Shown here one piece after another: positions 1 through 64,000 of a DNA stretch of 64,000 bases (position 1 is its first letter; each line of letters starts with the position of its first letter). The notes below the pieces were generated by a model. The model saw only the letters and a program-made list of their open reading frames with translations. It was not told the DNA's origin and did no database searches. Source of the DNA: Monocercomonoides exilis PA203 (taxonomy: Eukaryota; Protista; Preaxostyla); assembly GCA_001643675.2 (NCBI GenBank), contig LSRY02000049.1, forward strand, positions 310,001-374,000. The letters are read 5' to 3'. Position numbers and translations under genes: made by a program.

Positions 1-2808
1 ACTTTGCATCCGTCTGATTCAACTGCCTCAGGCGGACTTGCAGCTCAACAGCAGCCAGATTCTGAGCAGCAGAAATCCTTCCAGGGAAATAGAACAGAGA
101 ATGACAATGGGCAGATGAATTATCCGCAGAGGCAAGCATTGCAAAAGCAAGAGCAACAACAGCAGCCGCAGTTTGGATCAGGCAACCTACAAGTGCTGCC
201 AACGATGATGCAAACTCCTCAGCAGAATCCACAAATGACCCAGTCAACATACTTTTCCACACCTCAGTTCCAGCAAACAAGCATTTCATCATCTTCACAG
301 CCTGGCCCGCCTGTGAGAGTCGGGGGAGATGGGCAAATCCAGTCTCAATCAATTAGACTGACTGGATTTCAGATGGGTGGAACACCAACCAACACTCAGC
401 AACAGCAGAAATCTCAAAATTCACAGCAATTCCAACAGAATCAGCCACCGCCATTGGAAAAACAAGACTCACAATCAACAAACAGCAGTTCGAGAAAGGG
501 AACTCGTCCACCATCGCTGGATCTGAATCTGGTGAGAGACAAAAAAGGAGCAGGAAATGGGAAAACGATTGAGATGGAAGAGATGAATGAAAACAACGAA
601 GACAACAATGGAGGAGACAATGAAAATGATAATGACAACGATGCTGATAATGACGAGGGATCAAACGATGGTGGGAAGACAGGAAGAACAGTCACATCTA
701 TTGACGGTGGGCAAACAGCACGTCTTTATTCACTCGATGTTCCGCCAACACCGCCGTCGCCTTCAGGCGCTGGGGCAGCTCATTTTGATGTGGCTGAGCT
801 GAATCCGCACGTCCGAAGCGAAAGAGAATTCAAAGAATGGTCGAGAAACGTGAAGCATGCAGTGGCTGAGGTACAGAATAAATCACTGAAGTTTCCATCA
901 GTCGTGAATGCATGGGTTGTTGGGCGTGTTTCATTTGCGATCGCAGCCATCTTTGCACTTGGCTTCTCCACAATGTATCTGGCGTTCACTTCATTGCAGC
1001 AGACGAATGTTTTAGCGAATCAGATGATTTTGTCGTCAATCCGAACTGCACAATTGTTACAAATGCAGTATTTCTCTATCCAACTTGTGCACAACAACAC
1101 ATTTATGCCTCTTACAAACATGGTTGACGAAAGTGCAACATCTCCTGTGTTTAGGGATCTTATACACGCAATGAACAATCCTCTAGACATTCAGACACTT
1201 CTTTCTGAAAGTCGCGAGTTCTTCAACAAAATCGATGTCCATCTGCGATATGGAAACTCATTGTATTCAGACAGCAATGATACCATATTAGATAAATTGG
1301 TTACAACACAACTTGAAGGTACAAATTCTGAGTTGGATAAGGTTATGTTTGATCAGGCAACATGTTTACGAACTGACAACTCTGAATGCCCGCCCGACAG
1401 CTCTCGAAACTACCTCCTAACACATTCATTTTCAGGTCTTGATGCTCTTTTCCAAATATTCTTGTCGGATGTGCTTCATATTTCTCGTCTTCCTATTGCT
1501 CTTGTAAGTCCTTCATCTCCTCATTTCCTACGACTTTTCTCTATCGGAAACAATGATTTGTATACAGGAAGCATTCGCTATTCCAACACGCTGTTTCAAC
1601 ATGCCAATTCGTTTGTGGAGCAGGCAAAGCATCAGAACATCAACATCACCATTATCGATTTCAGTGTGTTTTTCGTTGTTGTATTGTTTCTTTTGGTACC
1701 ACTTAGAGGCTATTTCACCAACCTGAATAACCAAACGAGCTTGCTGAATAGTTTGATTCCAGAAATCAACCGAGAGGAGCTTCAGTGGAAAGATGTGTAC
1801 ATCACGCCATTTGCTCCTCTGAACTTTGGAAACAGACGAATTCTATCACTCATCTCTTCAACTGTGGAGTTGTGCGAAGACAAAGACGATTCTTCTTCCT
1901 CTGCAGCTCTCAAAGCAACTGCTGAAAATGTTGTGGCTACGATGCGCATCCAGTTCGACCGTGAAGCCGAATGGATGGCGCAATACGACTATGGAGACGA
2001 CGAGATGATTGAGCATCTTGCAGAGCACAAATACCTCCTCAGAGAAGCTTCCTATCTCCTTCGATTCCTCATTCATCAGCCTGATAGCTCACTTGTCATT
2101 TCAAATGCGCTTCAGCTATTTTTCATTGCTCATTTACAGAAATCAGATAGCGCTTTAGGAACTCACATTCAACAAGAAATACAGCGCAGGCAACAAGAAG
2201 ATCAACTCTTGGCAGCGATGGAAAAAGCAGGAGTTGACAGGGCTGCAGAAGGAGGAGAAATGATGAATCCAGAAGCACTTGGTCAGTTGTGGGGCATGTA
2301 TCCTGGAATGTATTCTGGAATGTTCCCAGGAATGTATCCGGGCATGTACACTGGAGCATATCCAGGAATGGGGCAAGGAATGTATCCAGGAATGGGAATG
2401 GGAATGAACATGGGTATGGGAATGGGAATGCAAGGAATGCCTCAAATGCAGATGGGGCAGATGAATGGGATGGCCGGGATGCAGCAGATGCCAATGGGAG
2501 GCATGAACATGAACTCGTGGGGAGCCAATGGCATGGGCCAACAGCAAGGCATGCAGCAAGGAATGTATGGGATGGGGCTGGTGAGCGGTGGAGTGGATGA
2601 TCCAGGCGTGTATGGAGGCTATGGAACAGGAGGATGGACAGGAATGGTTGGCGGTGGGTCGCAGATTGTCACTGGGCCAGATGGGGCGCTTTGGGAGCAA
2701 TTTGCAGACGGGTCTATGATTCCATATGATGAACAAGGAATGATAAATCGAATGGGGATGCAAGGTGCAATGGGTGTTGGGCCAGGCCTGCAACCAATGC
2801 AAGGCTAG
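1..2808 (+). CDS. 5'-truncated membrane protein: Q-rich linker, two TM helices flanking a ~220-aa loop, degenerate hemerythrin-like domain, Gly/Met/Tyr-rich tail
   Basis: Frame open from the window edge to TAG 2808. Hydrophobic segments VSFAIAAIFALGFSTMYLAF and ITIIDFSVFFVVVLFLLVPL. Hemerythrin-spaced motifs WKDVY..LNFGNRRIL, QFDREAEWMAQYDY, HLAEH and AHLQKSD at ~1786-2170. Confidence 0.7.
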   Translation, partial: TLHPSDSTASGGLAAQQQPDSEQQKSFQGNRTENDNGQMNYPQRQALQKQEQQQQPQFGSGNLQVLPTMMQTPQQNPQMTQSTYFSTPQFQQTSISSSSQPGPPVRVGGDGQIQSQSIRLTGFQMGGTPTNTQQQQKSQNSQQFQQNQPPPLEKQDSQSTNSSSRKGTRPPSLDLNLVRDKKGAGNGKTIEMEEMNENNEDNNGGDNENDNDNDADNDEGSNDGGKTGRTVTSIDGGQTARLYSLDVPPTPPSPSGAGAAHFDVAELNPHVRSEREFKEWSRNVKHAVAEVQNKSLKFPSVVNAWVVGRVSFAIAAIFALGFSTMYLAFTSLQQTNVLANQMILSSIRTAQLLQMQYFSIQLVHNNTFMPLTNMVDESATSPVFRDLIHAMNNPLDIQTLLSESREFFNKIDVHLRYGNSLYSDSNDTILDKLVTTQLEGTNSELDKVMFDQATCLRTDNSECPPDSSRNYLLTHSFSGLDALFQIFLSDVLHISRLPIALVSPSSPHFLRLFSIGNNDLYTGSIRYSNTLFQHANSFVEQAKHQNINITIIDFSVFFVVVLFLLVPLRGYFTNLNNQTSLLNSLIPEINREELQWKDVYITPFAPLNFGNRRILSLISSTVELCEDKDDSSSSAALKATAENVVATMRIQFDREAEWMAQYDYGDDEMIEHLAEHKYLLREASYLLRFLIHQPDSSLVISNALQLFFIAHLQKSDSALGTHIQQEIQRRQQEDQLLAAMEKAGVDRAAEGGEMMNPEALGQLWGMYPGMYSGMFPGMYPGMYTGAYPGMGQGMYPGMGMGMNMGMGMGMQGMPQMQMGQMNGMAGMQQMPMGGMNMNSWGANGMGQQQGMQQGMYGMGLVSGGVDDPGVYGGYGTGGWTGMVGGGSQIVTGPDGALWEQFADGSMIPYDEQGMINRMGMQGAMGVGPGLQPMQG
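2293..2430 (+). repeat. Coding tandem repeat, ~12-nt unit (ggaatgtatcca-like) grading into (ggaatg)n; encodes GMYP/GM repeats
   Basis: Translation GMYPGMYSGMFPGMYPGMYTGAYPGMGQGMYPGMGMGMNMGMGMGM. Confidence 0.8.
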
Positions 2809-3110
2809 CATACATTTGCACACTTTACAACCATTTCACTCATATTCACATCTCACAATTCATTCATTTCATTTGTCTTTGGTTTAGATTTCCATGCATA
2901 TTGCTCATATCTTCCCACGCTTGTTTATTAGTTTGTCTGCCAAAATGCTTAACATCATATTTAACATTTCATAATGCTTCTATTTAATCGATAGTATTTC
3001 TTTGATATTTTTGTTACACATAAAGCCTGTTTCGTTTAATATTTTAAAATTTTTTTGTTTTGTTTTGTTTTGTTAATGTGAATTGGATGAAGTGATTTTT
3101 GTGATAATTT

Positions 3111-4056
3111 TCAAAGTGCCACTTCAGCAATCTAATGTTAAGATGAAAGAAAAAATATTTAATGCAAAAATTGATAAATTAATTCTTTGCTCAATTATAA
3201 AAAAAATGAACAAACTGGATTAGCATGAATTGTGACTGATATTATTTTAATTTCGTGAATTGGACGACTATTTTCATCGGTTGGCGTTTTCTCCATTGCA
3301 TCAAGCGTGTCAAACCCATCGATAACTCTAAGTTATGTTTCATTAAATTAAAGTTAATTGATATTTCAAAAGTTAAATTCACAAATGCAAATGAATTTGC
3401 TTTCGCTGTACATACTTTCCAAATATGGTATATTTATCGTCCAAATGAGTTTGTTTCGAGTATGTTATGAAAAACTGGGAAGCATTACTTTTCAAAAATT
3501 AAGTCCGATAATAACATTGAAAAATAAAAAAAGTTAATAAATATACATTTTTGATGAAGAGAAAAGTATCAAACGTTCCAGGTTTTCCCATATTTGCCAT
3601 TGAAACAATTCCTCGTCCAGAATGCTAATAAAATATTAAATTTTTTATAAAAAATGATTTGAAATCACTTGTAAAATACAAACAGTTAATAAATCAGAAT
3701 ATTCTTCTTCAAATTTTGTGCCCCAAATAGAAGTTCCACCTCTTCCTAATTTTTTTGTTATTGCAATTAAGCTTTATTGAAAAAATGAAAAAACCTGTTC
3801 CTGTTGGATCACCTCCTTGAATCATAAACCCTCTGATATTTTTGTGGAAAATAGTTCCGTTATAGTATCCGCACGCACAAAGAGCGAGAAAATTCTATTA
3901 TAACGCATGAAATCAAGCAAATAAATATAAATATGTATTTGTGCTAATAAAAACCAAAATCATAAAAACAATAACTACCTCTGCAGCTTTAGGAACGATT
4001 TCACAAAATATTTCTATTTTCAAATCGCCAACATTTGTATGAAGCGTTACAGACAT
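3111..4056 (-). CDS. PPIL3: Cyclophilin-like peptidyl-prolyl isomerase 3 (spliceosomal); multi-exon, missed by the ORF track
   Basis: Spliced translation [26 protein letters not shown]|[34 protein letters not shown]|RGGTSIWG...VSMAN...SQFFITY...YTIFGK|[13 protein letters not shown]...VTIHANP|IAEVAL*. The MSVTLHT start and TIHANP end are typical of PPIL3. Confidence 0.92.
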
Positions 4057-4204
4057 AAAATAAATGTTTATTTTTTTTGTTATATATTCATAAGTTCACA
4101 TGTTTTTTTGTTTTCAACTTAATAATTAAAAACCGAATGAAAAACTTGGAAAACTTTATAACTAATGAAATGGACTCACCCATAAGTTATTTATATCAAA
4201 TCAA

Positions 4205-7200
4205 ATGAATGTTTCAAATGCAAAAGAGAAGGAAGACGAACTTCCAAAGCTTCCTTCTCATTATTTGCACAAGCTAGTTTGTGTTTACATAAAATTTCAC
4301 ATATTTTTGCACTATTGCTTCTTTTTCGTTGAAAGATCGTGAATAATTTCAAAAGTTACAAAGGCGAACATCTTATTGGACCTTTTCTTCCATTCACTTG
4401 TATCATTGGCCCAAATGGATCAGGTATACAAGATATAAATAAAAAATTTATTCTGCAAATTATTTTCGTTTCAATCATCTTTCTAGGAAAATCAAACATT
4501 ATGGATGCTGTCAGCTTTGTGCTTGGACTGAAAACTTCAATTTTACGTGCTCATAAACTTAGCGATTTTATATATCGAGGATCTGATGAACTTGATGAAA
4601 GTCAAGAGTCGCGCTCGATGTATGTTACTGCGGTTTTCCGAAAAGCAGGCGAGAATGGATTTGAGGATGATACTGATATGATTAATAATGTCAACATTGT
4701 GGATGAAATTTCTTTTACAAGGGAAGTATCTTCTTCATCACCAAATGTGCCTATATATCGAGTTAATGGAAAAGTTAAACAACACAAGGATTATCTTCAA
4801 CAATTAAAGGGAATAGGATTAGATGTTGAAGCTCAAAATTTTTTGATTTTTCAGGGAGACGTTGAAGGAATTGTTCAAATTACACCAAAGGAGCGAACAG
4901 GTTGGTTTGAGAAAGTTAGTGATAGTGCGGAGCTTATTAATGAATATGAAGAATTAAAAGTTTGTCTTTTTAATAGTAGTGTATTTTTTTTTTTATTAAA
5001 TTAACTCAAAATAATCAACATATACAGGAATTAGTCGAACGTTCTGATACAGAAACAAGCATGGTTATGATGAAAAAAAGAACAGTCACACATGAACAGC
5101 GTATTTTTCTTGAGCAAAAAAAGGAATCTGAACGATTTCAACAATTAATGGATGAAAGGGCGTGTTTTTTATAATTTTTTCCCCCTCAAGTTTATTTTAT
5201 TTTTTCTGCAATTGAAAATAAATGAATATTTTGGTGCACGCTTCATTTTTTATTATAGACTGAACTTGAAGCAAAAGCTACACTGTTTCGACTGTACCAC
5301 ATTGAAAAAAGCATTGCAGCAATAGATCGCGATATAGCACATCTGAAGGCAACTAAGCAAGCCCACGAAACAGCGTTGAAAAACGCAACGGTTGAATGGG
5401 AAAAGGCAAAGAAGAAGGAAGCTGAGCATCGGAAGAAATTAGTCGAAGCGGAACAGAGTGTAATTGTACTGGGCAGAAAAGCAGATTCAACAGAGCCAAC
5501 TGAAGCACGCGATGCTGCAGCGGTGAAAAGAGCAAAGGAGAGTGCAGATATCGCGAAGGACAAAGTGGCCAGGCTGCAGAAGGAAATACAGAATGAGAAC
5601 GAGAAAATGAAGGTGCTTGAAGAAAGATTAGCGGCTTTGGATCAAAAATATCAAATGCTGGAAAGTGGAGAAGATATGGAAGAGGAAGAAGAAGAGGAGG
5701 AATCGTCGAATAAAAGAGGAAAAGGAAAAAGTGACAAACAAAAGACAGGAAAGAAGCAGTTGAAGTTGAGCGAAGAGCAGTTGGCGGAATACATTCGGCT
5801 AAAAGAGACAGTGGAAAAGGAGCTTGTTTCAACGAGACAGCAACTGGACGATGTGCTCCTTCCGCAACAGAACAACGACTCAACAGAAGCAGAAAAACGT
5901 GCAAGGCGAATAGCAGAATTGGATGCGAAACGAGCAAGAGCTGAGGAAAGTGCCAATGATGCCAAAGAAAAAAGAGAGAAAATTGTGATGGTTAGAGAAA
6001 AGGAAGCAGAGGAGAAAAAGCAAAAAGCAGAAGAAGATCTTCATTCAGCAAAGGAACAAATAGAAAAACTAAAGTTTGTTTCTATTAATAAAAATGCCTT
6101 TTTTAAAGATAGTTTTTTTTTTCAATATTTTTTAATGATTATAATGTTTGCCCAACTTATCTAAATGATAACAGAAGCAGACAAACAGAAATTGCCGATC
6201 TGATCGAACAGCAGACGCGTCTTATCTCAGCCGCCAGGTGCGACATTCGCGAAACAGCACAAATGGCGCTGCTGCGAGAGACAGTGACCCAGTTGAGTGC
6301 GCAATTTCCTGGTGTCAAAGGGACACTCCATCAGCTGGTGGATTTGTCGCACACTCAGTTCGAGAAGGCAGTGACGACTGCGATGGGGTCGCGAATGAAC
6401 GCAATTGTGGTTGACACCGAGCAAACAGCAAAGGCCTGCCTGCGATTCATCAGAGAGAATCGTATTGGCTCAGGCGGAGATTCAGGTGATGTCGATGACG
6501 GCAGAAGGAGAAATAGAGGCAGAAGAAGCGGAGCAGGCAGAGGAGGCGCTGGCTCTGGCTTTACAAGCTTCACGTTTCTTCCTCTTGATACACTAAATCC
6601 AAAGCCCCTCCAGGAGTCATTGCGTATTTCATTGAAAGCAACATGGAGAGAGAAAGGAAGAAGTAATTCAGCATCATCATCATCAGGCATTGTTAGATCT
6701 CAAATGTCTGAGCCTCAACTGATGATGGATCTCCTCCACTTTGACTCACAATACACACCTGCTGTTTTGTATGCTGTTGGAAGCACTGTTGTGGTGCCAA
6801 CACTCGAAGATGCTATGACGCTTGCCTTTGGTTCTTCGATGATGTCTGGTTCATCAGCTTCAGCTTCTTCTTCTTCTTCTTCTGGTTCGCAGTCATTTGG
6901 AGGAATGCGCATACGTGTGGTTTCGCTGGATGGAGATATTATCTCAAAGAAAGGGCTGATCACCTGCGGATCTCCTGCAGTTGCTGCCAGAGCGCAAGTG
7001 TGGGGACAGAAGGAAGCTGAGCGAGCGAAGAACGAAAGAGCGCGGCTGGTCAGTGAACGGACAGAAATTGCCAGAAGACTCAGAGCAGAGGAGGAAAAAG
7101 CGATGATGGCGGAGATCTCGCTGAAAGGGATGGGAGAGGTACTGATTGGAATTAAGGCAGAGAGAGAAATGCTGGAAGAGAGAGAAGCCAAAGAGGAGAA

Positions 7201-9846
7201 AGAATTGAGCAAAGTGATGGACGAGCTGACGAAACTGACGAAAGATCACGAGGAAAAATCTATTGTTATTCAGCAAAGACAAAAGACAATTGATGAATTA
7301 CTTTCCTTTGTGAAAGATGTTGAAGATAAAGTGTTCAAAGACTTTTGCGAAGTGTGAAATGAAAAATGCTTATTATTAAAAAAATTACTCATAAAAATTA
7401 TTATTATTATTATTATTTTGAAATCTTTATTATTTTGCAATTGTAATGTCTATTTAATATCAATTGCAGAGGTTGAACATTCCTTCAATTCGAGTGTTTG
7501 AGCAAGTGAGAGACGAGCAGCAAAAACAGCGAGAAAGCGAAATGCATTCGATAGAAGTTGATAAGGCTCGCCTTATTTCTCAGATTGAACTGATGAAAGC
7601 AAGAAGCTCAGCGCTTATCCTCAAAAGTGTTCTGAACGAGGAGAAAAAGGCAAATGAAAAGGTTTGATCGTAATGGAATTAAATATTATAGTTTTTTTCC
7701 CATTAAATTCATTATTCGTTTTCAAATGTTTTTTATTCATATTTTTTATGCAAACTAATTTTAGCTCCGAAAAGCAGAAGAACAACACAAAAAGTCTTCG
7801 GAGGCTGTGCAACAGCTGAGAGCAGAATTTGAAGCAGAGAGAGAGAAGCAGCTGAAAGTCGAAGCTGAATGGCGATTGGCTGAAGAGGCACTAATAAATG
7901 CGCAACGTGCAAGACAAGCAGTTGCAGAAGATATAAGTTCGCGAACACTTTCAATTGAAAAATTGGTTTGTATTTTTAATAGTTGATGAAAGTATTTTAA
8001 GTATTTTTATATTATTTTGAATTTGCTAACATTCATATCTGAAAATGAATGTTGACTTCCATTGGCTGAATGAAATGTTGATTGAACTGTGAAGAGAGGG
8101 GAGAAGTCTTCTTTGCAGAGCCGTCGCGACACTTTGTTCACAACAGCGAGAATGGATGAGATCAAAATTCCGACTGTCACTGTTGGTGAATCGATCAAAA
8201 AGAAAGATGATTCTCGAAAGAAAAAAATAGCTTTGGCAAATAAAAAGAAAAAAGGTGAAGATGAAAAGAAAAAGAGCAAAAAAGACAAAAGAATGGAAGA
8301 AAGCGAATCTTCAGAAGAGGAAGAGGAGCCAATGACAAAGAAAAAAAGAGGAAGACCAGTAGCAAAAGGAGGAAAGAAAGAGAAAGCCAAAAAAGAGAAG
8401 AAAGGAGGCAAAGGAGCTGCGGATGTGGTTGAATTGTCAGATGAAAGCGACGAGGAAAACGAGGAAAAAGAAGACGATGAAGAAGGAGCCGATGAAGAAG
8501 ATGAAATAGACATCGAAGAAAGAGTGCCTGCTGGACAAAATCTGATGTTTTCTGAGACGATTGATCTTTCTTTGTCTCAGGTACCATCTCAGTTGGAGTT
8601 GTCTCAGCAAATCACTGCATCTTCTTCTTCATCCTCAGCTTCTTCCTCCTCCTCTTCATCATCTATTCTACCAGTTGAAAAGTTTAGAATTGACTTCAAA
8701 TCTCTCAGCAATGCACTAAAAGCAGTATGTTTCATTCAATATTTGATGTTTTAATCTCATCGCACGAATTTTGCTTTCGACTTGTTTCTTTCCTTTTTAA
8801 CTGTATTTTTGTAGTTGAACGAGAAAGAGGCCGAAGCTCAACAAGAGACTTACAATGAGCAACTGAGGCAGCTCAATCAAGAGTTGAGTGAGATTGTGCC
8901 GAATCTGCATGCTGGAGAGCAATTAGAAGAAGTCGAAGAACGACTGAACAAACTTCGTGCGCAGTTTGCGGCTACACAAGAAAAGAAGAAGAGGAATATG
9001 ACTTTGTTCCAGACTGTTAAGGCTGAGAGAAGAAAGCGCTTTTTGCGAGCATTTTCGCACATGCAGAGCCAAATTGGAGGGATCTATGCAGAGCTCACAC
9101 GCGGCCCAGCAGGTGTAGGCCATGCTATTCTGGAGCTGGAGAACAAAGGCGACGAGCCATACTTGGGAGGAGTGAAGTTCCACACAATGCCACCATCAAA
9201 GGGATTCCGCGAGATGGAGAGTCTGAGCGGTGGGGAAAAGACAATCGCTGCACTCGCTTTTATGTTTGCATTCAACAGCTTCAAGCCATCTCCTTTCATT
9301 TTGCTCGATGAAGTGGATGCTGCGCTTGATAATGTAAACGTGGCAAGAGCAGCTGCTTACATCAGAAGAAGAAGCAATGGTGAACTGACGAAGCATCGGG
9401 GGAGAGGCTTTAATGCATCTCCTTCGTCAATGTTAAATGACAGGACAGGCTCGATTGCCACACCTTCATTGGCCACTGCTCCATTTGATCTTGCAACTCC
9501 GACTCCTTTGCTATCCTCGCCAGAGTCTCCATTTGGCCGTCTCGACTCACAAACGCCAACGCCAGGGCTTCAAATGATGGATGTTTGATTTTTATTTTAA
9601 CATTATTTTATGTTTTATTTATCTTTGATTATTTTAAATCCTTTTTATTGATTTGTTTTATAACATTTGAATTTCTTTATATTTCCCCAGATCTCAAGAT
9701 ATCCTCTTCAGTGCATTGTGATATCTTTGAAGGGTCAATTCTTCGAGTGGGCTGACTTGCTTGTAGGCATAACTCGAAACATTGAGAAAGAATCCTCAGA
9801 TGTTTACACTGTTGATTTAAGGCAATATAGCCTTGACATTCAATGA
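4205..9846 (+). CDS. SMC1: Cohesin subunit SMC1 (multi-exon)
   Basis: NFKSY, Walker A GPNGSG|KSNIMDAVSFVLG, Q-loop NFLIFQGDVE, LFRLYH, hinge (FPGVKG, FLPL, VSLDG..ISKKGLITCG), PPSKGFREMESLSGGEKTIAALA, Walker B FILLDEVDAALD, and terminal IVISLK..FFEWAD.LVGI. Stop TGA at 9844-9846. Confidence 0.95.
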
Positions 9847-10291
9847 TCGTTATTAAATTTTCTTTTTCTTTTTTTTCATTTGCGACATTTTTAAAAATAA
9901 AAACAATATAAAAATGTTCTGATTTTCAGTTATTTAAATTACCAGCATTTGAAGATCCAAGCTCGTCTTAAAAACAAAAATCTGTCTCATTTATAAATTA
10001 ATTACAACCTAATACATATATTTCTTTTTCGTAATCAATAATACTCAATCATCTTCAGATGGTCTGCTTTTGAACATTATTTTTCTATGTTTAAAGGATT
10101 CCAAAACCAAAAAACCGCAGAAAAACAAAATCAGCTATTTTTTGTTTGTCACTTTTTTGAAAATGCTTCCACATGTGCAATTATTCAAATTAATGGAACA
10201 GATAGATAAAGTTTTTTTTTTCAAACAAATGAATTTTTAAAATATTACATAATTGGATCAACTTTGTAAGTGCATTTTCCACAAAAGGAGA

Positions 10292-11043
10292 ATGTCAATT
10301 GTTGTCAATGAGATTTGCCCACCATTTTCAACTTGGTATGGATACTGTGGAGCTGCAGCTGCTATTATCTTTGCAAGTGTGCCGTTAGCATTTTTATTCA
10401 AAAAATTAATAAAAACTTTTTCTTCCAGACCTTGGATCAGCATATGGAACAGTCACTTCAGGAATGGGAGTATGCTCAATTGGGCCATCTCATCCAAATA
10501 TGGTCATGAAAGGAATTGTACCAACAATTATGGCTGGTTTGTACAAATAATAATTTTTTTATTTTTATTTTCTAAATTTCATAAATATGCAGGTATTTTG
10601 TGTATTTATGGACTAATTGTCGCTATTATTATAAACAGCTCAAGTTTGAATCGTTTTAATTGAGTATTTAATATTGAATATAATTTTTTTAAGTTACAAA
10701 GGAATATACGTATTTCCAAGGATTTGCGCACCTTTCGGCTGGATTAATGGCTGGACTTAGTGCCCTTTGTGCCGGCATTGCGATTGGAGTTGTTGGTGAA
10801 GCTGGAGTTAGAAGTTATGCAAGAGAACCAAAATTGTTTGTTGGAATGCTTCTTATTCTTATCTTTGGGGAAGCTCTTGCACTATATGGACTTATTGTTG
10901 GCTTGATTGTTGGAACAAAAACACCTCAAAGTTTGTTTTTTCTTTCTTTTAACATTATATCCATCATTTTTTTAAAACTTTATGTTAAATAATATTATCT
11001 ACTTTTATTTTCAAAAGATGGATGTGATTTTGTTAGGGTGTAG
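10292..11043 (+). CDS. ATP6V0C: V-type H+-ATPase 16 kDa proteolipid subunit c (5 exons)
   Basis: GAAAAIIFA|.[18 protein letters not shown]|[55 protein letters not shown] with the proton-carrying Glu. Stop TAG at 11041-11043. Confidence 0.95.
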
Positions 11044-11415
11044 ACGATAACAAATACCAATTCCTCTATTTTCTTCTCATCTCTCACTTCTTTTAATAAA
11101 TCACTTTTCTCATCTGGGATGTCAGTTGATTATTAAATCAAAGAATTTTTATCTTACAATTATTTTCTTTATCTTTGAAATTTTTGTTTTGCTTCAACAA
11201 AAAAGCATCAAATAATCAGAAGCAATAGATAAAACATTGCTATGAAATAGAAATGCTTTGGCTAAATTAGCAATTTTCAAGAAATGAAAGAGTTACAAAG
11301 TTTTGCGAGATATCTAAAAACCAAAATATATAATGAAAAGTTCATAAAACGTAAGTGAAGGTGGAACAGAAAGAAGTGAAGATTTGTAATAGAACAGCTA
11401 ACAATGAACAGTACT

Positions 11416-13029
11416 TTAGCGAGATGATGTGCCAAATTTGTCGTACCAAGAGTCATCAACCACATTTGTATACAGCTCTTCTTGAGCTTTCTTCCTCCTT
11501 CTCGCCTCTTCTGCAGCTCGCTTATTCTCTTCCAAAAGCTGCCGTTCCATTTCTTTCTTCTCTCTTTCCGTTCTACGCTCATGTGCAGCCAAAGTCCTTG
11601 CAATAACTTCTGCTTCGTGTTCTTCTGCTTTTCGTTGTGCTTCTTCGGCTTCCTTTCGCAGCTGTTTTTATTGAAGTTCAAACGAAAGAGCAATAAAATG
11701 TAATAATGATAATGATAATAATAATAATAGCAGAGGTTCGCAAATATTCAATGAAAAAAAATGAGAAACAAAAAAGGTGATACACAAAAAAAGTCTACTT
11801 CATTTTTCTTTTCCAAATCTTGTTCAAACCTTTGCTTCCTCAACTTGATTCTTTTGGATGGCTTTGATTTCTTCGACTTGATCCGGAAGAAGGCCCTTGA
11901 AATGATCGGGGCGGAATCTACGAGGATTTTCAGCGGATAATGCCATCGTCATATCCTCATTCATTTCTCTCGACTTCAGCTCTCTTTCAATCTCATCCAT
12001 CTCTTGCAGCATTTCTTGATGCTTCTGCTCGTTTGCTCTTTTCTTTTTCTCTTCAGCCTGTAGACGTTTTGTTTGCAGAAATAAAATGTCATGAACATTC
12101 AATTGTCCATGTTCAAACATTGTTTGTTGAATATATGTAACAAGTTCATAAATACAAAAAACATTCATTCTCAAACCATTCTTTTGTTTTCTTCCCAAAT
12201 TCCATGAAGCATTTCTTTTCTGGCAAATTGCTCTTCTGCATCTAACTCTCTTAAACGCCTATCAACTTCTTCTTTTTTCATTTGTTCCAATCTAATTAAA
12301 ATAATATCAAAAGATGCAAAAAGCAATCAACGCAATAAATAATGTTTTTAAACAATTTTAATAAACCTTTCCAAAGCTTCTTCATATTTTTTGCGATTTG
12401 CCTTTTCTTCCATTTGAGCAAGAGCCCATTCCCTTTGTTGTTCTCTTTGTCTTTTTTCCCTTTCATCATGCTCAAGATCTTCCCCTTCCATTTTTTGCAA
12501 GCCAGATACAGACAGTCTAGGATCATCATCGCCAACCTGAAAATAATTAATGTTCATTTTTTAAAAACAAATGAAGGACAAAATATTTTTTTGAAAAAAT
12601 AAATTGAATTGTTTTTTGATTGAACAAATTTTTTAAAACAAAATTTGAAACCCTTGCAGGCAGTGACATTGCAGCTTCTGCTTCTGGGCTGAGGTCGTAT
12701 TCTCTTCTTGTAGTTTTCTGTTGTTGAGTTTTATAAAAATTCAGAAGTTCTGCTCTTGCCTCCTCTCTTTCACGTTGAACTTGTGCTTCCATCTCCATAA
12801 GCTTTTTATCTGCTGCAAGCATTTCAGCTTCCAATGCAAGTTCTCGTGCCTTTTCATCTTCAATCCGTTTTTTCTTTTCTTCAATCTGTTTTTGTAAACC
12901 CTCATAATCCTGCCCAATAGTCCTCCATTTTACATCGAATATTCTCTTTTTCCTTTCTTCTTCTTGCCTTCTTCGACGCTCAACATCGCGAGCAATCTTA
13001 TCTTCCTTCAATTCCGTGACAGGCAACAT
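11416..13029 (-). CDS. RIB43A: RIB43A-domain axonemal microtubule inner protein (RIBC family), multi-exon
   Basis: RIFDVKWRTIGQD..GLQKQIEEKK, RREYDLS, PAR|VGDDDPRLSVSGLQKMEGED, RFRPDHFKGL, and C-terminal WYDKFGTSSR*. Confidence 0.88.
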
Positions 13030-13088
13030 TATTTTAAACGGTTGTGATATTTGATCGTACTACCCATTCACTTTTCTGTCAATAAAAA

Positions 13089-13723
13089 ATGAGTGTTTGA
13101 TTCCTCTTCATTTTTGGCAATGTTTATTAAGATTTATTTGCTTGCTTCTAGTTCGAAACAGTAGCACCTTTAAGTGAGACAAAATATTTGTTTAAACTTC
13201 CAACTCGCGATGTTGTTTTCTCCGAGGAAATATCAGAGGGTTGCAGTTCTCCAAAGGAATTACAACTTCCTCGAGTTGTACCCGTTGGAGAAACAAAAGT
13301 CATTGGGGTCATTCCAGCACTTGAAGATTTTCAAAAAAAGGCACCAGCAGCAAAAGTTGAATTTTTAAAGAAACGAGAAGCTGCTCCTTCCTTTGGAGTA
13401 ATGCACCAACAGGTGTTGCAACAAGAGCAAAAATTGATGGAAAGATTTTCTGCTCCAGAACTTAAACTCACTTCAGATTTTGTTATTTCAATGTGCGAAA
13501 AATCACATAAAATGTCACATTTCTCTGCTAATCCTTCAATTGAGACATATCTTGACAACGATGATGAAATTACATGGGCAGATATATATGATGGTTTGTT
13601 TATTTTCATTTTTTGAATTAATTTTAATCTTGCAATTTAATAAAAGAACCATGCATTGTTGGGCCGAAGATCGTTAATCCAAGGAAAATTTTTGAAAAGA
13701 CTATGCTTGACGACGATGTTTAA
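13089..13723 (+). CDS. UMP1: Proteasome maturation factor UMP1/POMP-like (3 exons)
   Basis: The C-terminal half FSAPELKL...SANPSIETYLDNDDEITWADIYD|EP...NPRKIFEK resembles the UMP1 core (SSNLSLD.L.G.DETI.FEDI). Proposed exon 1 is ATGAGT|GTTTGA. Stop TAA at 13721-13723. Confidence 0.65.
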
Positions 13724-14579
13724 TTTATCAGAGCATTTCATTCTCTTCTTGTTTTTTTAAAAATTTTACAGTTGTGAAAAGAAAAATCAGATTTAATCAA
13801 ATTGGATATGATTTTTTATTGATTTTCACACAAGAGAAAAGAAAAGCAGATCAAAATACAAACATTTGGTGCAGAGTTCTTGCATTAATGGGAAAAACAA
13901 AGATTTGACCCAATAATTTTTTGTAATTAGATAATTATAAATCTTGCATTCTCATACAAAAAATTTAAGAAAAATACAACAATTTCGAATAAAATAAAAA
14001 AAAATTGTGTGGAGCATAATTCAAAAAGCAATAAATTAAGTCCATTTAGGTATTCTTTTAATTTTTATTTTTGTCGATTGAAAACTTCAAGTTAGATGCT
14101 ACTATTATTGGTTTTTGTGAATTGAAAAAAAAAAAAAAATTTGAATTTTTACGTTAACAAGAATCAGTTGCATTATGCTGACTGAAGCTATAAAAATCAT
14201 AAAAATATATAACTTAAACATGCATACATTAAATTTTTAAAAAATCAAACATATATAAATCAAAAGTTGTTGGGAAATTAGCAAAGCAAACACAAAGAAT
14301 ATGATATCACATTTGTAATAAATATTTACAAAACGTTAAAAAATAAACTAAATACTTATGGAAAATCACTCTGTACTCGAATGTTAAAATGAATAATTCA
14401 AAAAAGTTATAAAAATAAACAAATATAAATATAACTCAGCTCTGACAAATGGAAAGCAAACTGAATAGGTTAAAAAAATGTAGCTAAAAAAATTCGAAAA
14501 AATATTTTAAAGCAAAATGGATCAAAGAGGCTTTTGTGTATTATGAAACATCATATATCATGCACCGTATATTCCTTTA

Positions 14580-17500
14580 CTAATTTGATCCAGAGCAAGA
14601 TGCAAGGAGTCGAAGCTCAGAAACATTCACATTCGAATCTTCATCGTAGGTGATTGCATCCGAAACCGTGAATATCACAGCTCCAGCCGGAAAATGCTGG
14701 AAAAACTCCCGCTTCATCCCAATCAGCGTCGGCCTGGCTTTCTTGTCCTCTGAAAGCGCTGCCAGGATCACTTCGTCATACGACGAGCTCGCCTTCGAGC
14801 AGTTCGGCCTCTCCCCATTCAGAATCTTCTGCCCCGCCACCACTGCCTCATACTCCCCAAACGGGATCTTCAGCGTCACACACTCCCACAGCATCATCCC
14901 AATCGAAAACACAACTGCCTTCTTTTTTGCTCCCATCTTCTTGTTTACCATCAGCTCAGGCGCCTTCCACCTCAGGCACTCCATTTTGAAATCATCCTCA
15001 TCCTCAAATGCCGATGAGGGCAGAGAGTCTCTGTCATCATCATCATCATCACTTGTTGATGTGACAACAGTTGACGAAGAGATGGAGGATGAATTTGAGT
15101 CTGAAGAAGAGCAGTCGGAGTGGAGAGCAATGCAGATGACCATGTGCTCTGAGAACAGCACGATGTGCGGACTCAGATTGTCCAAGGACTGAAGTGGATT
15201 TTCCATTTCGTCAAATGAATGAAGAGCACCATTCGCCACCCAGAATAACACCTGTGCAGCTGTCTGCTCCCTCTCCTTCAATGATCCAATTGCCATTTCT
15301 TTCTTCTCATTCTTTCCATGAAGCAGCATAAACAATGAATCCCTCAGATCCACAATCAGCTTCTCATGGGGAGACGAGCAGGCCATTGCATCCACCAGAT
15401 TCGACATTGATGATGTGGTTGGACATAGATCCTCCCCTCGAACAAAAGTTGAATCAGAATCGGTCGTATCTGTGGATGAAGTGGATGAGATGGATGGTGA
15501 TGATGTTCGCTTTCTCGAAACATCATCTTCTTCTTCCTCATCAACCTTCTCCAGCATCCATTGAGGGATCTTGTCTGAATCTCTTCCCAGAATGTATTCA
15601 GTAGAGCCACTCTCACTCAATAGGTGCTCTGATGATTCTGAATGCTGCAGACTTTTCGCATACACCCTTTTCTTGATCCTCTCTTCGTTCTTCTTCTCTT
15701 CCTCTTTCTCTGCTCTCCTCCACTGCTCTTCTGGTGACATCTCCATCGTCACCATCTCAAATGCCTTCGGATCTTTTCTGATGTTATCATTCACTATTTC
15801 TCTCAGATCTTTGTTCTCATCCTTTGCCTTTTTCCATCGTATTGTTATGAGAATGGACACAACAAGAACTATCAAGAACAAAACAATCAAAATAATAATA
15901 ACTATAAGAGACCAGGACTTATCATCTTTATTTCCTTGTAAAATCTTTTCATCTCCACCTGAATTTTGATCAGTCTTGTTCTTGATAGCAAAAGCGGCTG
16001 TTGAGAATGCAACATTCTGATATCCACAAAGAATCGCAACCAGCACTTCTGTTTCGTCAGAGGCCGATGCAACTGCAGACAGCGGCACTTCCCCAACAAC
16101 TGCGGCCTCAGACAAATACCCTTCCGACCTGAACTCGTATTTGTCGATCACATCCACATCCCCAACCCTCGATGTCATCTGGAAGGACAGGTTGCACGGC
16201 AGAAGAAGAGCGCCCTTGAAAGTCAGCTTCACTTCGCCTCCTGACTCTTCTGCCAAAACCGAGTGCAACTCTGGAATAAAGAACGGAGACTGCCTTTCTG
16301 CTGCAATTCCCGAAAGCTCGCACCCTTCGCTCAGAATCCACATCGATGTGCCTGGGAGCCACCCATCCCCGCCCTTCAAGCTCGCAATCTCCACCACCCC
16401 CGATTCTCCACACATCATGTTTCTTCGCACTGACGAGTAATTGCGGATCATCGGGTTGTTCCCGCTGAACTTGCCTTCTGCCACTGAAATGTTCGCTCGA
16501 AGCACCGAAACACCCCCGCTTGGCGAGTTCGATATTGTCGAGTCGCTCATGGTGGCTCTGCTGTCTTCGAAGCTCATCAGCGACCCGTTCCATCTGCACA
16601 CCTCGCACCCCCCATCCCTTCCCTGCGCCTCTGCTTTGCATTCCTCTCGCACGCCTCCTCCTCCTCCTCCTCCGCTGCCTTCGACCAAGCAGTTCTTCAT
16701 CCAAACCTCTTCGCATCCTGTGAACGATGCAGCACTTCCAAGCCCAGCAGCACCCGAAGAGCACCCAGAAACTGTGCAGTTGGTCATCTCCAGCCGACAC
16801 CCCTTTGAGCGGCACTCGAAGCACGATGGAGAGTCCAATGAAGTGATGTTCGCCAGTTCAACAAGCGCAAATCCAAATTCTGATGTTGATGAAGATGCGC
16901 TGTTTTCTTTCGCACGAGCTGCAGAGGCATCGTTGCCCATCTCAAACAAGCTCCCGCTCTCCACAATGCTGTTCGAGGCACCCAGCTTTTCAGCTGACCC
17001 GCTTGCCCCCTTCAGCATGAATGCGCTCTTGGCTGTGCTGACTCTTTCCACCTCAACCCCCCGCACCAGCAGCCTTCCCTCTTCCCACCCCATGATTCTC
17101 GTGCAGTGCAAGTCCCTCACTTTCGTCTCTTCCACAGACACCTCGCTCCCACACCCGCAAATGAGCACAGGCGACTCTGAAGCACTCCCTGCCTCGCCAC
17201 AGAACTCGCACAGCACAAACGAGCTGCGCCCCGACACAGCCCTGAACAGCACCCCATGCTGCCAGCTGCAATCAGCAGGCACAACAAAGCACAGCCCTTC
17301 AAACGCGGTGTTGCTGCCAACACTCACAATCCACTCGCGCGTCTTGCTCTGCACTGCCCTGAACGCCACCTTCGCCTTCTCCCGCGAAATCGACTTCATC
17401 TCCATCCCCCCAATCTCGCACTCCCTCTCGATCTCGCTCTCCTCATCCACCAGCAGCCTCGACCCAAAGTCCATGATCACATGCTCCAGCCCGCACCCCA

Positions 17501-20500
17501 CAGACACACACGGCTCCTCCACCTTCCCGCACTGCCTCCCCTTCGTCCCGTTCTTCTCCTCCGCCGACGACACAACGATCGTGCTCTGCTGGTAGATCGT
17601 CACATACTCAATCAGATCCACCGGCACATAGTTCTCCTCATCGATCCCGTAGATCGCATCAAACCGGTTGTACACCTCCGGCCGCAGATCCAGCACAAAC
17701 TGCGTCTCGTTGATCTGCTCTGCAATCCGCCTGCACTCCACAAATATGTCGCGCCCCTTCCACCCCCCGTTCCCTCTGAACAGGCACCCCTTGAACACAA
17801 AGTCCAGCGCCCCCTGCCCCACCGCCTTCAGATACACCCCGCCTCCCCTCCCAGCTGTGGGAGAGCACCCACAGTTCGTGATTTCGCTGTTGTTCATCTC
17901 GTACCGGCCGCTCGCCCCCAGCACATACGCCATCACCCCTCCTGCCTCTGACATCTCCGACCGGCACACATCAAATACACTGCTGTTGATCTTCATCGCC
18001 AGCACGCTTGCCGATGTGTCTGTGAACACACTCGACCCGTTGTTCGACGATGTCACTCGCCGGAACGAACTCCCGTTTATCACCACACTCGGCATTTCGT
18101 TTCCCCTTGCACCTTCCCTTTCCCCAGCTCCATCCGCATAGCTCACAATCCCCCCGTTCGCTGTCACATTCGCCAGATCCACCCCTTCCATCGCACAGCT
18201 GCACCCGCCCCACACCTCCACCAGCCCCCTTTCGAAGTTCAGCCCTGCCGCCCCGAAGTCAGTCAGCACCAGCGCCCCGCCATGCACAGCAACAAACTTC
18301 ACGTCTGAGAAGTGCGCTGAGCTGCTTGCTGCCAACGAGCATCCTGCAACACCCAGCAACCCACTGTGGCTCCAAATCACAACCCCCGACGCATCCTCCA
18401 GCGTTCCATCCAGGAACAGATCAACCCCTGTGAACGAGAGGCTCCACCAATTCGCAAACAGCCCCTCGCTCAATCCTGCACCCCCAGGCTTCTGCAGAAC
18501 AAGCAACGCTCTTGCTGCTTCTCCTGACCCTGAAGGCGCTGCTCCAACCGAGCAGTTCGACAGATCCCATGCATCTACCACTCCCAAAGAGCCGGAAAGA
18601 TGCACTTTCTTTGCCTCTGCATGCTCCTCCAGATGGCTCAGCCCCTTCCACAATGTTTGGCACGGATCCTCCTCTGACCCACACCGCATCACATCGCTTC
18701 CTGCACTCGAAACAAAAATCGTGCTCGACAACAGCCCAACCAGGAAGCGGAACAGGTCTGTGTCCTCAAACTGGCTGTCTGTACCAGCAAACACATTCCC
18801 ATCGCTGCTCAGCCCCGAATAGTCAAACTCGAATGCTGCGCCTGTGATAGTCGTGTTCAGCGCCTTTGCCTTGACAAAAAGACTCTTCCCAACAAAGGCC
18901 TTGTTGTTGCCGAACGTCGCATCCTTGAACTTCAGCGGCTGGGCTGCATCAGTCAGCGCACAGTCGACAAACAGGAACCCTCCTCTCCCCGACACTTCTG
19001 AGCACTTGCACGAGTCCATCACACACCCCTCCACAAGCAGCGCCTGCCCTGCTGACAGATGGCATGCCACACACCCGCCTTCCACGCTGCTCGCTGCTTC
19101 CACTCCCCTGAACTGGCAGCGGGTGGCCGAAAACCCTGAAGCAATCGCCAGCGGAACTGCTCCAAACATCTGCGGCTCAAACGAACACAAGCTCATCCAA
19201 ACTGTCCCTCCATTCGAATGGATCAGATAATACGCGCACTCTGCATTCACAGAAGAAGAAGAAGAAGAAGAATGAGAAGGAGAAGAAGAAACAAAAGAGA
19301 AGGAACAGTCGGAGAGAGTCAGCCCCTCTTCTTGTGAAGAGGCAGACAGAAGCAGCCCAGCTTGCCCAGAAGTGAACAAAAGAGGCAGAGAAAATCCAAT
19401 CCGCTCAAGCCTCAGATTCCCCTTGTTCAGCAAGACAGCCTCAGACACCCCACCCAAAATGGCTGCGCAAACACCAACCGTGCATTTGCTCGCTTCGTCT
19501 GCAGATGCCACAGAAAAGGATGTCAGCTCGTGCCAATGGTCAACCAACGCTTCCGACTTGATTGTCAGGCTCTTGTGCACAGCATCAGCCTGGATGTTCC
19601 TCAGCCCTCTCCACAGCGAACAGCACGGGTAGCTCTCACTTCCGCACCCAACCATGTCATATCCGCTTGGAGAGACAGCAATCGCAGGCGCCTCATACTG
19701 CACCAGAAACAGATACAGATCCTGTGCAGCCTCTCTGAAGTGGTTCCGGTCGCACCCCATCATGTCTGCTGTCCTCCCCCCCTCGGCTGTTGTCAGCGCC
19801 ATTGCAAACTTCGACACATCCACAGTGGCATTCAGGCTGTCGCACACAATGAATACATCCTGCCCGAACGCTGCCTCATTCCCTCCAAATCTTGTGTTCT
19901 CAAACAGATAGTCGCTGCCTGATCCTTCGCAGAAGCAAAGATACACCCCGCCACCTTTCCCGCCTGCTGCCCTTGTCCCGCTATTTCTGATGGTGCTGTT
20001 CGCAACTATTACTTTCCCTCCTGCAGTCAGGCAACACCTCAGAAACCCTCCTTCCCCTGCCTCTGTCTTGCATTCCTCAACCACACTGCTCCCTCTCACT
20101 TCCACCTTCTCACAATCCGTAATGTTCACAAGAGGCTCATTCCCTTCCATCCGCGTCCATTCTCCCTCCTCAACCACCAAGCTCCCTCCCCTCATCCACA
20201 CAATCCCCCCTCCCCCCGAAAACGAGAGATCCAACATCCTCGTTTTTGTCATCTGCACCGCTCCCTCGCTCCCCTTCACAATCCACATGTCTGTGGCGCT
20301 CCTTCCTGCCCAGCTTCCTCCAAATGCACACTCGTCCACAAACAGCTTTCCCCCTTCGATGCGTATCATCTGCCCAACTGAAGACACTCCTGGCAGGCCG
20401 AACTGCAGATGCTCCAGCATCAGCGATACTGAACTATCCCTCATCACCAGCACAAATCCCCCGTTTCTTCCCACCTCAAACAACGACCCACCCGCCGAAG

Positions 20501-23500
20501 ACTCTCCCCGGATCGTGACTGACTGCCCGTTCCGATCCAGCAACGCATTCAATGTGCACGAGTCAACAATGTGAACTGTCGTCTGATCTGTCCGCATCTT
20601 CCCAAACCCAAACATCAGATCCCCACATGGTTCCACATCATCTCCACACATCAAGTCGCTGCTCCCACCACTCTTCACGTACACAATGTTGATTTTCGGA
20701 GGGAACAGATAGTGCAGCACAGAAACATTGATCCCTGGCTCCACCTCCCTGTCCACCACCCATTTGTTCTCCTCCTCCTCCTCCTTCCTCGCAGACCCTT
20801 CCCACCGCTGGCTCGTGATCATGTCTCGCGGGTTCTTGCACACCAGATACACATCCCTCCCCACCTCCGCCTTGTTCCCCCCAAACACAACCTGCTTCAT
20901 CGAGTATTCTACCCCGCTCTCCCCCAGCCTCAGATACATGCCCCCGCCTGCTCCCCCGCTTTCGTCCACACTGCACCCCTTCACTGTGTTGTTCCCAAAT
21001 GCCAGTGTTCCGCTATTCTCCACCTCCATCCACACCCCGCCTCCCTCCATCCTCCCTGCCTCTCTGCAAACACACCCCTCAAACGTGGTGTTCTGCACGC
21101 TTGTCGCTTTCCCTCCTCCTGCTCTCCCCAAAACCGCTCCTCCACTCCCCTTCTGCCTCTCGATCCTCGCCAGCGTCGTGCTCCTCACACTCAGCGTTGC
21201 TCCCCCCAACACCTCAATCACACTGCTTGCCTCTTCGCTCGTTCCGTCAACCACTGAGTTGCTTATCTCCAGCGAAGCACCCTCTGACACCTTCACCACA
21301 GAATTCGTCCACTCCATCGTGATGTCTGTCCAGTTCAGCTCCTCGCAAATGCAGCTCGATCCGCTCCCTCTTATCTCAAATGCTGCCCGCGTGCTGAACG
21401 TCAGCCCGTTCAGCTCCAGCTTCTGCATCTTCAGACACCCTTTCACCACCACAGCCAGCGCCATTCCAAATGTGCCTCCCTCTGTCCCAAATCCACACTC
21501 TGAAAGCACCAGCTCCATGTCGTTGCATCGAAGCACAGATTCTATGTGCACATTCATCCTCTGTGGCACCACGAAGCACATCCCACAGAACGAACAGTCT
21601 TTGCTCGAACAAATGATGCTCTCCCCTGCACCCCCGATGTCTTCGCTTATCCTCACTTGCATCCCCGCCTGCTCTGCCGAAAAGGCAATTGGCTGCTCAT
21701 CAATCGCAAGCACATGGTCAATCACAAACGATCCTGCCAGGCACACTTCCCCTGCTCCGCTCCCAAACCGAAGCGCAAGCACATACTCGATGGTGGAGCA
21801 GGGGGTGCTCGGGTGTCCACATCCAGTGAAATTGTGGCCTCCTGCCCCTGCCACATGCCCAGGCGGTGTGAACGTGCGGAGATACGAAACCAGCGGAATC
21901 ACAAACCCCTCATTCGTTGTTGACCCCTCATACCCTTCTGCCAGCCCTGCCTCCACTGCCCCATCCTCAAGCTCAATCAGGTCTTTCCGCACAATCCCTG
22001 AGAGATCGTCTCCCCTCACAAATATGTTCGATCCATGCACTCCCACACACCCCGAGAACACTGCTCCGCGGATTTCAACATCCGGCACAGCCCGTTCCTC
22101 AGCCTCCAAATACACACCCCCGCCAAGCCCGCCTGATCCTCCCCCCTGCCTGCGAGGTGCAGCCTGCAAACGAACTTCCACTTCCCTCGTCCCTTGTTCG
22201 CACCATCCGCAACGAAGACCCTCCCTGCATCCTCACCGCAACCCCACCCCCATTCCCACTCCTCGAGCTGCACCCGCTCACCTCCCCTCCTTCAATCTCC
22301 ACCCTTTTCCCTGTCCCAACCACCCCTTCAATCCCTCCCCCGCTTCCACTTTGCCTTCCTGCACCACACACACTCGTGTTCACCACACTCACCATGCACT
22401 CCGAAGAAAACCTGATCGCTGCTTTCGAGCTCAGCCACAAAGGCCCCATTCTCGTCCTTTCGATGCGTGTGCTCCCACCCTCCAGCACAATCAGCGACTC
22501 CTCAAGCGCATGTTCTGCTGTGTTTGTCCCATCCACACAGATGCTGCATCCTTCCAGAACCAGCGTTCCTGTCGATGTCAGCCTGAAAAGCGAGCAGGCC
22601 TTCGACGATCTGGTTGTGTCGTGCAAAAAGTCAAACGAGGCGACTTTCAGCGATCCTGTTGAGACAGAAAACAGCGACCCCGAAGAAATGGACGAAGCAA
22701 CGGTCACTGTTCCGCCTCCTGTGTTTCCAAACTCGATCCTGGCCGAATCCACAGAATAGCTGCCTTCAACATATGTCGACGGATCAACCCAGATGGCAAT
22801 CGGCGTGCTTTTCGAAAGGTCGACCACGCTCTTCGTAAACGAGATCGTCTTGCACTTCCTCTCGTTCAGCCCGCATGCCTTGTGGTCAATCCCTTCCTCT
22901 CCATTCACTTTTATCTCCTCAAAGAACCCAGACACCATCCATCCGCTCACATCGCTTGAATCATTCACAATCCTCCAAGCTCTGGCTGTCATTGTTCGGC
23001 ATTCAACAAACGATTCATTTGTTATTATCTGCACCCATTTATCCAAAATGCAGATGTCATGGCCTCCGTTTTCTGCACTGTTGTTTTCAAAATAGCAATA
23101 TTTGATGAATGAAGGGAGAATCGTTAAATTTCCATTATCGTTTGAGAACAGTATTGCTCCCCCTTTTTGGTTTGACGAACACGATGAAAATGAGCAATCT
23201 GTTATCAAATTTGACCCTGCATCACCAAACCACAACGCCCCACCTCCATAATAATTAATGGTGGCTGAATCAGAACAATTTTGTAAAATACACGAAAATA
23301 GTTTAAGTTGGGACCCTCTATTAACATGTGCTGCTCCTCCATCACGACCTGCAGTGGAATTTTCAAAGATGCATTTTTCAACAGTTGCATTGTTTGATAA
23401 ATCAATGCCTATTGATCCTCCACATGAACTATACGAATTGTTCAAAAAATCGGTACAAGAGATCATTGAATGCTTTACTGAAAAGAAGCAAATTGCTCCA

Positions 23501-24465
23501 CACAAGCAATTCGTATAAGAGCATTCGGTAATTGTCACGTTTGTTGCATCTTTCACATAAAGTGCATAATTTCCACTTACAGTAAATAAGCAGTCTTCAA
23601 ATAGAATTGTTTCGTTTGTGGTAAAATTTTGTGGATCTGTGTAAGTGTGAGTATACGAGGCTGGGTAATAGTGGGAAAACGAACAGTTCTGTGCTGCAAA
23701 TCTCGAAAGCGAATGCAATCCATTTGTTATTCCTCCATCAAATGGTGCTGACACTTCTTCAAAAACACAACTCTGCATCATTGTCTGCACTGCTGTTGAA
23801 TAACTGGTGCTGGCAGGTTCGGTATTTGAAGTGACATTGCAGAAGCTGCACACGTCCAAAAATACACTTCGCATCATGCAGCTTCCCAGAAGAGGCGCTG
23901 TTGGTGAAAACGTGAAGGAAGAGAACGAACACTGGGATGCAAAAATGAAACTCTGAATGTCTGATGCCTCGCGAGCATGCGCGGATGCAACGAAGGTTGG
24001 GATGTGATTTGCGACTGGCGAGAGTGAAAGACTCATGTTCCACAGCAAGAACTCTCCACCAGCAGAGCAAAACAACGACTGTGCAGCAATTGCTGACGGC
24101 TCGATGATCGAAGAACAAACACGCAGAATAGAGTCTTGCAGCAGTGTTGCTATCCCTTCAGGTGCTGCTGCTCTCATAGTCAGATGCGCCAATTCCACGC
24201 TTGAATTCCTCATCTCGAAGGATGAAAGGAGCTTCGAATGCTCATTGGAATGGGAGCATTCGCACAATATTGGGGTTGTTGCTTTGTGCTTGCTCAAGCA
24301 ATAAAACATGCTCGGCCTTTCGCTTGCAACTGTTTTCTGCGGTGCTTCGCAGCTGCCGCATCCCAGTGGCCCGACTGATTTTCCCTGTGGAACCTCCAAC
24401 GCAGAATAAAAAGCCAGCAGCTGCACGACAAATGCAAAGCGAAGTGCCATTTTCGGTTGAAGCAT
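14580..24465 (-). CDS. Giant intronless type-I receptor-like protein (~3,290 aa if repaired): signal peptide, pectin-lyase/PMP-like beta-helix modules, TM, TKL-derived pseudokinase tail; single frameshift at ~22141-22146
   Basis: ORFs 22099-24465 and 14580-22181 join by deleting one base of a C6 run. Recurrent GG(A/G)(I/V)Y, FxxN.A..G.D and CGxxxxPC motifs. TM LIVIIILIVLFLIVLVVSILITI. Kinase C-lobe motifs LRWKAPEL, VFSIGMMLWEC..IPF, GERP and RPT. Confidence 0.85.
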
Positions 24466-25168
24466 CGCGCTTTGTATTTGATTGAAGTTTTTATGAAAAT
24501 ATTATGGTTATTGCAATATTTGAAATAATATTTTTTCTAATTTCACTTTTTAGAAGCGATTCTTTCGGAGGCTGATGTTCAGCTCTATTGAGAATATCAG
24601 TTCTTATGTATTCATTCGATTCATTAAAAACAAAAATTATTGTTTTGTGTGATGTAAGATTTAGATTTGTTGATTTCAATTTTTAAAAAGAAAATAAAAG
24701 TTTCTTCTAATTCTGAACGATATTATTTAACCTTTGATGAAATGTGAGAAAAAAATTGAAGCATCCGCATCAAGTTTTCCACTCATTTTTTCTGAAAAAA
24801 AAAAAAAGAGGAGGAAAGAGGTTTGGAAAAATACTAATAAGTATCATTACCTTCAATTTGCACTTCTCTTTCAAAATCTTCATTTTTATTGCTAATTTTC
24901 AGCTTTTTGTTCGATAATTTCTTAAAAACTTCAATATACGATTACATCATCAAATTAGAGGGGAAATGAAAAAGAACAAATAAAAAATCCCTGATTTATT
25001 TTTCATTAATTATTGGAAAATATAAGGTGAAAAAAACCTCAGACTAATTAACACAAAAAAGAATTAACTTTAAAAACATTGCTTACAGCCGTTCGCTATC
25101 ATTAACATCTACTCAATAAAATTTACTATTTAAGTATGACAGTGATGTGAGTCTCTCTATGATAATCG

Positions 25169-28086
25169 CTAAGAAAGAAGTGGTTGAGCCTTTGGCACGC
25201 CCATCTCCGAGTGAAGGAGCATCACTTTCTCCAGCTCAAGTTCTGCAATTCTCCTCTTTCTCTCAGCCTCTTCCGCCGACGCCCTGAGCTCTCCCATCTG
25301 CTGCAGAAGCCTCTGAGACCGCTCCTCTCTCTCTTTCTCTTCAGCCACCATCACTTTTTTCTCAGCCTCAGCAACCTTCCACTTCTCTTCTGCATCCCCC
25401 ACTTTCGCACTCAGCTCTGCCAGCTGCCGGCGCATCGTGTCCATATCTGCCTCCATCCGCTGCTTTTCCGCCTTCCACCGCTCCTCCAGCACCCTCCTCT
25501 CCTCAGCACGCTCCGCACTCTCCTCTTCAATGTGCTTCTGCAGTGTTATGATAAGCTCCTGCTGCCTGCGCTGTGTCTCTTCCATCCGCGCCTTGTCTTC
25601 CTTCAGCTGCTTGTTCTCGTCCACAACTGCCTCCACCGTCGACAACAGCACTCCAGTCGACGCTACAGCACCTGGCTGCCTCTGCAACAAGGAATCAACT
25701 TTGCTCTGGATGGAGCTGATGGTCGGAAGGAGCGACGAAATGGCAGGTGGTGGTGGTATGATTGTTGATGAAGAAGAAGAAGAAGAAGAAGAAGATAGAC
25801 ATGGGGAAGGGGATGAGGAAGAAGTGCTTTGTGAAGAAGAAGAAGAAGAAGAAGCTGACACAGAAATATTTTCAGATGTCTCATTCGCTGATGAAGAAGA
25901 CGATGATTGAGACATTAAATTTTGACCTTCTCTATCTTCAATTTGTTTCTCTTTCTCTTCCTCCTCCTCATCTTCTTCCTCTTCCTCTTCCTCTTCTTCC
26001 TCCTCTTCCTCCTCATCTTCATCCTCTTCTGACTCAGCCACGTTTGATCCCATTGCAGGCATCATTGGAGACTTTCCCTTCATCATCATCTGCCCCATCA
26101 TCATCTGACTCATCATCATTTGACTCATCATCATCTGCTTCATCATTCCTACTTCAAATGGATTCACCTGAGGCTTCGGAGGCTCCTTCTGCTGCAGCTG
26201 CTGCTGGATAGAAGGAAGAACCTTCATAACCGTATCCTAAAAGTTACACAGAAACAAAGGAGATAACATACATCACATACATATACATACATATATGCAA
26301 TCATCACAAATTTCAAATAAAGATAAATATAACAAGTTTCATGGTTTTTGAATTTTTAAAGAATATATAATAGAATAATAACAATGTTTACAATCACAAA
26401 CCAGAACATTATTTGCATTCCCTCCGCTTGCTTCTCTTTCTCTTTCTCTCCTCTCTCTCTCTTCTCTTTCTTCTCTGTCCCTTCTCTCTCTCTCTTCCCT
26501 GTCTCTTCTGTCTCTCTCCATCTGCATCTGCATCATCTGGATCATCATCATCGACATCGCTTCGCTTCCTCCTCCCCCTCCTCCAAAGTGCCCTCCTTGT
26601 GCCAGCATGCTCATCATCTGCTCCATCGCCCCAGCGCCTGCCAACCCTCCTGCTGCCATCCCCATCGCCCCACCAGCTCCTGCCCCTGTCCCAGCTGCCC
26701 CTGCCCCAGCAGCTGCCGTGCTTCCTCCTGCTGCAGCTGCTTGTGCTTTGTCCTGCCCGCCTTTCTTGATCCGCTTCAAAGTGACTGAAATTCTGATAGG
26801 CTCTCCTGGGATAACCCAGTTGGGCAGGTTCGATGCAGCTGACGGCTGAGTCATCTCTGCTGGTATTGTCAGCTTACGCATTCCATTGCGCTTCATTCCC
26901 ACAATACCATAATGAAGTGCTGATATCATATGATTATGTATTTTTTATTGTAATAATTAAAACGCATACAACAAAATATTTATTAATAATAAAAAGTATG
27001 TAAAGAAGTACAAAATTTAATAATTTCTGAAGCTCAAAAAAATGCAAAATCACACCATAAAATCCTTCTTTTGGATTTTTGCTTAGAGTTATCTTCATCA
27101 TGTTTGACTCTTCAATGTTTGCAACAAGCTCTCCTTGGATACCGTCACGTGACAGCTTCCATGCCTGTAAAATGATTCCTACAAAATCGCCCCAGGTAAC
27201 TGGAACACCTTTCCCTTCAAGATACTCTTGAATGATGCAAGGCGGCTCCTCCGCGCTTGAAGCTGAAGCTGCCGATGAGGGTGTCGTTACAGGTGATGAA
27301 ACTGTTCGAGCTGCAGTAGGAGTTGATGCTTGCACGGAAGCAGAAGCAAGTGAGCGCAGCTGATCTTTGATTGCTTGGAGTTGACCTGAAAAGTTTTTCC
27401 CTGTGGTAGTATCGGGGAAACTAACAGACCAAGCTTTTTGGGTCTTATCTCTAAACACAACAACCCTATCATCAGCAATCTTTTATTTTCAAAATATTTT
27501 TATTTGCAAATTAAAAATTTAATAAAGTATCAAATAACTTCTACGAAAACAAACAGTGGGATTGAAATCAGGAGTAATTTCTGTCTCTGAAAAACATTCC
27601 GTTGTTGCCCCTGTTCTTATAAGAACTAAAACGTAATATGGAGGTTGAGGGTTCCGAAGAATGCCAGCAATTGCCGTTCCTTGTGAAATATATTGTGTTC
27701 CATCACTAAAATATTCCAAAACAAAATATTAAAAATAAGAAAAATGATAAATATTTTTTCATACTGATAATGACAATCTACTTGACTGGAAAATATATAT
27801 TGTGGGGTGGCTTGAGACGGTGGTTGAGTGGCTTGTTGTGAAGGCGATGCAGGTGACATTGTGGGTGTTTGAACGCGAGAAGCATCCTGTTTTGGCTCTT
27901 TTTGTCGAGTGTACTGAAATGATATTGATTCAGATTTTTGTGGAGCGTGTGAAAAGAGCGATGAAAGATTGCTGCTGTCAGGAAGCTAAATACAAAGAAA
28001 TAAATTATAACATAAAATTCTGCAAAATAATGCAAATACAATCAAACTCCAGAATCGTTTAAAAAGTAATCTCGTCCTCCACTCAT
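25169..28086 (-). CDS. FKBP15: FK506-binding protein 15-like (WH1-like N-domain, FKBP domain, coiled coil), multi-exon
   Basis: N-terminal LSSLF..SFQYTRQKEPK (compare FKBP15 FQYTAPKQPK), QYISQG.A...FRDKTQKAWSVSF, FKBP-like GIVGMKRNGMRKLTIP, then IQSKVDSL and a coiled coil. Confidence 0.8.
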
Positions 28087-28187
28087 TTAAAGAATCAAAG
28101 CAAAGTCAATTATTTGATCTTGCCCAATATACATCTCTATTATTGATCAAAAATTCCATGATAAAAATAGATAACTCTTCTGTTTTG

Positions 28188-28930
28188 ATGGCAAAACGCA
28201 CAGCATTGCTGATTATTGATGTCCAATGTATGTAAAATGCTATGATTATCTTTTATGAGCGTTATTTGATATTTTATTTGTTTTATCAACAAGATGATTT
28301 TTTGGAGGGAGGTTCACTTGCAACAAATGATGCAAATGCTGTTATTCCAATTATAAATGAAATACGCAACAAGGTTCATTTCGATGATGTTGTTGTATCA
28401 AAGGATTGGTTTGGATTTCATCTTGATTGTTGTTGAATAAATAATCTTGCAAAAGGCATCCAAAAGGACATTGTTCATTTGCTTCGTCTCACCCTGGAAA
28501 GGCTTTATTTGAAGACATCACGCTCCCAGATGGCACTCCTCAAAAGCTCTGGCCAGATCATTGCGTTCAAGGATCACATGGAGCAGAAGTGCATTCTGAT
28601 CTTAAACTAGAACCAACAGATTTTGTCGTTTTTAAAGGGCAACACGCTGAAATTGATTCATATTCAGCATTTTTCGATAACGCACATAAGGCAAAGACAA
28701 CTCTTCAAGACCATTTGCAATCGAAGGCAATAACTGATGTTATTGTTGTTGGAATTGCATTGGATTATTGTGTATGCTTCACGGCAATGGACGCAAAAGA
28801 TCTGGGATACACAACGACAGTTGTTGAAGATGCTTGCCGTGGTGTTGCACCAGAATCAACTGCTGCAGCCGTTGAAAATATGAAGAAAAAAGGCATTAAT
28901 TTAATCAAAGCTGAAACCCTTTTGGGGTAA
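28188..28930 (+). CDS. pncA: Nicotinamidase/pyrazinamidase (isochorismatase family), 3 exons
   Basis: ALLIIDVQ|YDFLEGGSL, KDW|HPKGHCSFAS, LWPDHCVQGSHGAE, KG..DSYSAFFDN, GIALDYCV..TA.DA. An in-frame upstream ATG at 28158 is also possible. Confidence 0.93.
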
Positions 28931-29622
28931 ACTCATGAATTCTCAAAGAATCTGCAAGAACTGCGCATCTTTTGATTTTATAATATTCGATTGATTTGGT
29001 TTTTATTTTTTATTCATGCGATGACAATGTTATATGATTGAATTTTGGTATTCATTTTTCGATTTTTCATTTGTAAAGCATCTTTAACTCAAAAATAAAT
29101 TTTTCAATGAAAGATAAGGAAATTTTTTTTCTTTTCACAATCCTTTTGAGAAGGTTTGCGAATTTTGATACTCGTTTTTTTCTAGGAGGACGTACAGTTT
29201 TCGAATATTCACATGAAAAATTATCAGTTTGATAAAGAATTTGTTTAAACCTTCAAAGTCAACAATTATAACTTTATGGATGCGCTTAAAGTGGAAGAAA
29301 TAATTAAAATAATAGCATTTTTCTTAATTAATATCAGAAAAACATGTGAATTGGAATTATTTAGGTTAGAGAAGTGAAATAAAAGTAAATAACATTTTTT
29401 TTTCCAAAAAAGCATACAGTCTATTTCCCAAAAACAAAAACGTTCAAAAAGATATAATTGAAAGAGATGAAACGGAGATATTACAAAATGACTCTCTGCA
29501 AAATGACATTGGCAATGTGAAGCCAATTCTTTCACTTGCAAAGTCCATTTTGTTGGGGTTTTATTTGAAAATGAGTAAAGAAAAAGAAAGCATTTTATTG
29601 TTACAAAGTGAAAAATGAAAAA

Positions 29623-31374
29623 CTACCACAAAGAAGTCTTCTGGTAAAACCCTCTTCCTCTTCCTCTGTAAGTGGTGGTGTTTGTGTTTCCCCGTCCCAT
29701 TGTTCCGCCAGGCTGATTCTGCATCTCCCTCTGCAGCTCTCTTTGCGTCTTCTCTTTCTCACATTCAACTCGGAACTGCCTCTGCCTCGCCTTTGGCTGC
29801 GACAGTGGCTGCTCCTCCAGATCAAGCGCCAAGTCGTGCACATACTTCTGCATCAGATTCCGCTCGTCATCCAAATCGCGTATCGCCTTCATCTCCGCAT
29901 CCAGCCTCTTCTGATTGTATTCCTCATCTTTCTTGTCAAATTCTCTTTCTCTTTCGGTTCCTCTCTGCAAAATCTCTCTTTTCTCCTTCATCTGCTCCAC
30001 TTGCGCTCTCGCAATATCCAAATCTCTTTCGTGCCTCTTCGAAGCTTCCTCAGCCTCTTTCTTCTCCTTCTCCTGCACTTCACCTAAAATTCTTTCTGCT
30101 TCAAGGAAGTTTTCTTCCATCTCTCTTATTTTCTCCTCTCTCCTCCGCTGAATCTGCCGCTCACGATCCTCAATTACCTCTTTCAGCAGCTTCTTCCTTC
30201 CTTCTTCTTCCTTTTGCCACCGCGCTTGCTTCTTCGCCCACTCTGCCTCGTCTTCTTCAGCCAGCAGCCGTTCAAGCTCTGCCTCGTCTTCTTTGTCAGC
30301 CATCATCTCCGCAAGCTGCTCCTCCCTTTGCTTCATCAGAGCTGCTCTGTGTGCGTCTTTCTCGCGCTTGTCTCTCTCGTCTTCTGCCTTTTCACGCGCA
30401 ATAACGCTTTCTATGAACTCCAGCTCTTCCTTCTTCCTTTCACTTTCTTCTCTCGCTCGTTTTTTCTCCAAAACTGCATTAAACCGTTTATACTCCCTAA
30501 ATTTGATCTTTTTATCTCTTTCCTTTTCCAATTCTTCTTCTTCTGCTAATCTCCTTTTCATTTCCCATTGCTCTTTTGCCATTGCTTCTTCTTCTTTTCT
30601 CATACGATCATCTTCTTCTTTCCTTCTCCTAATTTCTTCAATTTGCTCTTTTCTTTTTTCAACAGTTTCAAGAATCATTTGACGTGCTTTTTCAGCTTTT
30701 TTTCTTTCTTCTTCCTCTTTCTTCTGTCTTTCTTCCTCCATTATTGCTTCCCACAAACGATCTTTTTCATCTGCTCTCGCTTTTAAAGATCTTTTTTGAC
30801 TAATTTGAAGAAGTTGATCGCTGGCAACTTGAAGTGCTTCGAGCTGTGTTCTTTTAGTGCGAACATCATCACTTTCATCTCTAAATTGAAAATAAAGTTT
30901 ACATTTTAAAACAAATATCAGCAAGACATTTGCAAAATAAGTTCGCAAACGAAAATTTTCTTTCCATCACTTTTGCAGAAGTTGCTCTATCCTCTGCTTC
31001 ACGCTGTTCTTTTAACTTAAATGCTCTATCTCGAATAGAGTTCATGCGAGATGCTGGAGTATCTCTCATTTGCTCAAATTCTTCAAGATAGCGGCGTTCA
31101 TCAGAACGGATTAATGAAGCAAGTCTTGAATGAAAAAAAATAATGAATAAATAACTAATCAATATGAAATAGAAAACATACGCCATCCTTCTTCGTTCTA
31201 AATCTCTTTGGCGCTCATTACGCAATTTTTCAACGTTTCTTTTCATCTTAAAAATGGTGATTTAATAATGAAAATAATATCTTTTCAAACTTGATTTCGA
31301 AGAATTTTTGCATCTGTACGATGTTCAAATTCTGTTGGTGTGTAACCAGTTGCGTGTGGACGTATCTGAGTCAT
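29623..31374 (-). CDS. CFAP53: Cilia- and flagella-associated protein 53 (CCDC11; trichoplein/TPH coiled coil), multi-exon
   Basis: EFEHRTDAKI, LERRR.ALASLIRSDERRYLEE..DTPASR...RDRAFKLKEQRE..FRDESDDVR, and W.KEEEGRKKLLKEV, followed by a long E/K/R coiled coil. Confidence 0.75.
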
Positions 31375-31478
31375 AAATTATAAACGTCTTTCTGAAAACA
31401 ATGGGACTGCTTAAATAAGATCTTTAGAACACCAAACTTTTTATAGGAAAAACCTCAGCAAGGCCTTATAGAATTGTC

Positions 31479-32051
31479 ATGATTGCATCTCGCTCGAAAA
31501 TTTTGAAGAAGAAAGGACAAGAGCCCAACGGACTCGAAATGTCGATCGCCCAAACCTTCTACGATATTGAGCACAGTGGCTCATCAATCAACAGGCGTAT
31601 TGCTCCTCTGAAAATTGCTGGAGCTCGCGAATTCATCGTTTCACCAAAAAAGAAGGCACTCATCATTTTTGTCCCCTTCGCTCAACTCGCGGCATATCGT
31701 AAAGTTCACACTCTTCTTGTTCCTGAATTAGAAAAGAAAATGCCAGGAAAGAGCGTTGTTATTGTTGCAAAGAGACGTGTTATCCCAGAGCCACCACGTG
31801 GACATAAATATTCACAACCAATTCCAAGATCTCGCACAGTGGCTGATGTCCAAGAGAAGATTCTTGACGATTTGGTTTATCCAACTGAGATCATTGGAAA
31901 ACGTATTCGTCATCGCGCTGATGGAACTCAACTTCTTAAAGTTCATCTCGGACAAAGAGATAAGCACGAGATTTTACATAAAATCGATACACTCGAAAAA
32001 GTGTATCTCAAATTGACAGGAAAGCATGCAAGCTTTGAATTCACTTACTAA
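31479..32051 (+). CDS. RPS7: 40S ribosomal protein S7 (eS7), intronless
   Basis: KKALIIFVP, LVPELEKK, PRSRTV..V.EKILDDLV.PTEIIGKRIR, VYLKLTGK...FEF; 190 aa. Confidence 0.97.
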   Translation: MIASRSKILKKKGQEPNGLEMSIAQTFYDIEHSGSSINRRIAPLKIAGAREFIVSPKKKALIIFVPFAQLAAYRKVHTLLVPELEKKMPGKSVVIVAKRRVIPEPPRGHKYSQPIPRSRTVADVQEKILDDLVYPTEIIGKRIRHRADGTQLLKVHLGQRDKHEILHKIDTLEKVYLKLTGKHASFEFTY

Positions 32052-32448
32052 ATCTTCTGAAGTCATAGGCGAGACTTCATGGTTGTGAGTTGTTTTCTTC
32101 TTTCAATTCACGATTTCATGACACAGCCTTGCACAACTCAATGATCATGATATCTTCGTTAATAGACATTTTTGTTTTTTAAATTTTCCTCTTCTTTATT
32201 GTGAAGGTGATTGTTTCAAAATGGTCTAACGTCATTTCAGGGAAATGAAGAGAAAATCACTCCTTACGTTCAAATAAAGTTTGGAGGAAGAAAAACAGTA
32301 AAAATGTTTTAATAAATTTTCATAATTTTGAAAGAAATTTTCTTGTATAAAAATTCAATTATCCTCAAAGCTATTTGATATATCGCAAATTTTGTGGAAA
32401 TTAGAATTGAGAATATTAATACCATAAATTATTTTTTCCGTTTTAAAA

Positions 32449-32868
32449 ATGTCTTTTTATGTTAAGCTAAGAGATAAGAAAGAGATAGTGATTGTTGAAT
32501 TTCAAGGTAACATAGAAGTTACAGCACAACAACTTGGAGGAATACAGATTGGAGATTTAAATTTTAAAGTATGTTGCTGTTCTTCATAAAATATTTGAAC
32601 AATGATAAAAAATCGTTTTGTTCTTACGCATATATTTTAGGATGACATCACTTTAAAAATAGGAAATTATTTGTTAACAGGCCAAATTATAAAGCTGGAA
32701 AAGCCTTTTCTTGTTCTTGAAAAAAGCGATGACTTGGAGGAGCATTTACCACTTGAAAATGAAAAAATGCCAAAAGAAAAATACTTTATAAAGTATATAA
32801 TACAACAAAAAATATTATTCTCAAAGAGACCTCGTGTACTACCTGTTGTGGAAGAAGAATCAACTTGA
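32449..32868 (+). CDS. CTF8: Chromosome transmission fidelity protein 8 (Ctf18-RFC subunit), 2 exons
   Basis: IVEFQG, IGDLNFK|..LKIGNYLLTGQIIKLEKPFLVLEK, IIQQKILFSKRP. Confidence 0.85.
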
Positions 32869-33605
32869 AATGTGAAAGAACATGATAAAGCAGACAACTT
32901 CGAAAAAGGAAAATACATTTCAGCATTGTTTCCCTCAACAAAGTATTTATTTAATTATTGAATAATTTACCATTTTTGGTTGAAATGTTTTTTCGTGATA
33001 TTTTAGATTTTTAAAAGTGCACTATTTTTTAGCTTTTAAGAATGATTTCGAATAATTTTGATTCATAAAAATAATGCATTCGCTAGTTCTTTCAATGTCT
33101 CGACAATCAATAAATAAACAACGTATGACTGTTTTAGTATTGGATTCAATTGTTCCTTTTTCAAAATCAACGAAAATTAAAAACTTCAAATAAACATAAA
33201 CTGCAATAAATGTTTTGAAGTGTGGGGAAAAAATTAAATAAAAATAAAAAGCATTTTCTTAAATTGTGAATGAAATCGCTACAAATGATAATAGCCGTTA
33301 AGAATAAATAGAAACGCAAAAATGTTCGAATACTCCTGAAAAGCACTTCGACAAATATTCACTGGCGTGAAAAATACACAAAAAAGAAATTAACAAAATT
33401 GTTATTAAAATATGAAACAGCAAATGAGATGAGAGGAATAAAATGCAAAGATGACGTCTTAGTTGCATTTATTTGGATTTTTGAAATTACATAGTTCAAT
33501 TCAAAAAATTTATGCATAAAATAAATAAATAAAAGAAAAGAAAGAAAAAGAAAAAGAAAAAAACTTTCTACAACAAATACTTTTTTGATACATGAAGAAA
33601 ATGCA

Positions 33606-36600
33606 TTAATTTCCATTACCAGCAAATCCACCAATAGCAGATGATGATGAAGACGAAGACGATATTGGTGAAACAGGCAATGGAGACAACGAAAACGAAT
33701 GAGACGGCCCCAGCAATGAAAGATTTGGATTGGCCATTCCATATTGAGAAGGAGGAACACCAACAGATTGAATAGGATATGATTCAACAGCAAGCGGAAG
33801 CTGTTGATTCAGCTGCTGCTGTGGCTGCTGCATCATACCCGGGCGTATCACAATCTGCCCAGGCTGCATCATCCCGTTGTCGAGAAGCGGCTGCATCTCG
33901 ATTGAGCGCCCGTCTCCTCCAAAAGTGCCGTCTGCCCCCATCTCCATGTCCATTCCCATCATCATCATCCCTGGCGCATACCCCATCAGCTCTCCATCTA
34001 CAAAATGCAGCTCCACTTCGTTCTCGTTCGCCTTCTTCTTCTTTGCTGCCCTGTCCTTTGCGTGGCACAGATGGCACACCAAAAACACTGATGTGATGAT
34101 CAAGCAGATTGCTGCACTGCCAGCAAGGAAAAAGAAGGCTGCTCTTTTGAGAACAATATCCATCAATTTTCCGCTGTCAAATGAAAACAAAAACCAGACT
34201 GAATCTGTGTTGCTCCACGATGTGCCATCGTTTGTTAGCGACACGCGGAAGTGCCCCGAACAAGCTAAAAAAGAAAGGAGTTAATGTTATCGTCAAAATT
34301 ACAAATGATATAATAATTGAGAGAAAAATGAAGATAATATCATATCAGCATTAAATGAAAAAATAAAAATAATAAAATAAAAAATAATAATAAATTCAAG
34401 TTAGAATTACACACATTGCATAGCTTCATCTGACACTTCGCATTCAATTGTGTTTAATTTATCGGTGGCTTTCAGATATTCAACTTCATCATTGTCAACG
34501 GAATCCAGCTTAACTCCGTTGATCAGCCTGCTGTTGGAAGGGTTGTTATAGCACTCCAAACGGCACAAGAGCCGATAAGGAAGCACAGCAGTTGCATGGA
34601 GGTGCATCGAAGAATGTGCAGTCACACTCAGCGCCGGGTGAGGAACAGTGTCCATCAGCAAAGGCACAGCTGTGAGCGCCGACGAGTAACTTGCCTGGCC
34701 TTCCTCGTCAGTAAGCGAAGTTACAGTGCATGTTCCGTCTTCGAAGAAAAACCACGCATACCGCTCGGTTTTCTCTTCATCCAAGAAATCGCCGAAGTCC
34801 ACGCGGTCTCCAGAAATAGTCCCAGAGTTGGCGCACTTCACGTTCAGCGGCACATCCGCAGCAATGCCAGGCGTCATCATGTTGTTCCTCACAGTGCAGT
34901 TCTCAAAAGCGAGAGAGCCTCCAATCAATTGAACAGCTCCGTCAGAGACGGAATTGAGCAGGCTGCTGTTCGAAATTTCGACAAGCGCATTGGCGAAACG
35001 GAGAAGGCCCATGTTTGACATCGGCCGAACACGTGTCTCTGTTGTTCGAAGAGGAACAAGTGAAGATGGTGTCAAAGACGAAATTGAATGAGATGAAGAG
35101 GGAGAAGACGAATGATGTGAGTCTGAATTATCTTGAGATGTCAAAAGAAACTTAAACAGTCTTTTTGCTCTTCCTTTAATCTCTTCTTTGAGCAAGTATC
35201 TTTCTTCATTAAACGAGTTCTGTTTCTTCTCATTCTCTTGGTGAACTTCCAATGCACGCTTGGTCAGCCGTGACAGTCGAGTAACACGAGACAAACGCAA
35301 ATGACGCAGCATCGACGAAGCAACACGTTTGCTCCAATTTTCTCTTTGCTTTGATTTCTGATGAAATATTGTGTTGTTTGGTGTGCGCATAGATTTAGCC
35401 AAAAGCGGGTTTTCATTTTTTGAATTTGACGCTCTTGTCAGTCTGTTGTGTGTGAGCTCACTGGAGATTTCATCCAAATTGAATTGCAGTTTTGAATATA
35501 CTGTCAACTGACGGTTGCTTTGGTACGATGGAAAAGCAGGCATATTTAAAGACAAATTCTTCATCAAGACATTTTCCTCCTTTTGGATAGCTTTCTTTGT
35601 TTTCAAACTTTTATTTGACTTCACATCTTGCTTGTGTATGAACTGGATGCCTTCTTCATCAATAACCGCATTATTGCTGCTCGACAACTCATTTGAAGCT
35701 GACTGTGGCATGTCCATTCCAGTTATGTTCGAATTTTCAATTTTTACTAAAGATAACTCTGCATAAATAAGATTAACAGCTGAATCAATCCCTCGAAATG
35801 CACTGTTGGCCACACGAATATTCACCCCAGTTGCATGCAATGCACTTGCAAGTGATGCTTCATTGCCGTAAAACGTGCAGCTATCAATCAAGTTCTTGAA
35901 TTGAGAGAAAGGAACTGGGTCTCGTATCGAGGCTGCAGTTATGTAAATCGCTCCGCCAAGCGAACCCGTCACTGAAATTTCAGTTAAAGTTGCAGGAGAC
36001 AAAGAAGGAAGTTCTGTCGAATTAGAAGATGAAGACGCTGAAGATGAATGAGCTGAGGAATGATATGAAGGGCGCTGATTAAGCTCACCCAACGCCAAGC
36101 ATTGGTCAAATGTTGAATGAGAAAATTCGCATCCCGATGAAATGTCATCTCTCACCACAGCAAACACAGCCCCACCACACGAGGCAGAACACTTTACAAA
36201 TCTGCATCGAGTGAAAACAACCGTACTTGAATCAGCTTCAATGTGAATGCACTTTCCGCTGAAAACATTTGGGCCAAGTTGGCAGTTGGTGAAATTGCAC
36301 GAATCGATTGTCATTCGAAAGTCGCTTGGAGAATCCGAGTGGTCAATGAGCATCAGTGGAGCAGGCGTCTGTCTTTCAATGTCTGTGAATGTGCAAGATA
36401 AAAGCTTGTTAATGTAATCTGTTGGATCTTGGCAATCCACATCATGAACTGAAATAATTGTCCTTTCGCAAGAAGGAAGATTCTTAAAGACACACATCCA
36501 GCAGAATATGGGGCCTTGGGCAGAAATCATGCACTTATTATCACCTTCATTCGATAGTGTGTTGCTATTGTTTGTTTGAGACGAATCATTTCCACTGGGA

Positions 36601-38660
36601 TTTTCATTGAGTTGATTGTGCGTACGTGAAATAGCTTCTGTTGAGGCTGATGAAGCTGGTTGAGCAGCCACACAAACAGCAACTTCTTTCATATACAGAA
36701 AAGTCCGCGAATGCACAAACACTAATCCTGGGGTTGATGCAGAGGCAGTTGAGTTGTACAGGAATTTGATTAAAGAAAGCTGCACTCCATTAAAATCGAA
36801 GAGATATTCGTCTGTAGTGCTGTCTTGTGTGCCTGTGCAATTCAGTGTTGTTATTCTGTCAGCCTGTGCTCCTTCTCCGCATCCAACGCCTATGATTGAG
36901 ATGTTAAATGACAGTCCATCTATCGCAATTGGACCAGATTGAATGGCAGACGCTGCCAAAGTGATTGTTCCAATGCCGAGGCTGGCTGTAACAAGAGTGT
37001 TGATCGAATCGGCAAGGTTTGTTGCGTCACTAATAATGTCAGATACCGAATTGAAAGAATAGCCGGTCAGCATACGATTCACTTGGGAAAAAAAAACAAT
37101 GAAGAAGTGACGAATAACTATAAAAACAATAAGCATACGATTTTGAGAAGTTGGAGGAGAAGTTTGAATGGGAGTATTAAGGCAAGTTGTGATACAAGAA
37201 GTGAAAGGAAAGCTGGAAGCTTCAGGAAATGGTACACCCATCCAAAAGATATCACTTTCAGTTTTACTTTCTGATGAAAATTTCATTATTCAGAAATAAA
37301 CGTGAAAAATAATGCATTCAATGCAAAATTTGAGAAAAACGAAATAGAAAAGTACTAACAAAAAGATATCTATTTTCTCTTTTCTTTCAAATTTTTCATA
37401 TTTTTTGTTTCAATGCAAAAATTATTCTTTCATCAGAAAATTTTTCACTTCAGTACACTTTTTATTCCTATATTAACTCATATGGACAAACCCATTGGAT
37501 GCTTAAATATGCAGTTAGTCAACGAAGAGCCTGATTCCAAATTTGCATCAAGATCAAAGCGTAACATCTCGCAATTCACATCATATGAATCCAAAAAAGT
37601 GACTCCAGACATAACGCATTTCACAGATGTTGCATTTGCATTTTGAAAACTTTTACTTAAAGGAAAACTCAAAGCCGTAGACGAAGAAGTGCTTGCTTCT
37701 TCGCTTCTTAGAAACAGCGAAGCTCCTTCTTCAGCTTTTGGAGATGTAAATTGAACATTATCTAAAAGCAAAATAAATGGTGATGTGATAGAAATATACT
37801 CCAAAGAAATATAAAGTGATCCTCCTTTCTGACTTGTGCATTTTTCAAAATAAGAGTCATTGATATTAACATTTGCTCCATTAAAAATGCAATGACTATT
37901 TAAGAAGATTGTTCCCTCCTTATCTGTATTAATATTTGTGAATTTGCATTCTGTTAATTGAATGGAACATGCATCTCCCATTGTTCCTCTTAGAATGACT
38001 CCACCTCCGTTATTTTTTGTAATATTTGAAGTGTTGAAATTTGTTAATGAAATACTAGTAATTGCATTACTAAATACAATGATTCCGCTAAAGCTTGGAT
38101 CTTCCACAAATGACAGTGGTTTACTAATTTCAAAACCGTTGACTGTCAAGGATCCGGACGTAACGGAAAATACTTTTCCAGTCAAAGGTCCTTCAACTTG
38201 CGATTCAACTAAAACATCGTTGTATGTAGCATCATTGCTAATTGCAACAAGAATATCATTCTCAGCCATAAATTCTAGCGTTGCGGAGTTGATATAGGAA
38301 ATTGCATTTTCAAAATGAAAAATGGGTAAATTTGCTCTCTCTGAATTCAATATTGAACCTTTCTTAAAAAAGACCTTAACGGTTCCTTTCACTATAAACA
38401 GAATTGCAATGTTAATTTTTTGTTAAAAAATAATTTTTCAAACAATTAAAAATATCTTTTGGAATCGAATAATTTCCATGGCCAACAAAAATCTCAATAA
38501 TTTTCGAAGAATCAAATTTGGCTTTGCAAATAGGATAAAACGAAGAAAATGGAAATTCCTCTGTTCCAGAATTTCCATTTGATCCGTTTTTGTTTATCCA
38601 AAAAGATTTACATGAAATTGAAAAAAAATACAAATGAAAAATAAAAAATAGAGTATTCAT
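33606..38660 (-). CDS. Type-I membrane surface protein (~1,520 aa, 5 exons) with beta-helix/PMP-like repeats, Ig/IPT-like juxtamembrane motif and low-complexity tail; no kinase domain
   Basis: Phase-consistent exons 38660-38444, 38391-37492, 37270-37139, 37081-34415 and 34264-33606 total 1525 codons. Signal peptide MNTLFFIFHLYFFSISC, GSNGNSGTEEFPF, GGSLY/GGAVF/GGAIY plus FYGN, VSLTNDGTSWS, and TM AAFFFLAGSAAICLIITSVFLV. Confidence 0.75.
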
Positions 38661-39006
38661 CTATAATATAATATTTCGGATCGAACTATTTAAATTAATA
38701 TTTTTTTTTTATATAGTTTTTTATTATTCTTCTCAATCATAGCAATCGCATTAGTATATTCACGTGAGTTAAATGAGACATTTTTAGTATTTTTCAATTG
38801 TCATCCAAAATGATCTTAAAATTGAGAAAAGATTTAAAAAGAATGTGAGCAACCTTCTCGTCTGCTTGTTTTAAAATTTTTGTATTATTTATAATCTTTT
38901 GAAATTTTTTGTGAATATTTGATTGAGTTGTTATGAAATTTTCATCATTAATTTATGTTGGGTCAAAATCATATTTTCTTTTCTTTCTTTTTTTCGATTT
39001 GAGTGA

Positions 39007-42000
39007 ATGCCAATTTTCTTTTATGTTATTTTTTTATCTTCTAATATTCCTTTTGTGTCTGCACAAATGCCACAGGAAAAATTCAAAGACGAACATCATT
39101 TTTTACACTCTTCAAAAGAATTCGTGTCTGGCTGTTATTTAAAAGCTGATGCAGAAATCAACGAATTATATTTGGAAAAACACTCATTTTTCATTGCGAA
39201 AAATATTGTGATGAAGAACGACTTTAGTTGTGAAATCCAATCAGAGTACCAAATAATAAATACTTCAATTTGCATGTACCAACTTGTTCTTCGGCAGAAA
39301 GAGAGCTGTTATTTGGTTTCATCAAAGTCAAACTCTTCGCTTCAAATATATTCATGTTTGCTGAAGTTTGCAGGAAGCGAAAAGAATGGTTTGTTCTTTG
39401 GAAGTCGTGGTTCGCTTCTGTTTTGGAATATTTCGCTTCATTTATCACAGAACGTTAATATAGCACCAAGCCTTGTTGAAGTTCCATCCAAAAGCATGGA
39501 CCGAATTGATGAAGTTGATGCAGAAGTTCACAATTCAGAATTCTCATCCTTCGTTCAAGGATCATCACCATTTTTGCAAATATCGCCTTTGACTTCCATC
39601 ACAATCAGCGAATGCTGCTTTTTTAATGTTTCACAGAGAAAAGTCAATGCGAAATCTTGCCCATCTTCTTCTTATTTGAATCCAGATAAAAGATGTGAAT
39701 TGAATTGTATGAATTGCATTGCTGTTCAGAATCCATATTTGGGATGTATCGTTGACGGAGCAACAAGTGCATTCATCTGTTGCAATTCGTCGTTTTTGAG
39801 CTGTGAAGCAGTTACAACGAGAACTAATTTCAGCACAGGATCCAAAGAGTTCAACGACACAACGTTCATGGTTAAAAGTGCAGAAGAATTGGACGGAGGT
39901 GCAATTTATCTAATAGGAGATGCAACACTGACGACAAAAAGATGCTCATTTGAAAGCTGTTCTCTCGCTCACTCTAATGCCAGAGCAGGGGCAGTCGGAA
40001 CCGATGGAGAAGGATCGTGGCTATGTGAAAACACTTCCTTTCAAAATTGCACAGTTACTTATGCTGCAGCAGCCTTTGACTTAATGGGCAAAGAATCTTT
40101 TGAGATATCTTTGAGCAATTTAAGCCATTGCAGTTCAGGAGATGGACTCGGAGGAGGAGAGATTCGTAGATGCTTAACTTGCTTAATCACAAATTGCATT
40201 TTTCAATGCAACGAAGCAAAAAGAAGATACGCAGGCGCTTTAAACTGCTATATTATGGAACACAATTTTTCTGTGGTTTCATGTTTGTTCAAATCAAACA
40301 GAGCCTGCACAAATGGAGGGGCGATCAGATTTGATCACAGTCAAGTTTACAGTATCACTGCAACGCTATCTGACTGCATTTTTATTAATAATTCAGCTGG
40401 AGAAGGAAATGATATTTACGCAAATATTAGTTGGAACGGAAAATTGAATCTTGTTGCATCAAGGTTGTTTTCCACAAGCAATCAACCCAGAACGACTTTT
40501 GCCTGGGCAACTGCAGAGGAGACATCACATTATGTTCTTGATCCACCGATTATTCAAGATAAAATCATTATTGCACCAAATGGTGAAGACTGGGATAATT
40601 GCGGGCGAAGTGACTTTGATGAATTCAATTGTCTGACAATGAAAAAAGGAATTGAAAGAGCCAAAATAGAATCGATGAGTTTTGAGATAAAAGAAGGACT
40701 GTTTCCTTCAGGCCAAATTGATATTGGATCTTCAAATGTGATAGGAAGCGGATCTGGAATGTTGCTAACGAGTATAAAATCAGATATAAAAAATGAAGAA
40801 GAAGCACTATTTCGAATAAGCACAGGAAAAATGGAAGCATCAGAAATGAAGTTTATTCACGATGGTTCGAATGAATACTGCAGAAGTTCATCATTGTTTC
40901 TGATGAGCGAAAGTTCTGGGATTCTTGTTCTTTCTTCTTGCAAAATAACTTGCGAAACTCCATCTGCAGAACAGTTCTTTTCTAAGCCTCTTATAAGTTC
41001 AGAGAAAGGTGAAGTGACTCTTGACTTGTGCAATATTGAGGGATCCCAGTCTTTGAATACATTCATCGCAAAACAAAGCGGAGACCTTGTTGTGAATGAC
41101 ACGTGTATCACAACAATAAATCGTCAGACAGGAAATGGTGGTGCAATGGAAGTGGAATTGGCAGATGAAGTTGGATTCATCGTAAAGAATGTGTCGTTGA
41201 AGCAATGCAAGGTAGGAACGACAAATGAAAAGGGCGGGGGAATCTATTTGGTTCTGTGTGAAAATTCGACAAGAAACTATCAATTGGATTCAGTGAATGT
41301 GTCAGGGAATGATGCAAAATGGGGAAAAGATGTGTTTGTTCAATGTGTTGATTTGAACCAATCAGTGACCACAAGTCGGATTGCGAATATAAAAAATGAC
41401 GATGGAGACAAATTGGATTTCTTTGGGATTGACAGTTCTATGTTTCTGGAGGCTCCTGTGAATTTGTCCTATTTTTTCTTACAAAGGCAATCTTTACAAA
41501 TAGAAATAAGTCAATCTGGAAAGGATATTTCTGGGTGCGGAGATGAGGTGTTTCCTTGCAATTCGTTCTGGAAAGGATTCAAAAACTTGGCAATTGATGT
41601 CACAAACGAAAAAAAGGAATTAAGGATTTATGGATCAACTTTAGTCCAGGATCAGTTCATTTTTTCTTGTTTGATGATAAGCTCTAAACAGGATGAAAAA
41701 AATGCGAAATTAACGTTCAACTCGGTTGTGGTGAACGGAAGTTCAGAAGTCATGCTTTTGAATGAGAATAATCTTGAGTTTGACAGAATCTGCTTCAACA
41801 TTCCTTCAAGTTTTTCTGTCTCAATATCTTCTCTAATTTCTTCCGCAGACAAGGAAAACTCGAACCTTGTTTTGAAGAACTGCTCATTTGAAAACAAAAC
41901 CAAGGATAACATCACATTTTCTCTTCTTCTTGTTCTTGGAGGAACTCTTCGAGTCGAACAATGCACAGTGTCTCAAATGGCTTTTGGTTCAAGCCCTGCG

Positions 42001-45000
42001 ATAATATCTGATAAAGCACATGCTGATCTCGGAATGTTTTCTTTTTCTTCAGTGAAACTCACAAGTTGCACGCTAATCTCAATTGTTTCTGAAGAGTCAA
42101 GCAACAATCATGCAAAGGGAAATGAGGAAGCTCAATCACTAACATTGAGTTCCTGTACCTTTGAAGGGATTACCTCTTCCGGTTCAAATATGGCTTGTAT
42201 TTTATCATCAACAATTAATTCTCCAATTTTAATTAATCAATGCTCATTTCTGACTATTTCATCAAAAGGAAGCAATGAGGGAGGAGCTTTGGGAATATCC
42301 CTTCAAGAGAAAGGCGCACTCACAGTTAACAAAACAGAAACAAGCAGATGCGAATGTGAAAGTGATGCATCGGGAAGAGGTGGGTTCCTTTTTCTGAACT
42401 GTATAGATTATGCAAATATGATAAAATTTGAGGATTTGCATTTTATCAATAACATGGCAGCGATTGGTAAAGACATGTTCATTGTTTGTAGCGATCTCAC
42501 AGAATTAGTCAATTCAACTTCATTCAGCTTTGCCATGGATATTGAACAATCCGAACGAGTAAATTCACTGATAGGTTTTGATAGGACTCATTTTGCTAAT
42601 GCTGAAGATCTCTTCATATTTATCACAGGGTATTTCAATGAAACAATTCACGTCGACGGGAAAAGAGGAATAAATAACATCGCCTGTGGAAAGCTAAACT
42701 TTCCATGTAATTCGTTGAACTTTGGATTGAATAGAGCACAGGGAAAGGGAACAAAGAACCTTCTGATATCTGGGGGAAGCTCACTTCTTGAAGAAGTGTC
42801 GATGGATAATGTTGCTGTTAAATCGGAGCAAGAAAACTCATCATCAAGATTGGAAGTGAACGAGACATTGGCTAATTCTGTTGGAGTTGCAATATCTGCA
42901 TATCTGGCATCATTTTCTTCAATCATTTTTTCATTGCCGCCAATTTTCACCAATTTGCAGAAAGCTTTTATGGAAACATTGGACAGTGAATCGTGCTTGA
43001 GCATTTCTGAATGTTCATTCAATCTCCAAAGCGAGGGAATATTGTCTTTCATTCTTTTGTCAGTCAAAAATGGAGATTTAAATCTTTATTCATGCTCAAT
43101 TGAAATACTTCAAATATCAAAGCCTTTTATTGAATTTCATCAGTCTTCAGATTCAAAAGGTGGGTCATTGACAATGGAACATTGCTTATTTGGCAGTGTA
43201 ACTCAAAGCTCCAACAGCGCCTGTATATTGATAACAACGATGGTCAATGATGCAAATGCTATGCTGTCAAATTCATCATTTGCTTCGTGTGCAGCTGATG
43301 CAAGTGATTGCGGAGGAGCATTGCATGTGAAGATGGAGGAGGGAGGAAGATTTGAGATATACAATACAAAGATTTCTTCATGCTCTGCCATTGCAGGAAA
43401 AGGAGGTGGAGTGTTTTTGAATTGCCTTTCAAAGAAAAACAAGACGATTCCATTCCATTTCAAAAACATAACGTTCTCAAACAACAAGGCGAGGGTAGGA
43501 AGAGACGTGTTTGTGAAGTGCTTTTCAATTTCCAAACAAATCAGCGAAGAACAATTTGATTTAGACTTTCGTGAGCCACCGTATGACAGGTTTAATGCGA
43601 TCTGGGGTGTGGATGAAACGCTTCCAATTGAAGATGTGGATCTCATTCCTCTTATTGTTGTGTACCGCAGCGAGCTGATTTTTGTGTGTGGAGTGAATGA
43701 TGAGGGGAATGATGCGAAGCCATGTGGGAACTCAACAACACCATGCAAATCCTTGAGTTATGGATTGTCTCATATTATATCTTCAGCATACAGTCAGCTT
43801 CTGATAGATCGAGAATGTGACATATCACAAACTTGCACTGCAAACAGTGTGACAGTTAAGAGTCTGAATCCAGCAACGCATGCTGTTGTTCATCTGAGAA
43901 CGGAAATTTCAGAGTCACAAAGGTCAGAGTGTATTTTGGAAAGTGTTGAGACTGTGAAATTTGAATGTGTTTCATTTTTATTTCAACATGGATTTGTCTC
44001 AACTCTCAAAAGCATATTTACTCAAACGAATGGATCATTTGTTGTCGCGTCCTGTTTGTTTTCCTGTGCCGATAATAGCATTTGCCTCAGCCAGTCGTTG
44101 TTTACGATTGAGTCAGGATCTTTTGATTTGAGCAGAACAAGCGTGAAGCATATAAACGCTTCTCAGGAGTTGTTTGAGTTGAGGAGTTCTTGTTTCGCTC
44201 AGCTTCAATCTGTTGAGTTTGGCGAATTGACATTAGGAAGCTCACTGATTGATGCTTGTGAGGGCTCAAATCTTATCATTAAAGAAATAAATACTTCAGA
44301 TATCACAATTGAAAATAGTTCTCTGATTTCTGTGGAAGAACGAAGCATTTCGAAAATGAACGAGGAGAATCTTGAAAGTTCTATTATGATAATTCACTCG
44401 AATGTCTCTGGGATCAAACGAAGGACACAAGGTGCATGCTCGCTGTCGTTTCCTTCATCTTTTCCTACTCTTTGTCAAATCTCAAACTGCTCATTTTCAA
44501 ATCATACATCATCTTCAGCAAATGCACAGATTCTTGAACTGTCAAATAGCATATATATTGAATCATCGATTTTAGAAGGATATCAAAAGGATATTGCTTC
44601 CATTGGTAATTCAGCAATTGAAGATGTGTGCCATTGGAATGGGTCATTAATTTATCTCGCAAGCTGCACCAGCTATATGAAAGATACAAAAGTTGCAAAC
44701 TCATCAAAGGGAGGAATTTCTGTTTCAAAGGGCAGGTTGACAATAGAAATGGGGATGTTTGAGGGAAATAATCCATCAGTTGAACGATATCCTTCAGCGA
44801 GAAGAAATATTATTTGTGATGAAGGGGGAGTTGTGGACGTGATGAGCTTAAAAGGAGGAGATGGCTTGCTTCCGAACTCATCGATGTGGATTTTGAATGA
44901 GGGTTGTGAAATGGAAGGAGTTGCTTTGGAAAGAACGTCTGTGCTGTTTATTCCTCATTTGGAGAGAGTTGAGCAAGAAGAAGCAGGAGCAGAAATAAAA

Positions 45001-46704
45001 TTGAAGTTCATTGGGCATTCACTGATGCCCTGTCACTTGCAGTTCCGGGTTACAACAATACTAAATGAAGAGAAATCGTTGCACACCAACAAGTTCAAAG
45101 ATAGTGAATATGTGAACGAATCTGAAATTGTCACAAGTATCCAACCATCTTTGGTCAAAGATGCTCCAAGTGAAGCTGAGGTGAGCGTATGTATCTTGTT
45201 TGGTGACAAAGCGCGACCTTCGTCAACGCGATCATTCGTACTGAAGAACAAAAGCGACCCTCAATCAGACGCAAATGGAAAGCTGGCCAAAGAAGGAAGC
45301 GGAGCTGTTTCATCGTGGGCTTTAATTATCATTGTCATTTTCGTAATTTTGTTTTTGATTGTTCTTATTGCGTCTATTATTCTGGCTGTTCGATGGAGAA
45401 GTGCAAAAGAAGAAGCGAAAAAATACAAAGAGATTGTTGATGATAACATCAGAAAAGATCCGAAGGCATTTGAGATGGTGACAATGGAGATGTCGCCTGA
45501 GGAGCAGTGGAGGAGAGCAGAAAGGGAGGCAGAGAAGAAGAATGAAGATAACATAAAAAAAAGAGTGAATGAGAAAAGCTTGGGACATTCGGAGTCTGAG
45601 GAGTATTTGTTGAGTGAGTGCGGATCGACTGAATACATTTTGGGCAGAGATTCAGACAAGATCCCTCAATGGATGCTGGAGAAGGTTGAAGAAGAAGAGA
45701 TTCGAAAGAGATCACCTTCACCATCCATTTCATCCACTTCCACCACTTCAACAACCGATTCAGATTCAACTTTTGTTCGTGGAGAGGATCTGTGCCCAAC
45801 AACCTCATCGATGTCAAACTTGGTGGATGCAATGGCGTGCTCATCACCGCATGAGAAGCTGATTGTGGACTTGAGGGATTCACTGTTCCTGTTATTGCAT
45901 GGAAGGAACGAGAAGAAGGAGATGGCGATAGGAACATTGACTGAGAGAGAGCACACAGCTGCACAGGTGTTATTCTGGGTGGCGAATGGTGCTCTTCATT
46001 CATTTGACGAAATGGAAAATCCACTTCAGTCCTTGGACAATCTGAGTCCGCACATCGTGCTGTTCTCGGAGCACATGGTTATTTGTATTGTGATGCATTC
46101 CGACTGCTCTTCATCATCAGACGATTCGGACACCTCATCCATCTCTCATTCAACTGTTGTTACATCTTCCTCTGATAATTCATTGATGAGCGAGAGATTC
46201 ACAAAATCACCTCCTCCTTCATCCGCCTTTGAGGACGAGGACTACAACTTGAAGGAGAGCTTAAGATGGAAAGCTCCGGAGCTGATGTTCAATAAGACGA
46301 TGACGGCGACAAATAGTTCGGTTGCATTCTCGATTGGGATGATGTTGTGGGAGTGCTTGAGCCTGGAAATCCCGTTTGGAGAATACGAAGCAGAGATTGC
46401 AGGAAAGAAGATTACGAACGGAGAAAGGCCAAGCATTTGCATAATAGTTAAATCCCGCTTTTATAAGTTGATTAAACAGTGCTTTGCACAACTGCCCAAT
46501 GACAGGCCTTCGTTGGCTCGCATTAAAAGGGAATTTTTCAATAGTTTTCCAGCCGATGCAGTTATTCTCACAATCTCAGATGCCATTGACTTAGAGAACG
46601 AAAGCTGCAACGGAAAAGATTCGAAGGGAGAAAGTGAAGCTGCTTTAAGTAACGAGATTGTGAATGTTGAGCTTATAAACGGAAAATGTTCGATACAAAA
46701 GTAA
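39007..46704 (+). CDS. Giant intronless type-I receptor-like protein (2,565 aa) with beta-helix modules and TKL-derived pseudokinase tail; paralogue of 14580-24465
   Basis: Uninterrupted ORF with a hydrophobic N-terminus, GGAI/FxxN/CGxxxxPC repeats, TM ALIIIVIFVILFLIVLIASIILAV, and tail KDPKAFEMVTMEMSPEEQWRRAE...LRWKAPEL...FSIGMMLWECL..IPF. Confidence 0.9.
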   Translation: MPIFFYVIFLSSNIPFVSAQMPQEKFKDEHHFLHSSKEFVSGCYLKADAEINELYLEKHSFFIAKNIVMKNDFSCEIQSEYQIINTSICMYQLVLRQKESCYLVSSKSNSSLQIYSCLLKFAGSEKNGLFFGSRGSLLFWNISLHLSQNVNIAPSLVEVPSKSMDRIDEVDAEVHNSEFSSFVQGSSPFLQISPLTSITISECCFFNVSQRKVNAKSCPSSSYLNPDKRCELNCMNCIAVQNPYLGCIVDGATSAFICCNSSFLSCEAVTTRTNFSTGSKEFNDTTFMVKSAEELDGGAIYLIGDATLTTKRCSFESCSLAHSNARAGAVGTDGEGSWLCENTSFQNCTVTYAAAAFDLMGKESFEISLSNLSHCSSGDGLGGGEIRRCLTCLITNCIFQCNEAKRRYAGALNCYIMEHNFSVVSCLFKSNRACTNGGAIRFDHSQVYSITATLSDCIFINNSAGEGNDIYANISWNGKLNLVASRLFSTSNQPRTTFAWATAEETSHYVLDPPIIQDKIIIAPNGEDWDNCGRSDFDEFNCLTMKKGIERAKIESMSFEIKEGLFPSGQIDIGSSNVIGSGSGMLLTSIKSDIKNEEEALFRISTGKMEASEMKFIHDGSNEYCRSSSLFLMSESSGILVLSSCKITCETPSAEQFFSKPLISSEKGEVTLDLCNIEGSQSLNTFIAKQSGDLVVNDTCITTINRQTGNGGAMEVELADEVGFIVKNVSLKQCKVGTTNEKGGGIYLVLCENSTRNYQLDSVNVSGNDAKWGKDVFVQCVDLNQSVTTSRIANIKNDDGDKLDFFGIDSSMFLEAPVNLSYFFLQRQSLQIEISQSGKDISGCGDEVFPCNSFWKGFKNLAIDVTNEKKELRIYGSTLVQDQFIFSCLMISSKQDEKNAKLTFNSVVVNGSSEVMLLNENNLEFDRICFNIPSSFSVSISSLISSADKENSNLVLKNCSFENKTKDNITFSLLLVLGGTLRVEQCTVSQMAFGSSPAIISDKAHADLGMFSFSSVKLTSCTLISIVSEESSNNHAKGNEEAQSLTLSSCTFEGITSSGSNMACILSSTINSPILINQCSFLTISSKGSNEGGALGISLQEKGALTVNKTETSRCECESDASGRGGFLFLNCIDYANMIKFEDLHFINNMAAIGKDMFIVCSDLTELVNSTSFSFAMDIEQSERVNSLIGFDRTHFANAEDLFIFITGYFNETIHVDGKRGINNIACGKLNFPCNSLNFGLNRAQGKGTKNLLISGGSSLLEEVSMDNVAVKSEQENSSSRLEVNETLANSVGVAISAYLASFSSIIFSLPPIFTNLQKAFMETLDSESCLSISECSFNLQSEGILSFILLSVKNGDLNLYSCSIEILQISKPFIEFHQSSDSKGGSLTMEHCLFGSVTQSSNSACILITTMVNDANAMLSNSSFASCAADASDCGGALHVKMEEGGRFEIYNTKISSCSAIAGKGGGVFLNCLSKKNKTIPFHFKNITFSNNKARVGRDVFVKCFSISKQISEEQFDLDFREPPYDRFNAIWGVDETLPIEDVDLIPLIVVYRSELIFVCGVNDEGNDAKPCGNSTTPCKSLSYGLSHIISSAYSQLLIDRECDISQTCTANSVTVKSLNPATHAVVHLRTEISESQRSECILESVETVKFECVSFLFQHGFVSTLKSIFTQTNGSFVVASCLFSCADNSICLSQSLFTIESGSFDLSRTSVKHINASQELFELRSSCFAQLQSVEFGELTLGSSLIDACEGSNLIIKEINTSDITIENSSLISVEERSISKMNEENLESSIMIIHSNVSGIKRRTQGACSLSFPSSFPTLCQISNCSFSNHTSSSANAQILELSNSIYIESSILEGYQKDIASIGNSAIEDVCHWNGSLIYLASCTSYMKDTKVANSSKGGISVSKGRLTIEMGMFEGNNPSVERYPSARRNIICDEGGVVDVMSLKGGDGLLPNSSMWILNEGCEMEGVALERTSVLFIPHLERVEQEEAGAEIKLKFIGHSLMPCHLQFRVTTILNEEKSLHTNKFKDSEYVNESEIVTSIQPSLVKDAPSEAEVSVCILFGDKARPSSTRSFVLKNKSDPQSDANGKLAKEGSGAVSSWALIIIVIFVILFLIVLIASIILAVRWRSAKEEAKKYKEIVDDNIRKDPKAFEMVTMEMSPEEQWRRAEREAEKKNEDNIKKRVNEKSLGHSESEEYLLSECGSTEYILGRDSDKIPQWMLEKVEEEEIRKRSPSPSISSTSTTSTTDSDSTFVRGEDLCPTTSSMSNLVDAMACSSPHEKLIVDLRDSLFLLLHGRNEKKEMAIGTLTEREHTAAQVLFWVANGALHSFDEMENPLQSLDNLSPHIVLFSEHMVICIVMHSDCSSSSDDSDTSSISHSTVVTSSSDNSLMSERFTKSPPPSSAFEDEDYNLKESLRWKAPELMFNKTMTATNSSVAFSIGMMLWECLSLEIPFGEYEAEIAGKKITNGERPSICIIVKSRFYKLIKQCFAQLPNDRPSLARIKREFFNSFPADAVILTISDAIDLENESCNGKDSKGESEAALSNEIVNVELINGKCSIQK

Positions 46705-47439
46705 ATATTGTTATAATTGCTATTTGTTAGTTTTTGCAAGCATTTTGTTTCTAATTCTTTATTATTTTTCAATAAAATTGGTTTTTCAGTTTATTATGTG
46801 GTTCCAAATTCTTTATATATTCATACGTTGTATATATTAGCTAATCATACTTATTTTTTAAGTTTGTAATTTTCTGTTCACAAAACGATTCAGACGCTCC
46901 AAAGGATGCGTTTTTTTTTTTCTTCTTCTTCTTCTTTTTGCTTTTCAGTCAAGCAACTTTTTTGAATCGTCTTCAGTTGTTTTGTTTTTATTGTTTAAAT
47001 ATCAAACGATTTTCAAATAAAATGTGTATACAACGATTAGGTGAGCAAGTTTCACAAAAATTTTTTTGCACAAGTTCTTCTATTTCCAAGAACAATATAA
47101 ACCGGGAAGAGGGAACATAACGAACTGTTTGAAAATTGTCTTCAAGAAGAATAAAAAACGTTAAAAAAAAAAAAAGCAGAATTAAAGGATTCAAAAATTC
47201 ACATAAAAGGAGAAATACTTATTGAAAAAAACAGAAATATTCTATGGAAAAAAATCAGTTTTATTTTTTAAAAAATAATGATCATACACATAAGATAATT
47301 GGGGTGATATTTTCTATTCGGTTATAATTGGGAAATAACATTTCACCTTAGTAAATGTGTTGACTTGGGTTATATCAATGAAAGCTTTTAACCTTATTTA
47401 TTGATAAGAATTTTTTATGAAAAGTGTGAAAGAATTCCA

Positions 47440-47849
47440 TATAGTTAGTGTAAATAATGGTGGACACTTTCAATAACTGTGAACAGTTACATTATCTCAA
47501 CAACAGTTTATAGTTGCGTTTTGATAATTAACCCAATTATTCCCTCAATGAATATGAACTTATAAGACATACGGAAATGAAACAACTTTCTCTGCAGAAT
47601 TAAATAAAAGTCATTTTTAATTGTCTGAGAAACTTAAATAATCTTATTTCTCCTTATTTCTCCGAAAATAGAAAACGTTATTTTCTTTATTGAAATAAGC
47701 AAGTTGTTTCATTTCTGTATGTCTTATAAGTTCATATGCATTGAGGGAATAATTGGGTTAATTGTCAAAAAGCAACTATCAATAGTTGTTTAAATGATGC
47801 CGCTGTCCACGGTTATTGAAGGTGTCAACCATTATTAACACTAACTATA
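47440..47849. mobile_element. MITE (non-autonomous, Tc1/mariner-like) with 149-bp terminal inverted repeats
   Basis: 47440-47588 aligns ungapped to the reverse complement of 47701-47849 with 18 mismatches in 149 bp (hand count). The 112-bp AT-rich spacer has no ORF. Both ends read TA-TAGTTAGTG, consistent with a TA target-site duplication. Confidence 0.8.
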
Positions 47850-48547
47850 AATAAATATATCAAACGCAATCATTATGCAAATTGGAATACGCAGACCTGT
47901 TTGATGCTGGAATAAGTGCATAACAATGAAATTCATTGGATTTATTTTAAAAATGATCAAATAAGTTCCTTTTTTATTTACCCCAGATATTAAACATTTT
48001 CGACTTTTCAAAAAGAATAATCCATATGAAAAAAATATTGAACATAGTTTTTTAAACAATTTTTAAATATTATCCTTTCAAATGAATATTTCATCTACAA
48101 ATAAATTATACATTAGAAAAATGAACACACCGAAAAAAAAAATGACTTCAAAAATTATCACCCAAATTGAATTACACATATTTGTATTTTTTAAAAAAAA
48201 GTTTTAATAAAAAAAATACATGAATCGTTTTTTTTCAGGTCGTTATCTGCCTGCTTACCTTTTCTTGTCTTTTTCATAGAAGATTTTTGATTAGTCAGCT
48301 TTTATTTAATACTTTGTCTATTATTTATTTTATAATATTTTATTTGTAAAATGAAAACTTCATTTTATTATGTGTAATCATGAATATTAGAAATGGGTAT
48401 TCAGATTTCTTTCAATACGAAAATCTTTTATTTTTTTGAAATTTCAATTTTTTAATTTTAAAAATCCAATTCAACATATGTATACATATTATTATCCATA
48501 AGAATTTATAAATATTAATTCACATCATTTTATCAAAATAAAACTTT

Positions 48548-49664
48548 TCAAATTCCATAGCATTTCCTTGTATTTTCTCTTGTTTGCCTATAAACTTCAT
48601 CCACCGAGACACCTTTAATTAATGCTATTTTTTGAGCTGTTGATGGGATCATTCCTGAATGGCAAGTTTTCCCCCTGAATAATTAAAATAAAAAAAGACA
48701 GCAATTCAATTACAACAACGAACCTGAATGGGACAGGAGCCATATACGGAGCATCGGTTTCCAAAAGAATTCTATTCAAAGGTAAAGCAGCAACCGAATC
48801 TACGACTCCTTTCGCACTTTTAAATGTAACAACACCAGTGAAGCCTAGAATAAAAAGAACACAAAAAAAATGACAACGATCAAATAACAATCAATATTTA
48901 ACAAAAAATAAACATACCAACGAAGGCATTTGGATATTCCTCAACAAGTGCTTTAGCAAATGGAGGATCGCTAGTATAACAATGCAAATGAATAATATGA
49001 TCTTTTGGCACATGCTCTCGAATAATAGCTAGCGCATCATCATCAGCCTCTCTGATATGGAGAATTATTCGTAATTTCAATTCAACAGCTTTTTTGAGTT
49101 GACGAATAAAAACTTCTTTCTGAAGGTCACGAGGCTAAATTATTTTTTCAACTAATAAACAATTGATTATAATTAAAAAAACATACACAAAAATCATAAT
49201 GATAATCAAGACCAATTTCTCCCCATCCCAACACTTTTCCAGTCTCTCCATATTTCCTAAAAATATCAACAAGTCTTTCTTCGAGTTCAGGAGTATATTC
49301 TTTCGAATTATGAGGATGAATTCCGAAGCAACCATAAACATCTTGATATCTCAGCATTAAATCAACTCCACCTTTTAATTAATGAAAACAAAACAAAACA
49401 TAAATGAAATGAGCATAAATTTTTTGTTGTCGCAACAACCCACCTGGAAGAGAGGCTTCATCACATGCAACATGAACGAATTTTTCGCATTGAGGACATT
49501 TTATAACATCTTCTCGAAATTTTTCAAAACCATCGAAATCTAAAAAATAAAATGTAGAAAAATAATTTTCAACTAAATATTTAAAAATACGCATATAGCA
49601 CACATTCTAGTTTTTGGAGAGTAGCATCAATGTGAGTATGCGCATCAATAAAAGTTGATTGCAT
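48548..49664 (-). CDS. tatD: TatD-family metal-dependent DNase (multi-exon)
   Basis: FIDAHTH, GIHPH, WGEIGLDYHYD, ILHIREA, HLHCY, GFTGVVTF, ILLETDAPYMAP, TRENTRKCYGI*. Confidence 0.93.
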
Positions 49665-50073
49665 TTCTGATCAAATTACCTTTACTATTTTTTCATAAAG
49701 CTTTGAACTTTCTTTTGTAAAAACTTTATCAAAAAATTCAAAAAAATTTTTAAAAATCAATATGCATAATGATTATTTTGCAAATGATAAATGAAATGCT
49801 CGTCCTTGTCAAATGTAACAACAAAACTTGTAAAAGATCTGAAATTCATCATCCACAAACACAGAAGCAACCTTTTTCAAGTTGTCAAACGTTCAAATTT
49901 TCTTCTTTTAATAATGTCTGACAAACGATGCATAGTTATGAGTTGAAGGAAATTTATCTCTTTTTCGTCAAACATGTTCTAATTGCATCATTTCTTATAA
50001 AAAATTTGTCAAATACAAATTGCCTTATCTTCAGTAATCAGCTAATTCAAACAATTTTCATAACTGAGAATTT

Positions 50074-50544
50074 TCATGTTTCTCTTTTTTTCGACTTTAA
50101 TGTACAATTTGTATGTGGACCTTCCTTCCATTCACCATAAACATTCATATAAACATGACGTTTGTTTTGTCCAAGTAATGACATCCTAATTCCGCACACA
50201 ACTGCTTTTTGCAAAGGCTCATCATTTTTTTCGAATATCCAATCTGTTGTTAACTCATTTTTTTTTTGTTCTTCAAAATCACCATCACGACAAATATCAT
50301 TGTCATAAATATTATCACTGTGGCTTCTTCTCAAGCGTTTAAAAGAAACATCAAATTCATTTTCCTCATCCATTTGCTCTTTCTTACGCTTAGCTTTTGG
50401 AGGAATTGAATCACTTATTGATTTAAAAGTTTCACTGCTTGATTGATTAATAATATCTTCTATTTCCTTAGAAAATGCCTCTAATGATGCAATTGTACAT
50501 TTTGTTTCACGTGCCTTTCTTTTTACAACATACCCTTTATTCAT
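50074..50544 (-). CDS. Hypothetical protein; 3' end uncertain, possibly a further exon towards ~49880
   Basis: 156-aa ATG-initiated ORF in AT-rich DNA, head-to-head with UGGT, with the basic NLS-like motif PPKAKRKK. No family recognised. Confidence 0.4.
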   Translation of the reverse strand: MNKGYVVKRKARETKCTIASLEAFSKEIEDIINQSSSETFKSISDSIPPKAKRKKEQMDEENEFDVSFKRLRRSHSDNIYDNDICRDGDFEEQKKNELTTDWIFEKNDEPLQKAVVCGIRMSLLGQNKRHVYMNVYGEWKEGPHTNCTLKSKKRET

Positions 50545-50781
50545 TGAAAGCGCTGAACGGATTGCTTAGAGGAATATAAGATTATTTAACAAATTGATGA
50601 TATAACGTGTTTAACTGAAATAATAAAAGACGAATGGATCTTAAAGAAAAAACCATTTAAAATTATAACACAACTATATTGATAATAATCCGAAATTGTT
50701 CGTCAATCGTTAACGTTTCAATTTTTGTGATATTTCTTGATTTCAGAAATTTAAATATGGTTAGACCCATCATTTATTTGA

Positions 50782-53700
50782 ATGAAAATTTTCATTTTAT
50801 TATTTTTTGCGTTTATCAGTGAAAATTTCGCAAAACTTACTGATCAGTCTATTATCGTAAGCACAGAAGCACCATTTGGATTTATCCCACTTATTGCAGA
50901 GACATCAGAAGTTCTTGCCCAGCTGGATGAATCATTCTTCTGGACATATTTTGATGAATGTTTTTCAAATAAATATTATAACAAGACAGAAAAGGAGATT
51001 TTTGATGAATCATTAATTTTGACGAAGAAAATTACCAATTCTGAGATGCTTTCTACTCAAGTCAAATCAACACTTTTGATTCACACTCTTGCTCCACTTG
51101 TTGAGTCTCACTACTCGTTATCAGAAGGAATATGGAAGAAATTTTCAAACTCAAAAACAACAGCTCAAGAGAAAAACCCTCCAGTTTTTGCTGTTTTGTT
51201 TCCTCCTCGTTCAATAACAAAAAAATCAGAGCAAAGTCATTCTTTAGAAAGCAACTCAAATCGTCCTGATCCAGACAATTACTTATTTAATCAAAATATG
51301 ATCTTAGTTTCTTCACTCGATGAATTAAAGAAGCAATTAGGCCATATTATCTTGAATAAAAAGAATATCCCAGAGTTCTATTTAAGCACCGATATTCCTC
51401 TTCATCGCATGCCGACAGTTCTTGATGTTGATCACATACATCCATTGCAGTCTAGACCGCTGCAAACGCTGCCATTACTGCATTTGTATGGGTCAATGGA
51501 AATACCCGAAACATTGAAATGGGTCCAAGAGATAGAAAAAGCTCTTGTTGCTTCAAGCATTCCAATTACCATTAATGGAAAGACCCAAAACGAACCCACA
51601 TTTGCGTTCATTTTTCGTCACTCCAGATTATGGCCTGAATTTCAATCAAAAGATCTGAATAACAGCACCTCAAATCATCTTACAAAAGCATCAAATCGTT
51701 TAATGACTCCACAAGGTTATGGAATCGAGCTGGCTATTAGGGACTCAGAGTACACATTTGCGGATATAATTGGCGAGCAAAGCAAGAAAAAGACTGACGA
51801 TGAAAACAGAACTGGAGAGGGGCATGCTGAAGATTATGATGATGAGCTGCCTGAGGATTACTCTATTCGCGACGAGACTGGCCCACTAATTCCCCTTTGC
51901 GGTGTTGATGTCAACAGAATTGCAGTCATTCGGCCATATCTCGGAAAGGCTTCGTCTGCAAAGTCTGTTGAACAAAAACTCAATCCAGATGACCAATCGT
52001 CTCCGAAAAAAGCAACAGATAAAGCACAACAAGAAGGTTCAGATGAAGTTACATCTGGAGCATCGAATGATAATGATGCAGCAGAGGACGACACACTCTC
52101 CGGAGGAGAGCCTACAATTGATTCTGCAGATGCGGAGACGATTCCCCTCTGCACTCCGTCTTATGTGGAAGCAGACAGCCCACTCGACCGCCTTCGCCGA
52201 GCACTTCTGCACGACACGCTGTCTCGAAAAGTTCCTCTTGCGCTTGCAAAAGACATCGGCACAAAGGCCTCACAGTTCATCATCAAGCAGACCGATCCGC
52301 TGCACTCGCTTCTCGACCTCACTGAGAACTTTCCTCTTTATGCGCCTTCCATCGCCAACCAGAAGCTGGACATCTGGTTTCGCAAGACGCTGAACGATGC
52401 TTACAACAAGTTTGACGGCAACGATGCATCGATCTTGATCAACGGAAGAACTGTTTCCGGAGCTCTTTCGTTGTGGCAGCTGAACTCCATCGTATCAGAC
52501 GAGCTGAGACACAGCGTCTCACTCAACCAATTTGGGTTGTGGGGGCGTGGCGTGCGGAGTGTTAGCGAGGCTGGGATCTTTCCTCATCTCCGCCACGCAG
52601 TGCGGAAGTACGATCACTTCAGAGAGAGCGACGGATCGTTCAATTTGGAGACAGTGCGTGTTGCTGTCCGGCCTCCAGACGAGGTGTTCTATATGAACAA
52701 TGTTTTGACAGACAAGCGGTTTAGTAAATGGCCCTCAGAAATGTCTGTTCTGGAAGAATTCAACCCGAAGGATGGGCTGCCTGCCTGGAGGCGTAACTTC
52801 ATTGTGGTGACTGCTTTCCTCGATCTGGCTGCACCTGAGTCGATGGAAACAATCAGCGAGATGCTGCAGATCTACGAGCAAAATACCCCCATCCGCTTTG
52901 CTATCGTTCCAATCGTTCCTCTTTCTGCGCCATCTTCAGGAAATAATTCCGCAGCTGGCACTCATGGTGCTTCTTTGAACGAGTCGCACGTCCGCAGCTC
53001 TTTGCAGTTGGCGAGGTGGTGGGTGGCACAGGTTCTGAACAAAGGAACATACAACGCAGCGAGAATTGTGCGCTTTATGGAAAAAAAGAAGCAAAAACTG
53101 ACAGTTCAGACTGTCAAGTCTCACATTGTGCTTTCCGACTCTTCCGCAAAGAGCGGAAAAGAGGTGGGCAAAGCAAACGCTTGGATGAGCGCGACTTTCT
53201 GGCGCCACACCATCGAAGGCAAAAACAGCACGATCGAGTCGTATTTGGCTGCCATCCGCTCGACGCTGTCTTTCACACAGCTGCCTGTTCCCTGCTGCAC
53301 ATTCAACGGAATCATATGCCCACCAGACGGCGTGACTGAATCCATCCGCTCTCTGATGGACTCTGAAGTGAGATTCCTGAAGCTGCTTTTAACCAACAAC
53401 GAGCTGAACATGCCAAAAGTGCAGAAGAAGAAGCTTGCTGTGGAGGATGCGCATTACGGGGTGCCAGGGTTTGACAGAGACAATCTGATTGTTGAAGCGC
53501 TGTGGAACACAACCAGAAGATCGCGCTGGATTGAACGTCTGAGAGAAATTGGAATTGTCACAGATGTCAGAGCAATCGGAATGAAGGACTTGGAGAGAGA
53601 GAAGGAGAGAGAGAAGGAACAGATTGAACTGGCTGCATTTTTGGGAGATGGATTGAATGTTGACGAAGCAAAGCTGAGAGAGCGTCAGAAAAAGAGCAAA

Positions 53701-56700
53701 AAGCAGACGAAAGAAGACGGATCTGACACTTCTAGCGATTCAAATTCATCGTCTTCAGGCAAAAAATCGAAATCTTCCAAAGAAAATGGAACACAAACTG
53801 GTCTTTTTGATCAGTCGCGGTTCAACCAAGCATGGGTTGCTGCGCAGATAGCGTATGAGAAAGACCGCCCAGTGAAGAGAGTGGTGGAGTCCAGCAGGAT
53901 TTGGAGTGACCGATGGAGCAGACTGAAGATGCTGTATGAATATCCATGTGTCACCGAGTCTGTGTTCACGCCTCAGATATTCACTGCACACTTGCCTGGA
54001 TGGAACAGCTTGGATGAAATGCAACTGGAGAATTCAGGCAATGCGAGAGAAGAAGATGAAAATAAGATTGAAGAGAAAAACGGTGAAGAGGATGGCACTG
54101 AAGAAGAAGAAGAAGAAAAGAGCGAAGAAGAAATCAAAGATAAAGAAGTTAAAGAGTTTCGAAGAAATGATGCATCAACTACAAAGACGGATAAACAAAA
54201 GCCTTCTGCCAATTCACAAAAGTATCCAGTCTTTTCTGGAAGGATACCAGATGACCAAGATCGTCTTGTAACGTCTTCAAATACCGTTGACTTTTATCCT
54301 GCAACAAGCAACATTCCCTCAGCGAAAGCTCATTTTGCATCTCCTGCTGTTCTGCTTAACATCGCACACAGCAACACTTTCATTACACCAGCATCAAAAC
54401 TAACTCCAATGAAGGAGAAGGAAGTCGACGATGCTGCGAAAATATCATTTGCAGAATATGAAGCTGCGCAAAAAGCAGAGAGCGAAAAGAGATTGGAAAG
54501 AAACAGAGCGTTTTTGAGCGGAAAGAAAGGAAAAGATGTGGAAGAGCCGGCACAGACGATAGAAAAGGCTCTTTTGTACCGTTCAGTTCCCTTGTCACAT
54601 GTTGCTGTGATAGATCCATCGCAGCTGTCTCATCTGCTGACTGCTTCGTCCATCACAAATGGAATGACTGCTGGCATCTCACAAACTGCTTTTCTGTTTT
54701 ACACACCCACCGTTCTGAACAATGACGAGGTTGAAACACAAAAAGAGGATTCAAATAAAGAAAAGATGATTTTGAAGCCATTGTCGTTTGAGTCAGTCTA
54801 TCTGGAGACAATTGACTGTGTCCATCCAAAGACAGCAGTGACATACACGTCATTGCTGCTTGACTTGTTTATTCAGGCTGCACAAATCAATTCTGAATCA
54901 GGTTTGAGAGAATTCTTTTTGATTGAACAATAAGTAAACCCTTTCCTTTTCATTTTGCCATTAATCATTCTATTTTTATTCCATTTTTTATTGAAAAATG
55001 TTATCACAATGAAAGTGTCCTTGGAGCAGCTGGTGAGTTCTGTTCAGTCATGGGCTACTGTCAACTGCAGGCACTATCCAGATCATATACCAACTAGAAC
55101 TCTAACTAGCAGCTCAGAATCAATCGATTCATTGCCTCAATGGAATGACACTCTCTTAAGCATTATCAAACATCTTGGCAGTGAAAAGAGAGTTTCTGAG
55201 TACGTAAAACAAAAACTTGTTGAACATGCGAAGATTGTCAGAGACTTGTCATTGAACAGACCTCTCAAAACGATTCTTCCATCCACTTTCTCTGCATTTG
55301 ATCCAATCAGAAACTTGAGCCTTTCCAGCACGTTTGATGCACTTCCTGTCCCGTTCTTAATAACCAACGGATTGATTCGCCCCATTTTGTCTTCTGTTGC
55401 TGCATCTGCCCAGTTGACAATTCAGAGCAGCTTACAGACAACAGAACAGCACCGAGTTATTCTACCTAAGGAAGAGAAGAAGACTACTACGACTTCTTCT
55501 TCGCGTGCTTCTGCTCCAACAAATCTGCCTTCATCTGTTCTGGATCGAGCAATTCCTCTTAAAGATTCTTTGCTTACTGTGTCTCAGTTCAAAGAGATTG
55601 AAGGATGGGAGCTTCTTCAACGCTGGGTCCCTCTTTGGCGCGCTTTGCACAGTGCGAAAGACGAGGAAATGGCTCAACCTGCATTTTTGATGCAAATGAA
55701 ACAGATTTTCAACAAACAATCATCAGTTGTTGGAAAAGATGGAGATTCTGAACAAGCTTTGCTTCCTATCAAAGCTGATGCTGATCTTGTTGAGCAACGC
55801 ATGCTCGACAGATTGCACAGTTCTTCTTGTGCACTTTCATTGCTCAGCTGTGCTCAAAGCATCCATTCGTATCGATATCCTCGTGCTTCTGACAAAGACA
55901 AGCTGAAATATGCAGATGTCTGCAGATTTGACAACGCATTTGACATTACCGAAGGAATGGAAGAGACAGCGAAAGTGAAAGAGGAGTACAGAAAAATGAA
56001 AGTTGAGCAGAGAAAAGGTTATGCTCTTCGGAAATGGAAAGCAGAATTTGCTAAACAGAATAATAAGCAACCATCTGACGATGAAATCAAGCAATGGGAA
56101 GCGAAATATCAAGAGCTTCATCCAACCGAATCTCATTTGAAGAAATCACATTCATATTCCTCTCCGTTTACATCTCACAATGACGAGCAGTTCTTATCAA
56201 TGACTGTATGTCTTAATCCTCTCTCCGATCGCCAGCGTCCAATTGTTCCCTTCGTTCTCTTTGTTCGTGAACAATACAGCAAATGGCTGCTTGGCAGAAT
56301 GGTGCTGACTCCTGTTTTGATATGCTCTGCACTTCCTATGCGCTCATTCTACCGCTTTTCGATTATGGACAAGCCTCTCTTCTCAAAGGAAACTGGGCAG
56401 ATGATTTCTGGGCAAAAGCTTGTTTTCCCACAAATGGCTGAATCGTTTGTCTTCACACTCAACCATCAGGCGCCTGCAGGGTGGATGGTCGCACCGAAGA
56501 TCGCTGTCGATGATTTGGACAACATCAAGTTTGATCCGCTCGGAAACGAACGCACCAGAAATGTTACTGCGGTGTATCAGATTGAAAAGTTTCTTATCCA
56601 GGGGCACGTTCATTCTGTGCTTGAGCATCCATCAACTGAAATGCCGCTGTCTTTGCATTCAATCAAGACCTCGTCATGTTACATCACACAGCAAACATCG

Positions 56701-58417
56701 ACAATCTCGACAGCACCTTCGATGGTGTCTTCTCTGTCATCTCATACCATCCAGTCATCAACTGTTGTTCTTCAGCAACGAGGCTACTTCCAACTGCCTG
56801 CACCTTCACCAGGAATACACTTGCTGTCTGTGAATCCGTATCTCGTGAAGCACATTTCCTTTGCAGCAGCAGAGTCTCAGAGAGTGACAGTGCTAACATC
56901 AGAGAATTCTCTCAATGAAGCATCGTCGACCGCAGAAAGAGGGTGCTGTGTGGTGGCAGACGGTGCAAAGGATGTTTATGTACATGTGAGCGGATGGGGA
57001 GGCGTGCGGCTGATGTCGAAAGTGAACGAGTTTGGAAAGGATGAGAATCTGTTTGCGCTGACAATCGAAGAGATGGAAAAAGAAAAAGCACTCGAAGCAA
57101 AGAAGCAGGAGCCGAAAGAAAATGCGAAAAAGGAGAAAGTTCCAGCAGGGAAAGGAAAGAAAGATTCAATTTCACAGCACATGAAGAAACGCGGAGCAAA
57201 GAAGCAGATGACTTCTTCTGAGTTGGCCGCTGCATCGTCAGACATGATTCATATCTTCACTATTTGTTCTGGCCATCTTTATGAGCGTCTGGCTAAAATT
57301 ATGATGATCTCTGTGCTGAACAACACGCAACACAAAGTGAAATTCTGGTTTTTGGGCAGCGTAACGTCACCGATGTTCAGAGAAACCCTGCCAAAGATGG
57401 CAAATTCACTGGGATTTGAGTATGAGCTGATGGATTATGGCTGGCCGCACGAAGTGGCAACACAGCCATTTACGAAGATGCGGACGGTGTGGGCGATGAA
57501 GATCCTGTTTCTGGATGTGCTGTTCCCTCTTGATTTGGACAGGGTCATTTTTGTGGATGCAGACAACGTGTGCAAAACAGACATGATTCAGTTGATGAGG
57601 ATGAATCTGAAAGGAGCGCCGTATGCCTTCACGCCATTCTGCAACAACAGAGAGGAAATGAAGCCATATCGGTTTTGGGAGGTTTGATTGTTTATCTCTT
57701 TTTCTTATTGTTCAATTATTTGCTCATATTGTTTTATCATTCTTTTTTTTAATGCTTTCTAATTATTTTACAATTATCTATTATTTGAACAGACTGGCTA
57801 CTGGGCAAACGAGCTGAAAGGCAAGCCATACCACATTTCAGCTTTGTTTGTGGTTGATCTCAAGAAGTTTCGAATGATGGGAGCAGACAACATTCTGCGA
57901 GATACCTACGAGGCACACGCCCGCGACAAGAACTCGCTTTCCAACTTGGATCAGGATCTGCCTAATCTTGTCCAGGATAAAGTGCCTATCTACTCACTCC
58001 CCCAGGATTGGCTATGGTGCGGGTCTTGGTGTTCAGATGAGACACAGAAGCGTGCAAAAACAATTGATTTGTGCAATAATCCACACACTCACGAACACAA
58101 GCTGGCATTTGCAAAGAGAGCTATTCCTGTATGCTTTTATTGATTTATAACTTATTATTTCACGAAATGAAAAAATTGTGTTTTTTGAATGATTTCAATT
58201 CTTTTCAATTCAATTTTTTTAGGAATGGAGCATGTATCATCAAAAAGTCTTGAACTTGGAAGAAAAACTTCGAAGTCTGCCACAAAATATGACTTTCCCA
58301 GCAAACGTTACAAACACCAACGGAACAGAAGTAACTGCACAAACACAACCAGCAGCTGCTCCAAAGACACCTCGAACTAAGGAATCTGCAGAAACTGAAG
58401 AGAAGATTGATCTTTAA
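50782..58417 (+). CDS. UGGT: UDP-glucose:glycoprotein glucosyltransferase (~2,440 aa, 4 exons)
   Basis: Signal peptide, [17 protein letters not shown]-like TENFP, GYFQL, GT24 domain [81 protein letters not shown]; ends in KIDL*. Confidence 0.95.
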
Positions 58418-58901
58418 GATGATTTTTTTTAAAAATTAGTTTCTTCTTTCAAAATAGTCTTTTTATCTACTGTTTTTTATGTCTTCTATATCACTTCACA
58501 AAATGCGTGTTATTTTTCAGCAAAAATATTCAATCCAGAAAATAATCATTAACATTTGTTATTTATAAAGCCTTTCAACGAAATTGAAAAGTGAAAAATA
58601 TTTTCATAAGATTATGAAAATTAACATAAGCACTTGAAAATAAATCCTCTCCATTTATCATCTTGAATAAATAGATAAAATAATAAGGGGAAATCAAAAA
58701 CGGATCAATTTATTCTTTATAATCACAAACAAACGATCTGTAAAAGGCAAAACTGAACAAATCCCAAATAACTAACACCAAATGAAGAGCATAGCAACAA
58801 AATGAATAGTACAGTTACATCATAAAAAAAAAACACAAATAAAAAATTACAAAGAAAGAACAGAACAATAACACTCACGATATTAGCTTAAAATAATCAC
58901 T

Positions 58902-61900
58902 TCAACTGTTTCCCTTTTCCCTCCACAGGCACTTCCAAATGAGATGCTTATTGCCTTCGATCGCATCACTCACACTCACAAGCCCCGAATACACACCATA
59001 TACCTCACAGATCCTGCCCTTCACTTTCTTCTCCTTCGCCAGCCGTCTTATCTGCCTCACCCAATGCGGCGATTCACACAGCGCTTTGTCGCACGGACTC
59101 AGCATCACTGGCGGATTCAGCCTCAAACGCGTCTTCTCCACTTCCACCACAAACATCGTCACACACAAAAGCAGGCCACCCCACCGCACGCACAAGACAG
59201 AGTTACCAAAGCTCAGCATTTCTCGTGCAAAGGATACAGCAGCAGCAACGCTGTGCCTTCTGAATGGAAGCGGAAGAAGCAGAGGAAGAGGAGGTGGTGG
59301 CTTCGGCGTGTGGGAAGCAGGGAGTGAAGAGATTTTGGCAGAGGTGGAAGGGAAAAGGGGCGTGGCGGAGGAAGAATTTGTGGAAGAATTGGAGTACGGT
59401 GTGGATGGACGAGAACAAGGGGAAGACAAAGGAGTGGTTGAATGAGGCTGGTCCTGTGCAGAGACAGAGGAAGAGCGGGCAGTGAAGGAAGGGAAGATGA
59501 CTGTGGGAGAGGCAGAGCGCTTGCCGAGGGTGGAGTATGAGTAAGAGGAAGAGGTGAAAGACGAGCCTGTTGAAGGAGAGGAGGAGAGATGGGTGAATGA
59601 AGAGATTGAGCGTGTGTGGGTGAAGCTGGTGGGAGAGGCAGAGCGAAGGGAGGAGGAGAAGGGCTTGGATGAAAGAGAGCGGGTAGAGATTATGTTGTGA
59701 GGGGAAGAAGAAGAAGAAGAGGAAGATGATAAGGAAGAATAAGGCTGAGGAGACAGAAGTGATGTTGAAATAGAAGGTTGTTGAGGGCAGAGGAGAGGAG
59801 ATGTTGGTCTTCCTATTGAAAGACTGAATTTCTGCTGTTTTGATCCATGGGAAGACAAAAATGAGGAGGAGGAGGAAGAAGAACCAGAAGAAGAAGAAGA
59901 CGATGAAACAGAAGATATTTTTGGAGTAGTAGGAGAAGGATGTGACATGAACGAGAGTGAAGAGTCAGCCAGAAGCGATGTGGTTGCCATTCCTGAAGGT
60001 GAGGAAAGATTAGAGCATGAACTGCCACTGTTATTTCCACTGCCATTGCTATTTGCAATGCCTGCAACTGTGTTTGGGCTGACGGCAGGGCTGGAAAGAG
60101 AGCGTGGATGGGCGACGAAGGAGAAGAGTGTTTGTGAAGGAGACTGGTCAGGTGACTCAGAAGTCGAGTGGAGCTGGTCGAAGGGAAGTGAAGTGGAAGT
60201 GGAGATTGGGATAGGGCGAGCTGAGGAGGAGGAGGAAGAAGAAGTGGCTTCTTTATCATTGTCGGGTGTGGAAGCGAAATAGGAACTTGAAGAAGAAGAA
60301 GAGGAAGAAGGTGTTAAACAGGCAGATGTTGAAGAAGGATAAGTTGCTGCTGATGATGAATTTTGAAGAGATGCACTTTGAGGCAATGAAAAAGATGGAA
60401 CAGAAGAAGAAGAAGAAGCAGAAGAAGCAGAAGAAGAGGAAGAAGAAGATGAAAATGAGTCAACATTCTGAGCTGGAGCAAAGATTGGTGAGGAAGACGG
60501 GAGGTAAGTGGTCGATGTAACCACAGGCAGTGCAATCTGCTTTATCCTCTGTTTGATTCTTCTTTCTCTCTCAGCAGCAGATGGAGAGCCAGCCGATGAG
60601 GACAAAGAAGACAAGAAGGAGGCATACATCGAGGTGACTGGGGAGAAGCGGGGCGACTGCGCGGTGTTGGATGAGCGGTCGACAAACACGAAATGAACAA
60701 GCTCGCGGAACTTCTCGTTTTGGAGATAGGAAATGACAGAGTGAGAATGAACACTGGAATGAGTTATTAGATTAAAATGGAGAGAAAGATAAATGAATGA
60801 ATGAATTAAAAAATTGAAATAAATCGGAAATAAAAATACGAAATAATTAAAATAACTCAACATAATACGACAAATTGTTTAGAATAGTAATGAGCAATCA
60901 ACTTCCCTCACACAGAATAACATACTAAGGATACAGTTTGTTGATCATCTTCTGAAGTGGGTGACTGGAGAGCCTGTCGCACACTTTCTGCAGAGCAGCA
61001 CGCTCCTTCAGCTGGGCAGACGAGATGGTTGGATGATGTGAAGTGCTGGGTGTTGATGGAGAAGCAGAGGAAGAGGCAGGAGAAAGAGAGGAAGAGAGAG
61101 AAGAAGAAGAAAGAGCGGTAAATGGAGGCATGGGTGAAGAGCGATGTGAATTGGTTTGAAGTGGAGAAGAGAGAGAGGAAGAGGAAACTGTTCTGGAGAC
61201 AGACGAAGAAGATTCAGAGGGAGAAGAAAAAGAAGAAGATGACGAATGAAATGCATTGCCAGTTTGATTAGCTGATTGATTCAAGCTCCCCAGATCCAGC
61301 GCCTTCACGGTTGGAGTGATGCTAGCAGGGAGTATTTCTTCTGTGAATGGCTCACTCATCATCCCACCTGCCGATGCTATCAGCCAATTTCTGGGTGTCG
61401 CTTTCGGTTTTGCTTTAGCTTTTGCCTTTGGCTTCTGCTGAGGTGCTTGTGGAGGCTTCATCAGAATGAGCAGAACGACATGGTCGCCTATCAGATACAT
61501 CTCGACGCTGTTTCGGGTGGTGGTCATTCTGTCATTGGAGGAGGAGGAGAAGAAAGAGGAGGAAGAGGAGGAGGAGAAAAAGAAGGATGACACGATAGGA
61601 TAAGGTTAGATTCAAATGTTGTAACAATATTAAAAATCAATAAAATGAAATAAAATAAAATAGAATTACAAAAAAATAAACTGTAAACTCCTCAATAAAC
61701 ATCAATCACACACCTTGTTGAGTTCTTAGTATCATGATGGAAGAAGAACTGTGCAGCCCACTGCTTTCGCGACGCCAGCCATTCAAGGCCATCCATCCTC
61801 TCGGCTTCATTTGAAGAAGAAGAAGAAGAGGAAGAGGAAGAAGATGATGAAGATATTAAAGATGCAGAACCCAACCCTGAAGCAGAAGTCGAAGACGTTC

Positions 61901-64000
61901 CGTATTCTGATGATGTGCGTGTGACAGCAGGTGATGTCTGGCTGAATGGAGAAGAGATCGAGTGTCCCTGTAGATGCACTGGAGTGTGCTGATGCTGATT
62001 CTGTTGTTGCATCTGCTGTAGCTGCTGCATCTGGTGTGTCTGCTGTGAATGCGAAAGAGAAGTGATATTGTGTGAGTGCTGCTTCTGCTGGAAGAAGCTC
62101 TGGAATTCAGAGGGAGACGAAGGCTGTGGTGAGTGCAAGTACAGCAAGGATTGCGTGTCTTCGTCGATTGGATTCATTCCTCGTGGCGATGGTGATTCTG
62201 CTGATTGAGAGGAAGAAATGGAAGAAGATGTCTTCATTGAGTCAAAGGAAGAGAAGTCGTCGAAGGAGGAAGCGAGGCGAGGCAAGCGTGGCGGCACTGG
62301 ACTGGCACGGTGCAATACATTTGAGTCGAAGGAGCCTTGATAAGAGGATGAAATAGAAGGTTCTGTGTATGATTTTATAGAAGAAGAAGAAGAAGAAGAA
62401 GAGGAGGAGGAGGAGGAAGTAGGAGAGGAGGAAGAAGAAGCAGAGAACGAAAGAGGAGTCGAATCTGACACACGCATCTCAGAAGCAATGGATGATGCTG
62501 TGTCTATCCCAGTCTGAGGCACATGGAATATGGATGAATCAGCAGAAGTCGCTGGATGCAACTGATGAGAGCCGGAAAGAGAAGGAGAGTGAGAAAACTG
62601 ATAAGACAAGTTGGATGCAGTGGAAGGAGGCATTGCAGGAGAATGAGGGGGAGAAGGGGAAGGGGAAGGGGAAGGAGAAGGTGAAGACGAGGAAGAAGAA
62701 GGAGAATGCAAACTTGTGCGTGAATTCGAAGGAGATTGCGCTTCATCCTTTGAATACAAAGCAGAAGCAGAGGAAGAGCCATTCATAGAAGAAGAAGAAG
62801 AAGGAGGAGGAGGAGGTGAGCGATGTGAGTCAATGGCAGAGTAATAAGGAGACATAGCAGGAGGCGAGCGGAATCCGGGGTGTATGTTTGCTTGTAGCTG
62901 AAAGGGCGCTTGAGAAGAGAAGGAAGAGAGTGAGACAGTCTCTGCTGTCACATCTGCTGCCTGGCTGCCTTCACTCAGCTCAGTCATCACACTATATGAG
63001 CTCTGAATATCTGGCTCGATTTGTTCAATGGAAGTGCTTGTGTGTTTTTTGTGGGATTTCTTCTTCTTCTTTGAGCGGGCGAGCTTGCCTTCTGCTGCTG
63101 CTCCATCATTATTCACTTTCTCTGACTTCTGCTTCTGCTTTTGTTTCTTCTTCTTTCTCTTCTTTTTCTTTGTTGTTGTCAATGTATTTATCTTTTCCTT
63201 CGGTGTTTCAAACTGTGTTATCCTACCAAATTCAATATTCTTCTCACTCTCAATAGAACTCAAAGAAGAAGCAGAAGAAGCAGAAGCAGCCACCTCATCA
63301 CCTCCTGCCTCTTTCTCTGAAGGCTCATGCAATGTTCCCAGCGTAGACTGATCTGATAGTGTTGCAGATGTGTTGGCCTTAGCTACACTTGCTTCTTCTT
63401 CATCTTCCACCTTTTCATCTTCGTCGTCCTCTCCTTCTTCTTCCTCACCGTCCTCTTCCTCTTCTCCCTCTTCTTCGCTCTCTTCTTCATATGACTCATC
63501 ACCTTCTTCTTCTTCATCTTCCATGCTTTCATATTCATCCTCGCTTTCTTCACCTGCTGCTCCTCTTTCGTTGTCAGATCCATCTTCAGATTCATCGTCA
63601 TAAGCCTTCACATTCATAAGCGATTCTTTCCCTTCTCCTTTCACCTCACTCGAATGCTGATAACTTGATTGGCTTTGCTTCTCAACTCCGCTGGTATTAA
63701 TCTCTGTATTATTATTATTATTGTTATTACTTTGTTCTGTTTGAGATAAAATGGATGTCTGAAGAACAGAAGGAGGCTCCTGTGAAGATGCTGCGATAGA
63801 CGAGACATCAGCAGAAGCTCCTGTGCAAAATGACGAGTGAGAAAGAGCTGCATCATTTGGCAGTCCAACTGGAGCAGATGGAGTCAAAGAACCTGAAGAC
63901 AGGGCTCCTACTGAAGGTGGTGTGATAACAAATGATGAAGAGTCATTGTAATGAGAAGAAGAAGATGATGATGGTGAAGGATGAGAAAGTGTGTTGAAAG
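58902..64000 (-). CDS. HPS1: HPS1-like (BLOC-3 subunit; Mon1/HPS1/Fuzzy longin family) with massive Ser-rich insertions; 5' end lies outside the window
   Basis: VISYLQNEKFRELVHFVFVDRSSNTAQSP resembles HPS1 SYLEDFPGLVHFIYVDR..GQMVAP. The later AREMLSFGNSVLCVRWGG and ICEVYGVY...KCLW match the HPS1 C-terminal longin pattern. The three ORFs link through GT-AG introns. Confidence 0.65.

Follow-up and report, generated by a model that had tools for sequence, protein, structure and literature searches.

The genome of Monocercomonoides exilis PA203, a model eukaryote without mitochondria, contains a 64,000-nt stretch (contig LSRY02000049.1, positions 310,001 to 374,000; hereafter the window) in which two giant paralogous genes, A and B, encode nearly the same predicted cytoplasmic tail behind ectodomains that share little sequence. 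This raises the question of what holds the tail constant: selection on the individual copies, exchange of DNA between them, or both. The first-pass annotation of this DNA had taken both genes to be open from end to end and had explained their tails as one constant signalling cassette, homogenised by gene conversion or shuffling. The two genes are built as follows.

39007-46704, plus strand: gene A, an uninterrupted ORF of 2565 codons predicted to encode a giant type-I membrane protein
39007-39066, plus strand: hydrophobic N-terminus of A, likely a signal peptide, judging from the sequence
45316-45390, plus strand: hydrophobic stretch of A, the predicted transmembrane (TM) helix
14580-22181, minus strand: main ORF of gene B, 2533 codons, comprising a GC-rich ectodomain, the TM helix and the conserved tail
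22099-24465, minus strand: N-terminal ORF of gene B, 788 codons in another frame, with a Beta_helix match
22141-22146, minus strand: homopolymer G6 (coding strand) where the frames of B overlap, the likely site of the frame break

The end-to-end reading holds for A. Its public gene model is the same ORF, without introns, from codon 149 on; this model begins at 39451 and leaves out 39007-39450 including the hydrophobic N-terminus, and the true start probably lies upstream of the annotated one. Contigs from RNA libraries have 0 differences to the unique parts of the A ectodomain, which suggests that A is transcribed, with the proviso that these are bulk libraries only and that their contigs may contain DNA. 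For B the end-to-end reading fails, as 14580-24465 is not one frame: the main and the N-terminal ORF overlap, and the frame breaks somewhere in 22102-22181. The upstream ORF is homologous to the N-terminal part of A (tblastn). Because the relatives of B keep intact ORFs of 3223-3323 codons, the frame break is either recent or an assembly error. The ectodomain of B (window 16000-22000) has 56% GC and an excess of G on the coding strand (skew ~0.35-0.45); the GC content of its flanks is 33-42%.

Genome-wide searches were run on the 82.3-Mb, 101-contig ONT assembly. The invariant TMEMSPE motif, written as a degenerate pattern, matched at least 817 tail copies, with 0 matches for the reversed control, and of the 1399 first-look candidates obtained with the A tail as query, 95 were scored as matches of 71-85% identity. 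In the databases at least 534 proteins are related to the two genes, and those among the 120 listed are all M. exilis MONOS_ proteins, named either uncharacterized or "putative protein tyrosine and serine/threonine kinase". Both the motif count and the protein count agree with the earlier proposal of a large family rather than a few copies. Against PK_Tyr_Ser-Thr (PF07714), A scores 40.6 bits (cut-off 23.1), which assigns it to the TKL family. B has only a PF00069 match of 22.5 bits, under the cut-off of 31.7, yet it aligns with the family along the whole tail. Both genes belong to the largest family of M. exilis, which has been published only under the name "protein tyrosine kinases": Karnkowska et al. 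2019 (PMC6759080) give it 332 members, 320 of them TKL, and Treitli et al. 2021 (PMC8767320) describe its overlap with unclassified repeats; the papers, too, rank it as the largest of the genome. These are the same genes as those described here. The portions of the two papers at hand speak of 332 members classed as kinases, whereas the present analysis counts at least 817 tail copies in which only the remnant of a kinase C-lobe is detectable. Relative to those portions it adds that a beta-helix ectodomain forms most of each protein, and it documents mosaic exchange of the tails. A literature search on the architecture or evolution of the family found no paper.

The ectodomain is a chain of modules of ~350-390 aa each, one of which was modelled.

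42649-43806, plus strand: single module of the A ectodomain (~386 aa), bounded by CG..PC motifs and predicted by AF2 to be a right-handed parallel beta-helix

The AF2 model of this module has a pLDDT of 88.4 and a pTM of 0.85. In the ESM Atlas it is similar (TM 0.55-0.76) to prokaryotic surface proteins bearing Beta_helix or Chlam_PMP domains, and a Foldseek search against the PDB gave weak matches (E >= 5e-3), all of them to beta-helix proteins (lyases, tailspikes). Moreover, PF13229 exceeds its cut-off in both ORFs of B. As modelled, the ectodomain modules belong to the right-handed parallel beta-helix proteins. The Chlam_PMP repeat itself (PF02415) had no match at E <= 0.01 in A or B and is carried by the structural neighbours only. 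Prokaryotic PbH1 and Chlamydia Pmp-type surface proteins have the beta-helix fold in common with the M. exilis modules, along with GGx[IV]Y/F and FxxN-like motifs. The M. exilis modules, however, are eukaryotic and chained, are followed by a TM helix instead of an autotransporter barrel, and are fused to a kinase remnant.

The ectodomains of A and B are only ~15-45% identical in amino acid sequence and differ in codon style (GC3 ~0.33 in A, ~0.65 in B), just as had been noted at the outset, while the tail has a GC3 of ~0.5 in both. For a wider comparison, a codon alignment was made of 30 copies, namely 29 loci found with the tail query plus B, with ~470 membrane-proximal ectodomain codons each; these copies are the best tail matches to A, so that the sample is non-random and favours A-like tails. 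Across them, GC3 spans 0.25-0.61 in the ectodomain and 0.44-0.56 in the cassette that follows the TM helix, and GC-biased conversion is a possible cause of the gene-specific base composition. Pairwise dN/dS of the ectodomain ranges from 0.11 to 0.69 in 15 close pairs and never exceeds 1. The ectodomain is under weaker constraint than the tail, without gene-wide positive selection.

Within the tail, three segments are referred to below.

45442-46107, plus strand: tail cassette core of A, ~222 codons, not kinase-like by sequence
15110-15788, minus strand: tail cassette core of B, delimited from the alignment of 30 copies
46243-46533, plus strand: kinase C-lobe remnant of A, from the APE motif to alpha-I, matching positions 162-257 of 258 of the PF07714 profile only

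Just past the TM helix, A and B are 77-93% identical at the amino acid level along ~240 aa, in good agreement with the near-identity over ~230 aa first described, and more than 90% of the cassette columns are conserved in the 30 copies. The designation of this tail as "signalling" is conjectural, as the kinase subdomains detected in it extend only from APE to alpha-I. In single-sequence and profile searches of the PDB, only tail residues ~296-397 (again APE to alpha-I) align. The matches of this C-lobe part are ILK and TKL kinases, with the pseudokinase ILK scoring best. Neither a Gly-rich loop nor the VAIK Lys, the HRD Asp or DFG was detected in the Pfam and PDB searches, and the tail thus does not qualify as an active kinase; it appears to end in a catalytically dead remnant of a kinase C-lobe. 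Since the AF2 model of the tail is poor (pLDDT 38), the apparent loss of the N-lobe is read from sequence searches. A feature search of the tail in the ESM Atlas returned generic kinase clusters only.

The constancy of the tail holds for its protein more than for its DNA. In the cassette core, the median pS is 0.58 and the median pN 0.075, with a pS of 0.72 in the ectodomain; for the pair A-B the core has a dS of 0.82 and a dN of 0.06, and dS of the tail is ~0.8-1.3 overall. The cassette dN/dS has a median of 0.070 (IQR 0.058-0.081; 432 pairs). Tail DNA of different copies has a median identity of 0.80, and the genome-wide DNA matches closest to the A tail are 84% identical. Because dN/dS is ~0.07 at a dS of ~1 and the DNA is only ~80% identical, the constancy of the tail protein is due mainly to strong purifying selection, and the notion of a tail homogenised by conversion has to be given up. 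Concerted evolution proper, in which frequent conversion would keep one constant tail throughout the family, should leave tail synonymous divergence near zero, very different from the median pS of 0.58 and the A-B dS of 0.82. The lower pS of the cassette relative to the ectodomain does speak for it, as do the uniform GC3 of the cassette, the frequent exchange described below, and codon identity at identical residues, which is 0.60 in the cassette vs 0.42 expected (ectodomain, 0.44 vs 0.40 expected). However, nothing in the genome exceeds 84% identity to the A tail, the low dN/dS at high dS means that replacements are removed by selection, and recent duplicates have often been made less alike by conversion; we therefore regard concerted evolution as unlikely. 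The codon identities fit a mild or partial long-term homogenisation, in which the pool of cassettes would be of somewhat lower age than the ectodomains, with site-specific synonymous constraint as the alternative.

A and B have three long perfect tracts in common, the third of which had been overlooked.

A 45646-45689 (plus strand) = B 15541-15584 (minus strand): 44-nt perfect tract in a largely family-wide conserved stretch
A 45440-45482 (plus strand) = B 15748-15790 (minus strand): 43-nt perfect tract in a largely family-wide conserved stretch
A 45955-46067 (plus strand) = B 15151-15263 (minus strand): 113-nt perfect tract, ascribed to pair-specific gene conversion

The first two tracts, on which the case for conversion had originally been built, are exact as given, but taken alone they lie within the family background: the longest perfect run in 400 distant pairs has a median of 32 nt and a 90th percentile of 45 nt, and other family copies match both tracts with one mismatch. 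Such runs, common in distant pairs and near-identical in other copies, are what plain purifying selection without any exchange would yield by chance at conserved codons, and the high dS of the tail (0.8-1.3) is likewise in its favour. The 113-nt tract, exclusive to A and B, does not fit this explanation. It is found at 100% identity only in these two genes genome-wide, with the next best match at 88%; in the 28 other sampled copies the same stretch has a median identity of 78%, and its permutation p is < 5e-5. In total, the A-B pair has three runs of at least 40 nt, compared with a mean of 0.3 per pair. Gene-conversion tracts, as had been proposed, do exist, evidenced by this pair-specific tract and by the clustering of matches under permutation. 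That the tract arose as an artefact of ONT polishing is unlikely, with 0 differences in the DNA runs of 2016 and 2022 and a word depth that exceeds the depth of the unique flanks ~2-4-fold.

The 30 copies extend this finding from one pair to the family. Of the three partitions, ectodomain, TM-tail cassette and C-lobe, none accepts the tree of another (AU p <= 2e-4 in all six comparisons, delta lnL 330-4091), on ectodomain alignments that are noisy at 20-30% identity. Ectodomain and tail have different histories, as the first-pass annotation had supposed, and mosaic pairs display the same. The loci L005 and L008, inverted relative to each other and separated by 40 kb, have a pS of 0.72 in their unrelated ectodomains vs 0.04 in the cassette, with ~900 nt at 100% identity, a pattern that is repeated by a cluster on contig C10. 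In A and its close relative L002, on the other hand, the cassette has a dS of ~1, the ectodomain 0.2-0.5 and the C-lobe 0.12, and several further recent duplicates, too, have diverged more in the cassette than in the ectodomain. As the cassettes of many recent duplicates outdiverge their ectodomains, exchange shuffles the cassettes and no single constant copy is kept. Clustered matches at p < 0.01 occur in 155 of the 435 pairs vs 4 expected, using a site permutation that assumes even rates along the sequence. Among pairs with unrelated ectodomains, the cassette pS is 0.46 for copies on the same contig vs 0.58 for copies on different contigs (Mann-Whitney p 6e-10, which is too small because the pairs are not independent), and all such pairs with a cassette pS <0.3 are 40-145 kb apart. 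On the 3' side the tracts end at alignment column ~965-970, where nucleotide identity in the family falls from 0.78 to 0.44. Incongruent adjacent segments, pair-specific identical tracts and exchange favoured between linked copies, the signature of ectopic gene conversion, are all present. Cassette swapping is pervasive and favours copies on the same contig; it has made the cassettes of unrelated genes alike and those of recent duplicates different. Plain selection had been expected to combine a tail dS as high as that of the ectodomain with congruent trees; the tail dS is high (~0.8-1.3), but the trees are incongruent. Together with the 900 nt at 100% identity in unrelated genes, the excess of cassette over ectodomain dS in recent duplicates and the tract exclusive to A and B, this makes selection without exchange very improbable.

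The reading that we prefer, with a probability of roughly 80%, combines a tail held by selection with ectopic conversion of TM-tail pieces in a family of giant beta-helix membrane proteins. Each protein would consist, by predicted topology, of a chain of beta-helix modules outside the cell, one TM helix and a cytoplasmic tail of ~330 aa containing the dead C-lobe remnant. Strong purifying selection (dN/dS ~0.07, dS ~1) is the main reason why the tail protein is constant. Ectopic gene conversion copies TM-tail pieces among paralogues, in tracts from ~113 nt (A-B) to ~1.3 kb, preferring copies on the same contig and finding its 3' limit at the collapse of family-wide DNA similarity. The outcome is a mosaic of separate genealogies for ectodomain, TM-tail cassette and extreme C-terminus, with a cassette pool that is far from homogenised. 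The ectodomains, under weaker constraint, probably drift in sequence and base composition, and conversion may be confined to the tail because this drift removes the homology that it needs.

As to function, M. exilis is bacterivorous (PMC12308965), and this way of life together with the architecture of the proteins points to putative surface receptors for binding or uptake, in which the tail may serve as a common docking scaffold and not as an enzyme. Two further proposals go beyond this. Firstly, the family could be a system of programmed variant expression, in which one or a few copies are active at once and the copying of cassettes switches the expressed receptor in the manner of antigenic variation. 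In favour of such a system are the size of the repertoire, whose outer parts vary while the tail is constant, and the many inverted partial copies beside full genes. However, none of the present tests speaks for exclusive or immune-like expression, neither an expression site nor a switch signal nor a dedicated machinery came to light, the tracts resemble ordinary conversion limited by homology, it is the constant tail that is exchanged and not the variable ectodomain, and pairwise ectodomain dN/dS stays below 1 where diversifying selection would raise it. M. exilis is moreover regarded as a commensal (PMC6759080), and we consider programmed switching hardly credible. Secondly, hundreds of beta-helix sensors on one dead-kinase docking tail might provide combinatorial recognition of prey bacteria or host surfaces, local tail conversion keeping every new sensor compatible with one and the same intracellular partner. 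This is a tentative and rather doubtful idea; if true, the recognition repertoire would be a protist counterpart of the expanded innate-immune receptor families, based on pseudokinases.

Variable ectodomains on a conserved cytoplasmic end are known from several protists. The VSPs of Giardia, the BspA/Pmp-like proteins of Trichomonas and the var genes (PfEMP1) of Plasmodium are large sets of surface proteins in which a single TM helix joins a variable ectodomain to a conserved cytoplasmic end. They diversify by ectopic recombination, and their tails are short or acidic and lack a kinase remnant; exclusive expression has been shown for VSP and var. In M. exilis, by contrast, the exchange that we see affects the constant tail, and this tail carries a kinase remnant. 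The transmembrane kinases of Entamoeba histolytica (EhTMK) include, like the M. exilis family, near-identical subfamilies and truncated copies, have ectodomains of Cys-rich repeats and in most cases retain a full kinase domain, whereas the M. exilis proteins have beta-helix ectodomains and a kinase remnant only. The EhTMK (e.g. PMC2880585) are likewise an expanded set of single-pass receptor-like kinases or pseudokinases, and E. histolytica, too, is a gut protist that is anaerobic and phagocytic. The family of M. exilis, its largest, may make up 5-8% of the genome by a rough estimate. If its members are non-catalytic beta-helix surface proteins whose tail is under selection and exchanged locally, the kinome count and the nature of the "unclassified repeats" will change, and new candidate genes for the recognition of prey or host become available. 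The family moreover provides a clean natural example of how the effects of selection and of gene conversion on one segment of a gene can be separated.

Some further observations concern inverted copies and the surroundings of the two genes. Two loci on contig C10 (L029 and L030; 1442638-1449788) form a near-perfect palindrome in tail-to-tail arrangement, with arms of ~2.8 kb at ~100% identity and a spacer of ~760 bp; a full-length family gene with an ORF of 2635 codons contributes its 3' end as one of the arms, and opposite it stands an inverted, truncated copy with an ORF of 838 codons. Many similar plus/minus pairs with identical scores occur among the genome matches and are either real or ONT fold-back artefacts. 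A partial inverted copy of the B ectodomain, 99% identical and with an open frame of 1452 codons, is located at 291673-294381 of the window's own contig (C46), ~32 kb from B and ~18 kb before the start of the window. Between A and B lie two more ORFs with related motifs.

34410-37286, minus strand: ORF of 959 codons
37481-38392, minus strand: ORF of 304 codons

The ORFs within 34407-38392 (minus strand) have beta-helix or Pmp-like motifs (PF13229 at 28 bits) and are without the TM-tail; they may belong to a gene of their own, interrupted by an intron, for a secreted beta-helix protein. Because phmmer gave no match to the family for 34410-37286 and 37481-38392, these two were not counted as members. 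In A itself, 31-mer words from window positions 45334-45924 have ~50-100 times the depth of the unique parts of the gene in the DNA runs, and exact words in this juxtamembrane region are therefore common to many copies. Such words, common to the juxtamembrane tails, probably explain why the family is masked by repeat finders.
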